Source: a virus
Lineage: Duplodnaviria; Caudoviricetes
Length of the DNA stretch: 64,000 nt
IMG/VR virus record: IMGVR_UViG_3300044295_000323
Location: 897 to 64,896 of that record
Direction: 5' to 3' (one strand)
The position numbers and the translations under genes were made by a program. The first letter of the stretch is position 1; the number at the start of each line of letters is the position of its first letter. The notes under the pieces were generated by a model. The model saw only the letters and a list, made by a program, of their open reading frames with translations, had not been told where the DNA came from and made no database searches. Positions 1 through 64,000 of the stretch are shown here, one piece after another.

Positions 1-47
1 CCGAGTCCCTTCGTCACGGTGACGTTATACAGAATCCGCTCAGCCAT
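1..47 (-). CDS. 5' part of a gene running off the window edge (MAERILYNVTVTKGL...)
   Basis: ATG overlaps the stop of the 47..754 gene (TAATG); frame is open to base 1. Confidence 0.5.
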   Translation of the reverse strand, partial: MAERILYNVTVTKGL

Positions 48-754
48 TAGCGGCCCTGTCGCATCTTCAGCGGACCGAGGTCACGGTTCTGGTTGCTCGG
101 CACCCACTCCGTGACACGGAGGCGAGCCTGCACCATTTCACCGCTCGGACCCTGGGCTTCCGTACGCCAGGTGCCGTCGCTGTTCCGGAACGCCGAGGCG
201 CCCAGTTCAGCGGCCTTGTACGCGGCCTTCTTGTCCACGCCGTTCGCGATCTGCGCCTTCGCGTAGTTCACGTCCGTGCCCTTGTAGCCCAGACGAACCG
301 TGATCACGGGGTTCGTGCCGAGCATCTTGGCTAGCGCGTGGATGTTCTCGTTGAAGTCGGCCGTGACTTCGGTCGCATCGATCGACGCCAGGAGCTGGCA
401 GAACGGGTAGGTCTTCGGACCCGCGATCAGCTCGCCCGTCTTCCAGTTCTTGGGCTGGAAGCCGTTGGTGTAGATGTCCTCGAACACGCCGTAGCTGTCA
501 CCGCCGCTGTTCGCCTGACCCGAACCGTCATCAACGATGGCGATGCGGTTGACGAAGAAGATCGGATTGCCCTTCTTGTCCGTCAGCATTTCCTTGGTGT
601 CCTTGTTGGTCTTGACACCACCCGACACGACGCGCACCCTGTAGTAGCCCGGCGTGGGGAGCGGACCGTCCTGGCCCTTTTCGCGACCCTCGGTCACCGA
701 CTTGGGATCGAAATCGAACGAATCATCGTGGAACTGCACATCCTGCTGCAACAT
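47..754 (-). CDS. putative ssDNA-binding protein (DUF669-like)
   Basis: PLPTPGYYRVRVV N-terminal pattern; directly follows the Sak4-like ATPase, as in exonuclease-Sak4-SSB modules; SD AAAGG. Confidence 0.5.
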   Translation of the reverse strand: MLQQDVQFHDDSFDFDPKSVTEGREKGQDGPLPTPGYYRVRVVSGGVKTNKDTKEMLTDKKGNPIFFVNRIAIVDDGSGQANSGGDSYGVFEDIYTNGFQPKNWKTGELIAGPKTYPFCQLLASIDATEVTADFNENIHALAKMLGTNPVITVRLGYKGTDVNYAKAQIANGVDKKAAYKAAELGASAFRNSDGTWRTEAQGPSGEMVQARLRVTEWVPSNQNRDLGPLKMRQGR

Positions 755-859
755 AGTCGTTACCTTTTCTCTGTCTCGTTTGTTGTTTACTTATGTAAGA
801 GCCCCTCGCCCCTACACTACTTAGGATGCCGCCTCGTTGTTGAGGTTACATCCTAATCT

Positions 860-927
860 TGGTTGCAGGGGGCCGGTCTTTCACCGGCATCGTCCTTCCC
901 TGGCCTGTCGCCAGCCAACCCCCCTGC
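860..927 (-). ncRNA. tRNA-like structure lacking a D-arm, in the SSB leader
   Basis: 7-bp stem GCAGGGG/CCCCTGC stacked on a 5-bp arm GCCGG-TGAAAGA-CCGGC; 3' end AACCA; inner hairpin CTGGC/GCCAG. Confidence 0.4.
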
Positions 928-933
928 TTGAAC

Positions 934-1932
934 TTACACTTTGAGACGCTGGGTTGCCAGCGCCAGGTCGTTTACCCGGGCCTTGCGTCCGTCGGCCAGA
1001 GCCTGGTAGAACTTTAACAACGCATCCCCCGGCGTGTCGGCCGAGAAGAACTGCGGGAACGTGTCGTCGACGCCACGAGTACACGCCGTGTACTTGACCA
1101 TCGTGTTGCCCTGGGGCGAGTAGTGAGGACGGGTGTAGATGCGGTAGTCGGAATCCAGATCGTCCACGTTCTTACCCGTGTGCGCGTCGGTCACCTTGGC
1201 CTTCTTCACGGCCGTCATGCAGTGAACCGTATTGTTGAAGTTGCGCTGGATCGAGCCCGTGAGCGCCTTTCCCACAACTTCTGGCCCAATCAGAGATTCC
1301 TTATTGAAATCTTTTTCAGGGTTATTGTCACTTTCATGCGCTGTCCAGAGGACGTATCCCACTGGAAGGTTCTTCGAGCGCTGGAGGCACTCCAGGAGAG
1401 TTCGCTGGGCAACGTTATAATGGCTTGGAGGATTTCCACCAAACGCCGTTCCAGGTCCGCTTTCGAGCTTGCCAGTCTTGGGGTCAACGACTCCTTCGAC
1501 AATACGGATTGGACTGTCCTGTCCGATCTTTTCGCCGCGGCCACTCCTCTCGGCCAGCCCACCCTGGACATTGCCCATGATGTAGGCGCCGGCCACCGAC
1601 AACCCTTCAAACACATAGACACCGATGTTCGTAATGTCGTTCCCAAACGTCTGGTCGCTGTACCCCAGGGGCCTCAGTTCGCCCTTGTGGTCTGGCCACC
1701 AGCCCGACGTTAGCTTCTGCATCGTATCCTGGGGCCAGGGCCGTGTGCCGAACTCGCACACTTCTGCCACGCCCGCCTCGATCAGGTGCTCGTACGTGAG
1801 GGCTGACCCGTCGCCCACGACCACCCGCGCCTTCTGTCCTGTCGTCTTATACACATGCTCGATCAATCGAGCGCATGCCTCAGACTTCCCTGTCGCCGGT
1901 CCACCGTATACGCAATCAAAAACTTTGCTCAT
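934..1932 (-). CDS. Sak4-like / AAA_24 P-loop ATPase (ssDNA annealing)
   Basis: Walker A VYGGPATGKS, YVFEGLS Walker-B-like, LWTAHE motif; sits between exonuclease and SSB. Confidence 0.7.
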   Translation of the reverse strand: MSKVFDCVYGGPATGKSEACARLIEHVYKTTGQKARVVVGDGSALTYEHLIEAGVAEVCEFGTRPWPQDTMQKLTSGWWPDHKGELRPLGYSDQTFGNDITNIGVYVFEGLSVAGAYIMGNVQGGLAERSGRGEKIGQDSPIRIVEGVVDPKTGKLESGPGTAFGGNPPSHYNVAQRTLLECLQRSKNLPVGYVLWTAHESDNNPEKDFNKESLIGPEVVGKALTGSIQRNFNNTVHCMTAVKKAKVTDAHTGKNVDDLDSDYRIYTRPHYSPQGNTMVKYTACTRGVDDTFPQFFSADTPGDALLKFYQALADGRKARVNDLALATQRLKV

Positions 1933-2212
1933 TCGCATCTCCTACACTTGTATGATGCGCCTCCCAGAAGATGGTTACATTCTTATATTCGGGCCACAAG
2001 CTGATCCCAAGTGGCGTATAACGGGCATGTCGATCGCTCGTGATGTAGAACCGCAGATTGCCTGTGATGACGCCGGCGTTACGCATGTCGTGACACAGTT
2101 GCTTGAAGTCCTCGAAGCTCCCAGCGTAGAGACGCACCGGTGGCTCCCCATCGACGAGTAACGAGGCGGCGTAGTCGGCGGCGAACTTTTGTTCCCAGTC
2201 CTTAATCGTCAT
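1916..2212 (-). CDS. small protein, A-domain-like paralog family
   Basis: MTIKDWEQKFAADYAASLLVDGEPPVRL resembles the N-terminus of 59269..59631; overlapping gene junctions. Confidence 0.55.
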   Translation of the reverse strand: MTIKDWEQKFAADYAASLLVDGEPPVRLYAGSFEDFKQLCHDMRNAGVITGNLRFYITSDRHARYTPLGISLWPEYKNVTIFWEAHHTSVGDANEQSF

Positions 2213-2456
2213 CGTCGGGGTTCCATCGTAAGTCGTAGGGTTGGAGTTTGCGCATACCCCACACAATAAGTGTACGGTTTTCAATCTCTACGCGCACGAA
2301 GTTCCACAGACTGTTGGTCGTCTTCCCTCCTAATCTTTCTACAACATTGTCACCGCTTCGAAGAACCGGTGGGATGTAGCCCTTGGTCAACAAGGCCACA
2401 GCACACTTGGCCTTAATCTGCTCCAGAAGTTCGGACGCCGTGGGCTCAGTATTCAT
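2202..2456 (-). CDS. small protein, A-domain-like paralog family
   Basis: N-terminal helix LLEQIKAKCAVALLTKG; SD GGAG. Confidence 0.5.
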   Translation of the reverse strand: MNTEPTASELLEQIKAKCAVALLTKGYIPPVLRSGDNVVERLGGKTTNSLWNFVRVEIENRTLIVWGMRKLQPYDLRWNPDDDD

Positions 2457-2676
2457 GATCGTCTCCCGGGAACTGGACGCCATCTGGGGATAATCTTTGG
2501 CGCCCGTAGAGCAGAACCCCACGATGTTGGTAGAAACGACTAAAGTTTCCGTCGACCAGCACACTCTTGGCATCCCAGCCGATGTACGCATGCTTAGGCA
2601 ACTCTTCTCCCATCAGCAACTTGGTGGCAAACACGGCATCGAGCTTCTTCAATACGTCCTCTTTACTCAGTGTCAT
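2446..2676 (-). CDS. small protein, A-domain-like paralog family
   Basis: SKEDVLKKLDAVFATKLLMG helix, then PKHAYIG strand and HRGVLLY; SD GAGG. Confidence 0.55.
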   Translation of the reverse strand: MTLSKEDVLKKLDAVFATKLLMGEELPKHAYIGWDAKSVLVDGNFSRFYQHRGVLLYGRQRLSPDGVQFPGDDHEY

Positions 2677-3763
2677 GGTGATCGATCCTCGGTTGGAACG
2701 TGTCTTGGTCAGGCTGCTGTCCTTCCCAGCACATGCCCATATAGGGGCACGCGTAGCCCCAGCCATACTTCAAACAAGCGTCAGACGACCGCTCGACCAG
2801 CCGGCCCAGCAGCGTCTGATATTCCTGGGAGTCGGCGCCGTAGCTCTTGGCACACTCGCTCAGCTGCGCCAGCTTGTCGGCCCACTTGATCTCCGCATCG
2901 ACGGTGGCGTCCTTCGTTTGCAGTAGCTGATTGGGCGGCGGATACAGCGGGCCCGTGGTGCAGAACTGATCCTCGATATCTGTTCCCAGCCAGTCGAAGA
3001 ACTCCGCGTCGTTCCAATGGTAGAGATAATACTTGGCGCTACCGGCCCCCGGGTACTTCTTATGCACGATGCCGCCCTTTGCCCACGCCCGGGTCCACGC
3101 TGAGCCCCAACCTGAGCCGTCCTTCTCGTTCTTGCCAATCAAGAGTCCCTCGTACTGGATGCCCAGCACGGGCTCCTTGGTGCGCTCCACTAGCGCCTGA
3201 ACGTAGAGATGAGTCTGATCGCTGTTGCGATACCGATCCACCCAGTTCGCATCCAAGGAACCAATGGTCTTGAAGTCCACAATCAGCAGGTGCCCGTCGC
3301 TCTTGCGGCGCCAGATCTGGTCCATTCGCAGTGACTGGGCGACCATGGGATGCATCGACCACTGCCACTCCTGTTCGGACGACACGCGCTCGAAGTCCTG
3401 CGAAAGCTGGGTCCAGCGATGTTGCATCCAGCCCTTGACGGCCCGGCGAATTACGGTCTTCCACACGGTCTGCCGCGCTTCGTCCAGGCCCAAAGGTTCC
3501 GGCATAAAGGGCTGCTGTGTCAAGAGCCACGCTTCCCAGTCTTGGCCCTGGATTGCCAAGTCGAGGGCGCCATGGATGAGCTGGCCCCTCACCTTGACAA
3601 ACCCCGCATCCTCCTGGTCATCGCGTGGGCTAATACCGCCGACCTGATCGTCCAAGTTGTATTCGGGGTGTAGTTGATGATAGCCACGGTACCGCTTCAT
3701 CTCGCACAGCTTGCGAGTCGCCACAGCTGACCGGCTGATAAGAATGGGTGCGCTTTTAGCCAC
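2663..3763 (-). CDS. Cas4-like / RecB-family PD-(D/E)XK exonuclease
   Basis: GQLIHGAL, LRMDQIW, IVDFKT, QTHLYV; N-terminal Cys plus C-terminal C-x8-CPYxxxC Fe-S-type cluster; GTG start with SD GAGG. Confidence 0.8.
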   Translation of the reverse strand: MAKSAPILISRSAVATRKLCEMKRYRGYHQLHPEYNLDDQVGGISPRDDQEDAGFVKVRGQLIHGALDLAIQGQDWEAWLLTQQPFMPEPLGLDEARQTVWKTVIRRAVKGWMQHRWTQLSQDFERVSSEQEWQWSMHPMVAQSLRMDQIWRRKSDGHLLIVDFKTIGSLDANWVDRYRNSDQTHLYVQALVERTKEPVLGIQYEGLLIGKNEKDGSGWGSAWTRAWAKGGIVHKKYPGAGSAKYYLYHWNDAEFFDWLGTDIEDQFCTTGPLYPPPNQLLQTKDATVDAEIKWADKLAQLSECAKSYGADSQEYQTLLGRLVERSSDACLKYGWGYACPYMGMCWEGQQPDQDTFQPRIDHHDTE

Positions 3764-4139
3764 AGATGTCCTCGATGTATTCGTCAAATGAGTATGGGCA
3801 GTACATATCAAGCATGCTTTCTGCGAGGTCGGTCTCCCAGACCTTGATACCTGTGGCACCGATTAGTTGGTTCCAATTTGATGGCACCCCCACTATGTCT
3901 GGAATAGCAGAGGCCGACACGTAAAATGACGAGAAGTCGCCCGTTCGTGTCATGAACATCGGCTCTACCGTGATCGTATCGTTGCCGATCATGATCTTAA
4001 GACATTTGCCCACGAGCCCGCGTTCTTTCTTCAAGACGGCCCAGACCGCTCCGCCCACTAAGAGTCCACTAATTTTGACTCCAGTTTCCAGCGTGGCTGC
4101 GACTGCGGCCGCTTCAAGCAGTTGTTGACACTTGCCCAC
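3756..4139 (-). CDS. small protein, A-domain-like paralog family
   Basis: LLEAAAVAATLETG helix, then ISGLLVGGAVWAVLKKE; GTG start with SD AAGGA. Confidence 0.5.
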   Translation of the reverse strand: MGKCQQLLEAAAVAATLETGVKISGLLVGGAVWAVLKKERGLVGKCLKIMIGNDTITVEPMFMTRTGDFSSFYVSASAIPDIVGVPSNWNQLIGATGIKVWETDLAESMLDMYCPYSFDEYIEDICG

Positions 4140-4491
4140 GTCTTCGCTTCCTTTCTTGCTTCCGCTTGTCTCGGTTGGCCTTGACGGGCCCGCCGGCAAC
4201 GGGGCGCCTATCAAAGGGGATCACGTCTTCAATGACTCGGCGCTTCCATGTACCGTTCTCCACTAGCCGAATACCCCACTTTGGGGCCGCTGTCACAAAG
4301 TACAGCCTATACTTGTCCCCTAATTCATAGGGTCTAGCCGGAAAGTTCGGGAGGTTCAACATCTCGGCCAGTTTTAATCCGACGTCGATATCAGTTCTTC
4401 CGCTACTCCAGAACTTCAATTCAACGCCGCCGATAATCTCAGCCATGATGGCCGCCTTCAAAAACTCTAGCGCTTCCTCTGCGGTCGCCAC
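4114..4491 (-). CDS. small protein, A-domain-like paralog family with basic tail
   Basis: TAEEALEFLKAAIMAEIIGG helix; DKYRLYF...WGIRLV matches DKKLHVF...WGIRVV of 58985..59272; start could be 4545. Confidence 0.55.
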   Translation of the reverse strand: MATAEEALEFLKAAIMAEIIGGVELKFWSSGRTDIDVGLKLAEMLNLPNFPARPYELGDKYRLYFVTAAPKWGIRLVENGTWKRRVIEDVIPFDRRPVAGGPVKANRDKRKQERKRRRGQVSTTA

Positions 4492-4592
4492 GCGCCGAGC
4501 TGTGCGATCAGCGCGACCGGCCAGCACAGGATCCACATTATCCATCCCGGCCCCCTAGGTTTCCACTCGCTTGGTTGATTTTCCTCTGCCAT
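4467..4592 (-). CDS. 41-aa membrane peptide (not in ORF track)
   Basis: MAEENQPSEWKPRGPGWIMWILCWPVALIAQLGAWRPQRKR; SD GAAAGG. Confidence 0.45.
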   Translation of the reverse strand: MAEENQPSEWKPRGPGWIMWILCWPVALIAQLGAWRPQRKR

Positions 4593-4668
4593 GTCGCCAC
4601 CTTTCTACATATGAGATGGCGCAGGCGCGTGAGACGTTACCTCCTCTCCCCTGTGTAAAACAGGGGTG

Positions 4669-4696
4669 AAAAGAAGAAAGCCGGCGCTGGCCGGCT
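4669..4696 (-). terminator. intrinsic terminator
   Basis: AGCCGGC-CAGC-GCCGGCT followed by TTCTTCTTTT downstream of the helicase. Confidence 0.75.
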
Positions 4697-4730
4697 CCTT
4701 CCCAATTACGATTCTGTCGTGTGTTGGTCA

Positions 4731-5705
4731 TTATTGTCCGTTCGTTGTGGGGGCCGGTGTTGGCCCCGTTTGTGCAGTCTGCCCATAGAGATGGGGGAAG
4801 TACTTATGAATACGACGAATAGCCGACGAGCGCGAACAGTCGAGCCGCTTAGCTACAATACTTGCCAGCGCATTCTGGCTCGGCTTGCCTCCGAGCTTGA
4901 GCCGCTCAGCATCGATGATCAGCTTGTGCTGCACATCGTCCGCCTCGGGCTGGATGAACACCAGTCCCGTCTGCGGGTCCTGGAAGACCGACTCAATGGT
5001 CTGCCCTGTGGCGCGACCTTTGAACATTAACCGTTTCTGTGTGAGTTTCATCACGACGTCCATGCGGCCGGCGACATATGAGGATCCACGCCCCTGGTCC
5101 ATCATGTCGTCGTCGCCGCTCACCGTCATCATGGAGTCCTTACGACTATGACTCAGCAGCATAATGGCCGACGGCCGGCACGCGTCCACAAGGTGAGCAA
5201 TCACATTCCGCATGGTCGTCGAATCGTTTTCGTCCCCGCCGTGTACTTCACGGAGGGTGTCGATGATCGTCAACACTGGCTTGATCGCGGCGATGGATTG
5301 CTTCAACCATGTGAGCTCGGTCTGAGCCGGATTGAGGATATTAAACGGAAACTCGGGCACCTGGTACATGTCCGCAATCCACAGGTTGCTCCCGCCCCCG
5401 TTGACAAACTTGATGCGCCCGAGACGGTCTGACCATTCTTCACGGGGCGTATCGATCTGGAGGTAGGCGACGGGCCCGGGGAGTCTGATGTCATAGCCAC
5501 ACCAGTCTTCCCGGCCGTCCACGATGGCCTGCGCCATCGACAGAGCGAGAAAACTCTTACCGGTCTTTGGTTTACCGAAGACGTTGATCAAGCCACCAAC
5601 GGGAATGAGCTTGTCGATGACCCAGGGCTGGGGGGCTTTGGGTAACGCGAGGTAGGAATCTGCGGGAACGAAAAACGTGGCTGGTTCAGTGACGGGCTGG
5701 GTCAA
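4731..5705 (-). CDS. RecA-fold replicative helicase (AAA_25 / RepA-like)
   Basis: Walker A FGKPKTGKS, IIDTLR Walker B, GDENDS, LLSHSRK, GRGSS motifs. Confidence 0.8.
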   Translation of the reverse strand: MTQPVTEPATFFVPADSYLALPKAPQPWVIDKLIPVGGLINVFGKPKTGKSFLALSMAQAIVDGREDWCGYDIRLPGPVAYLQIDTPREEWSDRLGRIKFVNGGGSNLWIADMYQVPEFPFNILNPAQTELTWLKQSIAAIKPVLTIIDTLREVHGGDENDSTTMRNVIAHLVDACRPSAIMLLSHSRKDSMMTVSGDDDMMDQGRGSSYVAGRMDVVMKLTQKRLMFKGRATGQTIESVFQDPQTGLVFIQPEADDVQHKLIIDAERLKLGGKPSQNALASIVAKRLDCSRSSAIRRIHKYFPHLYGQTAQTGPTPAPTTNGQ

Positions 5706-5764
5706 GATTAGGCTCCTAGGGCTGAGATGCCAGCCCTAGGGCCCCGGTTACACCGGCTGCAGTT

Positions 5765-6184
5765 CTAGTCATGGTTTGGTTTCCTCAGCATGAGACGATC
5801 CAGGCGCCACCTCCACCACGTACGGCGCGGCACGAACTTGGCGCAATAACGGCTGCTCCGTGAGTCACCACATTCATGGTACCGTCTCCACTCAAACCAC
5901 GTTGAGTAGTCCCACTCCGTGATACCTCTGACGTAGCGGAATGCGGGTCTGTCATTTGGCCTCATCATGCAGCGCCATTCAGATGGGCCCATCTCCAGAG
6001 CTAAGGCGGCCCAAATCCGCTGCTGTAGAGTGTACCGGAACCGAAGATCGCAGTCCCTGCAGGCATTGGTCGGTGTACCCGTGAGGGTTTCAGATGTGTA
6101 GAACGCGAGGCGTTTCGCCTTGGCCCGTGAGGTCCTGGCCCAGAGAGCCAAGACCACCACGGTGCCTATCGTGAGTGTCCACAT
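5765..6184 (-). CDS. Cys-rich protein with N-terminal TM segment
   Basis: hydrophobic N-terminus, CRDC and three further Cys, C-terminal RRTWW. Confidence 0.55.
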   Translation of the reverse strand: MWTLTIGTVVVLALWARTSRAKAKRLAFYTSETLTGTPTNACRDCDLRFRYTLQQRIWAALALEMGPSEWRCMMRPNDRPAFRYVRGITEWDYSTWFEWRRYHECGDSRSSRYCAKFVPRRTWWRWRLDRLMLRKPNHD

Positions 6185-6185
6185 C

Positions 6186-6617
6186 TTATTTGCCCAACGT
6201 CTTGGTAGCGCCAAGCGCCCTCATTGCGTTAGAGTACGCCGCCATCTGAGCCACGTTGACTGCGGTACCAGCCGTCTCGTTAGCGTCTTCCTCTCCGTCC
6301 ATCACGAGAACGGCGAGGGCGGCGGTGAGTTGATCCAGCTGGGCGCGGATGGACTTGAGCTCCTCGGCGGCCATCCTGGCCAGCTCAGTCTTGGAGAGCC
6401 GGCGCCGACGCTCCTCTTCCATCTGCCGCTGCTGCTCCATGTACTGCTTGAGCATTTTCATGGTGTATTCTGCGTCTCGTCGTTCGTTCATACGATCCTT
6501 CCACGCTTCGGTTGTTGTCTTGACTTTCATCCAGTCGCCGCCCCCGGCGCCAGTAGGCCAGAAGGGGCCCTGCGTGGGGTCATAGGAAACGTACTGCGGA
6601 TTGTAGATGTTACTCAT
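6186..6617 (-). CDS. coiled-coil hypothetical protein
   Basis: SD GGAG before MSNIYNPQ; heptad-rich. Confidence 0.55.
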   Translation of the reverse strand: MSNIYNPQYVSYDPTQGPFWPTGAGGGDWMKVKTTTEAWKDRMNERRDAEYTMKMLKQYMEQQRQMEEERRRRLSKTELARMAAEELKSIRAQLDQLTAALAVLVMDGEEDANETAGTAVNVAQMAAYSNAMRALGATKTLGK

Positions 6618-6885
6618 CTGTGCTGCTCCGGTGCCCGACGTGGTAAGACTTGCACCGGACGCACCAATAGACGTCGATGGGCCGGTCGGATACGATGTCG
6701 TTACGCTCTTCGTACCGCTTAAGTGATCGAGCTGCCGCCTCAGCCAGCCCCTCTGAACGATGCCGCTTTTTCCCGACGCAGCCTCGGATGACTTTGGCTG
6801 GGAACTTGTGTCGGGTCTTGATGAACTTTCCGAACCACAAGAGTCCTGCACATGGAGCTCCTGTTCCGACGATGGTGTTGTACAT
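6610..6885 (-). CDS. small Zn-binding phage protein
   Basis: CVGKKRH...VYWCVRCKSYHVGH pattern. Confidence 0.6.
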   Translation of the reverse strand: MYNTIVGTGAPCAGLLWFGKFIKTRHKFPAKVIRGCVGKKRHRSEGLAEAAARSLKRYEERNDIVSDRPIDVYWCVRCKSYHVGHRSSTDE

Positions 6886-6889
6886 GACA

Positions 6890-7258
6890 TTACCTAGTCT
6901 CCTTTCGCTCAAACTTTGCCTTAAGTTCCTCGTACTTCTTGCGATCCTTTTCCTTCTTGGCGTCTTCGCGTTTCTTGATAGCCGCTGCACGAGCCGCCTT
7001 GTGCTTCTCTTGTTCTACCTCTTGCTGCTGGATGAATCCACGGATTGAGTTCAGGCGAACCTGAATCGGCACGTCGTCCTTCACGATCACCACCGAGTGC
7101 CTGCCATGCGGCATTTTCAAATGGTGGTGCCACTTCATGAGCTGCCGAAGTTCCTCGTCCGTGATGTGCTCCCAGTCTGAGATGCTGTCAACGATCACCG
7201 CCGACGAACCGTAGTCTGTGTCGGAATCGTACACGGCAAGAATCTTAACGTCCGGCAT
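6890..7258 (-). CDS. hypothetical protein
   Basis: SD AAGGAG; ends EKDRKKYEELKAKFE. Confidence 0.65.
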   Translation of the reverse strand: MPDVKILAVYDSDTDYGSSAVIVDSISDWEHITDEELRQLMKWHHHLKMPHGRHSVVIVKDDVPIQVRLNSIRGFIQQQEVEQEKHKAARAAAIKKREDAKKEKDRKKYEELKAKFERKETR

Positions 7259-7259
7259 C

Positions 7260-7391
7260 TTACTCTCCTTCCTCTCTCTGATGCTTCCAGTTGAGTTTGT
7301 GTTTCACCTGGGTACGCCGGTCCCGGTGGGCCCGAGTGGGCTTGGGGATCGGCGCCCGTGGCAGCTTCGGCTTCTTCGTTGGCTTCTTCAT
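7260..7391 (-). CDS. 43-aa basic peptide
   Basis: ATGA overlap with upstream stop; PTRAHRDRRTQVKHKLNW. Confidence 0.55.
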   Translation of the reverse strand: MKKPTKKPKLPRAPIPKPTRAHRDRRTQVKHKLNWKHQREEGE

Positions 7392-7669
7392 TTGGCGGCT
7401 CGCAAGTGCCACCAGCGACGGGGCTTTTCCTTTGGCTCCCAGAGTTTCCCCTCTGGGCCGCAATCGTAACCCGTCTGGCGGTGTGTTTCGCACTTTACTG
7501 CCTGACCCTGCTCTTCCATTTCTCCTGTCAAAAGGTTCACGCTCTTTGTGATGCGGTACCCGCAGTCGTATTCTGTGTAGTAGCCCTTGCGTCGGTGCTT
7601 ACAGTCTTTGCAGAACTTGAGCGGGTACCCCCGAGTTAATGTTTCGTATGCTTTATCTATGGCGTTCAT
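7388..7669 (-). CDS. Cys-rich protein (CxDC...C...C...C, RRWW tail)
   Basis: FCKDCKH...DCGPEGKLWEPKEKPRRWW. Confidence 0.65.
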   Translation of the reverse strand: MNAIDKAYETLTRGYPLKFCKDCKHRRKGYYTEYDCGYRITKSVNLLTGEMEEQGQAVKCETHRQTGYDCGPEGKLWEPKEKPRRWWHLRAAK

Positions 7670-7968
7670 TCCTGGGTTCCTCGTTGTTGACGAAGCGCTT
7701 CTCGTTGATCACGACACTTCATCAGCTTCTTGTTCTTGTCTGCCAGCTCCCCCTTCAGCCGCTCGATCTCGGCTGAGAGGGTGGTGAGCTGGGCCAACAC
7801 GGCATCAATGGCCGCGACTTCCTCGCGCCATTCCTCTGCAAATATCTCGTCCCCAAGCGCCACCGGCTTAGCAAGATCGCGGGCCAAAACAAAGCGCCGA
7901 TCCTTCAGCACCTTGATGGCTGTTTCCGTCTGCTGGCCTGGCGTCTCCGGCTGCTTGATCTCGCTCAT
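7666..7968 (-). CDS. coiled-coil hypothetical protein
   Basis: SD AAGGAG; ATGA overlaps. Confidence 0.6.
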   Translation of the reverse strand: MSEIKQPETPGQQTETAIKVLKDRRFVLARDLAKPVALGDEIFAEEWREEVAAIDAVLAQLTTLSAEIERLKGELADKNKKLMKCRDQREALRQQRGTQE

Positions 7969-8234
7969 TTGGACTCCTTCGGCTCCGGTAATGGAAACAG
8001 AACGGGCTTTTGTGCTTCGCGCACGAATTGCCGGAATTGACCGACCGATACACACCACACCTGCCACTCGCTCCCGAAGTTGGCGTCTTGGAAACACAAC
8101 GGCCGCACGTCTGGAACTTCACGCCTGATAACAAGTTGATCAGTCTTATCGTTGGCTACATCTGTCTTTCCTGCGACAGCGTTATCACAGGCCGTAGCCA
8201 ATAGCGCCAACGCGACCATTACCAACATTCTCAT
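7965..8234 (-). CDS. putative lipoprotein
   Basis: MRMLVMVALALLATAC lipobox signal. Confidence 0.6.
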   Translation of the reverse strand: MRMLVMVALALLATACDNAVAGKTDVANDKTDQLVIRREVPDVRPLCFQDANFGSEWQVWCVSVGQFRQFVREAQKPVLFPLPEPKESK

Positions 8235-8380
8235 GGCTGCTCCCTCACAACTGTTGCCGTCCGGCAGAAGTGACAGAATTTCACTCGCTTCTCCTGCCTG
8301 GTCAGTTCGCGGAAGATGCCCCGACGATGGCAGCAGGGGCATTGCGTGACCACCTGTTTCATCCTGGCGCTGAGGGTCAT
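8231..8380 (-). CDS. 49-aa Zn-finger peptide (not in ORF track)
   Basis: CPCC...CHFC; ATGA overlaps at both ends. Confidence 0.55.
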   Translation of the reverse strand: MTLSARMKQVVTQCPCCHRRGIFRELTRQEKRVKFCHFCRTATVVREQP

Positions 8381-8574
8381 GGCTGCTCCTGTGCGGAAAT
8401 GTTCTGCTCGATGGCGTCTTCCAGTCCCTCGAAGTTGATCTTCAGGTCGATCAGAGACGCAAGCAGGTCTTGACGCCTGCGATAGCGGGCCTCAAGCGCA
8501 TCCAGCGAATCACGCACGTCGTCGATAAATGGCTGCACCGCAATCGCGGGCTCGTATCGCTTGCGCTTGCTCAT
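8377..8574 (-). CDS. hypothetical protein
   Basis: SD AGGAG; ATGA overlaps. Confidence 0.55.
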   Translation of the reverse strand: MSKRKRYEPAIAVQPFIDDVRDSLDALEARYRRRQDLLASLIDLKINFEGLEDAIEQNISAQEQP

Positions 8575-9296
8575 GGCTGCTCCTGTGGGGCCGGTGCGGA
8601 GAGAGGCATCCAGTGCGTAGGCTCTGACGGCATTGCCCCCGCAGGTGACCACCAGCACGCATCACATGCTGACCACCATACGACCCGACGAATACATTGT
8701 GCGTGTTGCCCAGACGCGCCTTCCGCGTAATTCCATGCCGCTAGGATCTCAACGCCGTTTTCCTTCTTCGCCGTCTCAATCGGCTGCCAGCCCGTGGCCT
8801 GTCCGCTCCCCTGTGGGGCGGCAGAGAGGGCGGCGTCGAGGCCGCATTTACAAACGGGCCACATGGCGACAGTCGTGCGTCCTTCTTTCTCGGCGCGTTC
8901 GTAAGCCAAAACTGGGCAATCATCGTCATGCCGCGCTCGGTATCGCGTCAGCAGGGAGGCGTCTGGGCTCCCCTGTGGGCGGGAAGGGCGGGGCCGTGGT
9001 GAGCTGTCAACATCTCCCGACCCCTCATCAACTTGCTCGCTCTCAGGCGTGCGCTCGGCCTTCAGCTTCGCCAGTTCCGCTTCGGCGACTTCCGCCCGGT
9101 GCATCCACTCAATCAGGCGTTCCCCTTGAGCCAGCGACTTGTTGCCGCAGTCAGCTTGCACGGCGGTGATAAGGAAATCACGCGCTACGGCGTAATCACC
9201 GATGTGGCCGGGTTCGCGCACCATTCGCGCTACCGCGTCATCGAGTTTGATTCTGGCCTGCTCCACCGTCTCTGCCTGTGGGGGTGTCTGGGACAT
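8571..9296 (-). CDS. DUF551-like domain protein
   Basis: GWQPIETA...PTHWMPL C-terminal domain; HxxxC...CKCGL. Confidence 0.7.
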   Translation of the reverse strand: MSQTPPQAETVEQARIKLDDAVARMVREPGHIGDYAVARDFLITAVQADCGNKSLAQGERLIEWMHRAEVAEAELAKLKAERTPESEQVDEGSGDVDSSPRPRPSRPQGSPDASLLTRYRARHDDDCPVLAYERAEKEGRTTVAMWPVCKCGLDAALSAAPQGSGQATGWQPIETAKKENGVEILAAWNYAEGASGQHAQCIRRVVWWSACDACWWSPAGAMPSEPTHWMPLSAPAPQEQP

Positions 9297-9300
9297 ATCG

Positions 9301-9420
9301 TTACCTACCCTTCCGCTCTGGTCTCGCCATGTACGCCACAAATACCAATCCCGCCAGCACGATCACAAGCGAGCCAATATCTCGGGCGTGATGATCCAAG
9401 AAATCCCACATGCTCATCAT
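9301..9420 (-). CDS. 39-aa membrane peptide (not in ORF track)
   Basis: IGSLVIVLAGLVFVAYMA TM segment; SD AAGGAG; ATGA overlap. Confidence 0.5.
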   Translation of the reverse strand: MMSMWDFLDHHARDIGSLVIVLAGLVFVAYMARPERKGR

Positions 9421-9734
9421 GATACTTGCTCCTTGGATGCCGCCAGGGTCATGGCGGGTTCGGGCGCCGAGGCTTTCCGGGGCGCCACCTCCACATAGAC
9501 GATGTGCTTGCGGACGGCCACTTCCCCGGCCACCTGCTTGGACTTCTTCAAGACGCCGGCGAGGTTAGCGGCCGCGTACTTGGACCCCATATAGATCGGC
9601 AGGACCTGGCCCGGCTGAGCTTTCTTCAAGGCCTTAACGACCTGGTCGAGGCGCGTCTTGTGCTGGTGGGCGCGCTTGACCCGGGGGATCGACGCAATAG
9701 GCTGACCGATGGACATCTGTGCTTTACGGCTCAT
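9417..9734 (-). CDS. basic hypothetical protein, possibly DNA-binding
   Basis: Lys-rich; SD AAGGAG. Confidence 0.6.
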   Translation of the reverse strand: MSRKAQMSIGQPIASIPRVKRAHQHKTRLDQVVKALKKAQPGQVLPIYMGSKYAAANLAGVLKKSKQVAGEVAVRKHIVYVEVAPRKASAPEPAMTLAASKEQVS

Positions 9735-9751
9735 CTCACACTCTCCTTAAG

Positions 9752-10168
9752 TTAGATCTTCCCGATTAAACGGCGGCGGGTAAAGTCCGCCACGACTTTG
9801 GCTGCGTTCGACGACGCCCGAGTGCAGGGCGCCGGTTTGAAGCGGTCACGGTAGGACTGCTTCTGGTTGTAGCGATAGATACACCACTGCCCCTTGAGCA
9901 TGTCGGGCAGGACTTTGACACCCGCATCTTCTTCTACCTGAGTGGTGGCTGGTCCGCGCACGGAGTACTGCAGGCCCTTCATGACGCGCTTTGACTTGCC
10001 GGTGGCCTTGGCATAACGTAAGACCCACCACTGGTCCGCGCATCCTGGGATGCGCTGACGCCATGAGCAATGCCAGGTGTCGCTGTCAGTGAACTGGCGC
10101 CACTCCCCGAGTGACTCGAACTCCGCTGGGATCCGTGGTAGCTGGTCCATGTATTCGTTGGTTGTCAT
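9752..10168 (-). CDS. Trp-rich early protein with C-terminal helix-LxG motif
   Basis: ends NAAKVVADFTRRRLIGKI; SD AAGGAG. Confidence 0.65.
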   Translation of the reverse strand: MTTNEYMDQLPRIPAEFESLGEWRQFTDSDTWHCSWRQRIPGCADQWWVLRYAKATGKSKRVMKGLQYSVRGPATTQVEEDAGVKVLPDMLKGQWCIYRYNQKQSYRDRFKPAPCTRASSNAAKVVADFTRRRLIGKI

Positions 10169-10253
10169 GTTCTCCTTCCCCTTTCATCTCGTCTAAGGCC
10201 CCTTTGGGCGGGTATGTCAGAGGGACCCTTATAAAGGGTCCCTGACATACCTA

Positions 10254-10649
10254 TTAGGTTTTGTCCCGATCTTCTTTCTTATCAACACTTACGGGTGTTC
10301 CACTTTCCGTTTCATCAACTTCGGTGGAATTGTTAGTAAGTAATTCAATCTCCTCCTGGTCGCTGGCCGCCCGGATGTCCTTCACATCCTCTGGGAACTT
10401 CAGCTCGATGCCGTTGTTGCCCCATCGCACGGGCCGGTGCTTACGGACGAACTCAGCGGCGGCCGCCCTGAGGACCACGGGCAAGGGCTGGAAGGTCGAC
10501 TGGCTGATCTTCATCAGCTTCTCGTGGATCTTCTTGGGCAGGCGGTAAGTGACTTGGACGGTCGGGCCCATCGAGGACTTGCCCCGCTTGCGGCCTGGCC
10601 GAGATTTCACCACGTCGTCGAACTCTGGGTAGTTAGGGTCGTATGCCAT
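10254..10649 (-). CDS. ribbon-helix-helix transcription regulator
   Basis: VQVTYRLPKKIHEKLMKIS...LPVVLRAAAAEFV RHH pattern; extended -10 TGGTATACT just upstream; long hairpin 10211-10251 downstream. Confidence 0.65.
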   Translation of the reverse strand: MAYDPNYPEFDDVVKSRPGRKRGKSSMGPTVQVTYRLPKKIHEKLMKISQSTFQPLPVVLRAAAAEFVRKHRPVRWGNNGIELKFPEDVKDIRAASDQEEIELLTNNSTEVDETESGTPVSVDKKEDRDKT

Positions 10650-10679
10650 AGTTGTTAGATAGTATACCACCCCCGGACG

Positions 10680-11069
10680 TTACGGATAATCTGTCCCACT
10701 GTTTGACAACAGCGCCAGTTCGGAATCTTCGAACTCGCAGCACTCGAACCTCGACAGCGCCACCACGGCCGACACCACCGCGTCCCACGTTCGGTAGCGG
10801 TCGTTCAGGATGAACCAAGGGCGGGAACCCAGGCTGGTGGCCCGCTTGTCATCCCGTATCACGATGTAGTAGAACTGGGGCCGGCACAGAATCCAGATAT
10901 TAGCGTTATTGTAGCACAGCCCATCCGGGCCCCCTTTGCTGTAGTACCACGCGTACTTGTCCGTATACGACTCCTGCCATTCGAATTGCGAGCGCCACGG
11001 TTCCGGCATGCGCCACTGCCGGCGCTTGGGCTCCGTCGGTTCGTCAACGGTGATTGTGTCAAGAGCCAT
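10680..11069 (-). CDS. Trp/Tyr-rich early protein
   Basis: SD AGGAGG; TWDAVVSAVVAL helix near the C-terminus. Confidence 0.6.
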   Translation of the reverse strand: MALDTITVDEPTEPKRRQWRMPEPWRSQFEWQESYTDKYAWYYSKGGPDGLCYNNANIWILCRPQFYYIVIRDDKRATSLGSRPWFILNDRYRTWDAVVSAVVALSRFECCEFEDSELALLSNSGTDYP

Positions 11070-11071
11070 TA

Positions 11072-11503
11072 CTAGGCACCTCCTGTCAGTCGAGCGGCAG
11101 CAACGGCCGCCATAATGGACTTCTCACTCGTGAGCCACTTGGTTGCTTGCCACTCCCCTTGTTCGAGCCAGAGGACTTTGTAGCGATCCTTGGGCCCGTA
11201 GGCGTGGCCCATGAGCCAGATGCCGTTATTCCAGACGACAGTGTTTCTCTCCAGCCTTGTCCCGTGCTTCCAGAACCACGTCCCGTCGCCTCCTTCGGAC
11301 CACGCGTTGAATGTCTTCCGAAGACCTGGCGGGCGAGCCGGCTGACGTGACTTGATCACTGACGCGTCAGAATTCCATGGTGGTTTTGTCACAGCTTGCG
11401 CCACTATGCGTGACGTAATCTGCTGCTGGAGTTGCTTTACAGCAGCGAGCTTGCCAAGCACGATGGTCTTCACGTGCCGTGAGACGAAGGACTTGGTCGC
11501 CAT
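11072..11503 (-). CDS. Trp-rich early protein with C-terminal helix-RLTG motif
   Basis: ends SEKSIMAAVAAARLTGGA. Confidence 0.65.
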   Translation of the reverse strand: MATKSFVSRHVKTIVLGKLAAVKQLQQQITSRIVAQAVTKPPWNSDASVIKSRQPARPPGLRKTFNAWSEGGDGTWFWKHGTRLERNTVVWNNGIWLMGHAYGPKDRYKVLWLEQGEWQATKWLTSEKSIMAAVAAARLTGGA

Positions 11504-12234
11504 TAGCGCACCAGCTCCGTCTTGCCGTCGTGAACGAAGCCGCCCTTGACACCCTCGGCCATACGGGCATTAGAGCCCTTCCACCGCAAGCCCACCACCA
11601 CGCCCTCAGGATCGAGAAACCGCAAGTCGTCCTTGTCCCCGTCGACGACCCGGAGCCACTTGCCCTGGACCTTCAACTTGGCCGGCAGCTTCCCATCCCG
11701 CCGCACATTGAAGACGACAGCCATGTTGATGCCGAACTGCAAGCAGTGTGCCAGGTCAGCCTTGGTCGTCTTCTCGCTCACGCTGTAGGTCAGGTGGTAG
11801 TTGTCGAGCACCCGGCGCCGGGGCACGGGGAGCTTGGTGTAGTCATAGAACTGCACCGTGGGATTCAGGTTGGCCAAGCTATGGGCCAGACCGGGCCGAT
11901 CGGAGAGCAGGTTCGGCCGGACCGCCAGCTTCTTGTGCGTCTTGGCCAAGGCCTTGATCTCCTTGTCGACCTTCGCGACGAAGCCCTTGTAGTCAGTCAT
12001 GTACTCCTGGGTCCGACGCGCCCGTGCCTTGACGCTGGCAGGAAACACATTCATCCCCGTCTTAGCCAGACAGACGTCGGCACACGTGCCGGCCATGGCA
12101 CACATGGTCGGTAGTGTCTTGCCCAAGACGAGCCCCGCTTCCGTGGCCGGGCTCAGGTTCAGTCCCACGGTTTTCCAGCCCCGGGCCTTGGACTTGTCGA
12201 GCTTGTATTGTGAGGTTGTCAAGTAACTAGCCAT
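11503..12234 (-). CDS. GP88-like phage protein
   Basis: LSPA...C-x5-C-x3-CL, QFYDYTK, NYHLTYS, DGDKDDLRFLD, VVGLRWKG. Confidence 0.7.
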   Translation of the reverse strand: MASYLTTSQYKLDKSKARGWKTVGLNLSPATEAGLVLGKTLPTMCAMAGTCADVCLAKTGMNVFPASVKARARRTQEYMTDYKGFVAKVDKEIKALAKTHKKLAVRPNLLSDRPGLAHSLANLNPTVQFYDYTKLPVPRRRVLDNYHLTYSVSEKTTKADLAHCLQFGINMAVVFNVRRDGKLPAKLKVQGKWLRVVDGDKDDLRFLDPEGVVVGLRWKGSNARMAEGVKGGFVHDGKTELVR

Positions 12235-12550
12235 CGTGATTACTCCTTTTCCAGATCGTACGTTTACGTTTAACTTCGGGTGTTGGGGCGTCTTCAGGGT
12301 CGAAGAGTCTGTTCATGCCGATGTCATTCTTGCAGAAGGCTTCACCAAGACCCCCATAATGCGCGCCGGCTTTGTTGCCGCACAGCGGGCACGGACCTAC
12401 GGCTGCATTGACTTCGTCCCAACAGTCAGAATCGTACAGACTCTCCTCTCCACGCAGAATTTTTAAGAGCGCCTCCATGTGGATGATCCACTCTTGTTTC
12501 TCTTTCTTGTAGTCTGGTGGTTTCTTCTTTGCTTTGCGCGTATGGGCCAC
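12227..12550 (-). CDS. hypothetical protein with CPLC-H-C motif
   Basis: CPLCGNKAGAH...FC. Confidence 0.55.
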   Translation of the reverse strand: MAHTRKAKKKPPDYKKEKQEWIIHMEALLKILRGEESLYDSDCWDEVNAAVGPCPLCGNKAGAHYGGLGEAFCKNDIGMNRLFDPEDAPTPEVKRKRTIWKRSNHDG

Positions 12551-12580
12551 TTCTTTCCTCCTGGTTTCAGGGCCACATGG

Positions 12581-13390
12581 CTACTTGCCCTCGCCTGTCA
12601 TGCGAAAGATGGCACCCTCGGCCGCCAACGTCGACGTGTCCACGTCCGGCAGTTCGATCGTCGTGCGCTCGGACTTCTTGGGCTTAGTGTCTACTCGCCC
12701 CACGATATCCTGTGGTACGTAGGCGCGGAACTGCGGCACCACCTTGATGATCTGGTTGACCGTCTTGTAGGTGTCGAGCAGCTTGGACACATCAGCCTGG
12801 ATCTTCTCCCACCGATCACGAATCTGCTCGGCCTCATCCATGAGCTCGATGTGGCGAGAGAGTTCCGTCACGCCGGGCAACTGCGGATAGGCCTGCCGAA
12901 TCGATTCAAACATGGCGACCGTGATCTGTGGTGTGGACAAGCGGTTGTCTGCCACCGCCGAACATGGACGTGAGTAGGCTGCGTGGGACGCCGGCGCATG
13001 CAGGAAGTCCTGGATGTGCGTGTAGCGATGGTTGTCCCGGCTGGGCGGCTTATCCCATCGGACGCCTTCCTTCTCGCGAGCCAACAATCGACGGAGCTCC
13101 GATGCTGTGTAGTCGTTCGACAGGTAGTACTCGGTGGACTTCGGCACAAAGATCTTCTTGGTGATGACGATCAGCCGCTCCTCTTCACCAAACAGATCGA
13201 GCCACCCCTTGGGGATCTTGTCGTAAAGATCCACGTGGGGGTACATGGACAGCCGGCTGATGAGCTCCGACATGTCCACGTTGGTCGTGTTGTTGTAGTC
13301 CGGCAGCTGCTCTTTCAGGGCGGTGGCGGTCATCTTCACCACCTGCTCGTCCACTCGCCGACGGACGTCTTTTGAAATCGTGACAATCAT
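12581..13390 (-). CDS. Nmad5-like protein with C-terminal helix-RMTG motif
   Basis: LLDTYKTVNQIIKVVPQFRAYVP resembles the Nmad5 signature; ends DTSTLAAEGAIFRMTGEGK; SD AAGGAG. Confidence 0.55.
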   Translation of the reverse strand: MIVTISKDVRRRVDEQVVKMTATALKEQLPDYNNTTNVDMSELISRLSMYPHVDLYDKIPKGWLDLFGEEERLIVITKKIFVPKSTEYYLSNDYTASELRRLLAREKEGVRWDKPPSRDNHRYTHIQDFLHAPASHAAYSRPCSAVADNRLSTPQITVAMFESIRQAYPQLPGVTELSRHIELMDEAEQIRDRWEKIQADVSKLLDTYKTVNQIIKVVPQFRAYVPQDIVGRVDTKPKKSERTTIELPDVDTSTLAAEGAIFRMTGEGK

Positions 13391-13403
13391 GTGTGACTCC
13401 TTT

Positions 13404-13961
13404 CTAGAGTTCCAACTGGAACGGTTGTGCGGTCCGAAGCTGATTGGCCAAACGCTTACGCTTCTCTTTCTGCGCTGAGTCCAAGCCAGGGTTGACAATC
13501 GCGGCGGCCTTCGCGACAAACAGCTTGTCATAGAAGTACAAGTGACCGTTCCGCAGTGCCTGTCCATCCAACGTGCCTATGTTATTGTGGTACGTGCGCT
13601 GGATGGAGTTGATCTGCGGCGCAGACAAGTTCTTGCCCAGCAAGTAGGCAGCATTGTCGGCCGCGCATAGGTCCTTCAACGCCTTGATCTGTTCCGGCGC
13701 TAACGTCTTGGGGTTCACCGAGAAGTAGGTGTCGTAGCCACGTAGGCCCAAATTGAGGGTGGCGCTCAGACGATGGGCGATCTTGTAGGCTTCACCCCGG
13801 CCCACACTATAGCCCTCTTCCAGCATCTTGATCACCGAGGAGCGAATCCTCGGTGAGAGTTTGCCGCCGTCAAAAACGGCGCTAGTGATGACGAGACCGG
13901 GCGTGCCGGCAAGTGCGCTCCATGCGAGTTGCTGTTCTCTCTCTTTATCCATTTTGATCAT
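13404..13961 (-). CDS. hypothetical protein
   Basis: 185-aa ORF tightly packed in the operon. Confidence 0.6.
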   Translation of the reverse strand: MIKMDKEREQQLAWSALAGTPGLVITSAVFDGGKLSPRIRSSVIKMLEEGYSVGRGEAYKIAHRLSATLNLGLRGYDTYFSVNPKTLAPEQIKALKDLCAADNAAYLLGKNLSAPQINSIQRTYHNNIGTLDGQALRNGHLYFYDKLFVAKAAAIVNPGLDSAQKEKRKRLANQLRTAQPFQLEL

Positions 13962-14232
13962 CCTTTCCTGTGAGTCTCCACACGATGTACTTCCGCTTGA
14001 GTTCTCGAAGCGTCTTGGCTTTCACGGTGCACATGGGATCTTTGCCGTTTATGTATTCAAGCTCCCAACGATACGCCATTTTTCTGCGTTTCTGATGCAG
14101 CCACATCCAACACACAAGGTTGGGGTTGTCAGTATAAGGTCCAAAGAACCAGTACTTTATGGCGGTTCCTTGCATCCGCACTGGCCGTTCATGAATAATC
14201 GAGGCAACGGCCCTATCAAGTCGCGTGATCAT
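13945..14232 (-). CDS. Trp-rich early protein with helix-RLTG motif
   Basis: ends TLRELKRKYIVWRLTGKDDQNG. Confidence 0.65.
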   Translation of the reverse strand: MITRLDRAVASIIHERPVRMQGTAIKYWFFGPYTDNPNLVCWMWLHQKRRKMAYRWELEYINGKDPMCTVKAKTLRELKRKYIVWRLTGKDDQNG

Positions 14233-14621
14233 TCTTCACACAGCTCCTTTCCCGCCAACCTATAGGCGGCGAACTTCGCCTTAAGTTGGTGTAGTTCCGT
14301 GGCTTCAATCGACCAGTCTTTAGCCGAGGCCCCATACACTGTCCCGTTGCGCACGACAATGGACTGCCACAGCTTCCACCCGTTCTTCGTCAGGGCCAGC
14401 CGGTAACAGCCAGAGTTCTTGTCATTCCAGTGCCACGACCAGTTGTCTGCATTCCACGTCACACGCTGGACTTCATTGATAGGGTCTTTGGCAAGCACTT
14501 TGTTGGGGATGAACTGTGGGAACCACTTGGCCACCACCATCTCGGCGCTCCGTGTCCGAGGCTGATACGGTGGGGGACACACCTGGTCGTAGTGCTCCCC
14601 ATGTCTATTTTTACTCGGCAT
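14229..14621 (-). CDS. Trp-rich early protein with helix-RLAG motif
   Basis: ends ELHQLKAKFAAYRLAGKELCEE. Confidence 0.65.
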   Translation of the reverse strand: MPSKNRHGEHYDQVCPPPYQPRTRSAEMVVAKWFPQFIPNKVLAKDPINEVQRVTWNADNWSWHWNDKNSGCYRLALTKNGWKLWQSIVVRNGTVYGASAKDWSIEATELHQLKAKFAAYRLAGKELCEE

Positions 14622-14952
14622 CCTTCACCTTTCCTGTCAGGCGATAGTAGGCGATACCCTCGACACACGGACGGATCGAACGGGACCACCCGGTGTTGAG
14701 ACCCACCCATGTCCCAGAACGCTTATCGGTGTCGTCCCAGGCCCACGCTCGCCACTCCACGCGATTCGGGCCAGAGATGCAGGCGATCTGGATGTTCCAG
14801 CCGCCGATGTACCACGCCATATAGTCATCGTTCCGAACTTCAGTCGCCGTAACAGCGTTGGAAAAGAGACGCCTGACAAGGGCGTCTCTTTTTTGTTGGG
14901 TATAGCGTCGATGCTTGAGGTCGTTCATGTTGTAGCACCTGCTACTTTCCAC
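14611..14952 (-). CDS. Trp-rich early protein with helix-RLTG motif
   Basis: ends SIRPCVEGIAYYRLTGKVKDAE; start may be 14928. Confidence 0.65.
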   Translation of the reverse strand: MESSRCYNMNDLKHRRYTQQKRDALVRRLFSNAVTATEVRNDDYMAWYIGGWNIQIACISGPNRVEWRAWAWDDTDKRSGTWVGLNTGWSRSIRPCVEGIAYYRLTGKVKDAE

Positions 14953-14961
14953 GCCGCATGG

Positions 14962-16257
14962 CTACTTCTCCTCGTGGATCGAGAAGGGGACGTGCTCGCC
15001 GTAGCCGGGCACGACCTGGGACGAGACGCACCACACCACGGGCACATCCACCGGACTGCTCGTGCTGAAGTCCGTGTAGCCATCCGTCAGGCAGACGATC
15101 ACCTCGACGTCTTGCAGCTTCTTCGCAATCCACCGGAAGCCCGCTTCCATATCGGTGCCACCGCCGGAGTAGAACTCCAGCTTCACCTCGTCGCCCTGCG
15201 CCGGCACGAACTCCAGGTGCTTCTGGACCTGGGTGTCCACATAGAGGACATGCACCTTGCTGGGGTTGCACTGCTCAATGATGCGTGCCATGTGGCCGGC
15301 GTAGTGCCGCAGTTCGATCTCGGAGATCGAGCCCGACACGTCGATCTGCAGGCAGATCTCGCCCATCATGGGCGTCTTGCCCACCCACGGCAGGTAGTGC
15401 TCGGTGTAGCGACGGTTGCGCTTGGCCCACGTGGACTCTGACCGGGCGAACGAGGTCATGTAGCGTTCGAGCTTCTCGTACCACGGCACCTTAGACTCGA
15501 TCAGTTCGGCCGCCCACTTGCCAATGGCACCGGGCAGCTTGCCCTGCATCTTGGCCGTCTGGGTGGCCTGCGCGATAGCGACCTTCATCTCGGCCTCCTG
15601 CTGCTTGGCCTGATCGGCCGTCATCGGGCCGCCCTTCTGCACCAGGTCACGGCCCACCCCGCCGATGGCCTGCCCGTGTCCGGGGCACTGGCAGGGTTGC
15701 CCACCCTTGCCGTGCTTGTGCTGCTTGGACTTCGACTTGCCCTGGCCCTGCTTGGACTGCTGTTGGCCCTGGCCCTGACCATCTTGCCCGCCATCGCCGT
15801 CCTGGCCTCCGCCCTGCTGCTGGTCGCCCACTTCGCCGCCGCACTGGGCGCACTTCACGGGCGGCAGTTCGTTGTAGATCTGGTCGGTCGTCTTGTCCTT
15901 GCTGCCCGGCATGTCGATGCCGCCCTCGATCATCTTGCCGATGCCGTCCTGCTTGAGCAAGTCGTTGATGAACGCATCGCCGGCGATGTTCCACTTCAGC
16001 TGGTGCCGATGGCCGAGACGTCCGGCGTGCTGGCACACCACGTGCATGACCTCATGGGCGAGGAGGAAGATCACTTCTTCCACGTCCATGTTCTCGATGA
16101 ACTTGGGGTTGTAGTAGATCTGTCCCCACTGATCGACGGCCGCCGTCGGGCACCACGGTTCGGTGACGGCGACGAGGGGACGTCTCAGCAAGATCGAGGC
16201 GAAGAACGGGTGCTGAAACACCATGTGCGCCTTAGCGCGTTCGAGAACTGTTGCCAT
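14962..16257 (-). CDS. metallopeptidase + VWA domain protein (DUF2201-like)
   Basis: HEVMH zincin motif, Gly/Gln linker, MIDAS DVSGS, GGGTD, LTDGY. Confidence 0.85.
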   Translation of the reverse strand: MATVLERAKAHMVFQHPFFASILLRRPLVAVTEPWCPTAAVDQWGQIYYNPKFIENMDVEEVIFLLAHEVMHVVCQHAGRLGHRHQLKWNIAGDAFINDLLKQDGIGKMIEGGIDMPGSKDKTTDQIYNELPPVKCAQCGGEVGDQQQGGGQDGDGGQDGQGQGQQQSKQGQGKSKSKQHKHGKGGQPCQCPGHGQAIGGVGRDLVQKGGPMTADQAKQQEAEMKVAIAQATQTAKMQGKLPGAIGKWAAELIESKVPWYEKLERYMTSFARSESTWAKRNRRYTEHYLPWVGKTPMMGEICLQIDVSGSISEIELRHYAGHMARIIEQCNPSKVHVLYVDTQVQKHLEFVPAQGDEVKLEFYSGGGTDMEAGFRWIAKKLQDVEVIVCLTDGYTDFSTSSPVDVPVVWCVSSQVVPGYGEHVPFSIHEEK

Positions 16258-16311
16258 TGGATTACGCTCCTTCCTGAACACTGACGTTGTTGTTATTCAC
16301 GTTTCCCACTG

Positions 16312-16497
16312 CTACCACATAACTCCTTGTCCGGCGAGGTAGAAGAACCACGCCGCGAATCCGAAACAGACTAATGCGATCCACCCGGTGCCGATCCGAC
16401 CCAGCATCATGTTGTCTGACATGAGGAACATCCACGCGTAGAAGTTCCAGCACCACACCAGACCGCACGCGACTTGTGACCACTTACTCCACGACAC
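16312..16497 (-). CDS. small two-TM membrane protein
   Basis: two hydrophobic segments; SD AAGGAG. Confidence 0.55.
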   Translation of the reverse strand: MSWSKWSQVACGLVWCWNFYAWMFLMSDNMMLGRIGTGWIALVCFGFAAWFFYLAGQGVMW

Positions 16498-16897
16498 GCG
16501 TGACTCCTTTCTTCTGTGTAGCCGATGCTACAGGCTCAAACTCGCCGGTCAACTTGAACACCGTCATGATCGCCACCACGTCTTCATCGGTGCGGCAGGC
16601 GACGTTCTTGGTCCCAGTACCGACATGATCAACAAGTCGAAGGACCCACCGGCGCCCAGTTCGTGAACCTTCCACTGGGCCTAGTACTCCTGGAGAATAG
16701 TCACTACTCCAGGTACGGAACTCGTCCGCCGTGGTGATGAAGATCCCCAGCTTTATATCGTTTTGCCGGCGATCACCCGGTTCTCTGTAGATCTGCCACC
16801 AGTCCCTAGCAACTGGACCGGGGGAGGTCAGGGGTACCGGAATCGGTACCCCTGAGTTGGTCGTCCGAACGATGCCATCTGGATTAGAAGATGACAT
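16484..16897 (-). CDS. early protein with helix-KLTG motif
   Basis: TDEDVVAIMTVFKLTGEF near the C-terminus. Confidence 0.6.
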   Translation of the reverse strand: MSSSNPDGIVRTTNSGVPIPVPLTSPGPVARDWWQIYREPGDRRQNDIKLGIFITTADEFRTWSSDYSPGVLGPVEGSRTGRRWVLRLVDHVGTGTKNVACRTDEDVVAIMTVFKLTGEFEPVASATQKKGVTRVVE

Positions 16898-17909
16898 CGG
16901 AGTTCTTCACCGTCCAGTCGATGAAGGCCTTGTTAGAGCGGAGCTTCTTGTCCCGCACCAGCGCGTCCTTCACGCACAGCACGCTGAATTCCTTGGGCAT
17001 CCGCGCCATGTAGTCGAGGACGAGGTTAAAGTTGGCCGGCGTGGCCTTGTTCGCCAACGCACCCGAGATGGCGTACTGTGTCGCCGGGTCGGTCGGGACC
17101 TTGGCCTTCTGCGGATTCTTCAACACCTCGTCCAAGTCCGGGAGGTTCATGTAGATGCGGCGGAAGCCGATGTACTCGGCGGCCGCACCCTCGCCCACCT
17201 CGCCCGCCACGTTGCCCATGTAGCAGGCTTCGTCGAGTGTGTCCGGAATCAGGCTGACCTTCTCCCAGCTACGGGGCGTCGGATTGCTGCTGCGGTTCGG
17301 GTCGAAGTCGAACAGCAGGTTCGGCTTGAAGCGCAGGAACTGGATCATGTCGGTGGGCAGGCCGTTCGGCTGGGCGAAGCCCTCAATCCAGTCGTCCAGG
17401 TTCACGTCGAAGTGGAGCATGCGGACGCGGTTGCCAAGCTTCGTCGACAGGCGATTGGCGCCCGACTTGTCCTCAGTGCGGTTGCCCGTGCAGACCACGT
17501 AAAGTTCGTCCGTGAGCTGCAGGTCGCCGACCCGCTTCTCCAACAGCAGGCCCGAGAGAACGTTCTGCACCGGCATTGTGCTGTCAGTGAACTCGTCCAA
17601 GATCAGGCTCGCCGGCCCCGTCCCCTTGCGGATGTTGTAGAGGATGGACGGCGGCACCCAACGCACCGACTCGCCACTCAGCTCCGGCAGCCCGAGAAAG
17701 TCGCACGTGTCGAGGTGGCTCGGGTGCATGAACAACTGGCGCTCCTTGGGAATCGCCTTGCCGTCCGACGCCACGAGTTCCTTGATCGCGTCCTTGGCCA
17801 CGCTCGTCTTGCCACCGCCGGGCGCGCCGGTGATGAGGAAGCGGACTTCGTGACCACGGGGAGCCGCGAACTGGGCGGCGAGGGACTTCTTGATTTGAGT
17901 GTAGCGCAT
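16884..17909 (-). CDS. MoxR-like AAA+ ATPase
   Basis: Walker A GAPGGGKT, Walker B LILDEF, TGNR sensor, LGNR, PTPRSW; VWA partner downstream. Confidence 0.85.
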   Translation of the reverse strand: MRYTQIKKSLAAQFAAPRGHEVRFLITGAPGGGKTSVAKDAIKELVASDGKAIPKERQLFMHPSHLDTCDFLGLPELSGESVRWVPPSILYNIRKGTGPASLILDEFTDSTMPVQNVLSGLLLEKRVGDLQLTDELYVVCTGNRTEDKSGANRLSTKLGNRVRMLHFDVNLDDWIEGFAQPNGLPTDMIQFLRFKPNLLFDFDPNRSSNPTPRSWEKVSLIPDTLDEACYMGNVAGEVGEGAAAEYIGFRRIYMNLPDLDEVLKNPQKAKVPTDPATQYAISGALANKATPANFNLVLDYMARMPKEFSVLCVKDALVRDKKLRSNKAFIDWTVKNSDVIF

Positions 17910-17985
17910 GGTGTGATTCTCCTCAGTCGTGGGGTTTCTTTATCGTAGGTCTCCCACGGTCCTACGCACAGCCAGTAGCACCATG

Positions 17986-18306
17986 CTACTGGTCTGTATC
18001 TTGTGGACACCCGGTAAGGAGTTCCGCCACAAGGGCGGCCCTCAACTCATCCCAGGTATCAAATCGTTGAACAGGCCTATCCGAGTTGTAGTAGCGCAAC
18101 CACAAAGGTTGTGCAGGATAGCCAATTTGCTCTTCGTCTTGTGCCACTTTTATGCCGATCTGCACACCGACGTTACCTATGTAGCCACGATAGTTTGTCC
18201 AATCACCATTGGCATCATACCGCTGTCTGTCGAGCGTGCGGTAGAATCCCCACTCATTGAGCTGCTCTATGACGGTGTCGAGTTCTTCCGGTGTTAGGGC
18301 TGGCAT
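17986..18306 (-). CDS. early protein with helix-LLTG motif
   Basis: ends TWDELRAALVAELLTGCPQDTDQ; SD GAGG. Confidence 0.6.
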   Translation of the reverse strand: MPALTPEELDTVIEQLNEWGFYRTLDRQRYDANGDWTNYRGYIGNVGVQIGIKVAQDEEQIGYPAQPLWLRYYNSDRPVQRFDTWDELRAALVAELLTGCPQDTDQ

Positions 18307-18572
18307 GTGTCGTCCTCGTTGTCTTCGATTCCCAAGTGAAAGAGTAGCACACGGCGGACAAGTTCCTCTTCGGATGTCAGGCCGATGCTGCACACATTGC
18401 TCGTATCGTAGGATGTGTGCGTGGCGCATACGTCGCCCTGGGCAGTTCTCAGAATCCACCACCCTGGACCGGTGTTTGTTCCTGTCGACGCCCACATGGT
18501 AGTCCCACGTGTGGTATTGCGCTCGGGAATTTTCTTGAGTTGTAGCTTTGCTACAAGTTCGTCCAGCGTCAT
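18294..18572 (-). CDS. early protein, weak motif variant
   Basis: SEEELVRRVLLFHLG; SD GGAG. Confidence 0.55.
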   Translation of the reverse strand: MTLDELVAKLQLKKIPERNTTRGTTMWASTGTNTGPGWWILRTAQGDVCATHTSYDTSNVCSIGLTSEEELVRRVLLFHLGIEDNEDDTCQP

Positions 18573-18576
18573 GGCG

Positions 18577-18945
18577 TTACGATCTCCAGAATTGCCACCA
18601 CCGCTTGGGTGCAGGGTGGACTGGGGGGCGCGGCTCGAACCACTGACCTTCGATGTTGCACAGGTAATCCATGTTGTGCCCATTCCGCAACACCGAACAG
18701 TACTTAAACGAGTGTTGTGTTTGCTTGGGATTTCTGCATTCGTCGAAATTAGCTATGCCGCGTAGAGTACACAGCGCCTGCCGGTACCAATGAATGCAAT
18801 CCACGCAGCGCTTCTCCTCGACGCCGTGTTCGAGCAAGTAGATGATGCGCTCCTGGGTGCGGCGCTCATGGAGCTCGCGCACTAATTCCTTGACGAGCAG
18901 GCGCGGGAAGAATCGCAGTAAAAACGCACGTTTGAACTTCTGCAT
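18577..18945 (-). CDS. Cys-rich protein (CxDC..., KRWW tail)
   Basis: CVDCIH...LCNIEGQWFEP...KRWWQFW; paralog of 7388..7669. Confidence 0.65.
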   Translation of the reverse strand: MQKFKRAFLLRFFPRLLVKELVRELHERRTQERIIYLLEHGVEEKRCVDCIHWYRQALCTLRGIANFDECRNPKQTQHSFKYCSVLRNGHNMDYLCNIEGQWFEPRPPVHPAPKRWWQFWRS

Positions 18946-19064
18946 TAGACTTCTCCTGTCAGACGCCACGCCACGAAGCGGGCCTCGGCCTCTTTCAGGC
19001 CCACGTTGTTGGCAATCTTCACTGTATTTGCATAACCGGGGTAGCCCAAGTAGATGCGCCACAC
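18945..19064 (-). CDS. 39-aa peptide with helix-RLTG motif (not in ORF track)
   Basis: MWRIYLGYPGYANTVKIANNVGLKEAEARFVAWRLTGEV; TAATG overlap with the next gene. Confidence 0.55.
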   Translation of the reverse strand: MWRIYLGYPGYANTVKIANNVGLKEAEARFVAWRLTGEV

Positions 19065-19113
19065 ATTTCGTTAATATGGAGTGGGAATTTCTTCCAGACG
19101 TCGCCGCCTAGTG

Positions 19114-19147
19114 AACGAAAGCCCCAGGTATGGAAGATACCTGGGGC
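19114..19147 (-). terminator. intrinsic terminator
   Basis: GCCCCAGGTAT-CTTCC-ATACCTGGGGC then TTTCGTT. Confidence 0.6.
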
Positions 19148-19187
19148 CTTGACGGTCGTTCGTGTCGTGCTTCATCTCATGTGCTCC

Positions 19188-19667
19188 TTAGACGTGGTAA
19201 GTCAGCGTCTTACGACCGCTGCCCTTGCACGCGGGACACGGTTCGTTCGCGTTGTCGGCACTGTGCCCGAGTCCATTGCACGCCTGGCACTTGGGGGCCG
19301 GCACCTGCGGACTCACGATCTCCGTGTTCGGGGGCGCGGCGTGGAACCCAATGCGCACCGACTTGGACTTGACATTGCGGCTGCCGCTCGGGGTCTCACC
19401 CACCTCGTCATCCTCGGCGCTCATGTGGCGTTTCAAGTTCTTGAGCATAATGCCCGCCCCCAACGCGGACCCCTCGGCCCCCTTGCGCAGGGCCGGCATC
19501 ATGTCCCATAGGTAAGCGGCCAAGATCAGGGCCGTCACGACTATGCCCAAGATCTGGGTGGGATAGTCCATGCCAGCCTGGCGCAAGATCCATCCGACCT
19601 CGATGCCCCCGCCGACGACGATGGTGAGGTCTGCGATCAGCGCCACACCGGTGAAGAATGTTTTCAT
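19188..19667 (-). CDS. two-TM membrane protein with DnaJ-type Zn finger
   Basis: CQACNGLG and CPACKGSG repeats; SD AAGGAG. Confidence 0.65.
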   Translation of the reverse strand: MKTFFTGVALIADLTIVVGGGIEVGWILRQAGMDYPTQILGIVVTALILAAYLWDMMPALRKGAEGSALGAGIMLKNLKRHMSAEDDEVGETPSGSRNVKSKSVRIGFHAAPPNTEIVSPQVPAPKCQACNGLGHSADNANEPCPACKGSGRKTLTYHV

Positions 19668-19714
19668 ACGTGTCTCCTTTTCTTTTTGCTACGTTGACCA
19701 GGATGTAGCACCTG

Positions 19715-20026
19715 CTACACCTCTGTGGGAGATTCACCTGTTAGACGCCACACGGTGAACCATTGATACACTTGCATCCAGTCGTCCGTCATGGGAGATG
19801 CTTGTATTATTTTATTCGTGGCTTGGTCTGTGGTGTAGAGGGCCGCGAATGAGCGATCTGCCGACAGCCAAATGAGAGACTCCCCGTTGGTAGTCGCCTT
19901 GGCAATGAAGATGCGCCACGAGATGTCGGTAAACCTTTCGTTGTTCGTGGCCCACCGAAATTCGGACTCCCGCCCAGATAGGGCACCCACCGGGATGGGA
20001 TAATCCGCTAACTTTCTTAAGGCCAT
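19715..20026 (-). CDS. early protein with helix-RLTG motif
   Basis: ends DWMQVYQWFTVWRLTGESPTEV. Confidence 0.6.
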   Translation of the reverse strand: MALRKLADYPIPVGALSGRESEFRWATNNERFTDISWRIFIAKATTNGESLIWLSADRSFAALYTTDQATNKIIQASPMTDDWMQVYQWFTVWRLTGESPTEV

Positions 20027-20340
20027 GTGAACTCTGGGTAGGTGAACTTCAGCCACACCACGTAGGCAATCAGGTCCCGGTCGGTCTTGAACGATTTGTC
20101 CTTCGGGGTACTGGCCCCCTCAAAGAAGATACGTATGACCCACTTCGCCCCCTTGATCGTGGCCCGATCGCTTTTCGCCAACGGCTTCGAAACCATCTTG
20201 TAGTGTTCGACGGTCGTGATGTAGATGCGGGGGCCGCCGAACGTGGCCTGTTTTGTCAATAACCACCAGCTCCACGTAGCCCACGTGGTGGGGATGGGAA
20301 ACGTGCCCGTGTTGATGTGGTCTCGTTTAGCGTCGGCCAT
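20017..20340 (-). CDS. Trp-rich early protein, motif variant
   Basis: TDRDLIAYVVWLKFTY. Confidence 0.55.
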   Translation of the reverse strand: MADAKRDHINTGTFPIPTTWATWSWWLLTKQATFGGPRIYITTVEHYKMVSKPLAKSDRATIKGAKWVIRIFFEGASTPKDKSFKTDRDLIAYVVWLKFTYPEFTWP

Positions 20341-20473
20341 AGTCCCACCAGTTCTCTTGTTGATGGGTCGTCGCAATCGCTACAGTCCCAAGGCCTTCCA
20401 GATAGGGGTCAGCTCGATATTTCTTGAACCAATAGAACCAGCCCCATTTGTAGCGTTTCCACTTTGGCTTCAC
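20327..20473 (-). CDS. 48-aa Trp/Lys-rich peptide (not in ORF track)
   Basis: MKPKWKRYKWGWFYWFKKYRADPY...; SD AAAGGAG; GTGA overlap. Confidence 0.5.
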   Translation of the reverse strand: MKPKWKRYKWGWFYWFKKYRADPYLEGLGTVAIATTHQQENWWDYGRR

Positions 20474-20772
20474 TTGTGTGCTCCTTTCTTCAAACGTGGC
20501 GCCAGGTTCTGGCAGAGACGACTGGCCCTTAACCAGCGGTCTAACGTGTAGCGTGTGCTACAGGTATCGATCTGGCGATAGATGCCCAGCGTTAGGTTGG
20601 ACGTGCCCCGTGTGGGTGTCGTCTTCATCATCTTGGTGTGCAGATGGGGGCCCGAGAGATTCTTCCATAGTCCGAGCTTCCCATATTGGAGCTCCCGCTT
20701 CAGTGCGACCAACTGCCACTTCTTGGCGTTGGCCTTGGGCCCTTGGGCAATGAGCGAATAACGCATCAGCAT
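20470..20772 (-). CDS. early protein, weak motif variant
   Basis: TRYTLDRWLRASRLCQ; SD AGGAG. Confidence 0.5.
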   Translation of the reverse strand: MLMRYSLIAQGPKANAKKWQLVALKRELQYGKLGLWKNLSGPHLHTKMMKTTPTRGTSNLTLGIYRQIDTCSTRYTLDRWLRASRLCQNLAPRLKKGAHK

Positions 20773-21113
20773 GGGGCAACTCCTGTCATGATGAGGACGG
20801 CGAGATCTGCAAGGGCATCCTCGGGGCGGCGTCGGCCACAATAGGGACCATTCATATAGTTGCGCGCACCGTTCTTATCGGGGGGCCCGAGCTTGTGAAT
20901 GAGCCACTCTCCGTTGCGCATGTTGTAATCGTCGGACTTATTGTTCTCATCTTTGCAGAACACGAGCAGGTATTCACCATCGGGTGATCGCCACGACGCA
21001 TACCAACTTCCCGGTCTCGCGTAATGATCGTTCCACCAGTCGGTGCCAAGAACGTCGAACTCCTTGGGCAGCTCTTTCGGCACAGGCACTGGCAACGCCT
21101 TTCGTCGGCTCAT
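20766..21113 (-). CDS. Trp-rich early protein with helix-IMTG motif
   Basis: ends RPEDALADLAVLIMTGVAPC. Confidence 0.65.
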   Translation of the reverse strand: MSRRKALPVPVPKELPKEFDVLGTDWWNDHYARPGSWYASWRSPDGEYLLVFCKDENNKSDDYNMRNGEWLIHKLGPPDKNGARNYMNGPYCGRRRPEDALADLAVLIMTGVAPC

Positions 21114-21466
21114 AGAATAGTCCCCAGCAAATTGGCCCGCACAACTAGGAGATTGATGTGGTCTAGGCTACGGACGGGCACAGACTCTATATAGTCGCCC
21201 TCTTCGTTGGGCCTTAAGAGATAGAGACTGACAGTCCATGTTGAGGTATCACGATCCACGTAGAGGTTACCGACACCCTTAACTTCCCGATTCGCGTTGA
21301 AATAGATGCCGCTACAGGGTGGCGTTGCATTGCACCTATAGAACTGCGGCAATTCGTGGTGTGGGCACGAGATGTAGACATCGAAGCCGCGCCGATGGAG
21401 CTCCAGGGCCCACCGACGCGCCTTCCGAACGTGACGTTTCGCTTTCATCTTTTGTTGAACCTCCAA
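21110..21466 (-). CDS. early protein with helix-NLLG motif
   Basis: ends SLDHINLLVVRANLLGTIL. Confidence 0.6.
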   Translation of the reverse strand: MEVQQKMKAKRHVRKARRWALELHRRGFDVYISCPHHELPQFYRCNATPPCSGIYFNANREVKGVGNLYVDRDTSTWTVSLYLLRPNEEGDYIESVPVRSLDHINLLVVRANLLGTIL

Positions 21467-21517
21467 ATGGAGACCCAGGGGTAGGAAGCTTCCACCTCCT
21501 ACCCTAGGGACTACACT

Positions 21518-21778
21518 CTAGGCCGCCACGTCGACCTGCTGCTCCTCCTTGCTGCTGGGAAAGGGCTTGCCCGTGTCGTCGCAGTTGATACGCCGCCGGT
21601 GGTTGATGATCGCACCCTCGCTGTGCTGCGTCACGCGGCGCTCGTCCTTCTTACCGCGCTTGGAACCCCGGCTGTGCGCCCGGAGCTTGCCCGTCTTGGG
21701 GTCCTTCTTGCTGAAGTAACGGGCGATGGCGCCCCGCTTGCCGGGATTACCCTGCTTGATCTTGTTCGCCTTCGGCAT
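21518..21778 (-). CDS. highly basic small protein
   Basis: SD AAGGAAGGAG; Lys/Arg-rich. Confidence 0.65.
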   Translation of the reverse strand: MPKANKIKQGNPGKRGAIARYFSKKDPKTGKLRAHSRGSKRGKKDERRVTQHSEGAIINHRRRINCDDTGKPFPSSKEEQQVDVAA

Positions 21779-21795
21779 TGCTGGTGTCTCCTTCC

Positions 21796-22080
21796 TTAGT
21801 ACTTGCTGTTGATTTGCGGGATGGCCGTGGTCATCTGGATGCGCAACTGGCCCACAGTCAAGTTGCACACCTGCGGAAACTCCGCGTTATCGAGCTCGAT
21901 GCAGATGACCGCGTCCGCCTTGACGGCGCGGTCGATGTTGATCTGCGCGGACGACGAGGGGCCAGGGGTGGTGTCGTCGTGGGCGTAGGGCCCGGGGTCC
22001 CGACGCCCATGAACGCCACTGTCACAGGCCGCCGTCACCGTGACGGCCATGACAATAGCAATAATCGACTTCGTGTGCAT
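21796..22080 (-). CDS. putative lipoprotein
   Basis: MHTKSIIAIVMAVTVTAAC lipobox; SD AGGAGG. Confidence 0.6.
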   Translation of the reverse strand: MHTKSIIAIVMAVTVTAACDSGVHGRRDPGPYAHDDTTPGPSSSAQINIDRAVKADAVICIELDNAEFPQVCNLTVGQLRIQMTTAIPQINSKY

Positions 22081-22137
22081 CGAATGGAGCCTCCTGAGCT
22101 CCGTGTGTGTAGCACCTGCTACAACCTTGTTGGGCGT

Positions 22138-22476
22138 CTACTCTTCTGAGACGCCAAAGATTTTGCTGAGATACAGGTTTCGACACTTTGCGAGGCTCTT
22201 ATGGTCGGCCTCAATACGCACATTGCCTCGTGAAGAGCCCATAATCCACTTGTTGTTGTAGTAAAAGACTTGGAACCAGTTGTACCCTTGTTGTTTCACA
22301 ACTTCCCAGATGCCATACTTGAAATCAGGGTCCCACTCCTTCGGTTTATAGGTCCACGACAGGTGGCCGAAGTGGGCTTGAAGTTGTTTCGGGAGTAGCT
22401 TGGTCTGTGGCTTCTTGATGCTGATGCTGCGGCGTTTACGCGTTTTCATTCCCATTCTCCCAAAATTCGATGCCAC
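22138..22476 (-). CDS. Trp-rich early protein, motif variant
   Basis: ends SLAKCRNLYLSKIFGVSEE; start may be about 22456. Confidence 0.6.
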   Translation of the reverse strand: MASNFGRMGMKTRKRRSISIKKPQTKLLPKQLQAHFGHLSWTYKPKEWDPDFKYGIWEVVKQQGYNWFQVFYYNNKWIMGSSRGNVRIEADHKSLAKCRNLYLSKIFGVSEE

Positions 22477-22515
22477 TCTGGACTCAGGGTGAGGAATTCA
22501 CTGGGAAGCTTCATT

Positions 22516-22815
22516 TTAGACCCACTCTCCCGTCAGCACTAGCGCGGCGATTTCGGCCTTCATTTGCTCTGGTGTCTCGGTCGCGATGAAGAGTCTGCTA
22601 CCACCAGTGCCATACCCAAATCGAACAAGACGCCATTTGCCATAATGTCCGTAGTTACCGCGCCAGCGCGGACTCAGCAAGTAGAAGCCGCGTTGGCTGT
22701 CGTCGTGCTCGTCGGTATACCACCAGCGCCCACCGTCGACTTCACTGCTGCCTTTCTTCCACGCCGCGGTGTCGGCGAGACACTCGGGAAATGTATCAGA
22801 TGCGACAACGCTCAT
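22516..22815 (-). CDS. Trp-rich early protein with helix-VLTG motif
   Basis: ends TPEQMKAEIAALVLTGEWV; SD GGAG. Confidence 0.65.
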   Translation of the reverse strand: MSVVASDTFPECLADTAAWKKGSSEVDGGRWWYTDEHDDSQRGFYLLSPRWRGNYGHYGKWRLVRFGYGTGGSRLFIATETPEQMKAEIAALVLTGEWV

Positions 22816-22892
22816 TCGATTTCTCCGGTCAAGCAATGGAGGATCAGCGCCCTGGCCATGGCTTCACGATGGGCAATAGTCGGACTTGCCAT
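22812..22892 (-). CDS. 26-aa peptide that is essentially the helix-LTG motif (not in ORF track)
   Basis: MASPTIAHREAMARALILHCLTGEIE; ATGA overlap with 22516..22815. Confidence 0.5.
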   Translation of the reverse strand: MASPTIAHREAMARALILHCLTGEIE

Positions 22893-23039
22893 CGCTTCGT
22901 GTGACGGGATAGGTGGTTTTCATCAGGATAGCTCCTAAGTTTGTAGCACCTGCTACAACAGCGGACAGAAGGCACGGCACACACGAATACACACCACTAC
23001 ACTACGCGTTAAAAGATGCTGACGGGGACTTCGACGATA

Positions 23040-23264
23040 CTACTGGCGAACGATGGGATAGTCGCTGAGGTGCCACGCGAACGCGGCCAACACGACGACC
23101 AGGGTACCCATGATCGCGACGAGCAACTGGATGATGTCCATCGGCCGGCCAAACGCGCCAAAGACGACGGCGAGCATGACAAACAGATAGACGAGCATCC
23201 AGATAACTGATCGGCGCCACTGCACGAGGGCACTGGCGTGGCGGAGATTAAGCAGGTCTGACAT
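23040..23264 (-). CDS. two-TM membrane protein
   Basis: two hydrophobic segments; SD GAGG. Confidence 0.6.
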   Translation of the reverse strand: MSDLLNLRHASALVQWRRSVIWMLVYLFVMLAVVFGAFGRPMDIIQLLVAIMGTLVVVLAAFAWHLSDYPIVRQ

Positions 23265-23266
23265 GC

Positions 23267-23554
23267 TCAATTCCTCACGATCCAGAGCAACACCACCACC
23301 AACCAAAAGGCGAGTGGTGGTGTAGCAAGTGCTGCACACCAGCGTTTCCACGTGTATTTCTTCTTCGTGAACGGGGTCATGGTCAAGATGCTGACGATGG
23401 CGTTCACCGCAAACCACGCGGTGGCCGACAACTGCGGCAACTCTGGCATCAGGAGGTTGATCTTCCAGATGAACCAGGACTCCCACATCATGGAGAGCAG
23501 GCCAAACAGTGGTAGCACGAGTAACGCCACCAACAGGCTGAAGATTTCTAACAT
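23267..23554 (-). CDS. multi-TM membrane protein
   Basis: three hydrophobic segments; SD AAAGGAG. Confidence 0.6.
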   Translation of the reverse strand: MLEIFSLLVALLVLPLFGLLSMMWESWFIWKINLLMPELPQLSATAWFAVNAIVSILTMTPFTKKKYTWKRWCAALATPPLAFWLVVVLLWIVRN

Positions 23555-23673
23555 AGGGACTCCTTTCGTAGGTGTGTCCCCATGTGCCGTGCCTACTATC
23601 CACTGTTGCTGATAGGTAGTATGCAACCTAGAGGACCCGAAATGTAGCAGATGCTACAGGTGGATTTCTAACG

Positions 23674-23874
23674 TTAGTGCAACAACTGACCGAACAGGAT
23701 ACGCTCCCCTTCTCGCGGGGCGCCCATTTTGGAATACATGGTGAACGGCATGGTGGCCACGGTGGTCTCGTGCTGCACCATTGCCGCCGTGAGGGACTCG
23801 GCCGCCGTGACGCGGACGTGCCGGCCCTCGTTCAACTGCTCGACCTTGACGACGACCAGTGAGGTTTGTTTCAT
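23674..23874 (-). CDS. hypothetical protein
   Basis: SD AAAGGAG. Confidence 0.6.
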   Translation of the reverse strand: MKQTSLVVVKVEQLNEGRHVRVTAAESLTAAMVQHETTVATMPFTMYSKMGAPREGERILFGQLLH

Positions 23875-23998
23875 CTTTGGAGCTCCTTTTACTGGGCTCT
23901 AGGCTGGATACTACCTACCCGCAACGGTGTAGCACGTGCTACAAACGGACGCGATGGGCACAATGGGAGACACCCCTGGCCTTGGGGTTTAATGGTGA

Positions 23999-24256
23999 CT
24001 AACGGGTGAAGTAGCGGTAAAGCTCGCGCTCACGGTCGACATTCGACACGTGCTGCGCGTCACTGAGCTTGGTTGCCCAGTGTTCGACGTCGAACGTGTC
24101 CCCGCGTTTGATGGCGCGGATGCACGCACGTTCTTCGGCCCTGACCTGGCGCTGGCGCACACGGTCATCGGCCAGGTGTTCGGCTTCAAGGACCATGCGG
24201 TCGAGGATTTCTGGCAGGTAACGGTCGCGGGGATTCTCGGACGTGGATTTCATCAT
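23999..24256 (-). CDS. hypothetical protein
   Basis: SD AGGAG. Confidence 0.6.
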   Translation of the reverse strand: MMKSTSENPRDRYLPEILDRMVLEAEHLADDRVRQRQVRAEERACIRAIKRGDTFDVEHWATKLSDAQHVSNVDRERELYRYFTR

Positions 24257-25050
24257 GGGACTCCTGACGTGGGGATGCCCCCTATTGTGCCCACCTAGCC
24301 AGTTGTAGCACGTGCTACAGTTGTGGATAAGTAGGTGGCTAGCGCGGAGAATTGATCTTCTGAAGTTAGTTGCCTAACTCCGACTCTAAACTCCTCTCGG
24401 AGTTGGAAGGAAGGTTGTCACGATGCCGACTCACACTGTCGCTCTTAGTAGGGATTACAGACGATGCTTGACTCCCAACAGCTACGTTAATGCTGTCCCT
24501 GTCCGCTATGCCCACACGACGCATTGCCGTATTGCTCGCCTGATACAGATGTGGAGGGCGCTACAGGATTATGTGGGACGTCCCGATAGTCTGGGCGTCA
24601 CGTCCTGCTAAGGCGCTGGATTACGGCGCCTATTCCTAGTCTCATTCTCTCGGCCCTCTGGTTGTTACGAGGGTTCCTTTGCCCACTGGCGCAGTTGCCG
24701 CATCACCGGCCCTGCCGTGGTCGCCTTTCGCCATTTGTTGCGAGTGATTCTCAGACTGTAGCAGGTGCTACAGTGGATACCAGACTCTCGGCAAACTATG
24801 GGACACAAGCCACGCAACGACAGGCATTATGGGTTAGCCTGCTACCACGTGGGTTATAGGCGAGAGTAGGGAATAGCACGTTTCACAACGTCCCGATATG
24901 ATGTCCGATCGTCGCCTTTGGCCTAACCTGCAAACTGTAGCAGATGCTACAAATTTGGCTTGTGGCTAGACTTTGGGGCTCCTGGATAGCAGAGCATAGC
25001 TCCGCCCTCTGGCCCAATGTCCCGTATTTAGTTGACAAAGATCACGTATG

Positions 25051-25104
25051 TCTGGTTTCGCCGTTTCCGGCTCATCAGTAAGGGTAATTCACCCTTAGAC
25101 CAGA
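25051..25104 (-). ncRNA. type III hammerhead ribozyme
   Basis: UCUGGUC | stem I UAAGGGU/ACCCUUA | CUGAUGA | stem II GCCG-GAAA-CGGC | GAAA-CCAGA; all core nucleotides present; GUC cleavage site. Confidence 0.9.
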
Positions 25105-25140
25105 GGTAAGGCCGGGGTTTGCCCGGCCTTACCTTGTGTG

Positions 25141-25620
25141 TTACTTGGACTGCTTGACCGCCCGGAGTTCGGCGCGAATGGCACGCATGATGCCTTCGGC
25201 TACCTTCAGCGAGGCCGCATCTGTCGGATAGGCCGCATTCCACGCCTCACGCGAGGTATCGACGCTGGACACTGCTTCGTCTGCGGCCTGCTTCTCGTCA
25301 TTCTCGGCGCCGATCGCAGTCCCGTCCGCCTTGAATCCCGCATACTTGAGAATGCGGTAGAAGGACGTGCGGGCGTAATCGACGGACGCACCACGCTCTG
25401 AGACCATGTAGCGCCCCCATGCGTCCTGTGTGAACTTGCGAGCGGCCTTGTCCGCTACAAGTTCGGGCGTGAGAAACGCCTTAGCCGCCGTCGCCAGCGT
25501 CTCATCCGTCTTGGCAATCAGCGTGGCAGCGTGTTGTAGTGCCGTCATGTTGAGCTGAATGGTGCCAATGGTGACGATCATGTCTGAAGTGGCCTGAGCG
25601 GTCGTATTTTCGGTATTCAT
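25141..25620 (-). CDS. first gene of the leftward operon, Ala-rich hypothetical protein
   Basis: SD GGGAG; followed by a 12-bp hairpin (25105-25133) and the ribozyme. Confidence 0.7.
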   Translation of the reverse strand: MNTENTTAQATSDMIVTIGTIQLNMTALQHAATLIAKTDETLATAAKAFLTPELVADKAARKFTQDAWGRYMVSERGASVDYARTSFYRILKYAGFKADGTAIGAENDEKQAADEAVSSVDTSREAWNAAYPTDAASLKVAEGIMRAIRAELRAVKQSK

Positions 25621-25736
25621 GTGATTCTCCCTATCTGTAGCAGTGCTACCGGATAGGCACCATGCCTATCAGGGTAACTTCGCGCCTGCTTACCGCGCGT
25701 TTGAGTTGTCAAAGAACGACGATGCCGACAAGCATA

Positions 25737-25771
25737 TACAAGCGCCGTGCCAACACGCTAAGTTGTTGATT
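25737..25771 (-). promoter_or_regulatory. sigma54-like promoter with adjacent IHF box
   Basis: TGGCACG-GCGC-TTGTA (GG-N10-GT, one mismatch at -12) preceded by AATCAACAACTTA (matches WATCAANNNNTTR). Confidence 0.5.
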
Positions 25772-26330
25772 CTAAAGAGTTTACCCACTTGGCACAGGTA
25801 TGCTTTAGACCAATTTACCGTGTAAAAAGGTAATTGGTATATGTCATAACTACATCCCACAGGAAGTTCAACGAATTGGATAGGAAATCCAAACGGTTGG
25901 ATCCGTAGCTGGTGGGGGCGCCCTACCCCTCGCCTCGGTCACTTGCCCTAATAGGCCAGATGCCCTAGGATCGCTGGCCGGGGCACCTTTTGCCCCTAGG
26001 GGCCACCCCCGGCGGGGGGAGAAAAAAGGCCCCAAAATTTTCCAGCACCCCCCAAATTTCAGCGTCCGGTGCGCCTAGAGCCCCCATCCAGAGCTCCCAG
26101 GGGTAGGAGGTCTGCCCTACGAGCTCATCGCCCCCAGAGGCTCCTAATGGGCCCTGGGGCCGGCGCCCACAGAACGGGCGCCCCTCGCCACCGTCTGCCC
26201 TAGAAATCTTATATAGAGTGAGCTTCCCACCTCGGGGGCTTCCAAACGGGGTGTTCCATCCCAATACCTATAAGGTATGTACTGAAATATGTGACAGAAA
26301 CACCCCCCCAAATCTCGCTATCTGCCCTAT

Positions 26331-26423
26331 TATCAACAACTTACAGCCATCTACCCTGGAAATCTATTTTGACACGTTCCATTTTCATCTGACACACCAA
26401 GGAAAGAGGCTAAATTGTTGATT
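26331..26423. promoter_or_regulatory. two further IHF consensus boxes
   Basis: TATCAACAACTTA at 26331-26343 (+) and AATCAACAATTTA at 26411-26423 (-) in an AT-richer noncoding stretch. Confidence 0.55.
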
Positions 26424-26555
26424 TTAAACGACTTAGGGGCGTTTTTCAGCCCCCTAAGTAGGTGTTCCAGACCCCGTTCCACGCCATTTCACCCTGAAAC
26501 ACCCCCAAAATGGGCCGTTTTTGTAACCTCAGGCCAACGCCGGCGTCCAAGAACT

Positions 26556-26816
26556 ATGACGCCAGCCCAGATTCGACGTGCGGCCAGGGATCGCCAACGT
26601 CTGAGACGCCGACGGGTCAAGGAAGCCCAGGAACAAGGACTGCCGGCCCCCCAGATGAAGCGTGGGCGGCCACGTAAGTTGCGCGAACTGACGGAAGAAG
26701 AGGCCAGGGACGCCAATACCGCCATGGTCCGGCGCTACCGAAGTCGCAAAGCCTGGGCGATTAAGATGTGGCGCAAGTTCGAGGGGTCCAAACTGGCCCG
26801 GAAACGCAAGATCTAG
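26556..26816 (+). CDS. small basic protein with AT-hook-like motif
   Basis: KRGRPRK; Arg-rich. Confidence 0.5.
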   Translation: MTPAQIRRAARDRQRLRRRRVKEAQEQGLPAPQMKRGRPRKLRELTEEEARDANTAMVRRYRSRKAWAIKMWRKFEGSKLARKRKI

Positions 26817-26825
26817 CCCTAGATC

Positions 26826-26854
26826 TTGACTTTGACCACAAGATGTGGTAGTCT
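26826..26854 (+). promoter_or_regulatory. sigma70-type late promoter 1
   Basis: TTGACT-17bp-TAGTCT with extended TG; nearly identical to 31891-31919. Confidence 0.75.
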
Positions 26855-26989
26855 AGTTGAAGCTTGGGGTGAGGTGGATCCTGTGCTGAAGCTGGCCCCT
26901 CCCACCTCTCCTCCCAGCCGCCCGGCGCGGTTGCATTCCCCTCCCCCAAGCGCCCCATTCGGGGCCATTTTTCATGAGGAGCGTTCCAT

Positions 26990-27559
26990 TTGGCCCTTAG
27001 GGGTGAGAAGCAACTCAAGGCGCGGGCTGCTAAGATGCTCGAAGCCAAGATCTTGACCGGTAAGACCAACGCCGAATTGGCCAAGGACTTCGGGGTCGGG
27101 CCAGAAGTCGTGCGTCGAGCTCTCACGTTGGCCGAACGGGCCGAGATCGTCGTCAAGTTCGAAGACAAGCTCTATAACGACCTCTTGCCGGCCAGTTTTG
27201 AGGCCGTCCAGACGGCATTACAGGGCGGGGGCGACGTCGCGTTAGCCAAGATCGGGCTCCAGGTATTGACGGGAACCCAAGTATTGCGCCCCACGGCCCA
27301 GCGCTCAGCGATCCAGGCGCAGGAAGACGACGAATTGGCCCTCTATGTGGCCGCCAAACGGAAACAGGCCGAACTTCAGGCCCGCACAGTAGAGGCCGAA
27401 TATGTCCACTCGACAGTTAATGAGGCAGAAGGCACGAGAAATCTTCTTCCAAGCCATGGACCCGCGACGTTTGTCGAGGAAGGAGCGCCGGAAGACGGTG
27501 AAGATGGCGCTGAAGACCCTCAAGTTGACGCTCCAGAAACAGACCTCAATAGGAGCTAA
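26990..27559 (+). CDS. putative terminase small subunit
   Basis: N-terminal HTH (TNAELAKDFGVGPEVVRRAL); lies upstream of TerL; SD GAGGAG. Confidence 0.55.
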   Translation: MALRGEKQLKARAAKMLEAKILTGKTNAELAKDFGVGPEVVRRALTLAERAEIVVKFEDKLYNDLLPASFEAVQTALQGGGDVALAKIGLQVLTGTQVLRPTAQRSAIQAQEDDELALYVAAKRKQAELQARTVEAEYVHSTVNEAEGTRNLLPSHGPATFVEEGAPEDGEDGAEDPQVDAPETDLNRS

Positions 27560-27780
27560 TGACGATGTTTGATCACTACACCGACTCGTATATGAATGGA
27601 CACTTCCGGGTCGCCATTGACTCGAAAGAGCTTCCCAACGGCGAGTGGGAAGCCTCGTATACGTCCCCCTGGGGCGAAACGGTGACCGCCACGTCGACCG
27701 ATCAGATCGACGCCCATCGTCAGTGCGCAGAGAAGGTGCGCGAGGGCGTTCTCAAGCGCGAGATTCAGCTCGGCCGCTAG
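27559..27780 (+). CDS. hypothetical protein
   Basis: SD AGGAG; TAATG overlap. Confidence 0.6.
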   Translation: MTMFDHYTDSYMNGHFRVAIDSKELPNGEWEASYTSPWGETVTATSTDQIDAHRQCAEKVREGVLKREIQLGR

Positions 27781-27786
27781 TTCCCT

Positions 27787-29445
27787 GTGCCCCCTAGAAA
27801 ACTCTCTAAGCAAGAAGAAGTCCTCAAGGGGCTTCCTACAACGACGTCTGACCTCGGATTCCTGCCCTTTAAGGACGTCATCGAGGATCCGATGCTGATG
27901 AAGCCCCTGTGGGACCAGCTCTCGGCGCCGCAGCAGGTGGCGTTGAAAGCGTTCTATGGGCTCCCACTGGAGGGCCGCGAGCTCGACATTTGGGCCATTT
28001 TCCAGGACTCCTGCACCTACGATCCCCTTGGGTACGTCACAGATATCGTGCGAGTACCCTACACGCCCAAAGAATACTCACTCCTGGTGGGTATTCTTGG
28101 GCGGCGTTCGGGGAAATCAAGCCAAATCACGGCCTTTGCCACCCTCTACGAGATCCTCTTTGGGGGTCACATGAAGGACGTGATGAAGGGCCAGGACGTA
28201 GTAGTGCCGTATATTGCGCAGGACTTGGCGACCGCGAAGGCCAACATGGTCTTTGTGGCGCTGATGGCCCAGCAGGTACCCCTATTAGCTAAACAGATTA
28301 GCTACTTCTCGCGGGATCGCATCGAATTTAAGAACGGCATTGTGATGTTGCCAGAACCCCCCGCCATCAAGACCGGTCGTGGCTTCGCCATGCCGATCGT
28401 CATTGGCGACGAGGTGGGGTTTTGGTACAAGACGGCTGAAGCGGCCAACCCTGACGTTGAGGTCCAGCGAGCTGTCCGTCACGCCCAGGCCCAGTTTTCC
28501 AGGGCCAAGCAGTTCCTGATCTCGACGCCCTATACCGAAGAGGGCTTGCTGTGGAAGTATCACCGGGCCGGCACCGCCGGCGCCAAGACCTCGCTCGACA
28601 AGCGCGACCAATTTGCTGACGTTCTGGTGTTGCAGGCGTCGACGGCCGCGATGGAGAACCCCAGGATTAGCCGCAAGCGCCTGGTCGAACTCCAGATGGA
28701 AGACCCTGACGCCTTCATTCGTGAGTCGTTAGCGCGGTTTGTCTCGTCGATTAATAGCTATTTTCCGGCCGAGTTGATCCACAAGGCCACGATGCAGAAC
28801 AAGGCCGAGCGGACCCGCGCTGAAAACGAAGACAGCGGAATGTTGCCTAATTATGTGGCGGCGATGGACCCGGCGTTCCGACATGACGACTTTGCCTTCT
28901 CGATCTTCCACGTCGACAAAGATGGAACCGTAGTCCAGGACGTCCTCAAGGTCTGGAGCCCTAACGAGAATGGCGGCCAACGCCTCAACCCGGGGGACAT
29001 CTTGGCCGAAATTGGCGCGATTTGCCACAACTGGAACATTGGCGTCGTCTATAGCGACCAGTATCAGTTGGAATCACTCCAGCAGATGGCCCAAACCTAC
29101 AACTTCTCCATCATCGGCAAGGACTTCACGGGGGCGAGTAAGGCCAAGATCTATGGCTCGTTGCTCCACCTGATGAGAACGGAGAAGATCAAGCTGCTCG
29201 ATAAGCCGGTCATTATCACGCAGTTGACGCAACTTCAGAAGAAACTGGGCGCCATGAACACCGTACGCATCAGCGCCCCGAACGGAAAACACGATGACGT
29301 GGCTAGCGTTATTGCTCTGGGTGCTTCTGTGGCCCTAATGCATCGTCCCGACATCAAGCTCGTCAAGAAGGAGCCCACGTTATTTGACTTGGGTATGGAT
29401 TGCATCCGGCGCCGGCGTCTGGAAGCAGAAGAGGTGTGGACTTAA
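27787..29445 (+). CDS. terL: terminase large subunit
   Basis: GRRSGKS Walker A, IGDEVGFW Walker B, ISTP, AMDPA and KHDD nuclease aspartates. Confidence 0.9.
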   Translation: MPPRKLSKQEEVLKGLPTTTSDLGFLPFKDVIEDPMLMKPLWDQLSAPQQVALKAFYGLPLEGRELDIWAIFQDSCTYDPLGYVTDIVRVPYTPKEYSLLVGILGRRSGKSSQITAFATLYEILFGGHMKDVMKGQDVVVPYIAQDLATAKANMVFVALMAQQVPLLAKQISYFSRDRIEFKNGIVMLPEPPAIKTGRGFAMPIVIGDEVGFWYKTAEAANPDVEVQRAVRHAQAQFSRAKQFLISTPYTEEGLLWKYHRAGTAGAKTSLDKRDQFADVLVLQASTAAMENPRISRKRLVELQMEDPDAFIRESLARFVSSINSYFPAELIHKATMQNKAERTRAENEDSGMLPNYVAAMDPAFRHDDFAFSIFHVDKDGTVVQDVLKVWSPNENGGQRLNPGDILAEIGAICHNWNIGVVYSDQYQLESLQQMAQTYNFSIIGKDFTGASKAKIYGSLLHLMRTEKIKLLDKPVIITQLTQLQKKLGAMNTVRISAPNGKHDDVASVIALGASVALMHRPDIKLVKKEPTLFDLGMDCIRRRRLEAEEVWT

Positions 29446-29729
29446 TGGCAGCGAAGAAAGCTGATCTCAGCGAAGAACTCGTCCTGCTCGTTAAAGAAAT
29501 GATGAAGCAGCAGGCCGAGGTGTTGAAAGTCGCTATGGAAACCCAGAAGTCCCAGGCCGAAGTCCTCAACAAGTGGATTGGGATGTTCACGCCCCAGGCC
29601 CAGCCCTATAAGTCCACCACCGAAGACGAACGTGCCAAGCTCCGCGAGGAGATGGACGCGGCCCAGTGGGAGCCTGTAACGGCCCCGATGTTCCCCGATA
29701 CTGACGGAGACCTGTTCAATGGAATCTAG
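29445..29729 (+). CDS. hypothetical protein
   Basis: between TerL and portal with overlapping junctions. Confidence 0.6.
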   Translation: MAAKKADLSEELVLLVKEMMKQQAEVLKVAMETQKSQAEVLNKWIGMFTPQAQPYKSTTEDERAKLREEMDAAQWEPVTAPMFPDTDGDLFNGI

Positions 29730-31881
29730 TTTCGCCGCCCCTGTAGACACGAGCGGCGTCCCCACCCCAGGCGCCACCGCAGGGCCCGTCCCAGATCAGC
29801 AGATCGCCACAGCTGGGCGCGTCGAGTCTGACGCTCAGCTCGTTAGCGAGATCTACAATAAATATGATCTCCGGCGTCAGATGCGTCGTCCCTATGAGGT
29901 GCAGTGGTATCTGAACGCGTCTGCCCTCCGAGGCTTCCCTGACGTCAGGTGGAACGCCGAGCTCAACCGCCTGGAGATCAAGCGAGAGCCGGCCCATCGG
30001 AAGCGCCATCGCATCAACCACATCAAGCCCAAGTATGTGGCGCGAGTCGCCAAGTATACGAAGATTCCACCGAATCCCACGGTGGTGCCCGCCACGTCGG
30101 ACCGCGAAGACATCTTTAACGCCCGCGCAAGCCAGAAGGTCCTTGAATACTACACCCGGAAGGGCCAGTTGCGTCAGAAGTTTATGTCGGCCATGCAGTG
30201 GGTGCCGCTGACAGGCAAGGCGTTCTGGTGGCTCCATTATGACGACAACCAGATGAGCTTCTCCCCGGTGGAGCTCGATGGTGAGCGTCGGCCCATTATG
30301 GGCGAAGTGGAGTGTAGTTTCGGGAGCGCGTTCGAATTTCTGCCGGCCGACCCTGGAATTGAGCTCCTGGCGGACCAGCCCGAGATTCATCGCGTCCGTC
30401 TGGAGCGCTGTTCAGATATTGAGAAGCGATATAACCAGCTTCCAGGAACGATCGCCAAGGAGTCGAACAACAACGACTTGTTCTTCTACCAGCGCCAAAT
30501 CGCCGACCTTGGCACTCGTCAGCAGGGAATCGCCTCGCGTTCGGCCCAGTCCATTGCCGAGAATGACTCCACGAACGACGGTTATGCGCTCGTCATCGAG
30601 ACGTTCACCAAGCCGTGCGCCAAGTATCCCTTTGGCCGCTACGTGGTGGTGGCAGGGAAGAAGCTGCTGAAGAAGCAGGACTCGATCCCGGGCAACTTCC
30701 AGGCGGTCCACAAGAACCCCTATCCGTGCGTCGAATTCTCAGACGACGCGGCGCCGGGACAGTTCTGGCCGGACGCCTTCATCGAGCGCCTGGTGGGACT
30801 GGCCAGCGAATATAACGAGTATCGGTCGAAGATGGCGGAGAACATGGCCATGCACTTCTTCCCCAAACTCGTGGTACCGAAGCAGCTCAATCTCGCGGCC
30901 GACGCCTACACGTCCGAAGCGGGCGAGCGTCTGGATGTGAACTGGATCCCTGGCATTCAGATGCCATCATTCCTGCAGCCCGCCAGCGTCATCGGTGACG
31001 CCTGGAACGTCCTCAATACGATCCGTAAGGAGATGGACGACATCACGCTCATCTACCCGACGGCCGTGGGCGGCGCGGGTGGAACGAACAGTGGCTTCCA
31101 GGCCAATTTGCTCCAGGAGGCGGCGGACCAGGTCCATGGGCCCTCTATCGCCCGGAACGCCATGGCGTTAGAAGAAGCCTATATCAAGATCCGTCACTTG
31201 ATGAAGATCAGCTACGACATCCCGAGGTTGGTGTCGATCGCGGGCAAGAATAACATTCCCGAGGTCTACGAATTTAGCTCTAGCCAGATCGACGAGCAGG
31301 CCGACGTTCGTATCGAGCCCGATACGATGATGCCCATGCTGAGGTCTGCCCGTGTGGACATGATCCGGGGCATGTACCAGGATGGCCTCTTTGGCGATCC
31401 GCAGGATCCCGCCACGAGAAAGCGCGTCCAGGACATGATCCGTATGGGCTATAGCGACTTCGAGATCGATCGCGATCAGCGTGACCAGGAGCAGGCCCAG
31501 TTGGAAAACATCCAAATGGGGCGCGGTGAAGAGTTGCCGAAGCCGCAGCCGTGGGAAGACCACAAGATCCACTGGGAGCTCCACACCGACTTGTTCAAGT
31601 CGCCCGAGGCCCAGCAGTGGTCCGACCAGCAGCGTCTCTCCGGCGCCTGGCATGCGATTGTGCATCTTTCATATATCAGCATTCCGGACGCGTTGCAGAT
31701 GGCCGGCGAGTTTGGCCTGGCCATGAAGCTCCAAGAGCTGCTCTCACTGCGCCAGGCGGGCATGCCCGTTCCGCCAGCGCCCCAACCCCAGCCCATGGCC
31801 CCACCCCAGGCCCCCGGGGGCGCAGGAGTCCCCCCTCCAGGAGCTCCTCCCCCCGGTCCTCCCATTGGGCCCCAAATGTAA
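29719..31881 (+). CDS. portal protein
   Basis: 720 aa after TerL; INHIKPKYVARVAK, FWPDAFIERL, Pro-rich tail, WEDHKIH typical of P22-like environmental portals. Confidence 0.8.
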   Translation: MESSFAAPVDTSGVPTPGATAGPVPDQQIATAGRVESDAQLVSEIYNKYDLRRQMRRPYEVQWYLNASALRGFPDVRWNAELNRLEIKREPAHRKRHRINHIKPKYVARVAKYTKIPPNPTVVPATSDREDIFNARASQKVLEYYTRKGQLRQKFMSAMQWVPLTGKAFWWLHYDDNQMSFSPVELDGERRPIMGEVECSFGSAFEFLPADPGIELLADQPEIHRVRLERCSDIEKRYNQLPGTIAKESNNNDLFFYQRQIADLGTRQQGIASRSAQSIAENDSTNDGYALVIETFTKPCAKYPFGRYVVVAGKKLLKKQDSIPGNFQAVHKNPYPCVEFSDDAAPGQFWPDAFIERLVGLASEYNEYRSKMAENMAMHFFPKLVVPKQLNLAADAYTSEAGERLDVNWIPGIQMPSFLQPASVIGDAWNVLNTIRKEMDDITLIYPTAVGGAGGTNSGFQANLLQEAADQVHGPSIARNAMALEEAYIKIRHLMKISYDIPRLVSIAGKNNIPEVYEFSSSQIDEQADVRIEPDTMMPMLRSARVDMIRGMYQDGLFGDPQDPATRKRVQDMIRMGYSDFEIDRDQRDQEQAQLENIQMGRGEELPKPQPWEDHKIHWELHTDLFKSPEAQQWSDQQRLSGAWHAIVHLSYISIPDALQMAGEFGLAMKLQELLSLRQAGMPVPPAPQPQPMAPPQAPGGAGVPPPGAPPPGPPIGPQM

Positions 31882-31890
31882 AAGTGACGA

Positions 31891-31919
31891 TTGACTTTAG
31901 CCACAAGATGTGGTAGACT
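31891..31919 (+). promoter_or_regulatory. sigma70-type late promoter 2
   Basis: TTGACT-TTAGCCACAAGATGTGG-TAGACT. Confidence 0.75.
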
Positions 31920-32078
31920 TTTTTATACAACTCCCCAATATGTAGCTGACAGTGCTATGTATTGGTGCTCCGTGGCAACCCCGCCCCGGGGCTCTTACTG
32001 TCCCACTCGCCAAGATTCGCAGAATCAGCCAGTGCGTAGCTAGTACGCCCGTTCGGGACCTAGCCCTCTGCAACCTCA

Positions 32079-33119
32079 ATGTCAGTGACAAACGTCGTTA
32101 CGGCCCCTGATTCGATTCAGCCAGCGACCATCGACTTTCAGGCCCTCCGGGCAAAAGCGATGGAGCATCCAGCGGGAAATGAAGTGGAAGCGGTTGCATC
32201 ACCCGAACCCACCCCGGCGCCCGCTGTTAGTGATCCGGTAGCCCAGAGCACTCCCCCGGAGCAGGCTCCTCAGGCAGTAGACGCGGTAGCCCAGGCCAAA
32301 ATCCTGGAACTCAGCGACACGGACCAGATTCGAGTCAAAGTTGATGGCAAGGAAGAGATCGTCAGCGCGAAGGACTATCGCGATGGCATCTCACGAGAAG
32401 CCGTTTTCACCAAGCGTATGCAGACGCTGGCCGAGCAGCGGCGTGAAGCCGAAGCTCAGTTAGCCGCGCAGTACGCACAAGTGCAGCGAGAAGCAGAAGC
32501 GATCGCGTTGGCCAAACAGCAGTTTGCCGCGCAGTTCGACGCTCTGCGAACTCCAGCGTCTCAGTCCGTAGCTCCGCAGACAGCGCCCCGTGCGCTGGAC
32601 CCGCAGGAGCTGGCCACTCTGGGTGATGTAAATTCCACGATCGAACAGAAGCTCGAAGCGATTCGCAACGAGCAGAAGTCGCAGCAAGAGGCGTTCGTAC
32701 GAGCGCTTGGCGAGGCGAGCCAGCAGGTTCAGACGCAGGCCCAGCTGCAGCGAGACACGATTGATTTTACGAATCACCTGCAATCGGTGATGAGTAAGCC
32801 TGAGTACCAGGTGTTGAATCGCGTGAGCCCGTTTGCAGAGGAGATTGTTCGGCAGAAGGTCGCCGCGATGGAGCCCCGCTCCATGGCAGAAGCGAAGGAC
32901 TTCGCCGACACGTATGTCCGGGGCTGGTATCAGGACGTGACGGCTGCGATGGTGGAATCGGCTAAACGGCAAGAGGTCGCAAAGGCCCAGGCCAGACTAG
33001 AACCCCCACAGGGTTCGGCACCCCCGCCAGTTGCGCAATTCAAGCCCGGCGATGCGTTCCGCAAGGACGGAAAGTTCGATTGGGCGGCTCTTCGAGCCCG
33101 CGCTGAGGGGATGCTCTAG
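32079..33119 (+). CDS. capsid scaffolding protein
   Basis: RVKVDGKEEIVS...FTKRMQTLAEQRR scaffold pattern, coiled coil, precedes MCP. Confidence 0.75.
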   Translation: MSVTNVVTAPDSIQPATIDFQALRAKAMEHPAGNEVEAVASPEPTPAPAVSDPVAQSTPPEQAPQAVDAVAQAKILELSDTDQIRVKVDGKEEIVSAKDYRDGISREAVFTKRMQTLAEQRREAEAQLAAQYAQVQREAEAIALAKQQFAAQFDALRTPASQSVAPQTAPRALDPQELATLGDVNSTIEQKLEAIRNEQKSQQEAFVRALGEASQQVQTQAQLQRDTIDFTNHLQSVMSKPEYQVLNRVSPFAEEIVRQKVAAMEPRSMAEAKDFADTYVRGWYQDVTAAMVESAKRQEVAKAQARLEPPQGSAPPPVAQFKPGDAFRKDGKFDWAALRARAEGML

Positions 33120-33179
33120 TTAGGAAGTCTTCCCTAGGAAGCTTCATCTCCCCGGACACACGTCCAGAAAGCTACTCTC

Positions 33180-34415
33180 ATGGCATTCGATTACACGGCA
33201 GCGACTCCTATTCTGAAGGAAGTCTACCTGCCGGCGTTGCAGGAACTCCTGAACAACGCCACTCCGCTCCTGTCCGCGATTGAGAAGGATATTACCCCGG
33301 TTGAGGGTGGTAACTTCGTCATCGCGATCCACCGTACCCGCAACAACGCGGCCGCCATTGGCCGTGCGGAAGGTGGCACGCTCCCGACCGCTGGAACCCA
33401 GGGCTATGCCCGGGCGATCGTGCCGGTGAAGCAGCTCTACTCGCGCATCAACGTGTCGGGTAAGGCAATCGCCAGCACGCGTTCCAACAAGGGTGCCTTC
33501 CTGAAGGCGCTGGAGTCGGAAATGCAGTACGTCATGACCGACACCAAGCGCGGTCTGAACCGTCAGCTCAACGGCGACGGTACGGGCGCTTTGGCGTACT
33601 GGACCGGTGCGGACAACACCACGCCGGCGACCGTGGACGACAACCTGGGCAACGGCACCACGCACCTCCCGGTGGGTAGTGTCACGTGCGACTTGATCGA
33701 TACCGACAACTCCACGAAGAACGGCGACTCGATCGTCATTACGCGTGGCGCGGTGGGTACGTCGACCACGTCGGTCAGCTGGTCGGGCTCGGTGTCGAGC
33801 TCGGGCGACGGTGACTATCTCGTCCTGGAAGATACCCTGGGCTACGAGATGACCGGTATCCAGGCTGTCATCAACGACGCGGACCCGGCGCTTCTGAGCG
33901 GCGGTCTCCACGGCCTGACCGTGGCGTCCTATCCTGATTGGAAGGCCGTCGTGATGGGTTCGGATTCTTCGCAGGAAGACCTGACCTTCGTCAAGATCCA
34001 GCAGCTCATCTCGCGCATCGTCAACGAATCGGCGTGCGACGAGAGCGACCTGAAGATGTTCCACTGCCACCCGGCGGTGCGCGACACCTACGTCAAGCTG
34101 TGCCAGGACGAGCGCGTTTTCTATAACGTCATGAAGCTCGATGGCGGCTGGGAAGCCGTGACCTACAACGGCAAGCCGATCGTGGCGGACAACCAGTGCC
34201 GTCGCAACGCCCTGTTCCTGATCAATCCGTCGAGCCTCTCGCTGATGCAGATGGCCCCGCTGGACTTCATGGACAAGGACGGCTCGGTGTTCTACCGCAT
34301 GTCGGGCGGTGACGTCGACGCGTACGGCGCCACGGCGTTCGTGTACCAGGAACTTGGTTGCAAGGTTCGTAATCAGAACGGCGTGATCAAGGGAATTAGG
34401 GAGGTCTGGTCATAG
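33180..34415 (+). CDS. major capsid protein (HK97 fold)
   Basis: 411 aa; ILKEVY, AEGGTLP, NRQLNGDGTG, GIQAVI, YNGKPIVAD; strongly biased codon usage. Confidence 0.85.
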   Translation: MAFDYTAATPILKEVYLPALQELLNNATPLLSAIEKDITPVEGGNFVIAIHRTRNNAAAIGRAEGGTLPTAGTQGYARAIVPVKQLYSRINVSGKAIASTRSNKGAFLKALESEMQYVMTDTKRGLNRQLNGDGTGALAYWTGADNTTPATVDDNLGNGTTHLPVGSVTCDLIDTDNSTKNGDSIVITRGAVGTSTTSVSWSGSVSSSGDGDYLVLEDTLGYEMTGIQAVINDADPALLSGGLHGLTVASYPDWKAVVMGSDSSQEDLTFVKIQQLISRIVNESACDESDLKMFHCHPAVRDTYVKLCQDERVFYNVMKLDGGWEAVTYNGKPIVADNQCRRNALFLINPSSLSLMQMAPLDFMDKDGSVFYRMSGGDVDAYGATAFVYQELGCKVRNQNGVIKGIREVWS

Positions 34416-34425
34416 AAATTTGGAG

Positions 34426-34454
34426 TTGACTTTCTAGCTCAGCTGTAGTACACT
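34426..34454 (+). promoter_or_regulatory. sigma70-type promoter of the HNH gene
   Basis: TTGACT-17bp-TACACT, 6 nt before the GTG start. Confidence 0.6.
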
Positions 34455-34460
34455 GAGCTA

Positions 34461-35051
34461 GTGAAGAAAACATCAAATCTTTCTCCAGATCAACTCATTG
34501 AGCTTCGGGCCAAGCGTGCAGCCTACATGCGTAGGTACAACGCAAGGCCCGAGGCCAAACTCCGAAATAAAGAACGCAATCTACGATACAAGTCACAAAG
34601 GCGGGAAAAGTTAGCAGCACAAGAAAGTGCCCGCTATTATGCGAACCACGAAAAGGCTCTAGAGTACAGACGCCAATATCGACATTCCCTAAGTCCAGAA
34701 GAAAAAGCCAGGCAACAACAGATCCGAAAAGAGTGGGCCCAGCAAAATCCTGATCGAGTCGCAGCGTCTTACCAACGACGTAAACACACCGATGCGTATC
34801 GGTATAAGGCCACAGAACAAAAGGGCAAACGTAAAGCTCGGGTTTCTGGAGCGCGTATCGAACGAATCAATTGGCGTCAGGTGTGGTCCACGTTTGACGG
34901 CACGTGCAATCTTTGTAAGAAAGAACTCCGCATCGGAGTTCACACCTACCACTTCGATCACATTGTAGCGTTGAGCCGAGGTGGCGCACACAGCACAGAC
35001 AATCTTCAGATCGTCCACGCAAAGTGCAACCTTTCCAAAAATCGCTACTAA
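34461..35051 (+). CDS. HNH homing endonuclease
   Basis: CNLC...FDHIVALSRGGAHSTDNLQIVHAKCN; AT-richer than flanks. Confidence 0.85.
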   Translation: MKKTSNLSPDQLIELRAKRAAYMRRYNARPEAKLRNKERNLRYKSQRREKLAAQESARYYANHEKALEYRRQYRHSLSPEEKARQQQIRKEWAQQNPDRVAASYQRRKHTDAYRYKATEQKGKRKARVSGARIERINWRQVWSTFDGTCNLCKKELRIGVHTYHFDHIVALSRGGAHSTDNLQIVHAKCNLSKNRY

Positions 35052-35104
35052 CCCTACTGGCCTAGATGTGAAGCTATCCGCTGGGCTGTTAATAGGAGCA
35101 CACC

Positions 35105-35506
35105 ATGGCAGATATTTCGAAGCGCATTAAGACCCCCCGGCGTGAACGTGGCGACTACGCCCTCAAGACCGCCGCGTACGATCTCAAGAACAGCGAGTCC
35201 GGTTCTGTGTTCCAGTGGGACTCGACGACCGCGTTCAACTTCAACCTCCCCCGCGTACGCCCCGAGTTTAAGGGCGTCTTCTTCGATTTCGTCATCAATA
35301 CGGCGGCGTCCAGTGGCACCGGCCACGGCGTCTCACCGGATTCCAATGACAAGATCATCGGTTGCGGCCTGACCGCAGCGGATAACAAAGACGTCTATTT
35401 TGCCACGGCGGGTGACGCCGTGGGCAACGGGTTCCGCCTTGTGTCCGACGGCCTGGATGGTTGGGTCATTTTCCACCTGAACGGCACCCTCAGCCGCGAA
35501 GCCTAA
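35105..35506 (+). CDS. putative capsid decoration/minor head protein
   Basis: beta-rich, LVSDGLDGWVI; follows MCP; SD AGGAG. Confidence 0.5.
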   Translation: MADISKRIKTPRRERGDYALKTAAYDLKNSESGSVFQWDSTTAFNFNLPRVRPEFKGVFFDFVINTAASSGTGHGVSPDSNDKIIGCGLTAADNKDVYFATAGDAVGNGFRLVSDGLDGWVIFHLNGTLSREA

Positions 35507-35519
35507 TGTAGAGCCTCCG

Positions 35520-35545
35520 GGGGAGTGAGGAAACTTACTCCCCTT
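35520..35545 (+). terminator. hairpin/terminator after the head genes
   Basis: GGGGAGTGAG-GAAA-CTTACTCCCC followed by a pyrimidine run. Confidence 0.5.
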
Positions 35546-35570
35546 GACTCTTTCCTTACGAGGCTTCTAC

Positions 35571-36134
35571 GTGGACAATCCGCAAGACTTCCAAGACAAA
35601 CTTCATAACGCGTTTGATGGGCGACTGCGCCTCCGATGGTCTAACCAACGAGGCGAGTACCAGATCGAACAACGTGTGGCCCGTGGCATTGTGAACTTTC
35701 CGGCGCCCGATGACCAGGACGAGCAGATCCGTCTCAAAGACGGCTACTTCTACGTCATGAGCATTCGCAACGGGGATCGCATGCCGTGTCCAAAGTGCCA
35801 CCACACGCTGAAGGTCCCCATTCGCGAAGTTCGAGAGCTCAAATGTGGCGCGTGTGAGGCCCGTGGCCAGGACTATCGCGTCATTGCTGGCTACTACCCG
35901 CTTGATGATCAGCTCCTGAACTACCTCAAGATGATCGACCCTCTGCGCGGCGCCTCCAAAGAGATGCGCGCCCGGATCGACAAGCACAACGCCGAGTTCA
36001 CCGATAAGCAGCGGGACAAGGTGTTGACGCAACTGCGGGACGCGGCCGCAGACGACTTTACCCGCATCGCGGGAATCCCAACCACAAGCGTGAGCAAGAT
36101 CATGCCGGGCACCGAAGGGGTCCGGGGAGCCTAA
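35571..36134 (+). CDS. hypothetical protein with Zn ribbon
   Basis: CPKC...CGAC; GTG start with SD GAGG (track start 35544 lies on the hairpin). Confidence 0.6.
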   Translation: MDNPQDFQDKLHNAFDGRLRLRWSNQRGEYQIEQRVARGIVNFPAPDDQDEQIRLKDGYFYVMSIRNGDRMPCPKCHHTLKVPIREVRELKCGACEARGQDYRVIAGYYPLDDQLLNYLKMIDPLRGASKEMRARIDKHNAEFTDKQRDKVLTQLRDAAADDFTRIAGIPTTSVSKIMPGTEGVRGA

Positions 36135-36137
36135 GCT

Positions 36138-36500
36138 ATGAGTGACGCCAAATTTTTCATGCGGAAGACGCCGTATACGACGGAGCAGTTGACCGTCTCG
36201 AACGTCGTCAAGCAGTTGACGAGCGCCAAGGTTTTGAATACCGCTGGCGCCGAAGACGATGGATCGTCGCCGGCTCGGTGGGCCGTGACGTTTCCGGCCG
36301 ATGCAGTCCAGGTCGAGTTGATGGACTCCAACGGCATCTATTACACGCTGGACGGCTCCACACCCTCAAGTACCAACGGTGGCCGATTGAGCGTCATGGG
36401 CGACATGATCATCGTAAGTGGCCGCACTAAGATCGCCAATCTGAAGATGATCCGCGTCGGATCAGATTCTGTTGTGAACGTGACCTACTACAGGGACTAA
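36138..36500 (+). CDS. putative virion protein
   Basis: IYYTLDGSTPS...G motif; structural context. Confidence 0.55.
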   Translation: MSDAKFFMRKTPYTTEQLTVSNVVKQLTSAKVLNTAGAEDDGSSPARWAVTFPADAVQVELMDSNGIYYTLDGSTPSSTNGGRLSVMGDMIIVSGRTKIANLKMIRVGSDSVVNVTYYRD

Positions 36501-36504
36501 TCGC

Positions 36505-37191
36505 ATGAGGCAGCGTACATCGATCGGTATGACGATTCTGCTCTTGCTGGGTCTCTCCGTTTGGAGTGACGCGCAGAGCGTCGTCAGAAGTTCCATCACG
36601 AGTTTAACGGCCGGCGTCACGGGCACCTTGCCAGTGGCCAATGGCGGCACCAACAGTTCCACGGCCCTGTCTGGGTCGTCGATCGTCATTTCAAACGGCA
36701 CCGGAATCGTGCAGGGCTCAGCCGGTACCACGACGACGGTGCTCCATGGTAATGCGTCTGGGGCGCCAACCTACGGGGCGGTGACGCTCACGACGGACGT
36801 GACCGGCACGCTCCCAGTATCGAATGGCGGCACCGGTGTCACCTCCGCGTCTGCTCTTAGAAACTTGTCGACGGCGGTCTCCGCCCTGTCAGACGGTGCC
36901 ACGCCGGCACTCGATGCCTCGCTCGGGAACGTCTTCACGTTGTCGGCGGCCGGCAATCGAACGATCGCCGTTCCCACAAATCCCACGTCGGGGCAGAAGA
37001 TCATCATCCAGCATTATGCGAGTGGTGCGGATCGCACATTGTCGCTGAATACGGGCGCTGGTGGGTTTCGTTATGGCACTGACATTACGGGCCTTACTGC
37101 AACGACGTCTGGAAAGACGGACTACATCGGCGCCATTTATAACGCCACGGATTCCAAGTGGGACGTGGTGGCCTATGTGAAGGGGTACTAA
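36505..37191 (+). CDS. tail-fibre-like protein with N-terminal signal peptide
   Basis: two VTGTLPVxNGGT fibre repeats; C-terminal LDASLGNVFTL...GQKIII domain; MRQR-hydrophobic-SDA/Q leader. Confidence 0.65.
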   Translation: MRQRTSIGMTILLLLGLSVWSDAQSVVRSSITSLTAGVTGTLPVANGGTNSSTALSGSSIVISNGTGIVQGSAGTTTTVLHGNASGAPTYGAVTLTTDVTGTLPVSNGGTGVTSASALRNLSTAVSALSDGATPALDASLGNVFTLSAAGNRTIAVPTNPTSGQKIIIQHYASGADRTLSLNTGAGGFRYGTDITGLTATTSGKTDYIGAIYNATDSKWDVVAYVKGY

Positions 37192-38078
37192 TGCGTCGCC
37201 TAGTGGCCATTTCGCTCATCTTCCTCCTGACCATCTTCACGGCGCCGATGCAGGCGGCGCTGACGGTGGACGTGCTCTTGGTTGCCGGAGGCGGTGGTGG
37301 GGGTAAGGGCAACGCCGGTGTCGGGGGTGGCGGCGGGGGTGCTGGCGGCGTCAAGGAAACCAGCGGTGTTTCTGTGTCACCAGGCGCGTACAGCGTCGTG
37401 GTGGGCATGGGTGGTGCTGGATCAAGCACGAATAATGTGGTCGGATCAAGCGGCACAGATTCAACGTTCACGGGTGCAACCACAGCTGTCGGCGGGGGTG
37501 GTGGGTGGACGTACGATCAGGGCGGCGGCACCACGAGCGGCAACGGGGGATCCAGTGGTGGTGCAGCGTGGTGGGGCGCGCCAGGAACGGCAACGGCTGG
37601 CCAAGGTAATCAGGGTGGCACGTCGGTTTTTGGGGACAATGGCGGTGCGGGTGGTGGCGGTGCCAGTGCCACAGGCGGCGCCGCAGGCAGTACAGGCGGT
37701 GCCGGTGGCGCCGGCGTGTCAAGCAGCTATAGTGGCTCGGCCACGACGTACGGTGGTGGCGGAGGCGGTGGTGGCTCGACGGGTGGCGCAGGTGGCAGTG
37801 GTGGTGGTGGAGCCGGGGCTACAGGTGCCGTCGCCGGTACCGATGGGACGGCAAACCGTGGTGGCGGGGGCGGTGGTGGGTATTCGACAAGTAATGGTGG
37901 CGCGGGTGGCTCTGGTATCGCGATTATCCGGTATCTGACCGGCACGTTGACGGCTACTGGCGGCACCATTACGACCTCTGGCGGCTACACAATCCATACG
38001 TTCACCTCAAGTGGCACATTTACGGTGACAAATAGTGCGAAACATCGCATGTTCCTTCTTTTCCCAGGGGACGAGTAA
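37191..38078 (+). CDS. glycine-rich tail/receptor-binding-type protein with signal peptide
   Basis: LLVAGGGGGG...GGAGGSGIAIIRY...YTIHTFTSSGTFTV; leader MRRLVAISLIFLLTIFTAPMQA. Confidence 0.7.
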   Translation: MRRLVAISLIFLLTIFTAPMQAALTVDVLLVAGGGGGGKGNAGVGGGGGGAGGVKETSGVSVSPGAYSVVVGMGGAGSSTNNVVGSSGTDSTFTGATTAVGGGGGWTYDQGGGTTSGNGGSSGGAAWWGAPGTATAGQGNQGGTSVFGDNGGAGGGGASATGGAAGSTGGAGGAGVSSSYSGSATTYGGGGGGGGSTGGAGGSGGGGAGATGAVAGTDGTANRGGGGGGGYSTSNGGAGGSGIAIIRYLTGTLTATGGTITTSGGYTIHTFTSSGTFTVTNSAKHRMFLLFPGDE

Positions 38079-38390
38079 ATGAAGTGGATGGTCGCCGTTC
38101 TCTTGAGTAGTTGCCTTGTAGCGCCGGCATTCGCTCAAGAGCCCCTGACGCCGATTGAAAAAGAGCAGCTCGCAAGGGCTGCTCTTTTAGCTCAAGTCGA
38201 CACCTTGACGCAGGAGTTGGCCAAATGGCGGCGTGAAGCCGCCGATTTGGCCATTCGCGTCAGCCAGCTGGAAGTCGTCCTGCAACAGAAACTGAATGCC
38301 CAGTATTGGGCCGAGTTGAAAGCGTCCATCGAGGCCAATCACCCAGGGCAGACCCTGAACGAGAAGGGTCAATTGGAGACAAAGAAATAA
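38079..38390 (+). CDS. coiled-coil protein with signal peptide (fibre chaperone-like position)
   Basis: MKWMVAVLLSSCLVAPAFA/Q then heptads. Confidence 0.6.
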   Translation: MKWMVAVLLSSCLVAPAFAQEPLTPIEKEQLARAALLAQVDTLTQELAKWRREAADLAIRVSQLEVVLQQKLNAQYWAELKASIEANHPGQTLNEKGQLETKK

Positions 38391-39328
38391 TGCGTACCTT
38401 CAAAGATCTCCAAGACGTGGTGCTCGATTGGATGGCCGACTCGGATAACACCGGGCTCTTGCGAACCCTGGTGTCAGACGCCATCAATCGCGCCCACCAG
38501 AATCTGCTCAATGACGATCGGTACGATTTCATGCTGTGGCCGCGTACCGAAACCATCAGCGTGGTCGCCAACACGAAAGCGTACGCGCTGCATCCCCGGT
38601 TTGGCCACCCGTTGTTTTTCTACAATCCCACGACAGATGAGTACTTGGAAGAGGTGGCCCCGAAGGGCCTCCTGGAATCTGGTGAAGACTGGCAGGACGG
38701 CCAGGTTAGTGAGCCTGAACGGTTTATGCTTACTGGCCTGCAGAAGCTCCTCACTCAGCCCACAGCTGCTGGTGTCGTTACTGTTACTACTACGGGCGGA
38801 ACTGAGTCTTCTGCAAATTCTGTCGTTGTTACGGGAACCTACAATGGCGCAGTGGTTAGTGAGACGCTATCGTCAGGTTCAAGCTGGTCCACCCTTACCG
38901 GCACTCAGTCGTTTGATGTCATAGAAGACATCACCAAGGTTGGTGCGACATGGACTCGCACCATCACCGCGACCTGTAACGCCCAGACAATCTTGACACT
39001 AGGCGCCTCTGACTATGGGGCTCAGTACCGGGTGTTTGAGCTCCTGAGTAGCCCTACGCAGAGCGCCACCGTCCAATACCGCTTCTACAAGCAGCCGCGT
39101 CAGCTCGTGCGTGATAACGACATTCCCGACCTGCCCATGGGCTTCGACGACATCTTAGTCTATGGGGCGCTCATTGCTATGCATGGCTACACACGAGCCA
39201 CCGATGCCGAGATGACATGGTGGGCGAAGCAGCAGAAGACGCTGATTGACACCATGCAGGAAACTTACCGCTCGACACGTTCCATGGGCGGCCGACCGAC
39301 GTTTGTTCGCTACATCCCCAGGGTCTAA
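38390..39328 (+). CDS. head-tail adaptor / tail tubular A-like protein
   Basis: MRTFKDLQDVV...AINRAHQ, DIPDLPMGFDDILVYGAL; precedes the gp10-like gene. Confidence 0.65.
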   Translation: MRTFKDLQDVVLDWMADSDNTGLLRTLVSDAINRAHQNLLNDDRYDFMLWPRTETISVVANTKAYALHPRFGHPLFFYNPTTDEYLEEVAPKGLLESGEDWQDGQVSEPERFMLTGLQKLLTQPTAAGVVTVTTTGGTESSANSVVVTGTYNGAVVSETLSSGSSWSTLTGTQSFDVIEDITKVGATWTRTITATCNAQTILTLGASDYGAQYRVFELLSSPTQSATVQYRFYKQPRQLVRDNDIPDLPMGFDDILVYGALIAMHGYTRATDAEMTWWAKQQKTLIDTMQETYRSTRSMGGRPTFVRYIPRV

Positions 39329-41514
39329 TGGCTGATCTCTACCAGGAAATCACCGAATTCAGCGGCGGCGTGCAGTCGTCGGCAGCGGCAGATCGTATCC
39401 CGTTGAACGCCACCCCGTTGGCGATCAATACCGCGTTTCGGAATATTGGCTCGAAACAAGCCAATCTTGGGACGCGGCCAGGTCTCGTGACGATCAACTC
39501 GACCGCGATTGCTGGCAGTCCGGCCATTCAGTTTCAGCGACTCTACGCCTATGATGCGGGGAGCTCGTTCTATAACTATTTGGCCCTAGTAACGAACACG
39601 GGCCGTCTCTACTTTAAAGACACGTCTGACACACTGACGTCTGAGCTCACACCGCCGGCCGATTTCCGTGGCACCGCGAGCCATCTCTTTGCCACAGGCG
39701 ACAGCCTGATCGACGGCACCGTGATGAACAACCGACTATTCTTAGTGGATCAGAATAGCGAACTGCGCAGTCTGTTGAACCAGACCTATAAGCCGTGGGG
39801 CTTGAGCCCCTTGGCGACGTGGACCGCAGCTGGCGCTGCCTCGGGCATCAACGCGATGCCCAACGAGACCTACGACGTCTCGATCACGACGTATGATTCA
39901 GCGACGGGTGCTGAGTCGGCCATCGCCACCTACACGTCTGTCGCGATCGGCGGCGCGAATCGCCGTCTCAAGATCGACATCACGCCCACGAGCACAGAGT
40001 CCGCCACCTACTCCCACTGGCGCGTCTACGTTCGGCGCCAGACGACCCAGGCGGATCTCTACAAAGTCTCGAATCTCTACAACGCGGCCGGCACCCTGAC
40101 GATTACGGACAGCAACATCCCGATCGCCACCACCACCATCTATGCGGACTTGAGCTCGGCGCAGATCGCCGCCCTGACGACCGTGGCGCCCAGTGCGGCT
40201 CAGTATGGGCTGCCGCCGACGGACATCCGCTACGTCTGCACCTATGGACGTCGTCTCATTTGTGCGTCGGACCGGAACGTCTACTGGTCGCTGATCGACA
40301 AACCGGATTCGTTCCCGACGACGGCCTTCGAGCCCATTGAAACGGGCGAAGGTGATCGCATTACGGGCGTCTATCCGTTTAGCTCCGAACTGTGCGTCGT
40401 CACCACGACGACCTCAACCTGGGGCATCTTTGGATCCGATCCAGAGACGTGGGTCATTCGCCCTATTGACCATAGCGTGGGAAGTGTTTCTCATCTGTCG
40501 ATCACAGAGTATGACGGCAAGCTCGCCTGGTGGTCGTCCGAACGTGGTCCGGTCTTCTTTGACGGCGAAAAGCTGAGCTTCCAGGCACTTGACGATCTGG
40601 GTGTCCAGGCCGTCGTAGGCGACATTGAACCGTCGTCGATGAGCAAGATCTACGGTGGCTATGACCCGCAGGGACAGCGCATCCTGTGGTCGGTGGCGCC
40701 CGTGGGCACGCTGACGCGTCTGACGCGACTGATCCCCTACAACACCAGGATCCAGCGGTTTGAAGCCTCCTATTGGAATCCTATGGATGTCTCCTCGATG
40801 TCGATGGGCTATCTGGCCGATGGCACCCAGCGGCTCTTTGTGGGCGGCTTTGGCGGTCAGTTGTTCTACTTCGACAAAGACACGATGAACGATGGTGTTG
40901 TGAGCGGCACGTCTACGCAGACGTTTACGCCAAGCACGTCTACGATCACCACGATCGACGGGACGGGGTTTGACACCACGGGCGCCGGTCTGGCCGAGCG
41001 CTACGTCGTGGTGTGCGATAGCGACAACCGCCCGATGGGCAAGTCGCGCATTAGCTCGAACACGTCAACGGTGCTAACGCTGGCGAACGGTATCAGCGGC
41101 CTCACGGCTGGGCGCTCCCATACGGCCTATATTGGGGGCCCCGACATGCGGCTCTATACCAAGTGGCTCGATCTGGAGCAGACGTTCAATCGCAAGCGCT
41201 TTGACCGCCTCTACTTGCAGGCGCAGAGTAGCGGCGACGTCAGCGCGGCCTATGTCGCGACTCAGGTCGACTTCATTAACGAAACACTGGCACCGCAGAA
41301 TCCGTTCCAAGTCTCGGGGGCGTCCTGGGATTCGGCTGTCTGGGACACCTCTCAGTGGGCCGGCGTGGGTCAGCTCAAGAAACGCATATTTATTGGTCGT
41401 ACCGGCCAGTCCTTGCGTGTGTCCATGTTTCACTTCAAGCCCGATGTGGACTTGACAGTGCATACGATCGGTGTGTTAGCGAGACAGCAGTCGGAGCGAT
41501 ACTACGGTGACTAA
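39328..41514 (+). CDS. tail tubular B / P22 gp10-like stabilization protein
   Basis: EFSGG...LGTRPG N-terminus, VYWSLIDKPDSF, GDRITG, WDSAVWDTSQW; beta-propeller-like. Confidence 0.7.
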   Translation: MADLYQEITEFSGGVQSSAAADRIPLNATPLAINTAFRNIGSKQANLGTRPGLVTINSTAIAGSPAIQFQRLYAYDAGSSFYNYLALVTNTGRLYFKDTSDTLTSELTPPADFRGTASHLFATGDSLIDGTVMNNRLFLVDQNSELRSLLNQTYKPWGLSPLATWTAAGAASGINAMPNETYDVSITTYDSATGAESAIATYTSVAIGGANRRLKIDITPTSTESATYSHWRVYVRRQTTQADLYKVSNLYNAAGTLTITDSNIPIATTTIYADLSSAQIAALTTVAPSAAQYGLPPTDIRYVCTYGRRLICASDRNVYWSLIDKPDSFPTTAFEPIETGEGDRITGVYPFSSELCVVTTTTSTWGIFGSDPETWVIRPIDHSVGSVSHLSITEYDGKLAWWSSERGPVFFDGEKLSFQALDDLGVQAVVGDIEPSSMSKIYGGYDPQGQRILWSVAPVGTLTRLTRLIPYNTRIQRFEASYWNPMDVSSMSMGYLADGTQRLFVGGFGGQLFYFDKDTMNDGVVSGTSTQTFTPSTSTITTIDGTGFDTTGAGLAERYVVVCDSDNRPMGKSRISSNTSTVLTLANGISGLTAGRSHTAYIGGPDMRLYTKWLDLEQTFNRKRFDRLYLQAQSSGDVSAAYVATQVDFINETLAPQNPFQVSGASWDSAVWDTSQWAGVGQLKKRIFIGRTGQSLRVSMFHFKPDVDLTVHTIGVLARQQSERYYGD

Positions 41515-41818
41515 TGAAGACCGGGTCTATTTTGACCGCCAAATCCCCTCGACCCAGTACGAGTATGTAGACGCCTATTTTCCGGCCGCTGATACCGATA
41601 TCAAGATCCCATTGAGTCGCCTTCGCCTCGATAATCCTGAGGAAATTCGATGGCTTGACATTTCTCCAGGAACGGTGTATAGTGGTGGTGTAGACACTGT
41701 GGCCCACGTCTACAGATCTTCTGGCCCTTCCCGGGGCGCCTTCACTAGTAGCGCCATTGTCCTGCGATCCACGGTAGCCGGTTACCGGACCAGGCTTCTC
41801 CTCTTCGTTGAACGATAA
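41507..41818 (+). CDS. hypothetical tail protein
   Basis: overlapping junctions within the tail module. Confidence 0.55.
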   Translation: MTNEDRVYFDRQIPSTQYEYVDAYFPAADTDIKIPLSRLRLDNPEEIRWLDISPGTVYSGGVDTVAHVYRSSGPSRGAFTSSAIVLRSTVAGYRTRLLLFVER

Positions 41819-42564
41819 TGAAAAAGCTACTCTTTCTTCTGACTCTGCTGGCGCCCGTTCCTGTGTGGGCCCAGATCTCCATCCCCAATACGTTCAATCC
41901 TGGTGACACGATCTATTCGAGCCAGGTCAATGCCAATTTTACGGCGCTCGGTTCCGATAGTTTGAATCGGACGGGTGGGACCATTACTGGCAACATTACA
42001 GTTTCTAACGGCATCACGATCGATGGTATCGATCTGAGTGCCTATTTGGACCAGAGCGTCAAAGTGGCGGCGACACCGACGTTCGCGGGCCTGACGATCA
42101 GCGGCACGGGTGCCTCGAGTCTGGACATCGGCGGCGGTCTGAATGCCGGCACGGGCAACGTCGCCATCATCAGCGCGACGGGCAAGATTCCCGCGTATTC
42201 GTCCACATATTTCACGTCGACGAAGCTGACGAACTACTCTGAGACCAAGGCGGCCCCGTCGATTTCCTCGAATACGCTGACGCTGGATCTGTCGACCGCC
42301 TCTCACTTTGTTGTCGCGTTGAACGCCAATATTACGACGCTGACGATCTCCAATGCCCCAACGTCAGGTGACGCTGGATCGTTTGTCCTAGTCTTTACGG
42401 CTGATGGATCGGCCCGCACTGTGACGTGGCCGGCGAGTGTGAAGTGGCCGGCAGGCGTGGCCCCGACGCTCACTTCTACGAACAACAAGAAAGACTTCTT
42501 CACCTTTGTCACCTATGACGCCGGGACCACGTGGTACGGCTTTGTGGGTGGGCAGAACTTCTAA
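41818..42564 (+). CDS. tail-fibre-like protein with signal peptide
   Basis: MKKLLFLLTLLAPVPVWA/Q; NTFNPGDTIYSSQVNANF anchor-type motif; C-terminal domain paralogous to 36505..37191. Confidence 0.7.
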   Translation: MKKLLFLLTLLAPVPVWAQISIPNTFNPGDTIYSSQVNANFTALGSDSLNRTGGTITGNITVSNGITIDGIDLSAYLDQSVKVAATPTFAGLTISGTGASSLDIGGGLNAGTGNVAIISATGKIPAYSSTYFTSTKLTNYSETKAAPSISSNTLTLDLSTASHFVVALNANITTLTISNAPTSGDAGSFVLVFTADGSARTVTWPASVKWPAGVAPTLTSTNNKKDFFTFVTYDAGTTWYGFVGGQNF

Positions 42565-43532
42565 TGCAGACAGTATTAGCCTTGACGCTGAGCGCCGCTC
42601 TTGTCTGGGCGCCCATTGATCAACTCACCAAGCTGCTCCTGGCGCAGACGTCATTCACGATGGTTTATACCGGGACGGCGTCTGGATCCTGGACGCCCAC
42701 CACTGGTGCCACGTTAGATTTTGGCCCTGGTACCTACTCCATCACGGTGTCAAAGGCGGCCACCCTGACGTTCGACGCGGTCGCCGCAGGTGGTGGGGGT
42801 GGTGGCACGAACACCACGGGCGCTACACCCGGCGCGGGTGGAGGCGGTGGCGGGGCCATTAGTCGTGGCAACAGCATCGCCATGGCCCCGGGCAACACCT
42901 ATACGCTCATTGTGGGCGCCGCTGGCTATGGTGGCGGTGCAGGAGTCGCAGGCGGTGCCGGTGGCGACACGAGTTTCGTAAATGCTACCTCTGTGACTAC
43001 GTATGTGTATGTCGGTGGTGGTAGTGCTGGTCAGGGCGCAGACGCCTCGGGTCTGACAACGCCAGGTGGTGCGGGTGGCACTGTGAGCGTGGGATCTGGT
43101 GGTGTCGCTGGCGGCGCAGGTGGTAACGGCAACCCGGCCGGCGGTTCTGATATGTACGGCGCCCAGAATGCCAACGGTACGGGCGGTGGTGGTGCCGGTG
43201 GTCCAGTTTCGACGAGCACCACACCAGGCCAGGCGGGCTACGGTGGTGCCTCTCCAGCAGCTGGTACGTCTGGTACGGGCGGTGCGGGTGGCTACAGCGG
43301 CGACACCATCAGCATTGCCGCCACAGCCGGTACATCAAGTAGTGGCGCAGGTGGTGGTGTTGAAGTCGCGGCGGGCGGCATTAACGGCGGTGGTGGTGGT
43401 GGTGGCGGCGGTGGTGCCTCGATCGCTGGTGGATACTACGGTGGCGGGGGCGGTGGAGCAGGTGGTTCAGGCGGCGGTGGTTCAGCCTCAGGTGGTGCCG
43501 GCGCAAACGGCCGAGCCCGATTTACGAAATAA
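42564..43532 (+). CDS. glycine-rich tail protein with signal-like leader
   Basis: MQTVLALTLSAALVWA; AVAAGGGGGG...YTLIVGAAGYGG paralogous to 37191..38078. Confidence 0.65.
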   Translation: MQTVLALTLSAALVWAPIDQLTKLLLAQTSFTMVYTGTASGSWTPTTGATLDFGPGTYSITVSKAATLTFDAVAAGGGGGGTNTTGATPGAGGGGGGAISRGNSIAMAPGNTYTLIVGAAGYGGGAGVAGGAGGDTSFVNATSVTTYVYVGGGSAGQGADASGLTTPGGAGGTVSVGSGGVAGGAGGNGNPAGGSDMYGAQNANGTGGGGAGGPVSTSTTPGQAGYGGASPAAGTSGTGGAGGYSGDTISIAATAGTSSSGAGGGVEVAAGGINGGGGGGGGGGASIAGGYYGGGGGGAGGSGGGGSASGGAGANGRARFTK

Positions 43533-43543
43533 TAGGAGCAGAC

Positions 43544-43942
43544 ATGACGCAGTTTCAGGACGTAATTAATGAAGCCGTGAAGGCGATTGTTGTGACTTCC
43601 ATTGGCGCGATCGCCCCCCTGGTGGTGGCCATTGTCGTCAAGATCTTCCAGAAGTTCCACATTGAACTGAGCGAGGTGCAGGAAGTGAAGATCCGTGGCG
43701 CCGTGCAGAACATCTTGCTGGAAGTGGAAGAGTGGGCCTCGCATCGTCTGAAGGCGAACTTCGAAGTCACTTCGGGCCAGAAGTTGGAACGGGCGGTGGA
43801 AGCCATCGTGACCAAGTTCCCAGGCATTGACGACGAGGAAGCGACCAAGCTGGTGCGCGAAGAGCTGCCCAAAATTGGCCTCGGAGCCGTCAGTTTTTTA
43901 GCCGAGGCGGCCAAGGCCGCGACCCAGAACCCGAGCAAGTAA
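43544..43942 (+). CDS. putative holin (LL-H-like)
   Basis: N-terminal TM, then AVQ..VEE...GQKLERAV pattern; near endolysin. Confidence 0.6.
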   Translation: MTQFQDVINEAVKAIVVTSIGAIAPLVVAIVVKIFQKFHIELSEVQEVKIRGAVQNILLEVEEWASHRLKANFEVTSGQKLERAVEAIVTKFPGIDDEEATKLVREELPKIGLGAVSFLAEAAKAATQNPSK

Positions 43943-44172
43943 TGCCGGAGCCCAAGCCTCCCGTCAGTATCCAGGCCGATGAGCAGCTGAAGAAACTGCT
44001 CGCCGACCTTCCGTCCACCGGGCGCGGGATCGTCACAGCCACCGTTACGAACGACGGGGCTCAGATCGATTTCGCGACCAAGATCAACTCGCACTTTACG
44101 TCGTCGGCCTATTGGCAGAAGCCCCGTACGGGGGCTGCTACATGGGGCGCCAGAGCAACCGTGCAATGGTAG
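43942..44172 (+). CDS. hypothetical protein
   Basis: TAATG overlap; within the lysis cluster. Confidence 0.55.
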   Translation: MPEPKPPVSIQADEQLKKLLADLPSTGRGIVTATVTNDGAQIDFATKINSHFTSSAYWQKPRTGAATWGARATVQW

Positions 44173-44179
44173 TCGAATC

Positions 44180-44425
44180 ATGCCCAGTAGCCCCGTCACC
44201 CGTGAAGAGCTCATTGCTCACCTAGATCCGATCAAGAGCGACGTCCAGGAAATCGTGACGTTGTTGAGGGAACAAAACTCTGCCATATCGGACACCAAGA
44301 CCGAAGTGGCGGTCTTAAAAGATCGTCAGCCCACACGCCAGGCCATGGCGTGGGGCGCCGGTGCGGGTTCGTTCGTGGCCGCCCTCGGCATGCTCTTGGA
44401 CTATCTGCGATTCCACTCCAAATAA
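44180..44425 (+). CDS. coiled-coil + C-terminal TM protein (lysis-associated)
   Basis: heptads, EVAVLK, C-terminal hydrophobic helix. Confidence 0.55.
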   Translation: MPSSPVTREELIAHLDPIKSDVQEIVTLLREQNSAISDTKTEVAVLKDRQPTRQAMAWGAGAGSFVAALGMLLDYLRFHSK

Positions 44426-44868
44426 TGACGCCCTTTCAACTCGCCCAGCGGTACGTTGGTATTCATGAGCTCATTAAGGGTGATCATCCCCTGATCCAGT
44501 GGTGGTTGTCCCTGTGTGGCTTTCCCATGAACGTCACCGATGAAGTGGCGTGGTGTAGCGCCTTCGTTAATGGGATGTGCTGGGAACTGAGACTCCCCCG
44601 GTCGAAGTCAGCAGCGGCCCGCAGTTGGCTCCAAGTGGGAACGCCCATTAGCATTAGCCAGGCCATGCCGGGCTTTGACGTTGTCGTCTTAAAGCGCGGT
44701 CAGGGTCAACAGCCTGGGCCCGATGTGATCAATGCTCCGGGTCACGTAGGCTTCTTCGCCGGCATGGAAAACGGCAAGGTGCTCGTCCTGGCCGGGAATC
44801 AAGGGAACGCTGTGAGCGTCCTCGCATTTCCCCTCGGGGACGTCCTGGGCATTCGGCGGGTGAGCTAA
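44425..44868 (+). CDS. NlpC/P60-CHAP endolysin (TIGR02594-like)
   Basis: DEVAWCSAFVN, AARSW, GHVGFF, LAGNQ. Confidence 0.85.
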   Translation: MTPFQLAQRYVGIHELIKGDHPLIQWWLSLCGFPMNVTDEVAWCSAFVNGMCWELRLPRSKSAAARSWLQVGTPISISQAMPGFDVVVLKRGQGQQPGPDVINAPGHVGFFAGMENGKVLVLAGNQGNAVSVLAFPLGDVLGIRRVS

Positions 44869-44870
44869 CC

Positions 44871-45338
44871 ATGAATCAGATGCCCATGTACAGGCCCCAG
44901 AATCGGGACGCCCAGGCGCCCCAGCCCGGGCCACAGCCGCAGACGCAGGAGAACAACGGCGGCCCCAAGGGTTTCGGGCAGCCGGCCGCCCCCAACCGGA
45001 TGAGCCAGCCCCCGCAGGGCCGCTCTCCGCAACCTCCCCAGGGTCCACCCCCTGCGCAGACGCCCGGGAACGGTCAGCCCCCCAATCTGTATCCACCGCA
45101 GATGCCGCCCAACCCGGCCTATCAGCTGTGGTCGAACCGCAATAGCTTGAGTCCCGATCAGCTGATCACACAAGCCTTTGTGGCCTACACGGGCCAGCCC
45201 CCGACGCCCGAGCAGATTCAGATGTTCATGCAGTCGGCGTCCAATACCGACGATCTCGTGCAGCAGCTTATCAACTTGCAGCATCCGGGCCAGCCCTCGA
45301 TGGTGCAGCAGGCCGTCAATCCCAACCCACAGTTCTAG
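44871..45338 (+). CDS. Pro/Gln-rich protein
   Basis: low-complexity ORF leading the ejection-protein block. Confidence 0.55.
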   Translation: MNQMPMYRPQNRDAQAPQPGPQPQTQENNGGPKGFGQPAAPNRMSQPPQGRSPQPPQGPPPAQTPGNGQPPNLYPPQMPPNPAYQLWSNRNSLSPDQLITQAFVAYTGQPPTPEQIQMFMQSASNTDDLVQQLINLQHPGQPSMVQQAVNPNPQF

Positions 45339-45341
45339 CCC

Positions 45342-46001
45342 ATGGCACAAGACGATTATCTGAATCAGGCGATTCTCGGCGGTAGCAGCTTCTGGGATCC
45401 TAACCGTCGCAAGGATCCCTTTAGCACGGACCCGAACGACATCGTCAAGGATCCCAGCTACGGAACGCCGCAGATCCAAAAAGTAGAGGATCGTGAGTGG
45501 CAGTCTCACGTGGATCCCTTTACGGGGTTCACGCCGAAGCACGCCATGGAAGGCTTTGACTTCGCCCGCCTGCAGGATCCCAACAAGAGCGCGAAGGATG
45601 CGTTTGCATGGCTCGCCCAGCAGGCGCCCCCGCCCCCCACGGACAACAAGGACGCGTTGGGCGTGTGGTTCAACACCTATATCAAGCCCGGCATGCAGAA
45701 GCTCGGCCACAACGTCACCGATGTCCAGGGTGACAAGTTCCGCTTTAACAACTGGCAGGGCGACTTCTGGGTCGACTACGGCCGTGGTGCCGGTGCCCCT
45801 GGGGGCGCGTTGGCGTGGCAAGCCGACTATGCCAGTGGCGGTCCATCGAACCAGGCCTACAAGCAAACGCAACAGGCGATCTTGACGCCGCAGCAGACGC
45901 AGACGAAGACGGCCGGTGTCCCCCAGACGTACGGGCAGGGCACGGACTTGAGCAACTACTACGACTACCTGGGCCAACTCCTGAAGCCTGAGGAACGCTA
46001 A
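45342..46001 (+). CDS. putative internal virion protein
   Basis: context and codon usage. Confidence 0.5.
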   Translation: MAQDDYLNQAILGGSSFWDPNRRKDPFSTDPNDIVKDPSYGTPQIQKVEDREWQSHVDPFTGFTPKHAMEGFDFARLQDPNKSAKDAFAWLAQQAPPPPTDNKDALGVWFNTYIKPGMQKLGHNVTDVQGDKFRFNNWQGDFWVDYGRGAGAPGGALAWQADYASGGPSNQAYKQTQQAILTPQQTQTKTAGVPQTYGQGTDLSNYYDYLGQLLKPEER

Positions 46002-47110
46002 TGTACAATCCCGACGAAGACCGCAATCCAGGGGACTATGTCCCGCCTCCGGCCGGGCAGTCTGACGAGACGCCCAGTAATCACACCGCTGAGCGCCAGG
46101 TGAATCCACGCTGGAACGGTGGCTCCCCGCCCGCCTCGGCGCTCCCCACGGGCCCCGATGGGAAGACAACCCATGGCTGGGTGTGGACCGGCTCTGACGA
46201 ATACGATCCCAACGGCAACTGGACGCAGGTTCAGGGCAAGGGTATTGGATTTGGCAACTACAACGTCGGTGGTGGGCCGCCCAAGACCGGTGGGAACACC
46301 AATACCGGCGGCAACACCTCTCGCCCTGGTGGCGGGACGTCTGGTCTCGCGGGCGTGCCCCAGAGCTACGGCGGCCAGTCGATGTTCTCAGGCAGCGTCC
46401 CCACGCTCGATGATGCCATTCGTGAGAGTAAGAAGCTGGCGCCGGCTCCCACGATTAGCCCCTATGCACAGTTCCAGGCGCCTCAGGCGGTCGGCCTTGA
46501 TCAGCGGAACCAGATCATGCAGGCGGTGTTGAACAAGCCGCAGGTCATGGATCAGCGCACGCAGGATCAGCTGTTCGAGCAGCAGAAGGAGTTGCAGAAC
46601 TCCTTGGCTCAGCAATCCCGTGAGCGGGCGGCCCAGACAGGAGCCGGGCGCGGTCTCCAGTCCAACGGTGGCTATGCAGCCGCGACCAACGCCCAGATCG
46701 AGGGGGACTTCGGGCGCAACTTGCTCCAGTCGCAGCGCGACATTGCGGTGAAGGCGGCGGATCTGAATCGTCAATCAGAGCTGGCGGCTGTCCAGATGCA
46801 GGAAGCCTTGAGCCAGGGCGACTTCAATCGTGCGGCCCAAGCCTACCAGGTCCAGCTTCAGGCGCAGAACCTCTACGACGAGCTCCGGTTTAAGGCAGCG
46901 GAGTTTGACCGGGGCAACGTGGCGCTCGCGGCCCAGAATCTCATGGCCGGTCGTCAGCAGAACATGGCTGAAGGGGTCGCGTCGTTCCAGCAGTACCTGG
47001 CGCAGCGGCAGATGGAAGAGCAGATGCGCCAGTTCAACGAACAGATGGGCCTCAACTGGAGCAAGTTCGGGTGGGACCAGATCATCGGCGCCACGGGTCA
47101 GTTTAAGTAA
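46001..47110 (+). CDS. putative internal virion/ejection protein
   Basis: Gln/Ala-rich helical; GAGRGL; MRQFNEQ. Confidence 0.55.
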   Translation: MYNPDEDRNPGDYVPPPAGQSDETPSNHTAERQVNPRWNGGSPPASALPTGPDGKTTHGWVWTGSDEYDPNGNWTQVQGKGIGFGNYNVGGGPPKTGGNTNTGGNTSRPGGGTSGLAGVPQSYGGQSMFSGSVPTLDDAIRESKKLAPAPTISPYAQFQAPQAVGLDQRNQIMQAVLNKPQVMDQRTQDQLFEQQKELQNSLAQQSRERAAQTGAGRGLQSNGGYAAATNAQIEGDFGRNLLQSQRDIAVKAADLNRQSELAAVQMQEALSQGDFNRAAQAYQVQLQAQNLYDELRFKAAEFDRGNVALAAQNLMAGRQQNMAEGVASFQQYLAQRQMEEQMRQFNEQMGLNWSKFGWDQIIGATGQFK

Positions 47111-47122
47111 AGGTTCCCAACG

Positions 47123-48667
47123 ATGGATGAATTCTATAAGCAGTATCTGCAGCAGATGCAGAATCAGAACAAGTGGAGCTCGCCACAGAATCTGATCAAC
47201 CTGGCCACCCTGGGACTAAGCGGCATCAGCGGCCTCGCGTCCGGTAACGCAGCGTCCCGACAAGCTGACCAGAGCGCGGACCAACTCGCCTACCAGCGGG
47301 CCCAGGACGACTACATGCGGCGCCTTACGGCTCGCACAGGGCTAGAGTCGGCGATCCGTGGCCAGCTTGACGACAGGTCGGCGAGTGCGGTAAACTTCCT
47401 GAACGGCTCCCCTCTGGGCGCCGAACAGGACTTTGCCAACAAGTACGCTCGTCTGCGCGGGCTGAGCTCGGCCGTTGAGAACTTCCAGCCCTCAGCGCCG
47501 ACCGACCCCAACATCTTGCGGTCGTATAATCCCGGCCCCAACCTGTTGAGTGCCTTCACGAGCCAAGACTATCGCAACAGCATCAGCCCAGAAGCCACCG
47601 CTGCCTCAATCGCGGAACGACGCAAGGCGCTGAACGCCGTCAATCCCGATTACCAGTTTGGTTCGATGAGCGCCTATGGGCTCCCGAATAGCCAGGACGC
47701 CGCCGTCGAGCAGTCACGTCAGGGCTTCGCCTCGGATCGCCTGTCGCGTGAAAACCAGCTCTATCAGCTGCTGGTGAACCAGATGCAGGAGGCGAGTAAG
47801 CCGCTGTATCAGGGCTCCCAGGCCGACCCAAGTCAGGCGCAAGCGGCCGCGCAGCCCGAGAAGAAGAAGGGCTTCTGGTCCAAATTGGGCTCAGCGTTGC
47901 TGCCCATCGCGGGTGTCGCTTCGAACTTTCTCCCCGGTGTTGGTCCTATCCTGGGCACGGTGCTGAGTGGCGTGGGGGGTGCAGCGGGCGGCGCCCTGAG
48001 CGGTGGCCTCAAGGGTGCCATCCTCGGGGGCGCCTCTGGTGCAGCCGCCGGATACGGCCTCAACAAGGCCGGCCTTGGTATGGATGGCCATCAGCTCAAC
48101 AATGCCATGAGTGCGAAGAGCCTCCCGGTGGGGAACTTCGTCTCCCCTAGAGTAGACGGCACGCTTCCAAACTTGATGTCGTCTCCGATCTCTCAGCTCG
48201 TTGGCGGTGTTACGGCCTCAGCCCCTGGAGTGAAAAGTGGGGGTGGGGGCTACAACGGCCCCTCGATGGTGCCGCCGTGGCAGACGCCTCCGCCAGCCTC
48301 GCAGCATCCGTTCCCGGCGCCCGTGCCGAGTCACACGCCTGGTGCGTATCAGCCTCCGCAGATGGCGCCTCAAGCTTCCCATGGGCCGTCTCCGGTCCAA
48401 GCGGCGGTGTTGCAGGGTGGTCAGCCCCAGGCAGCTCCTGCGCCTCAGGACGGCCTCTCGCCCCTGATGCAGGATCCCAAGACGGGTAGCGTCCTGCGTG
48501 TGGCTCCGAAGGACATCCAGCGCTATATGTCGATGGGGTGGCGTCAGCTGCCTCAGTCGCCGTCTCTGATGCAGAGCATCATGAATACGCCGGGGTTCCG
48601 TAACTTCAGCTCCACCCTGGGCAACGACACCCGGGGCGCGATGCGCGATCTTGGCATTCGACAGTAA
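47123..48667 (+). CDS. putative DNA ejection protein
   Basis: glycine-zipper hydrophobic segments (KKKGFWSKLG...GGAAGGALSGGLKGAILGG). Confidence 0.55.
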   Translation: MDEFYKQYLQQMQNQNKWSSPQNLINLATLGLSGISGLASGNAASRQADQSADQLAYQRAQDDYMRRLTARTGLESAIRGQLDDRSASAVNFLNGSPLGAEQDFANKYARLRGLSSAVENFQPSAPTDPNILRSYNPGPNLLSAFTSQDYRNSISPEATAASIAERRKALNAVNPDYQFGSMSAYGLPNSQDAAVEQSRQGFASDRLSRENQLYQLLVNQMQEASKPLYQGSQADPSQAQAAAQPEKKKGFWSKLGSALLPIAGVASNFLPGVGPILGTVLSGVGGAAGGALSGGLKGAILGGASGAAAGYGLNKAGLGMDGHQLNNAMSAKSLPVGNFVSPRVDGTLPNLMSSPISQLVGGVTASAPGVKSGGGGYNGPSMVPPWQTPPPASQHPFPAPVPSHTPGAYQPPQMAPQASHGPSPVQAAVLQGGQPQAAPAPQDGLSPLMQDPKTGSVLRVAPKDIQRYMSMGWRQLPQSPSLMQSIMNTPGFRNFSSTLGNDTRGAMRDLGIRQ

Positions 48668-48676
48668 GAGGTACCG

Positions 48677-49552
48677 ATGAGCTTTCTTGACATTCTTGGC
48701 GGACTCGCCGGCGGTCTGAACTCGGGCTTGGGCCAGGTCCAGGCTCGACAGGACGAGCAGCGCAAGCTGGCCAATATCGACAAAGAAGCCCTGCTGCGTC
48801 AGTACCAGGAGAAGCGTCTCCAGGACGCCCAGGACCTAGCTGAAGCGCAGGCCCAGTACGGCGCGATGGAAGACGGGGTCGAGCACGATCCTACCGATCC
48901 CGTATTGGGGCATCTGGTCAAACGTCTGGGCGCCGCCGCGTTCATCAAGGGTCCCAACGGTGGGCTGATGAAGAAGCAGCGGGCCGCTGATGCGTTGGCC
49001 GAGATCAACCTTGCTGAAGCGCAGAAGAACCAGCCCATCAACGCCCTGAAGCGCGAAATGGAAGCAGGCGACCTGGGCCGGCGTCAGGCTCTCATTAAGA
49101 GCTTGGAGTCGCAGTTCGGGCCCGATTGGCAGTCCCAGCTGGCCAACCCCAAGATCCCCCTGGACAAGCGCCAGGCCTGGGGTCAGCAGCTGTTTGGCAA
49201 GAATGATGCCCTCTACAGCCCACAGGAACGTCTCCAATATAGTGATGTGGTGGCGGCCGCGCATGAGAATGCGATGGCAATGGCCCCGTATCGTGCCGCT
49301 GGCGCCCAGGCGTCTTTGGCTCAGGCTGGTGACGTCTCGATCAACAACAAGCAGAAGTACGAAGATCAGTTTGACAAACTGACCGAGAAGAACATGAAGA
49401 TGATGATGCTGAAGATGAACAACTTGCCGGAATATCTGCGGTTGCGTTCAGCATTTGTGCAAGAACAGATGGGGCCAACTGGCCCTGCCCCTGCAGCGCC
49501 CCAGTCTGGCGGTCGCATCGTCTACGACGTCAACGGTAATCCGATTCGCTAA
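48677..49552 (+). CDS. putative DNA ejection protein
   Basis: MSFLDILGGLAGGLNSG N-terminus; helical. Confidence 0.55.
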   Translation: MSFLDILGGLAGGLNSGLGQVQARQDEQRKLANIDKEALLRQYQEKRLQDAQDLAEAQAQYGAMEDGVEHDPTDPVLGHLVKRLGAAAFIKGPNGGLMKKQRAADALAEINLAEAQKNQPINALKREMEAGDLGRRQALIKSLESQFGPDWQSQLANPKIPLDKRQAWGQQLFGKNDALYSPQERLQYSDVVAAAHENAMAMAPYRAAGAQASLAQAGDVSINNKQKYEDQFDKLTEKNMKMMMLKMNNLPEYLRLRSAFVQEQMGPTGPAPAAPQSGGRIVYDVNGNPIR

Positions 49553-52215
49553 TGCCAGTCATCATTCGAGATAACCAAGGCCGGGAACATGAATTCCCGG
49601 ACGGGTTTGATCCACAGCGTGCGGCCGCTATTGTGAGGGCCTCCACCGGAGGGCAGACCCCCGGTCCCGCTCCTACGCCGGCGCTCCCAACGACGACACC
49701 GGACGCAGGCCCTGCGGAGGCTGAAGGTCTGCCTAAGGATCATACCATGTTGGAGACCGCCTTGGGCGTCCTCAACACGGTCCCGCGTTTGATCGAGGGT
49801 GGCGCCACCAATGCCATGCAGGTGGCCAAGGGCAAGAAGTCGTTTGGTCAGGGCCTCTTGGATACCGCCAAGGAACTGAACCCCTACAGTACGACGACGG
49901 GCGAGACGCCGCTCGCTGAGCTCGGCATGGAGCCTGGCCTAGCGCGGACGGCCCTCGGCTTCGGGTTGGACATTGCGGCGCCTGTGGGCCCTGTTGGTGC
50001 CGCTGCGGGTCTGGGCGCCAAGCTGCTCGGGAAGGGCGTCGGCAAAGCGGCGATGAAGGTGGCGCCTGAAGTCTCCGGCAAGGTGGTCAAGGGCTTCAAC
50101 GACGCGTTCGTGCTCTATCCAGGGCTGGATACGTTCGTGGGCAAGTCGGGCCTGACCGCGCAGGATCGCCTGCGCTTGAACGAGTCTCAGATCCACGCGG
50201 CCCACGCGGCCGTCAAGAACGAGCTCGCCAAGATCTTCGCTGGCATCCAGGATGCGGACCGGGCCAAGATCGCCGACTACATGAACGATCCGGTGACGTT
50301 TGCGCTCTCCGACCAGACGCACCTTGATGCGGCGTCGAAGGCCAAGACGTTGCTGGATAACCAGTTCGCTCGCGAAATCGAGAAGGGCGTCCAGCACCGT
50401 TGGAAACTCGGTGATAGTGGCGAAGTGTTGTTGGACGATCAGCTCAAACCGATCTCAAACAAGATCGACAACTACTACCCGTGGGTCATGCCGGCCCGCG
50501 ACGGGCGCAATGTGCTCGAAGTCAACGCGCTCCCGACAGCTAACCGCTTCAACAAGGCGCGTACGCTCGAAGACTGGGCCGCCGCCAAGGACGCGGGCGC
50601 CGAAGTTGATCCCATTCAGGCCATCAGCAAGCGTATTAACGTGGGTGAGCGTGCCGCGACGAACGCCGGATTGTTTGAAGACATGGCGAAGGAGTTCGGT
50701 GTCGAGCTCAAGAAGGGGGCCCGTCTGCCCCAGGGCTATCGACGCCTGAATCCGGATCGACTCCAGTTGGTCGACTTGGACAAACTGGATGCGCTCCAGG
50801 GCGTTGTGTTGCCGAATGAGATTGCGGACGCACTGGAAAAGAATCACGTCATCTTCAAGGATCCCCAGGGATTTGGGGCCTTGTTGAAGAACATCAACCA
50901 GGGCTTTAAGACGGTCGTTACCTCGTGGAACCCAGCCCACCATGCCAATAACTTGCATGGCAACATGGCGCTGATGGCCATGGGTGGTATGACGCCGCAG
51001 GGCATTGCTCGCGCCTATAGCCCGGGCGAGCTGCGAAACTTGACGACGCTGTTGGGCGATCCGCTGAAGCCGACGCCCCAGAACGTCCTCGATACGTTGC
51101 GGAACCAGAAGCTAGTCCCCAATATGACCGTTGGGGATGCGCTCGATGCCGCCAAGAAATATAACCTGTTTGGCTCCAGCGAGGCGAGCATCGACCTGGA
51201 GCGTGCGTTGGGCCATGACAAGGGAGTCATTGGGCGAATCACCGATAAGGCTCGCTACAACTCCAGTCGCTACATCGAAGATCCAGCCAAGTGGGCGCTC
51301 TTCAAGGACCAGCTCCTGAAAGGTAAGTCCGCCGAACAAGCCGCGATTCACGTCAAGAATCACCTGTTTGACTACGCAGAACTGACGGACACGGAGAAAG
51401 CCATCCGCGATTACGGCCTCATGCCCTTCTACACCTGGATGCGGAAGAACCTTCCGCTCCAGGCTCAGAAGGCAACTGAGGGTAGCCTGGGTCTGGAAAG
51501 CCTCAACCCGATGGCGAAGCAGACGTTCCGCCGTCTCAACCTCACGTACGATTTGCCGAACAAGTTGAATCCGGCCCAGGAAGGGATCCAGGACCCCCAG
51601 TGGATGCGCGAGGACGGCTATGTGCCAAACCCCCTGGCGCCCGAAGGGGAAGACGGCTCCCGGCAGATGGTTCGGCTGGCAAACCCCAGCCTGGATCTGA
51701 ACAAGCTGAGCCCGAACGCGCTGGCCAGCCAGTTGGGTCCTATTCCTAAGACGTTGATTGAACTGGCGACGGGCCGAGATCTCCGGACGGGGAAGCAAGT
51801 CCTGGGAACGCCCGATGGCTACGTGGCCGCGAATCCTCTTAGTGCTGTGTTGGAACAGGCGCGCATGAAGGGGGCTCCACTGGGGCCGCTCGCAGCCGGC
51901 GCCCAGTCCACCATCGACGGCAAGGTGATCCAGCCCGAGGCGATCGCGTTCGCCCTCAATCATATTCCCCAGCCGTGGGTCCCCTACCTGCAGCGGGTGG
52001 CGGGCGATCCTGGCGAAACGATCGGGACCAAGATGAATACGCCCATCGGCAAGAAGGTCATGAGCTTCGTCCTTCAGGGGCTCGGGCTGACGATGCGCGA
52101 CATTACGCCGGAACAGCAACTCCAGATTTTCCAGAAACTTATGGACAATCTGACCGATAAGCCCATCAAGAACGAGATGATTAAGGCGACGGGGGCAGCT
52201 CTGCGTAACCAATAA
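49552..52215 (+). CDS. large internal virion protein
   Basis: 887 aa; HEFPDG N-terminus; FDYAELTDTEK...MPFYTWMRKN as in large polyvalent-type virion proteins. Confidence 0.65.
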   Translation: MPVIIRDNQGREHEFPDGFDPQRAAAIVRASTGGQTPGPAPTPALPTTTPDAGPAEAEGLPKDHTMLETALGVLNTVPRLIEGGATNAMQVAKGKKSFGQGLLDTAKELNPYSTTTGETPLAELGMEPGLARTALGFGLDIAAPVGPVGAAAGLGAKLLGKGVGKAAMKVAPEVSGKVVKGFNDAFVLYPGLDTFVGKSGLTAQDRLRLNESQIHAAHAAVKNELAKIFAGIQDADRAKIADYMNDPVTFALSDQTHLDAASKAKTLLDNQFAREIEKGVQHRWKLGDSGEVLLDDQLKPISNKIDNYYPWVMPARDGRNVLEVNALPTANRFNKARTLEDWAAAKDAGAEVDPIQAISKRINVGERAATNAGLFEDMAKEFGVELKKGARLPQGYRRLNPDRLQLVDLDKLDALQGVVLPNEIADALEKNHVIFKDPQGFGALLKNINQGFKTVVTSWNPAHHANNLHGNMALMAMGGMTPQGIARAYSPGELRNLTTLLGDPLKPTPQNVLDTLRNQKLVPNMTVGDALDAAKKYNLFGSSEASIDLERALGHDKGVIGRITDKARYNSSRYIEDPAKWALFKDQLLKGKSAEQAAIHVKNHLFDYAELTDTEKAIRDYGLMPFYTWMRKNLPLQAQKATEGSLGLESLNPMAKQTFRRLNLTYDLPNKLNPAQEGIQDPQWMREDGYVPNPLAPEGEDGSRQMVRLANPSLDLNKLSPNALASQLGPIPKTLIELATGRDLRTGKQVLGTPDGYVAANPLSAVLEQARMKGAPLGPLAAGAQSTIDGKVIQPEAIAFALNHIPQPWVPYLQRVAGDPGETIGTKMNTPIGKKVMSFVLQGLGLTMRDITPEQQLQIFQKLMDNLTDKPIKNEMIKATGAALRNQ

Positions 52216-52271
52216 GGGTGTGTAGCATCTTACTTAATGTGGGTAGATCTTTACCCATTTTGGGAGACGGG

Positions 52272-52706
52272 ATGCCTCAGACACACGAAGAGCGGCTCAC
52301 ATATCAACGACGGAAGCGTCGGGAAGTGGGCGACCGATACACGAAGAAGTACGAAAAGACCCCTAAAGGCTTCGTCATGCGCGCCTACAGAAACATGCAA
52401 TCGCGTGTCACTGGGGTGCAGACCAAGAAAGCTCATCTGTATAAAGGTCTTACTCTCCTTGATCGCCAGGAGTTTTATAGCTGGGCTTTGGATGACTCAG
52501 AATTTCGTCGGCTCTACAAACGGTGGGTTGAGACAGGCTATGAGCATCGTCTGACCCCCTCGATCAATCGGATCGATTCCAACAAAGGTTACACGCTTGA
52601 CAACTTAGAGTGGGTTACGCACTCCGTCAATTCGTCACTGGGGGGTGCGAGCAGTAAGCGCCGCCACGTTCGTTCACTTCTTGAGGTCTATGAACATGTC
52701 GGCTAA
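52272..52706 (+). CDS. His-Me finger / HNH-like endonuclease
   Basis: PSINRIDSNKGYTLDNLEWVTHSVNS. Confidence 0.7.
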   Translation: MPQTHEERLTYQRRKRREVGDRYTKKYEKTPKGFVMRAYRNMQSRVTGVQTKKAHLYKGLTLLDRQEFYSWALDDSEFRRLYKRWVETGYEHRLTPSINRIDSNKGYTLDNLEWVTHSVNSSLGGASSKRRHVRSLLEVYEHVG

Positions 52707-53445
52707 CAAGCTTGAATCTATTCTGATTGTCCCGGATTGCCACATTCCATACCACGATGCGGCTGCGTTTGAGCTGATGCTTAAGGTAGGGAAGGATCTC
52801 AAACCGAAGCATCTCTATACGATTGGGGACTTTGTTGACTTCTACACGGTGAGTAGTCATTCGAAAGACCCCAACCGTACGATCCATCTGGCGGACGAAC
52901 TCAAGGCCGCCGAAAAGGAATTGGACCGCTTGGATCGCCTGGGGGCCCAGAACAAGGTCTATATCGGCGGCAACCACTGTGATCGCCTGACGCGCTACTT
53001 GCAAGATAAGGCGCCAGAACTCTTCAATGTGGTCAAGATCCCCGATCTTTTGCATCTGAATGATAGGGGCTGGAAGTATGTACCGTATAAGGCCCACACC
53101 AAGCTGGGTAAAGTCCACTTGACCCACGACGTGGGCACGGCTGGACGCAATGCGATCTTCAAGTGTCTGGACACCTACCAACACTCCGTCATCACTGGAC
53201 ACACCCATCGATTGGCATATGTGGTTGAAGGGAACGCCGTTGGCGAGTTCAAGCTGAGCGCCCAGTTTGGCTGGCTCGGGGACGCGGCCAAAGTGGACTA
53301 CATGCAGGAAGCCAAAGTCCTGAAAGATTGGGCGTTAGGTTTTGGCGTGGGCTACTACGAGCCGCTCACTGAATACGTCTATATGACCCCGGTACCCATT
53401 GTCAACCACACGTGCGTGGTCAATGGGAAGTTGTACAAAGTCTAA
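52696..53445 (+). CDS. calcineurin-like metallophosphoesterase
   Basis: DCH, GDFVD, GNH, H, GHTH motifs. Confidence 0.85.
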   Translation: MSANKLESILIVPDCHIPYHDAAAFELMLKVGKDLKPKHLYTIGDFVDFYTVSSHSKDPNRTIHLADELKAAEKELDRLDRLGAQNKVYIGGNHCDRLTRYLQDKAPELFNVVKIPDLLHLNDRGWKYVPYKAHTKLGKVHLTHDVGTAGRNAIFKCLDTYQHSVITGHTHRLAYVVEGNAVGEFKLSAQFGWLGDAAKVDYMQEAKVLKDWALGFGVGYYEPLTEYVYMTPVPIVNHTCVVNGKLYKV

Positions 53446-53501
53446 CCATCATTGTCAACAACTCGTTCGCAGCCCTAGGAAAGGTCTATCGAGGCTAATC
53501 C

Positions 53502-54341
53502 ATGCCCGTAACTAAACTTCCACCCAACTCCCTGCTAGAGGAGATCAAGCGCTACCTGGAACAGATGGCCCAGCCCGGCCTGAACGACTCTGTGCCCGTG
53601 GCCCAAGGCAAAGGCTTCGTCAGCGGTGCCCTCCAGTCGATGATCCCCAGTGAAAAGGATCAAGTGCTCCCGATGCCCATGGCTACGGTCGAGGAGCCAA
53701 TGATGGTGGCCGGTAAGCGTATTCACTCTCTATTGAGAAACCATCCCATCGACCAACTCCAACGCATGATCGATCAGGGATACGACGTTGAAAACGTCTG
53801 GTTTCACGGCACTAATTTTAGAGCAAATAGCGGTCTTGCCACTGATAATGGTGATCCTCCTGGTTTGTGGGATTGGCCAGCTAAACTTTCAAATCCGCAC
53901 GATCCTAAAGGATTTTCTCATATTAAGCCGAGCGGAAGTGGGGTAAATGGGCCTGGAATTTACCTGACAAATCAGCCGGCAGAAGCTGATGAGTATGCCA
54001 AGTGGGGCGGCCACATCTATCCTGTTGTCACAAAAGGCACTACCAAAGTAGTGAACCGCATGGATGAAAATCAACCGGTGTTCGACGGAGGTATAAGAGG
54101 CATACCTCTTGGTAGATCTTCCGATCCAGGAACAGACAGTCTTCAGTATCATGGTGGGCCGGATTACTTAGTGACCCCGAGGTGGGAAGGTGATTCTTTG
54201 CATAAAATTGTGAGGGCACCTAAAGACGTCAGATCAATCTTTGCCAAGTTCGATCCCACAAAGTCTGACCACGCGGATCTCTTGGCGTCGTTTCTTGCAG
54301 CACTCGGCGTTGGAATGGGAGCACATGAGCGCAAAGACTAA
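53502..54341 (+). CDS. ADP-ribosyltransferase-like protein (ART-PolyVal type)
   Basis: WFHGT, GPGIYLT..PAEADEYA, GHIYPV, VRSIFAKFDP. Confidence 0.6.
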   Translation: MPVTKLPPNSLLEEIKRYLEQMAQPGLNDSVPVAQGKGFVSGALQSMIPSEKDQVLPMPMATVEEPMMVAGKRIHSLLRNHPIDQLQRMIDQGYDVENVWFHGTNFRANSGLATDNGDPPGLWDWPAKLSNPHDPKGFSHIKPSGSGVNGPGIYLTNQPAEADEYAKWGGHIYPVVTKGTTKVVNRMDENQPVFDGGIRGIPLGRSSDPGTDSLQYHGGPDYLVTPRWEGDSLHKIVRAPKDVRSIFAKFDPTKSDHADLLASFLAALGVGMGAHERKD

Positions 54342-54720
54342 AGACCCCCAGTTCGTGATCGTCAAAGCACAGCCTGACGTCCCAGTTAAGGGGCTAGAAG
54401 TGTGGGGCTGTGAATGGGAAGACGCGCACTGGGATAGTGGCGAATATGAAAAGGGGCAAACTAACCATCGTCCCGTCAACTACGTCAGCGTAGGTATTCT
54501 ACTCAAAGACGATGATGTAGGGTTTGCCGTTGCAACTGACATTTGTGAGACTGGTACCTTTCGTGGAATCAATTTTGTCCCGACGAAAATGGTCGTGCGA
54601 AAGTGGCGGATTGGGAAGCTGGCACCCTCAAATCGACAAAGTCGGTCGACGCCCACGTCTCCAGCCAGTCACTTGAAATCGACTGAGACCATTTCAGATA
54701 CGCAATCCGAGCCAAGTTAA
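54325..54720 (+). CDS. hypothetical phage protein
   Basis: WEDAH...SVGILL...FVPTKMV; SD GGGAG. Confidence 0.6.
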   Translation: MSAKTKDPQFVIVKAQPDVPVKGLEVWGCEWEDAHWDSGEYEKGQTNHRPVNYVSVGILLKDDDVGFAVATDICETGTFRGINFVPTKMVVRKWRIGKLAPSNRQSRSTPTSPASHLKSTETISDTQSEPS

Positions 54721-54778
54721 AGCCGTCTTCCTTGGCCATGCCGATAGCTGAGTTACAGTGTTGGCAAAGCAGCTCCCT
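54692..54778 (-). pseudogene. endonuclease VII-type remnant
   Basis: RELLCQHCNSAIGMAKED...LARIAYLK matches the EndoVII C-terminus; the N-terminal CxxC and DHxH are missing. Confidence 0.55.
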
Positions 54779-54852
54779 ACGATGCGTACGAGCTTTTGCT
54801 GCAGGCGTTGTGTTTCTCGTCATACTGATAGTTTACCATAGGAAGCCCCATC

Positions 54853-55215
54853 ATGCCCGACATCGACAACCGATTCCTCAAGCCCCCAGTCCTAGGCTAT
54901 AACGACCGGCCGCAGCTCACCCAGGTCAAGCCTGACACCCCGAGCCAGGATGATTTGCAGAAAATGATCATGCAGATCATGATGGACCGGACCCAAGTGG
55001 ATCCGAGTAAACTGAATCCCGACGGCCAGTCCCAGTGGGACGCCGTGCAGCAATTCCTGCAGATGATGCATGAGCACATGCAGGGAAACCCAGAGATCGC
55101 CGGCAAGGTTGGCGGCAAAGCCCTGACGATGCTCGATGTGTTGAAACGGCAGAGCCCGCGTCCGGCCCTGGTTGGTAGCATCCCGCCCAACGTTCCGTTC
55201 AAGCCACAGCAATAA
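54853..55215 (+). CDS. hypothetical protein
   Basis: SD AGGA; last gene before the convergent terminator. Confidence 0.6.
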   Translation: MPDIDNRFLKPPVLGYNDRPQLTQVKPDTPSQDDLQKMIMQIMMDRTQVDPSKLNPDGQSQWDAVQQFLQMMHEHMQGNPEIAGKVGGKALTMLDVLKRQSPRPALVGSIPPNVPFKPQQ

Positions 55216-55244
55216 GAAAGGGCCCTTGCGGGCCCTTTCGTTTT
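55216..55244. terminator. terminator between convergent operons
   Basis: GAAAGGGCCC-TTGC-GGGCCCTTTC-GTTTT. Confidence 0.85.
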
Positions 55245-55248
55245 GATG

Positions 55249-55608
55249 CTAGTTGTCTTTGACCCACCACTTCTCGCCGCCGGACCACATGAACCAGTTG
55301 GTGCCAGGGACGGCCGGCGTGAAGTACGTGTTAGCGAACCTAGGTTCGAGACGTTGGTCGTAGATGCCCTTTGTGGGCTTGACCCACGTGATGACGAATT
55401 CCTTGCCTACGGGTCCTACGTACTCAGCTTCACCAATATATTGCTTAGTCTCGAAGTCGATCAATTGAATATGACCGCGCGAGTTGTAGTAGTGCCCAAG
55501 GTTCTCCTTGAAACTACTCATCGTTGGTGACGGGGTTGGTTTAGCTGCACCCACGCCAGTCAGAATCAACTCGGCTACGAAGGCCTGTACTTCGGGGTTA
55601 GACTCCAT
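55249..55608 (-). CDS. hypothetical protein
   Basis: SD AGGAG before MESNPEVQ. Confidence 0.6.
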   Translation of the reverse strand: MESNPEVQAFVAELILTGVGAAKPTPSPTMSSFKENLGHYYNSRGHIQLIDFETKQYIGEAEYVGPVGKEFVITWVKPTKGIYDQRLEPRFANTYFTPAVPGTNWFMWSGGEKWWVKDN

Positions 55609-55975
55609 GGCCGTACTCCTGGCACTCGTCGCCCGGGTCACGGTGGCTTGAGCAGTCAAACGCTGGGGCAGCGTTTCGTCGCCGCATGTAGCTGAGCTGG
55701 AGAGCGCAGTACATGAGTCGATCCATATAGCTGTCGAGTAGCGCTTCGTTAGCCGGAGTCTTGCCAGAACGTTCAAGCTCACGGATCCGAGCATTCTTAA
55801 TCCCCACCATGACTTTGAATACCGTATCCACGTCCACCCCCGATTCTGCGGCCGCTTCTTCAAAGTTGCTGTACGGATTGTCGTTGCGGGCATAGTCATG
55901 GCCTTTCCGCGCATGGAGTGCCCGCATGTCGTCAAGCAGGGCGTCGAAGTCTGGGTTGTAGCTATTAGAGTTCAT
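55598..55975 (-). CDS. DUF1599 / Nmad1-like protein
   Basis: LHARKGHDYA...NF...IKNARI...NEALLDSYMD..MY. Confidence 0.7.
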   Translation of the reverse strand: MNSNSYNPDFDALLDDMRALHARKGHDYARNDNPYSNFEEAAAESGVDVDTVFKVMVGIKNARIRELERSGKTPANEALLDSYMDRLMYCALQLSYMRRRNAAPAFDCSSHRDPGDECQEYGHGV

Positions 55976-56132
55976 CGTCTGGGTCCGGTTCTAGCAGCTC
56001 CCGCTGCCCTTCTTTAAACGCTTCCCGATAGGTAATCTCATACAGCTCCTTCACTTGATCCTGGATCTTGTGAGGGAGCTTTCTGTTTTTGAGCTCCGTG
56101 AGGAGGGCTTCCAGCAAGAGGGGTGCATTCAT
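55965..56132 (-). CDS. 55-aa hypothetical protein (not in ORF track)
   Basis: MNAPLLLEALLTELKNRKLP...; TAATG overlap with the polymerase stop. Confidence 0.55.
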   Translation of the reverse strand: MNAPLLLEALLTELKNRKLPHKIQDQVKELYEITYREAFKEGQRELLEPDPDDEL

Positions 56133-58702
56133 TACACTTCAACCTTCCGTACCGTCCTCATGCCCCCCGGATTGCCATCTGGAAAGGACCGCTTACTCGG
56201 CTCCGTATCCATCTCGCAATCCGCCCAGTTGTAGCCACGATCAACTTCACAGCCGATCCGTAGACCCCCTAACTCTACCACAGGTCGCGTCAGGGTTTCA
56301 ATCAGGAATTCTGTCGCCTCATCTGCCATAGCTTCTGGAACCTCAAGGAGATAGCCGTCATGAACGGTGACGTTCGCCGGCATGTAGTCTGCCCACTTGG
56401 ATGTCCCAAGGATGAGCAAGGTGTCGCGGCAGAACGAGCCCGCGCAATTCTGTGGAATAAAGGCTAGGGCCCGTTTGGAGTCCTGTCCGAGTTTGAGCTT
56501 CGGCTTCCCACTGTCGTCATAGAGAATGTTGCCGGCGTCATCGCGCTTGAACGTGTACACGTCGTGGAAGCGGTGACGATAACCCCAGGGACTCTGAAGT
56601 ACCCCTTCGCGCTTGGCTTGTTCGCGGGTACGTTCTTGCCACGCCTCCAGGGCGGGCATGACCGCAAAGATCTTCTTCTGAATGGCCTTTGCGGAGCCGA
56701 TCGTGGGGAACAACTCCGGGTTAGTCATGTGCATCAGATAGGGATCTCCACCGTAGAGCAGGAGATATACGGCCGTCTTGAACTGGTTATAGAGCCCCTT
56801 GTGTTCGTCTTTGGTGCGCTTGATGTTCTCGTCCGTAAACGCCCAGCCTAGTTCCTGACAACACAGATAGGCGTGGATCGACTTCTTAGCTACCGCCGTG
56901 AAGTTGGCGTCCCCAATCAACTCGCCTGTCACCACCGCTTCAATCGACGTGGAGTCAGCTTGGACGAAGACGTGGCCAGGACGAGCCACAATTTGGCGGC
57001 GCGCCTTCTTTGCCCACTTGTTGGACTCGCGTTTGCCTACGTTCTGCAAATTGTAGTTACGGGATGCGAGGCGCCACGTGGACGGCGCATTCACATACTG
57101 GGTATGAATTAGTCCAAGATCATCTGGCACATACATATAGGTGCTCAGGGTCTTGGCCACCTGGCTGTATTTCAGGACTTCCCCATAAATCGGATGCTGG
57201 CTTCCAAATTGCTTAGCAAGTCGTGCGAGATGATTCTTGTCCATCGTTGCCGACTTCGTCTTGTGGTTCCAGCCGAGCGGGTGCTTGAAGTACTTCGCGT
57301 ACGTTTGGAGCTGATCCGACGAGCCGAGGTTGAATTCCTGGAGGACATCATAGACTTCTTTCTCGCCCCTGATCACCTGGGTGACGGCGCCGTGACACGG
57401 ATTCTTCTTGCCGCCCTTCAAGTGCTCGGACTTGTTGGGCATGGGCTGCTGACACTTCGAGCAGATCTTGATGTCTGCCGGCACCATCACGCGGTCAAAC
57501 TCGCCCTCAGTGGGCATCGTCGACACACGCTCCCGTGGCTGGAGCTCACGCGGCACCATCTTCGCTGCCTCACTACGCAGCTTGGCCTTCTCGCGCTCCA
57601 TCTCGTCCCGCAGCAGCGTCTGATAAGGGATGTCGATACGGTTGCCCCGAAGACCCGCCTTGCGCAGGATCGGCATCAGTTGAGTGACGTGACGCTCGAA
57701 CAGCGGCCACTGGCCGTAATGCTCAAGATCCCGCCGAATCCCCAGGAAGTTTTGCAACGCCACGTCCGCGTCCATCGCCGCGTATCGGGCGAAGTTGACA
57801 TCATTCAAGTGTTTCCACGGCATGACGTTGGTGTAGAACGATGAGACCCATTCGAGGCCCTTGGGCAGGTCGGACTCCAGGATGTGCCAAGCGTCCTGCG
57901 CGTCCCAAATGGTTCCTCGAACTGGGAATCCCTCTGCTTCTAGACGAGGGACGTCGAAGGCAAGACAGTTCCATCCCACCTTTGGGTGGTCGCTGGCCAG
58001 GAGTGCCCGGATGCCGTCCAGGAATTCACGATTCCATGGTACAGAGGCTCCAGTGTGTGGCTGATTGGAGAACGCGATACGAAGCATCGCCCCTTCTGGG
58101 ACGCCTTCCTGATCATCGTCCTCAGCTCGGAGGCCCTTGGGCGTGTACTGGGTTTCGATGTCGAACGAGATGGGGTCTTTGGCGTCGAGGACTTTTTGGA
58201 CATAGTCATTCCATTCCTTGGGAGTCTTGGGGTCAAGCAGGTAGTTGTCACGATAGCGTGTGACGACGCCGCCGTTCTTCACGGCGTGTTGAATGTCACG
58301 GACCCAGACAGACTGGAACCGCGCTGGTTTGTTCAAGAGCTGGGAGCCCGAACCCTGGCCGTGACGAGCCACCAGGTCGTGGATACGCATCGTGGAGATC
58401 ACCGTAGCGGGCGACCCGGGCCAGCTCATCACAGCTTGAGTGCGGCCGCGCCACCGGAAGAGATCGCTATTTTGGGTCACCAACGTCATGGCCATCTCGC
58501 CCATGGTCACGATTGTGTGAACGTCGTTGGCCACGGGGCGCACCCCGGGCTGCAGGCGCCACGACTCCTGGGGAATCGTCACGATGGTCTCGGGGTTCTC
58601 AATGCCGGCCCGCTGCCACATGCGCGTCCACATGGCGCCCTTGGTGTCGTCTTGAGGGCACACGACGACAATGCCCGGATCCCACAGCATTAGCGATGGC
58701 AC
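56132..58702 (-). CDS. polA: family A DNA polymerase with degenerate N-terminal UDG-like domain and 3'-5' exonuclease
   Basis: Exo I FDIET, Exo II WNCLAFD, Exo III YAAMDAD; TWRLAS..NLQN; motif A ADSTSIE, motif B FKTAVYLLLYG, motif C VHDG. Confidence 0.9.
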   Translation of the reverse strand: MPSLMLWDPGIVVVCPQDDTKGAMWTRMWQRAGIENPETIVTIPQESWRLQPGVRPVANDVHTIVTMGEMAMTLVTQNSDLFRWRGRTQAVMSWPGSPATVISTMRIHDLVARHGQGSGSQLLNKPARFQSVWVRDIQHAVKNGGVVTRYRDNYLLDPKTPKEWNDYVQKVLDAKDPISFDIETQYTPKGLRAEDDDQEGVPEGAMLRIAFSNQPHTGASVPWNREFLDGIRALLASDHPKVGWNCLAFDVPRLEAEGFPVRGTIWDAQDAWHILESDLPKGLEWVSSFYTNVMPWKHLNDVNFARYAAMDADVALQNFLGIRRDLEHYGQWPLFERHVTQLMPILRKAGLRGNRIDIPYQTLLRDEMEREKAKLRSEAAKMVPRELQPRERVSTMPTEGEFDRVMVPADIKICSKCQQPMPNKSEHLKGGKKNPCHGAVTQVIRGEKEVYDVLQEFNLGSSDQLQTYAKYFKHPLGWNHKTKSATMDKNHLARLAKQFGSQHPIYGEVLKYSQVAKTLSTYMYVPDDLGLIHTQYVNAPSTWRLASRNYNLQNVGKRESNKWAKKARRQIVARPGHVFVQADSTSIEAVVTGELIGDANFTAVAKKSIHAYLCCQELGWAFTDENIKRTKDEHKGLYNQFKTAVYLLLYGGDPYLMHMTNPELFPTIGSAKAIQKKIFAVMPALEAWQERTREQAKREGVLQSPWGYRHRFHDVYTFKRDDAGNILYDDSGKPKLKLGQDSKRALAFIPQNCAGSFCRDTLLILGTSKWADYMPANVTVHDGYLLEVPEAMADEATEFLIETLTRPVVELGGLRIGCEVDRGYNWADCEMDTEPSKRSFPDGNPGGMRTVRKVEV

Positions 58703-58983
58703 TCCTTTGGAAAGCGTTGATAGTGATAGTGATCGGCCCCGGACTCTTCCCGCGTCACGACTAGGAAGTCGTAATCACTAGGTTCCACAATATAAAGTGG
58801 GATGCCATGGAAGTTGCGGACGTAGGGAGCCACATCTTTGTGGATAAAGAGGCGCTCCCAGTGTGGAAGCAAGTGCAGGCTGGACTTCAGGGCGATCGAC
58901 TTACTCAGGTCGATCCTCAGGGGGTCACCCCCTTGGAGCTTGAATGCTGTAATTTCGCTCAGCAAGTAGTCGTGATAGGTCAC
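58690..58983 (-). CDS. small protein, A-domain-like paralog family
   Basis: YLLSEITAFKLQGGDPLRIDL...NFHGIPLYIV; start may be 59019. Confidence 0.55.
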   Translation of the reverse strand: MTYHDYLLSEITAFKLQGGDPLRIDLSKSIALKSSLHLLPHWERLFIHKDVAPYVRNFHGIPLYIVEPSDYDFLVVTREESGADHYHYQRFPKECHR

Positions 58984-58984
58984 A

Positions 58985-59272
58985 TTAGCTAGGATGCTCC
59001 AACTCGTCTGGGGTTTCACTCATGTCGTCGAGGCCGATCACGACACGGATGCCCCAGTCGTGGCAGTCGGGCTCCTCAAACACATGGAGCTTCTTGTCCG
59101 GCGTGACCTCGAACATGATGTTCGGAATCTCGATGCCACGAGACCTAACACCCATCTCGTTCAGTAAGATTCGATAGGCTTCCTTGCCAATGTCGACGTA
59201 GTTGATGGGATCGGTGCCCCGAGTGATGGTCGCGGCCGCAACCGCCGTCTTGATCTGTTCGCTAATGGTCAT
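58985..59272 (-). CDS. small protein, A-domain-like paralog family
   Basis: SEQIKTAVAAATITRG..INYVDIGKEAYRILLNE; SD AAGGAG. Confidence 0.6.
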   Translation of the reverse strand: MTISEQIKTAVAAATITRGTDPINYVDIGKEAYRILLNEMGVRSRGIEIPNIMFEVTPDKKLHVFEEPDCHDWGIRVVIGLDDMSETPDELEHPS

Positions 59273-59631
59273 TCGTGGGACTCCTTTGATACACGCTTCC
59301 AGAGTATGCTGCTTTCGTTAAGAGACTTCTTCACCGCCGGAAGATACACGTCCTTAAGGACAGATCGCATCGCAGCATTGTAGTCGATCTCTCGTAGAAC
59401 AAATTCAATAGATGCCTCGTCCTCTAGACTTGGCGCTACTGGGATGCCTTTCCACATCACGAGTTCGTTCTCAATGCAACCTCCGAGTGGAACCTCTTCG
59501 TTGAGCATCCGCGTGTACGCCTGGTACATCTGTGGCGACATCTGGATGGTGAACGGCTTCTCGTTGCCATGAATGAGAATGGCGGCCACGTGGGCCGCCT
59601 TCATCTGGGTCTCTAGTTCGTCTCGTGTCAT
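59269..59631 (-). CDS. A-domain-like protein with C-terminal copy of the capsid N-arm
   Basis: IQMSPQMYQAY...WKGIPV; DYNAAMRSVLKDVYLPAVKKSLN similar to MCP DYTAATPILKEVYLPALQELLN. Confidence 0.65.
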   Translation of the reverse strand: MTRDELETQMKAAHVAAILIHGNEKPFTIQMSPQMYQAYTRMLNEEVPLGGCIENELVMWKGIPVAPSLEDEASIEFVLREIDYNAAMRSVLKDVYLPAVKKSLNESSILWKRVSKESHE

Positions 59632-60071
59632 GCGATCACCAGGGAGATCTCGGTCTTTTCCGTTGACCGCTTCGCCGGATTATATTCGGTGAGGCGGATG
59701 ACCCACCAGTTGCCCCACGGCCAGCGACTAAAGTGGACTTGCGGGAACTCGGAGCGTAGCCAGTTTTGCAGCAGCTCATGACACGCCCAATGAATCTCTA
59801 CGATGCGCTTCGAGCCTGTCAGCCGGTCGCTCACGCGCATCGCCAAGACCTGGTCCTTCAACGCGGCCTTGAATCCCGGGATGTTGATACCCAACTTGAG
59901 GGCTTCCTTGGACGCATCCCCCAGGAGTGACTCCTGGGGGATGATCTCGCGAATCTGCCCCTCCTTGCCTTCCTTGATCAAGCGTTCGCGTTCGGTCTCG
60001 TCCCACTCCAGATCTTCTTCAATGTCTAGGTCAGTGCGTTCCCAGATTCGAACTTCGGGTTCCTTGCCCAT
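59628..60071 (-). CDS. hypothetical protein
   Basis: SD GAGG; ATGA overlap. Confidence 0.6.
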   Translation of the reverse strand: MGKEPEVRIWERTDLDIEEDLEWDETERERLIKEGKEGQIREIIPQESLLGDASKEALKLGINIPGFKAALKDQVLAMRVSDRLTGSKRIVEIHWACHELLQNWLRSEFPQVHFSRWPWGNWWVIRLTEYNPAKRSTEKTEISLVIA

Positions 60072-60079
60072 AGCGCCTC

Positions 60080-61975
60080 TTAGATCTCGCAGAGTCCCCC
60101 GACGCAGGCGAACTCCGAATTAACGGTCGTAATGTCTTGCGTCTCCTGAATGAGATGCAAGTCCAGGGCCGTTGGTAACAGCGCCAGCCGGCGCTCATAT
60201 TCGTCCTTGGTAATCTCTTCGTAGGGCGCCAAGGGATAGATATTGGTATCCTTCGGCAGGAAGCTCAGACCACCAATGGCGTCCCATGACATCCGCAGGA
60301 AGGACGTCACCCCCACCCATTCATCTGGATGGACGTAGATGGTGCAGGAGGGGTTGTGTTCTGTCCAGCATTTCTTCCACATCAGCCAATAGGAGAGCTG
60401 GTCCAGGGCCGACAGTTGATCCCGCACGATGGCTCCATCGGGACTCTTCACCGGGAGCTCCACCACCCACTGTTGGGCCTCCTCTAGTGTGCCTTGGGCG
60501 GTCTCGGGAAATACCGGCAACCCACGGTCTCGAAGATGCAGGCCAATAGGGGAGCGTGCAGCAACACGCAATCGGCGAACGTAATACGGAGCGTACCGAG
60601 CGTGAATACCTGAGCTAGTATCCAGGAATTGAGCACTGTTGCCACTAGGCTTATTGCAAGTAACGGCCGCGCTTGCCGCCACGCCAAGCAAAGCTGCCCA
60701 GCCCTTATTGACTTCGACGGCCACGTCTTTGAGGTGCCCCAAAAGACGAGGTGTAGTATGCGGGTCGCACAAGAGGGGACAATCGCAAGCCCCAGTAATA
60801 TCAACACCGAGCAAGCGTTCCTCGTCACAGTTGGCCTTCCACTCAGGGCTCAAATAGCTGAAGTTAGTCAACGTACTTTGGATCGTCCCCAGAATCGCAG
60901 CCAGGTTGACCTTGTGTTCGAGCGTCTGGGTCGTGTCATCAGGGCGCGCCACTGCGATCGATAGGTTGCAGAACTGACGCGGGCGCAGGATGATCTCCCC
61001 ACAGGGGTTAGTGCCAAAGTCGTCCCGCACGGCCCGTCGTTGAGGGACGGCGCCGTCACGCCGAAACACACCGGGCTCTCCCGTGCCGTTGCCGGCCAGT
61101 TGGGCCATCCACGAAAGGAGATCGCTGTCCTTGACGGGGCCCGTGGCGACCATGCTGTTGTTGGCCATGGCCAGCTCTGGCATCACTTCCCAGAATTTGC
61201 CGTTCTTGGCCGACAGCATCTCCTGATCGTCGGCGTCAAACAGGGCTATTTCGGCCGCTCGTCGTACGCCCCCAACCTGGACAATAGACCCACACATTGT
61301 CGCCAGTCGATGGACGTCAAGCGGGCGCAACGCTTGACCCCGTCGAGCCCGGATGATATCCCAACTTTTATCAAGAAGATCACGGAGGGGCTTAGGCCCT
61401 GAAGCTCGACCACCCTTGGTGTGGAGCCATTCTCCCTCAGGGCGAATCTGCGAATAGTCGTACTGCCGCTTGACCCCATCAAGCGCATCTACGAGCCGCT
61501 GCTTAAACGCGTCAGCCCACCCTTCTGTCGAATCATCAATGACATAGATGTCGTCCGTATGGGAGTCAGTGTCCTTTACTTTGGGCCACTTCTGGATGTG
61601 GACCTTCTCAACCGAGTACCCCACACCAGTGCCTTGCATGAGGATGTACAGCAACTCCGCAAGGTCGCGGGGAGCTTCGAGTACGGTATACGCGCAGTTG
61701 TACGCCCCAACGTTACAGCGGTCGAGCGAAGGGCCCGCCATTTGGACAATCCGCATCGACGGCAATACGTCCCGACGAAGAATCGCATCGTGAAGGTTGG
61801 ACCAGACTTGGCCTGGAATTTTCTTGGCGCCGGGCGCTTTTTGGAGCCACTGAGTGACGCGGGACGTGACTTCGGCCCACGTTTCACGCCGGCTCTTTTC
61901 CGGGATCCACCGCGCATACTTGTCATAAAGGGTTAGCTCCGTAATGAACTCTGCACCTTTGCAATCTCGCTTCAC
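60080..61975 (-). CDS. nrdJ: class II (adenosylcobalamin) ribonucleotide reductase
   Basis: LPSMR, YNCAY, GTGVG, VRRAAEI, GTNPCGEI, KPSGN, C-terminal CVGGLCEI; no beta subunit gene seen. Confidence 0.9.
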   Translation of the reverse strand: MKRDCKGAEFITELTLYDKYARWIPEKSRRETWAEVTSRVTQWLQKAPGAKKIPGQVWSNLHDAILRRDVLPSMRIVQMAGPSLDRCNVGAYNCAYTVLEAPRDLAELLYILMQGTGVGYSVEKVHIQKWPKVKDTDSHTDDIYVIDDSTEGWADAFKQRLVDALDGVKRQYDYSQIRPEGEWLHTKGGRASGPKPLRDLLDKSWDIIRARRGQALRPLDVHRLATMCGSIVQVGGVRRAAEIALFDADDQEMLSAKNGKFWEVMPELAMANNSMVATGPVKDSDLLSWMAQLAGNGTGEPGVFRRDGAVPQRRAVRDDFGTNPCGEIILRPRQFCNLSIAVARPDDTTQTLEHKVNLAAILGTIQSTLTNFSYLSPEWKANCDEERLLGVDITGACDCPLLCDPHTTPRLLGHLKDVAVEVNKGWAALLGVAASAAVTCNKPSGNSAQFLDTSSGIHARYAPYYVRRLRVAARSPIGLHLRDRGLPVFPETAQGTLEEAQQWVVELPVKSPDGAIVRDQLSALDQLSYWLMWKKCWTEHNPSCTIYVHPDEWVGVTSFLRMSWDAIGGLSFLPKDTNIYPLAPYEEITKDEYERRLALLPTALDLHLIQETQDITTVNSEFACVGGLCEI

Positions 61976-62406
61976 TGTCGCACCTTCCCATATCGTCCAC
62001 GGCCCCGACGTTCTCTGTCATCTGCGTTATCGGCGGGGGTTCCTAGTCGCAGATGCGCTGGATTCACACAGCTTGGGTTATCACATGAATGCAAGACATG
62101 CCATTCATTCGGCTCTTGCACGAACAACGTATAAGACACTCTATGCGCTGTTAGACACTGACCTTGAAAAGAAAAATACCCGTACCCTGCCGGATGTTTA
62201 GACGCGTTCCAATTCCAACACATCGAGGTCTTATCAACTTTCTTCAAGAACCGAACGCGTACTTTTTCGAGTGCTTCCGCTGTGTATGGTTTCGCATTCG
62301 CCTTTTGAAAGCGCCGTGTCCACTTCTTGCGATGTGTTCTAACTTTGTCTGGATTCGCCTTGCGCCAACGAGCCGTTCTAGCCCGAGCTGCTTCCTCACG
62401 AGTCAT
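61972..62406 (-). CDS. HNH homing endonuclease
   Basis: CWNW...GYG...AHRVSY...HSCDNPSCVNPAHLRLGT..DN. Confidence 0.85.
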   Translation of the reverse strand: MTREEAARARTARWRKANPDKVRTHRKKWTRRFQKANAKPYTAEALEKVRVRFLKKVDKTSMCWNWNASKHPAGYGYFSFQGQCLTAHRVSYTLFVQEPNEWHVLHSCDNPSCVNPAHLRLGTPADNADDRERRGRGRYGKVRQ

Positions 62407-62419
62407 GCCTATATGATGC

Positions 62420-62460
62420 AAAAGAAGAGGACCAGGTTACGGCGAAGTAACCTGGTCCTC
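62420..62460 (-). terminator. intrinsic terminator
   Basis: 14-bp stem GAGGACCAGGTTAC/GTAACCTGGTCCTC then TTCTTTT. Confidence 0.8.
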
Positions 62461-62500
62461 AGTGCGCAGCCTCGTTTAGCTCTTATCTGCGCCGGCTAAC

Positions 62501-62557
62501 TTAACACTTACAGGGGGCCTTGCCACAGCTCTTGCACTTGCCGCCTTTCTTGGCCAC
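62501..62557 (-). CDS. 18-aa Cys/Lys micropeptide (not in ORF track)
   Basis: MAKKGGKCKSCGKAPCKC; very strong SD AAGGAGGTGA. Confidence 0.55.
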   Translation of the reverse strand: MAKKGGKCKSCGKAPCKC

Positions 62558-62572
62558 TACGCATCACCTCCT

Positions 62573-62761
62573 TTATTCAGGGCCGAACCTCGGGGTCCAG
62601 CCGTGTCCCTTGAAGGAGATGCCGCCCAGGGAGTAGATCTGCTCCATCTTGACGCCGCACTTCGGGCACTGGACAACGTCCGGCTTCTCTTTGACGGTGC
62701 AGATAAACTCGACTTCACCGTCGCACTCTGGCGTATCGCACTTGTAATGGTAGGTGGGCAT
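62573..62761 (-). CDS. FmdB-family Zn-ribbon protein
   Basis: MPTYHYKC..C...CPKCG...ISFKGHGW. Confidence 0.8.
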   Translation of the reverse strand: MPTYHYKCDTPECDGEVEFICTVKEKPDVVQCPKCGVKMEQIYSLGGISFKGHGWTPRFGPE

Positions 62762-63063
62762 TAGAGCTTCTCCTCGATGTAGCCCGGCGTCCCGCCCGTA
62801 TGGTGTGTGGGCGCCTGGCCTTTCAACTGCTTCTTGTAGTTCCGTATCCAGTCAGCTCGAAGCATCGCCAGCTCTTTGTCGAGCATCTTGACGAACTCTT
62901 GCTCGTCTGCCTTTGCTGCCATCAAGGATGTGTACTGGACGCGTCCGTACATATGAATCACGTTGTTGGTGCCGCTCTCCGTGCTGGTCGTGAGACGATC
63001 AGAGTGAAACACTCTGATCGTCGGCACCATCCCGAGCATGACCATAAAGGTTCGTCTGAGCAT
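62761..63063 (-). CDS. protein with RRxF leader and capsid spine-helix-like segment
   Basis: MLRRTF; YGRVQ...FVKMLDKELAMLRADWIRNYKKQLKG. Confidence 0.6.
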   Translation of the reverse strand: MLRRTFMVMLGMVPTIRVFHSDRLTTSTESGTNNVIHMYGRVQYTSLMAAKADEQEFVKMLDKELAMLRADWIRNYKKQLKGQAPTHHTGGTPGYIEEKL

Positions 63064-64000
63064 TAGAGTAACCGTCCTTGCAGGATGAACCCGCGCTCGA
63101 AGCTCGTTGAGAGAATCTCGTTCGCCTTCATACGTACAGGAATACGAATCGGGGCACCAGCGTCAAACTGGGGCCGGATGATCTCACCTTCAAAGGCCCG
63201 CATGACCGGAATGGCCCACGACTTGGGCGACCCATAAACGATCACCTGGAACTCCTGCCCCTTGATCATATGATCGCAGCGCAGGGTGCCATCCGCGTTC
63301 GCGGCCAGGATGCGCTTGTCACGCCACCGTTCTCCACCATGGAAGATGTCCCAGCCGTTCTGAATGTCCTGCGGAATCACCGAGCAGAAACGGGGCACCT
63401 CAGCAAACCCGGGCATGGTGCTGATCGAGCCATTCCAGAACACCCCGTTAGAACTCATATAGTTCCAGGCCTGATGCGTCGAGAGGGCCATGGCGGCCAT
63501 CAGACACAAGGCTTCGACATTGTTCTCTTGTCCAACGGTGACTCCCGGACCGGGGCCCGCTGGCTCTGACTGCCACGCCGGCACCTTCTTGTTGGGAATC
63601 GTCTCGTAGCCAACAGCCATAATGTGGCCAATCTTGTTATGAGACTCGCCCCCACGGTAGCCATGCACGATCTGGACGTCCAGCGCGTACTTGTCGAACG
63701 CTTCGGGCGTCTCACCACCGTAGTCGTCATTCGCGGCCGAGGTGCCCTTGATCGTGTCGTTGGGCAACAAGGTGGCGTAGTACTTGAGATCCGCCGGATC
63801 AGGAATACCGTTCTGCCACGACTCGTTGCAGACCTCGTTCAAGGCGATCAGATCCAGACCCACATTACGCTGCACCTTGGCCACCTCGCGCAGGTGACCT
63901 TCGATCATCGCCCGGTTCCAGCTGTTCATGTCGCCGCGAGAGTGATGGACTTTTAGTCCTTCTGCGCGACAAGCGCGAAGGAACTCGGTGAGCTGCACGT
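63063..64000 (-). CDS. 3' part of a possible clan-A glycoside-hydrolase-like protein (truncated by the window)
   Basis: NEVCNES acid/base-like motif, later WQSEP nucleophile-like motif; frame is open to the edge. Confidence 0.45.
   Translation of the reverse strand, partial: VQLTEFLRACRAEGLKVHHSRGDMNSWNRAMIEGHLREVAKVQRNVGLDLIALNEVCNESWQNGIPDPADLKYYATLLPNDTIKGTSAANDDYGGETPEAFDKYALDVQIVHGYRGGESHNKIGHIMAVGYETIPNKKVPAWQSEPAGPGPGVTVGQENNVEALCLMAAMALSTHQAWNYMSSNGVFWNGSISTMPGFAEVPRFCSVIPQDIQNGWDIFHGGERWRDKRILAANADGTLRCDHMIKGQEFQVIVYGSPKSWAIPVMRAFEGEIIRPQFDAGAPIRIPVRMKANEILSTSFERGFILQGRLL

Follow-up and report, generated by a model that had tools for sequence, protein, structure and literature searches.

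What makes a run of small, dissimilar early proteins end in the same short helix? An initial annotation of the window, a 64,000-nucleotide stretch from the record of a complete 64.9-kb freshwater phage, proposed that at least 14 dissimilar early proteins carry a portable 16-residue C-terminal module ending in (R/K)LTG, and that this tag links them to a MoxR ATPase and a VWA-peptidase encoded in their midst. The module in the array proteins is real. All six frames of the 64 kb together hold 11 occurrences of the strict pattern [RK][LM]TG. Seven are on the minus strand, from 11,081 to 19,736, each 2-19 residues before a stop. In a strand-consistent ORF set, 6 of 103 ORFs carry the pattern within their last 25 residues, where shuffles average 0.136 with 3 as the highest count in 2000. 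Elsewhere in the same set it appears once in 17,391 residues, so the pattern is far above chance. From the 14 copies originally named we built a 16-column PSSM, which found 15 windows at or above 18 bits compared with 0.0 in 30 shuffles, a test that counts its own training copies. Leave-one-out scoring against 81,798 non-member 16-mers is fairer: nine of the 14 copies pass, with at most 3 non-members scoring as high, while four are weak and one fails. The positions first assigned to the copies proved to mark the stop codons, at the low-numbered gene ends, with the modules 9-60 nt inside. Genes are named below by this low coordinate, and all those given as ranges lie on the minus strand.

Among the nine solid copies, those of family members were found in genes 11072 (11072..11503, 143 aa; module 11081-11128, ARLTG; leave-one-out score 14.8, 2 non-members as high), 13945 (13945..14232, 95 aa; module 13966-14013, WRLTG; score 22.7, 0 as high) and 14229 (14229..14621, 130 aa, 103 aa as P0008; module 14250-14297, YRLAG; score 20.3, 0 as high; 6.2% Trp). 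Gene 16484 (16484..16897, 137 aa; module 16544-16591, FKLTG; score 15.1, 2 as high) continues past the module with a 19-residue tail and matches gene 20017 by BLASTP (E 1.5e-4 over 107 aa). The remaining solid family copies are in genes 19715 (19715..20056, 113 aa, 103 aa as P0006; module 19736-19783, WRLTG; score 16.5, 1 as high), 20766 (20766..21113, 115 aa; module 20781-20828, LIMTG; score 13.0, 3 as high) and 22516 (22516..22836, 99 aa as P0003; module 22528-22575, LVLTG; score 24.9, 0 as high). Gene 17986 (17986..18306, 106 aa; module 18010-18057, ELLTG; score 16.9, 1 as high) also bears the module, and its coding signal runs from about codon 61 of a 169-codon ORF. The ORF at 18945..19064 has 39 codons and consists of little beyond the module (18954-19001, WRLTG; score 19.9, 1 as high); it shows a coding signal of 0.78-0.98, and a 34-codon ORF lies upstream in frame with one stop between.

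The other named copies fared less well. Genes 14611 (14611..14952, 113 aa, 6.2% Trp; module 14632-14679, YRLTG) and 9752 (9752..10168, 138 aa, 132 aa as P0002, 4.3% Trp; weak module RRLIG, 9761-9808) are family members, the latter by a family profile match of E 1e-14, yet their modules scored 5.9 and 5.6, with 79 and 86 non-members as high; in 14611 the match is carried by RLTG. Gene 12581 (12581..13390, 269 aa; module 12593-12640, FRMTG; coding signal from near codon 60 of a long ORF) had been presented as an unrelated, Nmad5-like carrier. Its build is clearly different, but the copy is statistically weak (score 9.3, 17 non-members as high), the Nmad5 match of 18.7 bits falls below the Pfam cut-off of 27, and a search for homologues found none. 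The copy at 22812..22919 (module 22824-22871) is doubtful, as this 35-codon open frame (26 from ATG) gave no coding signal when one was looked for and scored 4.4, with 161 as high. The end of gene 21110 (21110..21466, 118 aa; ANLLG, 21122-21169) fails as a motif copy because 1028 non-members match or beat its score of -0.8; the protein is nonetheless family-like by its whole-domain profile (E 8e-15). A contig of run X3 lacks gene 21110 because it joins 21092 to 21433. Of the variants initially listed as weaker, gene 20017 (20017..20376, 5.9% Trp) is a family member (profile E 5e-9) whose module ends in LKFTY, with no Gly; gene 22138 (22138..22476, 112 aa) is family-like (E 6.5e-12) with a degenerate end, LYLSK; and gene 18294 (18294..18683; RRVLLFHLG, PSSM score 7.8) is a possible member with WW and strand-like stretches ahead of the helix. 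Gene 10680 (10680..11069, 129 aa, 5.4% Trp) may be a member without the LTG end, as it aligns with the family in alignment A1; it gave no family match in any library searched.

The carriers are indeed dissimilar in pairwise sequence but not in architecture. Family genes stand in tandem and abut, and 10 of the 14 flagged carriers contain at least 4.3% Trp compared with 7 of 89 other ORFs. AF2 models of two members, both built on one alignment and of middling confidence, show strands followed by a helix that coincides with the module: strands 40-48, 53-62 and 65-72, then helix 75-88, in 13945 (pLDDT 67.5), and five strands, then helix 67-80, in 22516 (pLDDT 71.0). The top-50 structure lists of the two models have 9 entries in common. 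Once the module is trimmed away, 5 of 12 members continue to match the profile of the others (at most 42 of 500 shuffles as high; 0 for gene 20766 and 25 for gene 22138), the leave-one-out profile tests were not significant for the other 7, and pairwise profile comparison did not exceed its shuffled controls (78 pairs, p = 0.18). The orthologues P0011 (of 11072) and P0007 (of 22516, 76% identical) keep strands and helix, the whole C-terminal domain rather than the end alone, and P0007 reads LMG, with Met replacing the conserved Thr. Most carriers are thus encoded by tandem, Trp-rich genes of 95-140 aa, with a predicted strand-strand-strand-helix build, and some ten small early proteins share the end helix, probably as fast-diverging copies of one small protein. 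Because most carriers would thus belong to one tandem beta-meander-plus-helix family, the helix appears to be an integral part of the fold and not the free, portable tag that had been supposed. The family is an orphan, with matches in this phage lineage only among 1.84 billion representatives searched.

The aligned modules show two conserved faces. Among the nine solid copies, positions 5 and 9 are hydrophobic in 100% and position 12 in 8/9, and these bulky residues form the first face. The second comprises Ala7 (7/9), position 10 (small in 8/9), position 11 (Ala or Val in 9/9), [R/K]13, position 14 (Leu or Met in 9/9), Thr15 (8/9) and Gly16 (9/9). The protein's own fold would not obviously need this second face of small hydrophobic residues.

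The proposed hub lies within the array. The MoxR-like AAA+ ATPase (16884..17909) matches AAA_5 (22.5 bits, cut-off 22) and phrog_1297 (E 2.8e-64). Two genes away, a fusion of metallopeptidase-like and VWA domains (14962..16281) matches DUF2201_N (E 9.6e-46) and DUF2201 (E 2.8e-19). We predicted a three-chain complex of a MoxR monomer, the VWA-peptidase and the gene 22516 protein, that is, one member in one arrangement. Three runs gave ipSAE values of 0.67, 0.68 and 0.65 and agreed in 90% or more of their contacts, with partner pLDDT of at least 61; the best control reached 0.16 (margin +0.51). The mark applied is reached by 116/157 solved complexes and 2/215 mismatched pairs, counts that hold only roughly for a three-chain prediction with our own alignment. 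In the model, partner residues 68-69, 71-73, 75-76 and 78-81, or module positions 3, 4, 6, 7, 8, 10, 11 and 13-16, are in contact, and residues 70, 74 and 77 (positions 5, 9 and 12) are not. Nearly all contacts go to MoxR, at the predicted docking site in its C-terminal helical hairpin (residues 310-341). This segment follows D299, Y300, R303, M304 and E307, which are invariant in 5/5 aligned homologues of 25-34% overall identity. If this hydrophobic hairpin is covered in the real hexamer, its monomeric form could draw in any hydrophobic helix that is exposed. The claim that the conserved end connects many proteins to the hub thus gains in silico support for one member, with controls passed and conserved positions at the interface, and the model suggests that the end helix plugs the early proteins into the phage's own MoxR ATPase machine.

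Our tentative reading, to which we give a little less than an even chance, is that the array consists of diversifying paralogues sharing a docking helix for the MoxR/VWA-peptidase machine. The array would be a lineage-specific, tandemly expanded set of fast-diverging small early proteins, roughly 95-140 aa long, each a Trp-rich antiparallel beta-meander, as modelled, closed by one C-terminal amphipathic helix. The bulky face (positions 5, 9 and 12) would pack on the protein's own sheet, and the other (Ala7, 10/11, R/K13, L14, T15 and the Gly16 cap) would be a common docking surface, conserved across paralogues as the rest of each protein drifted beyond pairwise recognition. Its predicted receptor is the conserved MoxR hairpin, beside the N-terminus of the metallopeptidase-VWA protein. 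The variable beta parts may give each member a different target or cargo, and the members could be adaptors that stand in for one another on a single ATPase/peptidase machine, or else its substrates.

The main alternative is that the helix is structural only, in diverged paralogues of one alpha+beta fold that have no common partner. An S/T-x-x-E N-cap and a Gly C-cap could make this helix the best-conserved structural element, and the complex would then be a false positive between a sticky helix and the exposed hairpin of a monomeric MoxR. The shared architecture of the two modelled members and the conservation of the whole domain in orthologues are as expected for such a helix, and a tandem family of small early proteins with a short motif, there a Cys motif, is present in Vibrio phage D456 g1. 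Replacing the VWA-peptidase with an unrelated protein lowered the score to 0.16, although nearly all contacts are with MoxR. MoxR homologues occur in 725 GenBank phage records and the family in this lineage only, and no such motif was present at the 3 IMG/VR MoxR loci and one N4-like Vibrio phage locus examined, so the hub clearly works without the family elsewhere. However, a helix packed against one sheet needs one hydrophobic face only, while no columns of the family are better conserved than those of the second face (A7, 10/11, L14) and of the R/K-L-T-G end, and the complex model used exactly this face. We regard a purely structural helix as less likely than docking, although it is the strongest competitor.

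As a sub-case of the hub idea, the module could be a processing or degradation signal, the members being substrates rather than adaptors; the helix would offer the tail after the Gly to the metallopeptidase domain, or mark the protein for timed removal, as a C-terminal degron does. In the array 2-19 residues separate the module from the C-terminus in every case, the neighbouring VWA protein has a visible HExxH (HEVMH) in its metallopeptidase-like domain, and its residue F22 is in contact with module positions 13-14 in the modelled complex. One report on jumbo phages proposes peptidolytic processing for their MoxR/peptidase-vWA pair (PMC7824862). Against this, it is mostly the next gene's Shine-Dalgarno that sets the sequence of the tails, which need not matter at the protein level, and no partner contact with the peptidase active-site region was reported in the model. 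Module-like helices also lie near the N-terminus of the gene 2202 protein and on the N-terminal side of protein 55249, a poor fit to a C-terminal signal. Gene 2202 (2202..2591) is outside the array, has a coding signal from around codon 21-31 and a Trp-containing, strand-rich part after the helix, and holds the best non-member window (PSSM score 20.1). A dedicated processing signal is improbable.

Self-association, in which the small-residue face yields homo- or hetero-oligomers, helix on helix, has a similarly slim chance. Helices that pack closely on one another typically show an Ala/Val stripe like that at positions 7, 10, 11 and 14, but self-association explains the R/K-L-T-G cap no better than docking does.

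The codon pattern was also compared with the initial annotation, which had described synonymous variation in Leu, Thr and Gly codons. The Leu and Arg codons do vary synonymously, but those for Thr and Gly do not: ACA encodes Thr in 7/11 copies, against a genome usage of 14-17%, and GGA encodes Gly in 8/14, against 11-14%, so that ACA and GGA are 4-5 times commoner than genome usage predicts. GGA is used only where the codon doubles as the Shine-Dalgarno of the next gene, and all 8 such copies have an AGGA/GGAG stretch 4-11 nt before the next start, as in ACA-GGA-GG of gene 11072 and GGA GAA in frame 22812, which serves gene 22516. Five copies have no downstream start and no such overlap, and all five keep the terminal Gly with other codons: 9752 (GGG), 12581 (GGC), 16484 (ACC GGC), 17986 (ACC GGG) and 19715 (ACA GGT). 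L/M-T-G is kept in 4/5 of these, 9752 reading L-I-G. In the 14611 module from another freshwater run, 4/5 listed changes are synonymous, and this, together with the Gly retained without Shine-Dalgarno overlap, supports selection that would act on the module at the protein level. That the motif is a mere by-product of a ribosome-binding site, of translational coupling or of a boundary recombination linker is very improbable, since 12 further helix columns are conserved in amino-acid character and intergenic Shine-Dalgarno sites in the array region lack the remaining motif ahead of them. Shine-Dalgarno overlap as the full explanation is largely refuted; it explains why 8 copies use GGA, yet it does not explain the motif as such. 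Because the array genes abut, the GGA codon and the purine-rich tail double as the ribosome-binding site of the next gene in 8-9 of 14 copies, so that a constraint at the nucleotide level joins the one at the protein level.

In Vibrio phage D456 g1, the tandem family with a Cys motif is encoded upstream of the MoxR gene; this phage also has tandem small early proteins with a short shared motif, though a different one. Another phage depended on its MoxR ATPase gene to get past a predicted defence system (PMC13716836). In jumbo phages, a MoxR-vWA pair is described whose vWA protein has an N-terminal metallopeptidase (PMC7824862), the same pairing as in the candidate hub here.

The element at the C-terminus of these proteins is a 16-residue helix ending in approximately [R/K][L/M]TG, with positions counted so that the glycine is residue 16; each carrier is named by the low-end, stop-codon coordinate of its minus-strand gene. 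The strict string [RK][LM]TG occurs 11 times in the six frames of the window, and seven of these occurrences belong to ORFs on the minus strand, at 11.1-19.7 kb, each 2-19 residues from the stop. It is found in the last 25 residues of 6 of 103 strand-consistent ORFs (shuffle mean 0.136, maximum 3 in 2000 shuffles) and only once in the other 17,391 residues outside those ORF ends, so the expected enrichment over both shuffled controls and the remaining residues was confirmed. Each copy was also scored with a 16-column matrix built from the remaining copies (leave-one-out), with 81,798 other 16-mers from all six frames as background. Nine of the 14 copies were equalled or beaten by at most three of these 16-mers. 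For the other five, the number scoring as high or higher was 17 (12581), 79 (14611), 86 (9752), 161 (22812), and 1028 (21110). When the last four columns were dropped, the 14229 and 22516 copies were still unequalled and the 13945 copy was equalled by six, and therefore the similarity runs along the helix. The initial annotation had counted at least 14 copies; about ten are upheld and the rest are weak. Our tally is nine solid and four weaker copies of this short end element, spread over several proteins.

Two of the flagged copies lie in very short frames. The 22812 copy occupies a 35-codon frame without coding signal, and the 18945 copy a 39-codon ORF with a good one. At 18945-19190 (minus strand) this module-only ORF is in the same frame as a 34-codon ORF (MKHDT…) with a single stop between them, and the two may be a family member split by a nonsense codon. 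Directly after the 22516 gene, a 22-codon ORF (22445-22513, minus strand) ends in …RILGEWE, which resembles the …LVLTGEWV of 22516, and may be a duplication remnant. Outside the array, minus-strand ORFs at 2202-2591 and 55249-55614 have a module-like helix N-terminal to a strand-rich, W-containing part (PSSM scores 20.1 and 11.5); for the protein at 55249-55614, coding signal starts only near codon 101-111 of a 228-codon ORF.

The carriers had been described as dissimilar, which stands for pairwise sequence and fails for composition, size, tandem position, and predicted build, features common to most of them. BLASTP among the carriers joined only 16484 and 20017 (E 1.5e-4), and hhalign of the regions upstream of the module was not better than shuffled (78 pairs, p = 0.18). 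Tryptophan makes up 4.3-6.3% of 10 of the 14 flagged carriers, a level found in 7 of 89 other ORFs, and the Trp-rich carriers are 95-143 aa long. Carrier genes abut one another in minus-strand runs at 9752-11503, 13945-14952, 19715-21466, and 22138-22919. After removal of the module, a profile of the other members was still matched by 5 of 12 (shuffles as high in 0, 9, 25, 42, and 42 of 500), and the other seven gave no match to that profile. AlphaFold2 was run on two members with the paralogues as alignment, so the models share an alignment and are not independent. The 22516 domain was predicted as five strands followed by a helix at residues 67-80 (pLDDT 71.0, pTM 0.58), and the 13945 protein as strands at 19-21, 24-27, 40-48, 53-62, and 65-72 followed by a helix at 75-88 (pLDDT 67.5, pTM 0.55). 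In both models the helix is the module, and the top-50 structure lists of the two, drawn from 48,161 PDB representatives, have nine entries in common.

The idea of a portable tag on unrelated proteins is not sustained, as most carriers are alike and the single differing one, 12581, is a weak copy. This 269-aa protein has a build unlike the other carriers. Its former label, Nmad5-like, is below threshold: the match to Nmad5 (PF18757) reaches 18.7 bits against a gathering cut-off of 27 and covers only 50 residues, and two further searches for relatives found none. Adjoining the array, a Trp-rich protein (8571-9341, minus strand) has a C-terminal, sub-threshold match to DUF551 (19.4 bits against a cut-off of 22).

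No member matched a family in Pfam, PHROGs, or NCBIfam. The family profile recovered only the AP-2 appendage from the PDB sequences, at a chance-level E of about 1. Feature matches in the ESM Atlas (0.79-0.84) were at the level of shuffled proteins, the structure rows there were inconsistent between the two members tried, and neither the 22516 nor the 13945 model had a BFVD match at E up to 0.001. In structural comparison, the best neighbours of the 22516 model were three small sheet-plus-helix proteins, all below the Z of 8 under which the tool rates a match as a common arrangement: Rv3902c (4O6G; Z 7.1, rmsd 2.9, 70 residues aligned), PsiB (3NCT; Z 6.4, rmsd 2.7, 77 residues), and AcrIIA11 (9UTM; Z 5.9, rmsd 2.7, 75 residues), with sequence identities of 4-21%. 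PsiB was also ranked first by Foldseek for this model (E 0.17, probability 0.94, TM 0.54) and matched the 13945 model (VIA Z 5.0), both below the level the tools call clear, and it was listed for the Atlas's own model of the 22516 protein (TM 0.63). The PsiB HMM (PF06290) gave no Pfam match to any member at E up to 10. On these models, the likeness is a resemblance of build and not evidence of kinship or function. The WGR domain (PF05406), in which strands are followed by one helix ending near a Gly, is similar in size to the members and has the same order of elements, and it was the first idea from the strand and helix order. As a claim of membership it was dropped: at E up to 10 its HMM matched nothing across the phage record or in 16 member proteins, and the one structural row, the PARP3 WGR domain, had Z 4.0 at rank 44 for the 13945 model and was absent from the top 50 for the 22516 model.

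The conservation within the helix was analysed on the nine solid copies. Position 5 is hydrophobic and position 9 bulky and hydrophobic in all nine, and position 12 is aromatic or Leu in eight; these residues lie on one side of the helix (i, i+4, i+7). On the opposite side, position 7 is Ala in 7/9, position 10 small in 8/9, position 11 Ala or Val in 9/9, and position 14 Leu or Met in 9/9, and the module ends with R/K13 in 6/9, T15 in 8/9, and G16 in 9/9. The main alternative to docking is that the helix is purely structural, as would fit a module that closes the predicted fold of both modelled members and close variants that conserve the whole C-terminal domain, strands as well as helix. A helix on its own sheet needs one face only, yet two are conserved, and from these sequences the second one, made up of small residues, suggests that the helix packs against another partner as well. 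We consider the purely structural account unlikely, if still a serious contender.

A candidate partner is encoded within the array, where the initial annotation had placed a candidate hub, by genes for a MoxR-like ATPase (16884..17909) and a metallopeptidase-VWA protein (14962..16281), both on the minus strand. The ATPase matches AAA_5 (PF07728) at 22.5 bits against a cut-off of 22 and phrog_1297 'ATPase' at E 2.8e-64, and contains the P-loop GAPGGGKT and LILDEF; GenBank phage proteins 31-34% identical to it carry the MoxR-like annotation. The VWA protein matches DUF2201_N (E 9.6e-46) and DUF2201 (E 2.8e-19), with HExxH present as HEVMH at residues 76-80. A complex of the ATPase (341 aa), the VWA-peptidase (439 aa), and the 22516 domain with its family alignment as partner was predicted with ipSAE 0.67, 0.68, and 0.65. 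Two unrelated partners gave 0.00, and the best control, in which the 22516 partner was kept and the VWA-peptidase replaced, gave 0.16. Of solved complexes, 116 of 157 attain this ipSAE mark, as do 2 of 215 mismatched pairs; for a job of this shape the counts are only approximate. The runs agreed on at least 90% of contacts, with partner pLDDT of at least 61.

The modelled contacts involve 22516 residues 68-69, 71-73, 75-76, and 78-81, which are module positions 3, 4, 6, 7, 8, 10, 11, and 13-16; positions 5, 9, and 12 are absent from them. On the ATPase side they involve V310, V313, K314, L317, V318, R324, S325, F329, I330, T333, V334, S337, I340, and F341, in two amphipathic helices at the extreme C-terminus. 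Directly before this segment, D299, Y300, R303, M304, and E307 are invariant in all five aligned homologues, which are otherwise 25-34% identical. With contacts at positions 7, 10, 11, and 13-16 and on the segment that follows these invariant residues, the model sets that face of the helix whose conservation is otherwise unexplained against a part of the ATPase that is itself conserved. The VWA-peptidase contributes a contact at F22, and the contact list does not account for the drop in score to the level of that best control. MoxR functions as a hexamer, and the modelled monomer may expose surfaces that are normally buried. The model, made for 22516 as the one member tested, supports but does not show binding of this domain to the MoxR/VWA-peptidase hub. 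The proposal of an element linking a diversified set of proteins to this hub thus survives as a prediction that passed its controls, and its portable-tag component does not. MoxR homologues were found by tblastn in 725 GenBank phage records and are common in phages without this family; four MoxR loci inspected in other phages had no such motif.

Explanation of the motif by overlap with the Shine-Dalgarno sequence of the next gene fails because the five copies with no start behind them still retain the Gly (9752 GGG, 12581 GGC, 16484 GGC, 17986 GGG, 19715 GGT). The overlap itself is extensive. The Gly codon is GGA in 8/14 copies, against a genome usage of 11-14%, and all eight of these codons (11072, 13945, 14229, 14611, 18945, 20766, 22812, and 22516) fall, as read at the junctions, within an AGGA/GGAG stretch that precedes the following start codon by 4-11 nt; for 22516 that start belongs to the 22-codon ORF. 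The 21110 copy has GGGGA at the corresponding position. The synonymous variation first reported for the module holds for the Leu and Arg codons, which vary freely, and not for Gly or for Thr, which is ACA in 7/11 copies against a genome usage of 14-17%. So the ribosome-binding overlap accounts for codon choice and for the purine-coded tails (G-E…, G-K-E/D…), and not for the motif.

The phage record is complete (64,896 bp, with direct terminal repeats; the window covers its bases 897-64896), and freshwater metagenome runs from several studies contain near-identical DNA. Minus-strand genes occupy two blocks, one running from ~25.6 kb to position 1 and the other from 64 kb to 55.2 kb, and plus-strand structural genes fill the stretch between them. 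The array region, 9.7-22.9 kb, is in the minus-strand arm with genes for DNA polymerase, ribonucleotide reductase, and a primase/helicase-like protein, and we infer from this position beside replication genes that the array genes are early. Scans for sigma-70 promoters and terminators gave no excess over shuffles, and a tRNA search found none. The palindrome GTAGCA-NN-TGCTAC occurs at 12 sites with one mismatch allowed (0.08 expected), all within 14932-24950 and mostly intergenic in the early arm (for example 19705-19718, 22109-22122, 22943-22956, 23929-23942, and 24305-24318), and is probably an operator or other regulatory site. A 159-aa protein (19188-19667, minus strand) has hydrophobic N-terminal stretches and, at its C-terminus, the zinc-finger motif CxxCxGxG (DnaJ/anti-TRAP type), with matches below cut-offs. 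An HNH endonuclease gene (61972-62421, minus strand) lies immediately beside the ribonucleotide reductase gene (60080-61975).

The known range of the family is narrow. A 12-member profile gave nine hits (E up to 0.001) in a set of 1.84 billion cluster representatives and seven in a 5.8-billion word-indexed set. In both sets, every hit was either a protein of this phage or one of three close variants (P0007, P0008, and P0011); one variant has L-M-G in place of L-T-G. Searches for related phages with the MoxR-like ATPase returned three loci (23-24% identity), all of which lack the motif; the VWA protein returned no locus, the DNA polymerase one 5.8-kb contig that does not extend to the array, P0007 no match among viral contigs, and megablast no match among GenBank phages. 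Two sets of candidate matches were rejected: those to P0011 were terminase small subunits with one 8-mer in common, and one metagenome match was out of frame in a histidine-kinase contig.

Contigs of other freshwater runs, compared over the parts of the array that they cover (runs X3-X6), show a mosaic. They differ by 16 and 25 bases across 13900-16182 and 16786-20289, and by 22, 38, and 55 bases across 16470-16663, 20762-21092, and 22515-22859. One contig from another freshwater run is without the 21110 member, 21092 being joined to 21433 with 340 bases (21093-21432) skipped and 25 other letters between, and in one contig 122 bases inside the 16484 gene (16664-16785) are swapped for 119 different bases. 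Gene content thus varies within the array. Among the 40 variants listed out of 263, four of five changes in the 14611 module and six of six in the VWA-peptidase gene are synonymous. From these mosaic differences and missing or replaced segments, the array is a region of variation that surrounds a stable core, the MoxR/VWA genes.

The reading that we tentatively prefer, at a little below an even chance, is of a family of paralogues in which the terminal helix has a structural part to play and also serves as the surface that docks on the MoxR machine. A bolder form, which we think rather improbable, is that the widespread phage MoxR/metallopeptidase-VWA pair would be a programmable machine, served in this phage by at least ten small, rapidly diversifying adaptors that plug in through one conserved C-terminal helix, each bringing a different host protein, such as a defence component, for remodelling or cleavage. 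If so, an arms race would show itself in the way members are gained, lost, and replaced from strain to strain. Hundreds of sequenced phages have a MoxR-like ATPase together with a peptidase-VWA protein, and small proteins with a common docking helix would, if the docking is true, be the first handle on what this machine acts on. Even if the docking is wrong, this phage commits over a dozen of its early genes to a single orphan family in which only one helix survives sequence drift, and that helix is partly under a second constraint from the ribosome-binding site of the next gene.

MoxR AAA+ ATPases and vWA proteins form chaperone-cochaperone pairs, and the phage form, with a metallopeptidase fused to the vWA protein, has the same architecture as the two hub genes here, an AAA_5 ATPase with a DUF2201_N-DUF2201 protein. 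PMC7824862 describes a MoxR-vWA pair, the vWA protein having an N-terminal metallopeptidase domain, in group 2.2 jumbo phages, and proposes a role in virion assembly with peptidolytic processing; the pair here is inside an early-gene array and not among structural genes. PMC13716836 reports that the MoxR ATPase gene of phage Bas54 is required to overcome a predicted defence system. In the literature searched, RavA-ViaA and NorQ-NorD are described as acting on dedicated targets, and the searches turned up no description of small proteins with a common terminal or docking helix tied to a MoxR/VWA pair. In the N4-like Vibrio phage D456 g1 (OZ195695.1, 2541-5632), a run of hypothetical genes for proteins of 50-90 aa lies upstream of the MoxR/VWA pair. 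Many of these proteins end in a C-x-x-C motif, and the run offers a second case of small early proteins encoded in tandem by a phage, with a motif and fold unlike those of this array. The label 'HNH endonuclease' on the VWA protein of D456 g1, also found in phrog_1314, is apparently wrong.

A short terminal sequence common to otherwise non-homologous phage proteins is also known from the internal proteins of T4. Their capsid-targeting signal, which stands at the N-terminus and is removed, directs them to the prohead, whereas the element here is C-terminal, helical, and in an early-gene family. The ClpX-binding tail common to SspB, RssB, and UmuD and the HbYX tail on proteasome activators are likewise short conserved terminal elements that tether different proteins to one ATPase machine. 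Those tails are flexible peptides, whereas here a helix that forms part of a folded domain is borne by paralogues, the ATPase belongs to the MoxR class, and the binding is modelled only. By analogy, the docking peptides of ClpX adaptors and proteasome activators would be the nearest mechanistic counterparts of this helix.

Follow-up and report, generated by a model that had tools for sequence, protein, structure and literature searches.

Hammerhead ribozymes lying between the genes of phages and prophages were reported in 2010-2011, often with several copies flanking small genes (PMC3088659). These intergenic ribozymes self-cleave both in vitro and in E. coli cells, and the processing of long phage transcripts was proposed as their function (PMC3088659; PMC6765202). 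Hammerhead cleavage was also detected in Desulfovibrio by cyPhyRNA-seq (PMC8782182), and later reviews continue to regard the role of the phage ribozymes as open (PMC6155905; PMC6765202). Here, we describe a hammerhead in a 65-kb freshwater phage whose 64,896-bp virus record carries direct terminal repeats and is estimated to be 100% complete; the window, that is, the whole 64,000-nt stretch of DNA that was analyzed, covers bases 897-64896 of this record.

The hammerhead and its hairpin in the leftward gene block

Gene-sized leftward ORFs extended from 25.6 kb to the window start and occurred again at 55-64 kb, their products including an AAA_25 helicase-like protein, GP88, DUF2201 plus AAA_5, DNA polymerase A and ribonucleotide reductase, and the rightward ORFs at 27-55 kb included a terminase homologue, a P22-like portal, an SU10-like capsid protein and an HNH endonuclease. 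The minus strand carried the replication and nucleotide-metabolism genes and the opposite strand the structural genes, and the leftward block was labelled early because of this gene order. One HNH endonuclease ORF (34461-35051, plus strand) was found within the structural block just past the capsid gene and another (61972-62421, minus strand) adjoined the ribonucleotide reductase gene; both are possibly homing endonucleases.

Coding potential was scored by codon usage after training on 23 long ORFs, the ten training genes listed spanning 0.045-0.558. Because the score of the 159-aa ORF ahead of the ribozyme (Table 1) fell inside this range and no ORF with gene-like codon usage was found by this scoring in 25621-26989, this ORF ranks as the first convincing gene in the leftward block. 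The first-pass annotation, which was made from the sequence alone and had named it the first early gene, was thus right about its rank, the word early reflecting gene order only. The 159-aa protein matched no Pfam or PHROG family, and in the Atlas it resembled viral look-alike clusters only, which are without names. The ~1.37 kb between the divergent gene blocks (25621-26989) may be an origin, packaging or regulatory region. By eye, several G-runs of the form TTTGGGGGGTG were seen there on the minus strand at ~26040-26520, and a 25-nt direct repeat was located at 25752-25776 and 26404-26428. The sequence TGGCACGGCGCTTGTA at 25737-25752 (minus strand), ~120 nt upstream of the 159-aa ORF, resembled a sigma-54 promoter, for which the consensus is TGGCAC-N5-TTGC, but had T for C in the -12 element. 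A 10-mer repeat, ATCGGGACGT, also spotted by eye, was dropped, as it had merely two exact copies.

The hammerhead, reading UCUGGUC^UAAGGGU-GAAUU-ACCCUUA-CUGAUGA-GCCG-GAAA-CGGC-GAAA-CCAGA on the minus strand from 25104 to 25051, had a complete conserved core (C3 U4 G5 A6 N7 G8 A9, G12 A13 A14, the A15.1-U16.1 pair and H at position 17), three helices with standard pairs next to the core (10.1-11.1 and 1.1-2.1), and the topology of type III, with stems I and II closed by loops and the 5′ and 3′ ends leaving through stem III. Its alignment to RF00008 (Rfam Hammerhead_3) and to R2, a covariance model of related phage hammerheads described below, contained zero core mismatches. When 601 nt were searched, RF00008 matched 25050-25105 on the minus strand over its full length (model positions 1-54 of 54) with 44.7 bits and an E-value of 1.5e-8, and this match was the single one across the whole 64,896-bp record (E 3.8e-10). 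The score was lower than the Rfam gathering cut-off of 48.5, and an Rfam scan of the window at the default gathering cut-off listed nothing. The earlier claim of an intact type III hammerhead with all stems and the core on the minus (sense) strand was therefore borne out, as were all coordinates given with it, exact to the base and including the cut; the Infernal-type check proposed along with it returned the full-length match and fell short at the curated cut-off.

The stem lengths (7-bp stem I, 4-bp stem II) and the GAAA loop 2 fit the phage subclass. Loop 1 was atypical, with UGAAUUA/GAAUU here versus UGNGUG in the family, and the nearly invariant second G (column 16 of the 29-sequence alignment) was replaced by A. 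Because GAAUU is without this nearly invariant G, it is uncertain whether loops 1 and 2 make the contact on which rapid cleavage at cellular Mg2+ depends. The 96-nt stretch consisting of hairpin and ribozyme folded with a minimum free energy (MFE) of -46.7 kcal/mol (z -7.26; 0 of 200 shuffles as stable), the MFE structure being a 13-bp hairpin followed by a three-way junction, and the MFE structure kept this fold when the flanking sequence was included, 100, 200 or 480 nt of it upstream and 150 nt downstream.

The hairpin directly ahead of the ribozyme, GGUAAGGCCGGG-CAAAC-CCCGGCCUUACC at 25133-25105, was likewise confirmed by sequence and fold as a 12-bp element following the stop codon of the 159-aa ORF, which lies 7 nt ahead of the hairpin and 36 nt ahead of the ribozyme. 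Our parser assigned it 12 pairs and -23.8 kcal/mol, with gap 0 to stem III; a 13th pair, A25134-U25104, is possible. The sequence 3′ of the hairpin, CUCUGGUCUAAGG, contains no U-run, and a terminator scan listed no terminator-like site at 25105-25133. Because the U-run is absent, the hairpin is not an intrinsic (Rho-independent) terminator by itself.

Removal of the 5′ arm of the hairpin from the folded sequence altered the MFE structure, in which the GGCC of the freed 3′ arm paired with the GGUC of stem III (-23.0 versus -21.7 kcal/mol) and the ribozyme junction of this one sequence was lost. In this folding model, the hairpin would sequester a GGCC that otherwise pairs with stem III. The same pairing, with a stop codon 7 nt ahead of the hairpin, could be taken as a sign of conditional cleavage, whereby a ribosome terminating at the UAA opens the 5′ arm, the freed 3′ arm mispairs with stem III, and translation of gene 1 tunes the folding. 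We consider this very improbable, since the energy gap is only ~1.3 kcal/mol, the alternative pairing is known from this single sequence, and the distance from stop codon to ribozyme in the family, 11-53 nt, implies no fixed geometry.

Table 1. Features of the ribozyme locus, with positions counted in the window
Feature	Position	Strand	Details and basis
159-aa ORF	25141..25620	-	codon score 0.463; GGGAG upstream of ATG; stop UAA 25143-25141
G+C-rich hairpin	25105..25133	-	12 bp, loop CAAAC; last base directly adjoins stem III; gap 0
Type III hammerhead ribozyme	25051..25104	-	sequence, RF00008, model R2, fold
Stem III	UCUGG 25104-25100 / CCAGA 25055-25051	-	5 bp, plus U16.1 (25099)-A15.1 (25056)
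Cleavage site (predicted)	C17 = 25098; bond 25098/25097	-	GUC; sequence
Stem I	UAAGGGU 25097-25091 / ACCCUUA 25085-25079	-	7 bp; U25097-A25079 next to core
Loop 1	GAAUU 25090-25086	-	sequence
Core	CUGAUGA 25078-25072; G12 A13 A14 at 25059-25057 (GAAA 25059-25056)	-	sequence
Stem II	GCCG 25071-25068 / CGGC 25063-25060	-	4 bp; G25071-C25060 (10.1-11.1) next to core
Loop 2	GAAA 25067-25064	-	sequence
RNA downstream of cut	24257..25050	-	~800 nt without convincing gene; three palindrome copies
Palindrome copies	14932, 17975, 19705, 22109, 22943, 23644, 23929, 24305, 24758, 24937, 25637		pattern search, 14932-25649
Palindrome GTAGCA-N-TGCTAC	25637..25649		directly ahead of ribosome-binding site of 159-aa ORF

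A family of phage hammerheads with an abutting upstream hairpin

A core pattern requiring a GAAA loop on a stem II of 4 bp retrieved 50 stretches from the viral collection (sample 1), from which 29 distinct type III hammerheads were parsed, duplicates and ten loci without a type III parse being dropped. The same pattern of stem II and GAAA loop also matched three short records of the viral collection, 322-457 nt long (L022, L025, L048), which at a guess are viroid-like. The alignment of the 29 phage hammerheads contained 99.8% standard pairs, with 13 of the 17 pairs changing on both sides; stems I and III were paired partly by construction of the parser, and stem II, which was unconstrained, was 99.1% paired. 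The covariance model R2, built from these 29 hammerheads with the window element left out, matched the window element over its full length with 60.4 bits (rough E 4e-15). The search covered 367,580 bases and produced no other match with E ≤ 1; two weaker matches of 10.5 bits (E 7.6) were without stems I and II. By the measure of sequence, 25051-25104 is a real type III hammerhead, a new case of the already described phage ribozymes, and it is probably constitutively active.

Hammerheads of this subclass were also present in five complete ~60-kb phages (L010, L019, L038, L043, L047; G032-G036), with 1-3 ribozymes per phage, some of them 0.6-2.6 kb apart. RF00008 produced nine matches of 33.5-45.7 bits in these genomes, and the gathering cut-off was reached in none of the five. 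Because all nine matches were also below the cut-off, the sub-threshold score of the window element is a property of the subclass rather than a defect, and routine Rfam annotation at the curated cut-off misses the whole phage subclass. The low Rfam score, together with the atypical loop 1 and the single copy in the genome, would be expected as well from a chance resemblance or from a dead, non-cleaving relic; we regard this as extremely unlikely in view of the per-genome E-value, the score against the independent family model R2, the core without deviation, and the nine sub-cut-off matches in the other phages, which indicate that the cut-off is high for this subclass.

The 29 family members were similarly positioned relative to genes, an open frame of at least 50 codons stopping 11-53 nt ahead of the ribozyme in 20 of them and an ATG-started frame of at least 45 codons beginning 10-31 nt past it in 21. 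A PHROG match was obtained for 4 of 42 gene fragments flanking the family hammerheads, the functions being otherwise mostly without assignment. At six loci on phage contigs that look unrelated to one another (L014, L015, L019, L026, L030, L039), a homologous gene end with the motif ...VNRPNA.F.TFL...P I V..MY... and no PHROG match was located directly upstream of the module, which hints at a linked gene family upstream of the hairpin and hammerhead. On one 31.5-kb contig (L002/L003), two hammerheads 1.6 kb apart bracketed a single gene, and the same arrangement was seen in L016/L017, L023/L024 and L046/L050. Both ends of the gene bracketed in L002/L003 matched PHROG 1314, the N-terminus of which we take to resemble the DUF2201 metallopeptidase family; a DUF2201 protein is also encoded by the window phage (14962-16281).

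To count hairpins like the one in the window, our own parser required at least 6 bp and an energy of -8 kcal/mol or lower, with the hairpin ending within 2 nt of stem III. Among the 28 sample-1 examples with at least 45 nt of upstream sequence, 19 had such a hairpin and 15 had it at gap 0, compared with 164 (~10%) and 73 of 1700 control windows from the same loci. These counts correspond to odds ratios of ~20 and ~26 (Fisher p ~4e-13 and ~3e-13) for sequences that are related and non-independent, for control windows that are mostly coding, and under definitions of our own. Sample 2 was selected by the loop-1 motif, which occurred in at least 124 stretches; 80 loci were taken, and 45 distinct ribozymes were obtained among the matches listed. 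A loop other than GAAA on stem II made 35 of these 45 (again among the matches listed) new relative to sample 1. The hairpin was found in 34 of the 45 ribozymes listed, at gap 0 in 31, and in 28 of the 35 new ones, so that over both samples ~70% of the 73 examples among the matches listed carried an abutting hairpin. The hairpin sequences varied widely from example to example.

The window element combined an R2 match with a hairpin at gap 0 and a stop codon at 36 nt, inside the family range of 11-53 nt. Taken together, the composite module of stop codon, hairpin and hammerhead is found repeatedly between genes of many tailed phages unrelated to one another, and the hairpin, treated in the first-pass annotation as an incidental neighbour, is instead a recurrent and precisely abutting partner. 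An abutting upstream hairpin was not mentioned in the running text of the phage hammerhead literature that was searched, the figures and PDF supplements of which may show it. Because the abutment is exact, mostly with gap 0, and stem III has only 3-5 pairs, coaxial stacking fits better than a mere nearby terminator. The instance in the window by itself adds little; the survey result gives a concrete handle on the role of these ribozymes, the coupling of hairpin and ribozyme being a testable generalisation on folding and on the stability of the upstream message.

Distribution, natural variation and the RNA downstream of the cut

A blastn search of 50,697 phage records with 24000-26500 and with the 96-nt element returned nothing relevant, the one match, 25 nt of the hairpin in a Xanthomonas phage, being dismissed as chance; among these records, no cultured phage resembles the ribozyme region. 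Searches for related loci that started from the 159-aa protein or from the single terminase sequence were negative. The terminase had many homologues of 43-77% identity, and the alignment of 31 of them led to 31 viral loci. RF00008 had no match at E ≤ 1 in any of these 31 records, only 3 of which are at least 90% complete, and R2 had no match in the 31 loci and L084. Two rightward ORFs adjoining the terminase were found in 19 and 17 of the 31 loci, and tblastn of 17 leftward ORFs (20017-26968) against all 31 revealed no homologue. The early region is therefore not conserved at this evolutionary distance, which makes an orthologous comparison with the terminase relatives impossible. Conversely, the terminase of the window-phage family was found in none of the five complete ~60-kb ribozyme phages. 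A genome-contig search yielded one 2.5-kb MAG contig. Two 20-mers from the window were absent from the viral contig collection, and their single metagenome match (L083) was rejected as an unrelated high-GC contig.

Closer kin of the window phage were found only as contigs of freshwater metagenome runs, none of the runs listed being of RNA; they were compared over 24700-25700, those of X3-X5 only where they had cover. A near-identical contig (X6; 538 nt, depth 4.1) spans hairpin and ribozyme and has kept the element, with at least three differences in the ribozyme: a U7-to-C change at 25074, a difference at 25088 and, beside 25089, a 1-nt insertion, the last two lying in loop 1; the number is a lower bound, as 8 of the 23 differences of this contig are beyond those listed. 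In the CUGAnGA consensus (PMC10085705), position 7 corresponds to the variable n. The same contig has a 4-nt deletion just 3′ of the ribozyme. A second contig (X3; 9,510 nt) aligned on both sides, with 25048-25116 replaced by 86 unlike letters; with one breakpoint in the hairpin loop and the other 3 nt past the ribozyme, the replacement takes in the 3′ arm and the whole ribozyme. A third contig (X4) ends at the same place, 25047. In the X3 and X4 runs, the related contigs were also mosaic within the 159-aa ORF, where 129 nt (25162-25290) were replaced by 117 unlike letters, an in-frame difference. The ribozyme is thus sporadic, with one close relative (X6) having kept it and another (X3) having lost it to other sequence, and the element is dispensable or exchangeable.

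Such a distribution raises the question of whether ribozyme and hairpin form a horizontally moving or hitch-hiking cassette, active or not, that is tolerated between accessory genes and confers no specific benefit on expression. The sporadic occurrence, with absence from 31 of 31 terminase-related records and presence in one to three copies in five complete phages outside this terminase family, would fit such a cassette, as would the flanking genes of varying and mostly unassigned function and the exchange of the element in X3. We nonetheless consider this reading unlikely. The core and helices are intact here and in X6, where the changes listed are at tolerant positions only, covariation across the family is strong, and the precise location that recurs, past a stop codon and ahead of the following start, argues for selection on a function in the transcript.

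The RNA that would follow the cut (24257-25050), termed the downstream transcript in the first-pass annotation, lacked a convincing gene. Every ORF in this stretch scored negative for codon usage, and near-identical contigs had 1-nt and 4-nt indels within it. A 51-codon frame with a TTG start begins 12 nt past the ribozyme, with a codon score of -0.169 and frame-breaking indels in related contigs. The next-gene start found 10-31 nt past the ribozyme in 21 of the 29 family members had no counterpart in the window. Because no convincing gene follows for ~800 nt, protection of a downstream mRNA is less obvious here than in other phages. The stretch may represent a long leader or an RNA without coding function. 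A 46-nt block within it (24989-25034) showed no difference among those listed in two related contigs, and its flanks differed at many places.

The leftward block also contained a 16-bp perfect palindrome, T-GTAGCA-N1-3-TGCTAC-A, with 11 copies versus 0.02 expected, all within this block and mostly 17-100 nt upstream of ORF starts. The spacer is 1, 2 or 3 nt long; in a related contig, one spacer is shortened by 1 nt. The next copy past the ribozyme, at 24937-24950, is ~100 nt away. No copy was found in the 207 other loci fetched. The palindrome may serve as an operator or as a promoter-linked site, or it may form a small hairpin in RNA. Its right half was considered as an extended -10 promoter and rejected, the T at the last hexamer position being present in only 3 of the 11 copies. 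No promoter was identified at the palindromes, with 2 sigma-70-like sites in 23500-28000 versus 2.2 expected by chance.

The stretch past the cut brings up a further possibility, that cleavage shuts down the downstream RNA. The untranslated RNA with its 5′-OH would then be Rho-terminated or degraded, hairpin and ribozyme would jointly form a protein-independent end of the gene 1 unit, and the downstream genes would use start signals of their own, perhaps the palindromes. The ~800 nt without a convincing ORF agree with this, as do the hairpin, which without a U-run is no intrinsic terminator by itself, and the eleven palindromes that precede downstream genes; in Bacillus, the 5′-OH product of the glmS ribozyme is degraded by RNase J1. 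We find this account improbable, as the gene start shortly past the ribozyme in most family members fits the delivery of a downstream message, and as no promoter was found at the palindromes, with sigma-70-like sites in 23500-28000 not exceeding chance.

Proposed processing and comparison with known systems

The best explanation, to which we assign a probability of about 0.7, is that the window contains a genuine, probably active hammerhead in a recurrent hairpin module, which cuts itself and thereby uncouples the message of gene 1 from the RNA that follows. In a leftward transcript, formation of the 12-bp hairpin would come first, followed by folding of the adjacent ribozyme. The hairpin would stack end-to-end on stem III, which is short (5 pairs and the A-U pair), and would prevent its own G+C-rich arm from pairing wrongly with that stem. 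The RNA would then cut itself after C25098. The upstream product would be the mRNA of the 159-aa gene, ending in the hairpin, a 7-nt tail and a 2′,3′-cyclic phosphate, an end presumably resistant to 3′ exonucleases and to polyadenylation. The product past the cut would start with a 5′-OH followed by the hairpins of ribozyme stems I and II. As a net effect, the gene 1 message would be uncoupled, physically and kinetically, from the following and largely non-coding RNA. The motif, its fold, its place in the family and the repeated occurrence of the hairpin are shown by the analysis, whereas we infer that the minus strand is transcribed, that the RNA is cut in vivo, that hairpin and stem III stack coaxially, and that stability is affected. 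The RF00008 score below the gathering cut-off, the atypical loop 1, the dispensable or exchangeable nature of the element and the lack of an ATG-started gene within 31 nt weigh against this main reading.

The first-pass annotation had stressed protection of the downstream transcript by its 5′-OH end. Whether a 5′-OH is stabilising or destabilising depends on the RNases of the host, such as RNase E versus RNase J1, so any such protection in the window phage would vary with its host. The recurrent hairpin speaks at least equally for a role in the upstream product, through protection of its 3′ end, and in the folding of the short stem III. We tentatively carry this one step further, to a proposal that falls somewhat short of an even chance: the hairpin would be the fourth integral helix of a distinct phage module, stacking on stem III, driving its folding and capping the upstream mRNA. 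Such a module would provide stable 3′ ends and clean 5′ ends without a protein, and it would spread horizontally among unrelated phages while being missed at the Hammerhead_3 cut-off.

The closest described systems are the phage and prophage hammerheads of Perreault et al. 2011 (PMC3088659), which are alike in their canonical core, in their intergenic location and in the neighbouring small genes of unassigned function. The likeness extends to the cutting of long transcripts into gene-length mRNAs proposed for them, and the other family phages surveyed here have 1-3 copies, some of them flanking single genes. The window phage differs from them in having a single copy with no gene directly after it.

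Viroids and plant satellite RNAs carry type III hammerheads that share the open stem III and the capped stems I and II. Those of PLMVd, CChMVd and sTRSV process multimeric circular RNA genomes in rolling-circle replication, whereas the window ribozyme would be a single site on the mRNA of a dsDNA phage. RiboJ-type synthetic insulators, which consist of a hammerhead and a hairpin in the 5′ leader, standardise the mRNA end and buffer its context. The usual placement of the family ribozymes, 10-31 nt ahead of a start codon, is reminiscent of RiboJ; the extra hairpin of RiboJ, however, is downstream of the ribozyme, whereas that of the phage module is upstream and would stay on the 5′ product.

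A parallel for the upstream product is offered by phage T7, in which the early transcript is cut between genes by RNase III and a 3′ hairpin stabilises the upstream message. In both cases, a polycistronic phage transcript is, or would be, cut between genes with a hairpin left on the upstream 3′ end. T7 needs a protein enzyme of the host for this step, whereas the RNA of the window phage would cut itself, leaving cyclic-phosphate and 5′-OH ends.

Follow-up and report, generated by a model that had tools for sequence, protein, structure and literature searches.

Five genes in the tail region of the window, a stretch of 64,000 nucleotides from virus record IMGVR_UViG_3300044295_000323, encode proteins with predicted export leaders (SP1 to SP5, Table 1). 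Our best explanation is that a virulent SU10-like podophage has put its receptor-binding fibre module, made up of these genes, under Sec export, although we hold this reading as a whole only tentatively. If it is true, the fibres of this phage and of a whole clade of its relatives would not join the particle until lysis or later, and no such route has been described for tailed phages. Every tailed phage studied so far assembles in the cytoplasm, and we know of none that attaches exported fibres. A full-text literature search returned no earlier report of exported tailed-phage fibres, and nothing that speaks either way.

Table 1 Features of the tail and lysis regions, with predicted leaders (slash, proposed cleavage site) and the matches or scores obtained.
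Feature	Position	Strand	Size (aa)	Predicted leader	Matches and scores
SP1, fibre-like protein	36505..37191	+	228	23 aa, 36505-36573, ..VWSDA/QS	rule score 4.04; phrog_3030, E 9.8e-6
SP2, stand-alone Gly_rich_2 domain protein	37191..38078	+	295	22 aa, 37191-37256, ..PMQA/AL	PF21722, E 9.8e-24, 85 bits, from residue 21; phrog_2295, 6.6e-42
SP3, coiled-coil protein	38079..38390	+	103	19 aa, 38079-38135, ..APAFA/QE	rule positive; AF2 pLDDT 88.7
Head-to-tail adaptor (SU10 adaptor family)	38390..39328	+		none	PF24175, E 2.5e-16, 61.1 bits (cut-off 27); rule negative
Tail protein in nozzle position	39328..41514	+	728	none	clade marker
Small conserved tail-module protein	41507..41818	+	103	none	alignment A4
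Sigma-70-like promoter motif	41655..41683	+			TTGACA, 17 nt, TATAGT; 11/12 positions match
SP4, putative main tail fibre	41818..42564	+	248	18 aa, 41818-41871, ..VWA/QISIPNTF	phrog_9017 'tail fiber', 1.5e-26, and 10 more PHROGs; AF2 pLDDT 81.8
SP5, Gly-rich fibre partner	42564..43532	+	322	16 aa, 42564-42611	rule score 3.33
Lysis-region context	43544..44868	+			two small membrane-helix proteins, a 76-aa ORF, lysin
Small membrane-helix proteins (two)	43544-43942; 44180-44425	+
TIGR02594-family lysin	44425-44868	+			family match

The window phage, a podophage, is complete at 64.9 kb, and both its capsid protein and its adaptor are of SU10 type. No integrase was found among the 50 window ORFs scanned (47 of them early-region), and the phage looks virulent. 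It also has two early lipoprotein-like ORFs.

The five reading frames and their N-termini, re-read from the window sequence and codons, match their description in the initial annotation. Its statement that the starts are pinned by overlap or adjacency also holds: SP2, SP4 and SP5 overlap the upstream stop as TAATG, SP3 abuts the preceding stop, and SP1 begins 4 nt past it. Caveats apply to two of these starts. The public gene call for SP1 (P0241, 220 aa) uses the second ATG, from which the hydrophobic core is kept and the basic N-end lost, and an in-frame GTG lies further upstream of SP5, at 42531. Our own n-h-c/-3,-1 rule, applied to 29 structural-module genes, flagged SP1, SP3 and SP4, each with a basic n-region. 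SP5 was flagged at threshold only; its hydrophobic N-extension, the weakest of the five, has no basic residue and carries Pro at +1 of the proposed site. SP2, which has RR in a basic n-region and a hydrophobic core of 15 residues, went unflagged solely because its Met at -3 is non-canonical. The rule flagged none of the capsid, portal, adaptor, nozzle-position or internal proteins, in agreement with the earlier remark that adaptor and capsid genes lack leaders. The background rate of the same rule, taken over 704 unique ORFs in 74 tail-fibre loci of unrelated phages, was 3.0% (21 flagged, at most one per locus). The further claim that all five leaders are cleavable and of Sec type stood in part: by sequence rules and comparison with relatives, which are the grounds for the word "cleavable" here, those of SP1, SP3 and SP4 appear canonical for Sec and signal peptidase I, that of SP2 deviates at -3, and cleavage of SP5 is doubtful.

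SP4 looks like a genuine virion fibre. It combines a conserved N-terminal domain (residues 19-80), which no other window protein has, with a C-terminal beta-sandwich tip (residues 141-248) that it shares with cultured-phage proteins annotated 'tail fiber' among the matches listed of 489 records. The leader is conserved in homologs, a point that the initial annotation had left to be checked: the N-terminal domain was present in 68 of the best 120 SP4 homologs, and 66 of these 68 bear a leader, one being leaderless and one truncated, counts that are inflated by sampling since the SP4 query itself bears a leader. The 66 leaders have a median length of 21 aa (range 18-42 aa), with A at -1 in 61, A or V at -3 in 56, Q at +1 in 63 and a net positive n-region in 65. 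Pairwise identity is 25% in the leader versus 52-53% in the mature domains, and in the set used for this comparison A occupies -1 in 61/63 and Q occupies +1 in 63/63; the leader is conserved as a property, not as a sequence. A Tat-like motif occurs in 1/66, and the net charge of the first 20 mature residues is zero or negative in 62/66; by these features the leaders are Sec-like rather than Tat-like. The leader recurs in about 41 of 45 metagenome ORFs, a count inflated by one search pattern that contained the A-Q junction. Judged by these comparisons, the leaders are conserved features and not chance.

Of 8 nozzle-related viral loci, 7 have a syntenic fibre without a leader, as do L012/L013, L102 and L104/L105. 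The sister-phage cytoplasmic fibres (L001-L008, L012/L013 and L102) lie, as SP4 does, after the nozzle-position and 103-aa genes, and share with it an N-terminal domain beginning [IL]-[ST]-[IV]-P-x-[ST]-F. Unlike SP4, which has a Sec-type leader in front, they start directly at the mature N-end (Met-Ala...): they begin M-A-[IL]-[ST]-[IV]-P, aligned to SP4 residue 20 and thus exactly at its predicted mature end, so that processing at A/Q would give the same mature N-end. On gene order and alignment, the ordinary cytoplasmic tail fibre of the sister phages and SP4 are orthologs. The fibre gene is translationally coupled to the preceding tail gene in the same way in leader-bearing and leaderless phages, and Gly-rich partner genes lie downstream of it in several phages. 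Since leaderless sister lineages exist, export would be dispensable for this fibre type.

Leader state co-varies between the fibre and Gly-rich partner genes: both bear leaders in the window, L009 and L100/L101, and both are leaderless in L013/L105 and L102. The leaderless orthologs of SP5 (L013, L102; 36-38% identity) miss precisely its first 18 residues, and equivalents of SP2 with canonical leaders occur in L009 (7532-8431) and L100/L101. SP3-family HMM matches were found only beside leader-bearing fibre genes (L100/L101, L106 and L173); in three further lineages they lie directly 3' of a fibre or Gly-rich gene that bears a leader, and the HMM search of the loci gave none in any leaderless locus. 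In a nozzle tree of 25 rows, rooted at the midpoint only, the leader-bearing state occupies all deep branches; a minimum of 2 changes is required, as few as which were reached in 0/500 shuffles. The fibre of the closest relative (L143) bears a leader, but this phage has no predicted exported cassette ahead of the adaptor. Upstream of the adaptor in L089, L113, L115 and L124 lies a 120-aa leader-bearing protein that is paralogous to the tip domain of the same phage's fibre but stands alone. The original proposal that fibre-module proteins carry real export signals is strongly supported by this comparison with relatives.

SP1 contains repeated G-T-L-P-V-x-N-G-G-T motifs and a C-terminal domain widespread on phage fibres, whose homologs are mostly leaderless (signal-peptide-like N-termini in 4/120); no virion-attachment N-domain was detected in it. 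SP5 scored only 11.7 bits for Gly_rich_2, whose cut-off is 24.3. The suggestion of two paralogous pairs was not borne out, as BLASTP gave no significant SP1-SP4 or SP2-SP5 alignment; the SP1/SP2 and SP4/SP5 pairs resemble each other in architecture only, a fibre-like protein followed by a Gly-rich one. SP3 is modelled by AF2 as a single long helix (residues 25-86) followed by a short beta-hairpin. Its small homologs carry a Sec-type leader in 9/9 cases, 8 of which pass the rule; the homolog P0372 has a shorter N-terminus, yet one that ends ..PTFA/QT. The Cys of the SP3 L-S-S-C motif is not conserved among homologs. Small fibre-assembly chaperones adjoin fibre genes in other phages, as do the coiled-coil T4 gp57A and the Tfa proteins of lambda and Mu. 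SP3 is like them in being small, of mostly single-helix coiled-coil type and placed directly after fibre or partner genes; it differs in that it and its homologs themselves bear predicted export leaders, and searches of Pfam and PHROG, among others, gave no sequence or family match. SP3 appears to be a small coiled-coil accessory protein, and a chaperone role is a guess.

From the leaders and their conservation, together with the orthology, synteny and co-variation, we infer, with something less than even confidence, that the fibres leave the cytoplasm, undergo processing and folding in the periplasm, and are joined to fibreless particles at lysis. SP4 would be accompanied by SP1 as a second fibre-like protein and by SP2 and SP5 as proteins of the Gly-rich partner type. 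The proteins would be made late in infection from the tail operon and moved unfolded through SecYEG, signal peptidase I would cut at A-x-A/Q (clearly in SP1, SP3 and SP4, less so in SP2, doubtfully in SP5), and the products would fold and oligomerise in the periplasm, possibly with the help of SP3. Heads with adaptor and nozzle would be assembled fibreless in the cytoplasm. Once holin and lysin had merged the compartments, the processed fibre would dock through its N-terminal domain, with its mature N-end in register with that of the leaderless orthologs after Met trimming. No recognisable attachment domain was found in SP1, SP2, SP5 or the 120-aa tip-domain protein of the L089-type phages. 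These may never reach the virion, and they would fit a decoy role at least as well as attachment.

Extended to the whole module, the decoy idea, one of the two routes offered by the initial annotation beside late attachment, holds that these are exported non-structural receptor-binding factors, made late and soluble, that mask or modify the receptor in the periplasm or beyond, for example by binding a glycan receptor during its synthesis at the periplasmic face or by coating envelope debris. Progeny would be spared dead-end adsorption, or competitors excluded, and the virion itself would make hardly any use of the protein, or none. Exported receptor blockers encoded by phages are well established, T5 Llp and phi80 Cor among them; SP1, SP2, SP5 and the 120-aa paralogue of the fibre tip are bare binding-type domains behind a leader, and the lipoprotein-like ORFs would also fit. 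We nevertheless regard this explanation as unlikely: the N-terminal domain of the leaderless syntenic fibres is present whole in SP4 and absent from every other window protein, so that a particle without SP4 has no candidate fibre. Moreover, release at lysis does not require an export signal, translational coupling ties the genes into the tail operon as it does structural genes, and lysogen-type exclusion is unlikely in a phage that looks virulent. Virion need and export could be reconciled if one fraction were exported as a blocker or accessory and another stayed cytoplasmic and was built into virions normally, through inefficient targeting, late Sec saturation or internal starts. A GTG lies 3 codons ahead of the SP4 cleavage site and an ATG 2 codons ahead of that of SP2, and the weak SP5 leader would export poorly. 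Near-junction start codons are absent from the L089/L009 fibre genes, SP1 and SP3, so internal initiation is not conserved; a cytoplasmic trimer that kept its hydrophobic leader would be prone to aggregate, and A at -1 and Q at +1, both nearly invariant, point to the processed form as the one selected, all of which makes such a split improbable.

We consider it quite improbable that the leaders go unused for export, either as retained hydrophobic helices that hold fibres on the cytoplasmic side of the inner membrane or drive oligomerisation, or with Sec shut down at the time of synthesis. The precedent of cytoplasmic assembly and the imperfect cleavage sites of SP5 and SP2 speak for this. Against it, the leader sequence varies freely but its n-h-c architecture and its residues at -3, -1 and +1 stay, which is the signature of signal-peptidase processing and not of a structural helix; the hydrophobic cores, at about 10-15 residues, fall short of a membrane-spanning length; the leaderless orthologs indicate that a helix is unnecessary for docking; and the SP3 family is of a typical small secreted type. 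It is very improbable that the leaders are artefacts of wrong start codons or chance hydrophobic N-termini. The starts were indeed assigned from sequence, with the alternatives for SP1 and SP5 given above. However, SP1 and SP3 have no start codon near the predicted cleavage site and their later ATGs (Met9 and Met4, respectively) retain the hydrophobic core, the near-junction starts of SP2 (ATG, Met20) and SP4 (GTG, Val16) are absent in the L089/L009 fibre genes, and the module genes abut or overlap their neighbours. The recurrence of the leader in homologs, metagenome ORFs and partner genes and the low background rate also argue against an artefact.

The virion proteins pIII and pVIII of the filamentous phage M13 are made with Sec signal peptides, and the filamentous particle is extruded through the envelope as it assembles, without lysis. 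SP4 would resemble them as a receptor-binding virion protein with a cleavable signal peptide that joins the particle outside the cytoplasm. In the window phage, by contrast, there is a lysin, and leaders are missing from the capsid, portal, adaptor and nozzle-position proteins; the extracytoplasmic part would be the fibre module alone. Other Sec-exported proteins of tailed phages include signal-peptide and SAR endolysins and the receptor blockers Llp and Cor. The latter two are lipoproteins, whereas the window leaders mostly have Q or A, not Cys, at +1. One report describes the T4 antiholin RI as exported by the host Sec system and acting in the periplasm (PMC8385771). None of these proteins is a virion fibre. 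The Pantoea stewartii protein WceF is reported to be a bacterial trimeric protein of tailspike fold with a cleavable N-terminal export signal, thought to act on exopolysaccharide in or beyond the periplasm (PMC7949094). WceF is a cellular enzyme exported folded by Tat, whereas the window genes belong to a phage tail operon and have Sec-like leaders.

The tail genes run in the order adaptor, nozzle-position protein, 103-aa protein and fibre. The 728-aa protein is called nozzle-position solely from its place after the adaptor; Pfam, PHROG and PDB searches gave no match for it, and homologs occur in loci L001-L008 and others. The downstream genes we infer, from position and the lysin match, to form a lysis cassette. 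The 103-aa gene sits invariably between the nozzle-position and fibre genes, and its relatives are 43-57% identical to the window copy. Within it, about 135 nt 5' of SP4, lies the sigma-70-like motif, which is preserved at synonymous sites in relatives, leader-bearing and leaderless alike.

The reading frames and N-termini of five tail-module proteins, here called SP1 to SP5, agreed exactly with the initial annotation in a codon-level view, and their starts were indeed set by overlap or adjacency: SP2, SP4, and SP5 overlap the preceding stop codon (TAATG), SP3 abuts it, and SP1 begins 4 nt after it. All five carry a hydrophobic core of about 10–15 residues, shorter than a membrane helix. The n-region is basic in SP1 (two Arg), SP2 (Arg-Arg), SP3 (Lys), and SP4 (Lys-Lys), and has no basic residue in SP5 (M-Q-T). 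Signal peptidase I sites have small neutral residues at −1 and −3 and are blocked by Pro at +1. The junctions of SP1 (S-D-A/Q), SP3 (A-F-A/Q), and SP4 (V-W-A/Q) satisfy this −3/−1 rule, while SP2 has Met at −3 and SP5 has Pro at +1. When 29 module genes were screened for a basic n-region, an uncharged hydrophobic core of 8–16 residues, and small residues at −1 and −3, SP1, SP3, and SP4 were flagged. SP5 was flagged at threshold only, because of its uncharged n-region and its Pro at +1, and SP2 was missed for the sole reason that its −3 residue is Met; the outcome is therefore three canonical leaders, one near-canonical leader, and one doubtful leader. None of the capsid, portal, adaptor, nozzle-position, or internal proteins among the 29 was flagged, in keeping with the earlier statement that adaptor, gp10-like, and capsid genes lack such leaders. 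As a background, the same rule was run on 704 unique ORFs from 74 unrelated phage tail-fibre loci; it picked out 21 (3.0%), with a maximum of one per locus.

These leaders are very probably genuine Sec signals cleaved by signal peptidase I. Tat signals combine an S/T-R-R-x-F-L-K-like motif with a long n-region and a core of low hydrophobicity. Export by Tat was rejected, as [ST]RRx[FLIV][LIV] was present in 1 and RR in 6 of 66 homolog leaders (from the best 120 of 930 SP4 homologs), the cores of which are strongly hydrophobic. SP2 does contain RR, yet its 15-residue core is very hydrophobic. A lipoprotein signal, processed by signal peptidase II, was also discarded, since the +1 residue is Q or A in SP1 to SP4 and no lipobox Cys occupies that position. 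It should be noted that the public gene call for SP1 (P0241, 220 aa) begins at the second ATG, at 36529 instead of 36505; this drops the basic n-region and would make automatic signal-peptide calls less likely.

A search with SP4 returned 930 proteins, of which the best 120 were analyzed. The N-terminal domain of SP4 (residues 19–80) was found in 68 of these 120, and 66 of the 68 carry a leader, a count that, like that of a metagenome scan (45 unique ORFs with the N-domain, of which 41 bear a leader, 3 are leaderless, and 1 is cut), is biased upward because the query itself is leader-bearing and the A-Q junction was part of one search pattern. The two exceptions are P0067, which starts at the mature end, and a truncated protein. 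The 66 leaders from these best 120 of 930 measure 21 aa at the median; 65 of them carry a net positive charge in the n-region, and their best 8-residue Kyte-Doolittle means have a median of 3.16. In the same set, A is found at −1 in 61/66, A or V at −3 in 56/66, and Q at +1 in 63/66; over the first 20 residues of the mature protein, the net charge is zero or below in 62/66. Mean pairwise identity is 25% in the leader vs 52–53% in two mature domains. The leader is thus a conserved feature under selection: its properties are kept while its sequence is not, which is what a working signal peptide would show. A comparable arrangement was seen in another fibre N-terminal family from the SP1 homolog list, where the 23-aa Sec-like leader of one member ends where leaderless members begin with M-A-A-S-Y-P (P0336 vs P0296); the addition of leaders to fibres may thus recur outside the SP4 clade.

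Leaderless orthologs were reached through the nozzle-position protein, a 728-aa tail protein encoded 3' of the adaptor gene. Eight viral loci, identified by its homologs at 45–49% identity, have the capsid-to-fibre gene order of the window. In the seven of these eight that were read individually (all but L003), the gene 3' of the 103-aa protein that follows the nozzle-position gene starts with M-A-[IL]-[ST]-[IV]-P, and its product lines up with SP4 from residue 20 onward. The fibres of L012/L013, L102, and L104/L105, further loci of related phages, have the same leaderless start. We infer that removal of Met from the leaderless fibres and cleavage at A/Q in SP4 would leave N-ends in the same register. 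The junction A-x-A/Q-I-[ST]-[IV]-P provides a precise and testable prediction of the mature N-terminus. L013 (same contig as L105) has a leaderless fibre, yet it encodes three consecutive leader-bearing proteins of 307, 252, and 776 aa after its lysis genes (9267–13281), the 776-aa protein having Ig-like domains.

Several observations point to SP4 as the probable main tail fibre. Among eleven PHROGs matched by its C-terminal half, the majority are named tail fibre protein (best, phrog_9017 ‘tail fiber protein’, 1.5e-26), and its tip domain was detected by tblastn in 489 cultured-phage records, mostly under tail-fibre annotations among the matches listed; none of these matches spans 80% of the protein. 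In the AlphaFold model (pLDDT 81.8), residues 141–248 form a beta-sandwich tip that is predicted with confidence. The nearest folds to this tip fall below the noise bar of about 8, namely 9ny6_C (Z 7.2, rmsd 2.8 over 92 residues), 24qj_A (Z 7.1), 6o38_A (Z 6.9), and 7rej_A (Z 6.3), and all are phage spike or tailspike domains. Foldseek with SP4 gave no match at E ≤ 0.001, and a sequence search of the PDB gave none for the SP4 family and no meaningful one for the adaptor. In 7/8 of the nozzle-related loci, SP4 has a leaderless syntenic counterpart, with which it shares the N-domain. It is also the sole protein of the window with this domain, which SP1, SP2, and SP5 lack and through which, we infer, SP4 attaches to the tail.

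A sigma-70-like promoter motif (TTGACA, 17 nt, TATAGT; 11/12) lies about 135 nt upstream of SP4, within the gene for the 103-aa protein. Its hexamers persist at synonymous codon positions in L089, L113, L120/L124, and L143. They also occur in the leaderless loci L004 (TATAAT) and L005, so the motif was rejected as a leader-specific feature, and they are not found in L001/L002 or L012. The motif may be a dedicated fibre-gene promoter, and it hints at a host with the standard sigma-70 consensus.

The mature parts of the five proteins had been described as resembling fibre and Gly-rich receptor-binding proteins, in two paralogous pairs. The families bore out the first description for SP4 and for SP2, which is a stand-alone Gly_rich_2 domain (PF21722; 85 bits, E 9.8e-24, cut-off 24.3 bits). 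SP5 is Gly-rich, but it reached only 11.7 bits (E 0.26), below that cut-off, and the only PHROG match of SP1 was phrog_3030, of unknown function, at 9.8e-6. The pairing held for architecture but not for sequence, as BLASTP found no significant likeness between SP1 and SP4 or between SP2 and SP5. SP1 has fibre-type repeats and a C-terminal domain common to many leaderless fibre-like proteins; 4 of its 120 listed homologs have signal-peptide-like N-termini. In most of the 120 listed homologs of SP2, Gly_rich_2 follows an ordinary leaderless fibre N-terminus, and 3/120 appear signal-peptide-like. Two proteins of this list, P0162 and P0213, have type IV pilin-like N-termini (one matching PF07963) in place of fibre N-domains or Sec leaders.

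SP3, a 103-aa coiled-coil protein, is modeled (AF2, pLDDT 88.7) as a single long helix and a beta-hairpin behind the leader. No score of at least 0.9 was obtained for SP3 in a protein atlas, and no SP3 relatives were found in viral contigs. Its small homologs in a library of 1.84 billion proteins all have Sec-type leaders (9/9); eight pass the rule, and P0372 has a shorter N-terminus with the same A/Q junction. SP3 contains L-S-S-C, where cleavage would leave an 11-residue leader. This Cys is absent from all nine aligned homologs, so SP3 was not retained as a lipoprotein. A spanin would be held in the membrane by an uncleaved N-terminal anchor or carry a lipobox, would form a coiled coil in the periplasm, and would be encoded in the lysis cassette. 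SP3 has the coiled coil, but its conserved A-x-A/Q site and lack of a conserved Cys argue against a spanin, as does its gene position, 5 kb from the lysin gene in the window and after fibre genes in relatives.

The Gly-rich gene 3' of the fibre gene has a leader in the window (the weak one of SP5), L009 (Gly_rich_2, 45.4 bits), and L100/L101, and is leaderless in L013/L105 and L102. The first 18 residues of SP5 are exactly the part that its two leaderless orthologs lack. An HMM of the SP3 family matched only in L100/L101, L106, and L173, and in none of the leaderless loci; every match has a leader and lies directly 3' of a leader-bearing fibre or Gly-rich gene. By these predicted leaders, the fibre, its Gly-rich partner, and the SP3 family change leader state together. 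Extra leader-bearing genes are found just 5' of the adaptor gene in the window (SP1 to SP3), L009, L106, L173, and L089/L113/L115/L124, and are absent from L143, the closest relative, and from every leaderless locus. In L089/L113/L115/L124, the pre-adaptor gene encodes a predicted secreted copy, 120 aa long, of the fibre's own tip domain. In L120 (1758–2492), this tip-domain gene is broken by an in-frame stop; it is intact in the near-identical L124.

On a tree of the nozzle-position protein (25 rows), the leader-bearing state occurs on every deep branch, and the leaderless loci form one nested clade plus L005. The fewest changes of leader state were two (one is also possible), and 0 of 500 shuffles gave as few. 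With a midpoint root that is not established and uneven sampling, this reads as an old leader-bearing state followed by one or two losses.

The initial annotation had offered two uses for the leaders, namely attachment of exported fibres in the periplasm or at lysis, and secretion of decoys. Since no protein other than SP4 is a candidate for the virion fibre, and since processing would make SP4 equal to the leaderless fibres, export with periplasmic processing is the most economical reading. SP4 would be exported, processed by signal peptidase, and acquire its fold in the periplasm, where SP3 may help, and the processed fibres would dock onto fibreless particles once lysis merges the compartments. 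Late docking is plausible, as free fibres and fibreless particles of T4 join spontaneously in vitro. We place this whole chain, from export to docking at lysis, at slightly less than an even chance. It is a possible, somewhat more tentative extension that a large uncultivated podophage clade builds its virions in two compartments and that these become infectious only once lysis joins the two. Heads and tails would then be made in the cytoplasm, and fibres, Gly-rich partners, and the small coiled-coil helper would be exported by Sec and trimmed by signal peptidase I. The benefit could be that fibres do not meet receptor precursors in the cytoplasm, or that they escape a cytoplasmic defence that targets tail fibres; a preprint (10.1101/2023.09.04.556158) reports that a bacterial system attaches a ubiquitin-like protein to the central tail fibre of a phage.

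For the domain-only proteins (SP1, SP2, SP5, and the 120-aa tip copy), soluble receptor masking is an explanation no worse than docking; masking as the sole function we consider rather unlikely. A mixed pool of exported and cytoplasmic fibre might be drawn from the internal start codons near the junction (GTG at codon 16 in SP4, ATG at codon 20 in SP2), but the fibre genes of L089 and L009 have no start codon there. Dual translation starts were thus rejected as a conserved device, and the mixed pool seems improbable. Leaders that are unused for export seem about as improbable. Export with docking at lysis is the reading that we prefer.

Sec-exported phage proteins are known: the coat proteins of filamentous phages, endolysins with a signal peptide or of the SAR type, T4 RI (PMC8385771), and the lipoproteins Llp and Cor. 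In the textbook view, tailed phages are assembled entirely in the cytoplasm. Searches of the openly accessible full-text literature found no tailed-phage fibre described with a Sec leader. WceF is a bacterial tailspike-like trimer with a Tat signal (PMC7949094). A Sec leader conserved across a clade on the main tail fibre challenges the cytoplasmic view of assembly, and points to a final extracytoplasmic assembly step or to phages that secrete copies of their own receptor-binding proteins. Two-compartment assembly, if shown, would represent a morphogenetic route that is new to tailed phages. Either outcome bears on the recognition of fibre genes in metagenomes, where signal peptides are generally taken to mean ‘not structural’, on host-range prediction, on ideas of how phages evade dead-end adsorption or intracellular defences, and on the engineering of fibres that require periplasmic folding.

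The virus record (64,896 bases, of which the window covers 897–64896) has direct terminal repeats and is rated complete; no tRNA genes were found in the window. Two SU10-type Pfam families, those of the capsid protein and the adaptor, exceed their cut-offs, indicating an SU10-like podophage structural module as far as these two proteins go. No cultured relative was found; the best identity of the capsid protein to cultured phages is at most 29%, to actinobacterial phages. No match to the nozzle-position protein was found in Pfam, PHROG, or PDB sequences, or among 50,697 phage records. A prophage or lysogenic-conversion reading was rejected, given the DNA polymerase A, ribonucleotide reductase, and terminal repeats, and no integrase among 50 ORFs scanned (47 of the early region).

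Features of the window, with position, strand, and basis of assignment
Feature	Position	Strand	Basis or remark
Leftward blocks: DNA polymerase A, ribonucleotide reductase, AAA_25 ATPase, DUF2201 protein		−	
AAA_25 ATPase	4731–5705	−	
Early ORF, lipoprotein-like	7965–8234	−	hydrophobic core, then A-A-C or T-A-C
GP88-family protein	11503–12234	−	
DUF2201 metallopeptidase/VWA-like protein	14962–16281	−	
Early ORF, lipoprotein-like	21796–22080	−	hydrophobic core, then A-A-C or T-A-C
Rightward structural block	about 26.4–54.3 kb	+	family matches
Portal	structural block	+	phrog_156
Scaffold	structural block	+	
Major capsid protein	structural block	+	SU10_MCP 25.9 bits vs cut-off 24.1; phrog_14242 at 1.4e-61
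Three small conserved proteins, after an HNH endonuclease	3' of capsid gene	+	
HNH-type endonuclease gene	34461–35051	+	
SP1	36505 (start)		
SP2	37191 (start)		
SP3	38079 (start)		
Adaptor	structural block	+	SU10_adaptor Pfam, 61.1 bits vs cut-off 27
Nozzle-position protein (728 aa), then 103-aa protein	structural block	+	name from place only
Sigma-70-like promoter motif	41655–41683	+	
SP4	41818 (start)		
SP5	42564 (start)		
Lysis region with TIGR02594-family lysin and large Pro/Gln-rich proteins	distal structural block	+	
HNH-type endonuclease gene	52218–52706	+	
HNH-type endonuclease gene	61972–62421	−	

One of the three HNH-type endonuclease genes is wedged between the capsid and tail genes. 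A Shine-Dalgarno sequence is not recognisable for most structural genes (27787–54341, + strand); these genes follow one another with stop/start overlaps or minimal spacing. Two host labels, both weak and unreliable, were recovered: a homolog on a 2.3-kb contig of a Vicinamibacterales MAG and an all-phage 19-kb contig in a ‘Proteobacteria’ MAG. Apart from the three early-region families in the table, most early ORFs are without family. The two ORFs with lipoprotein-like N-termini are candidate envelope-located exclusion proteins and give a hint of a diderm host.
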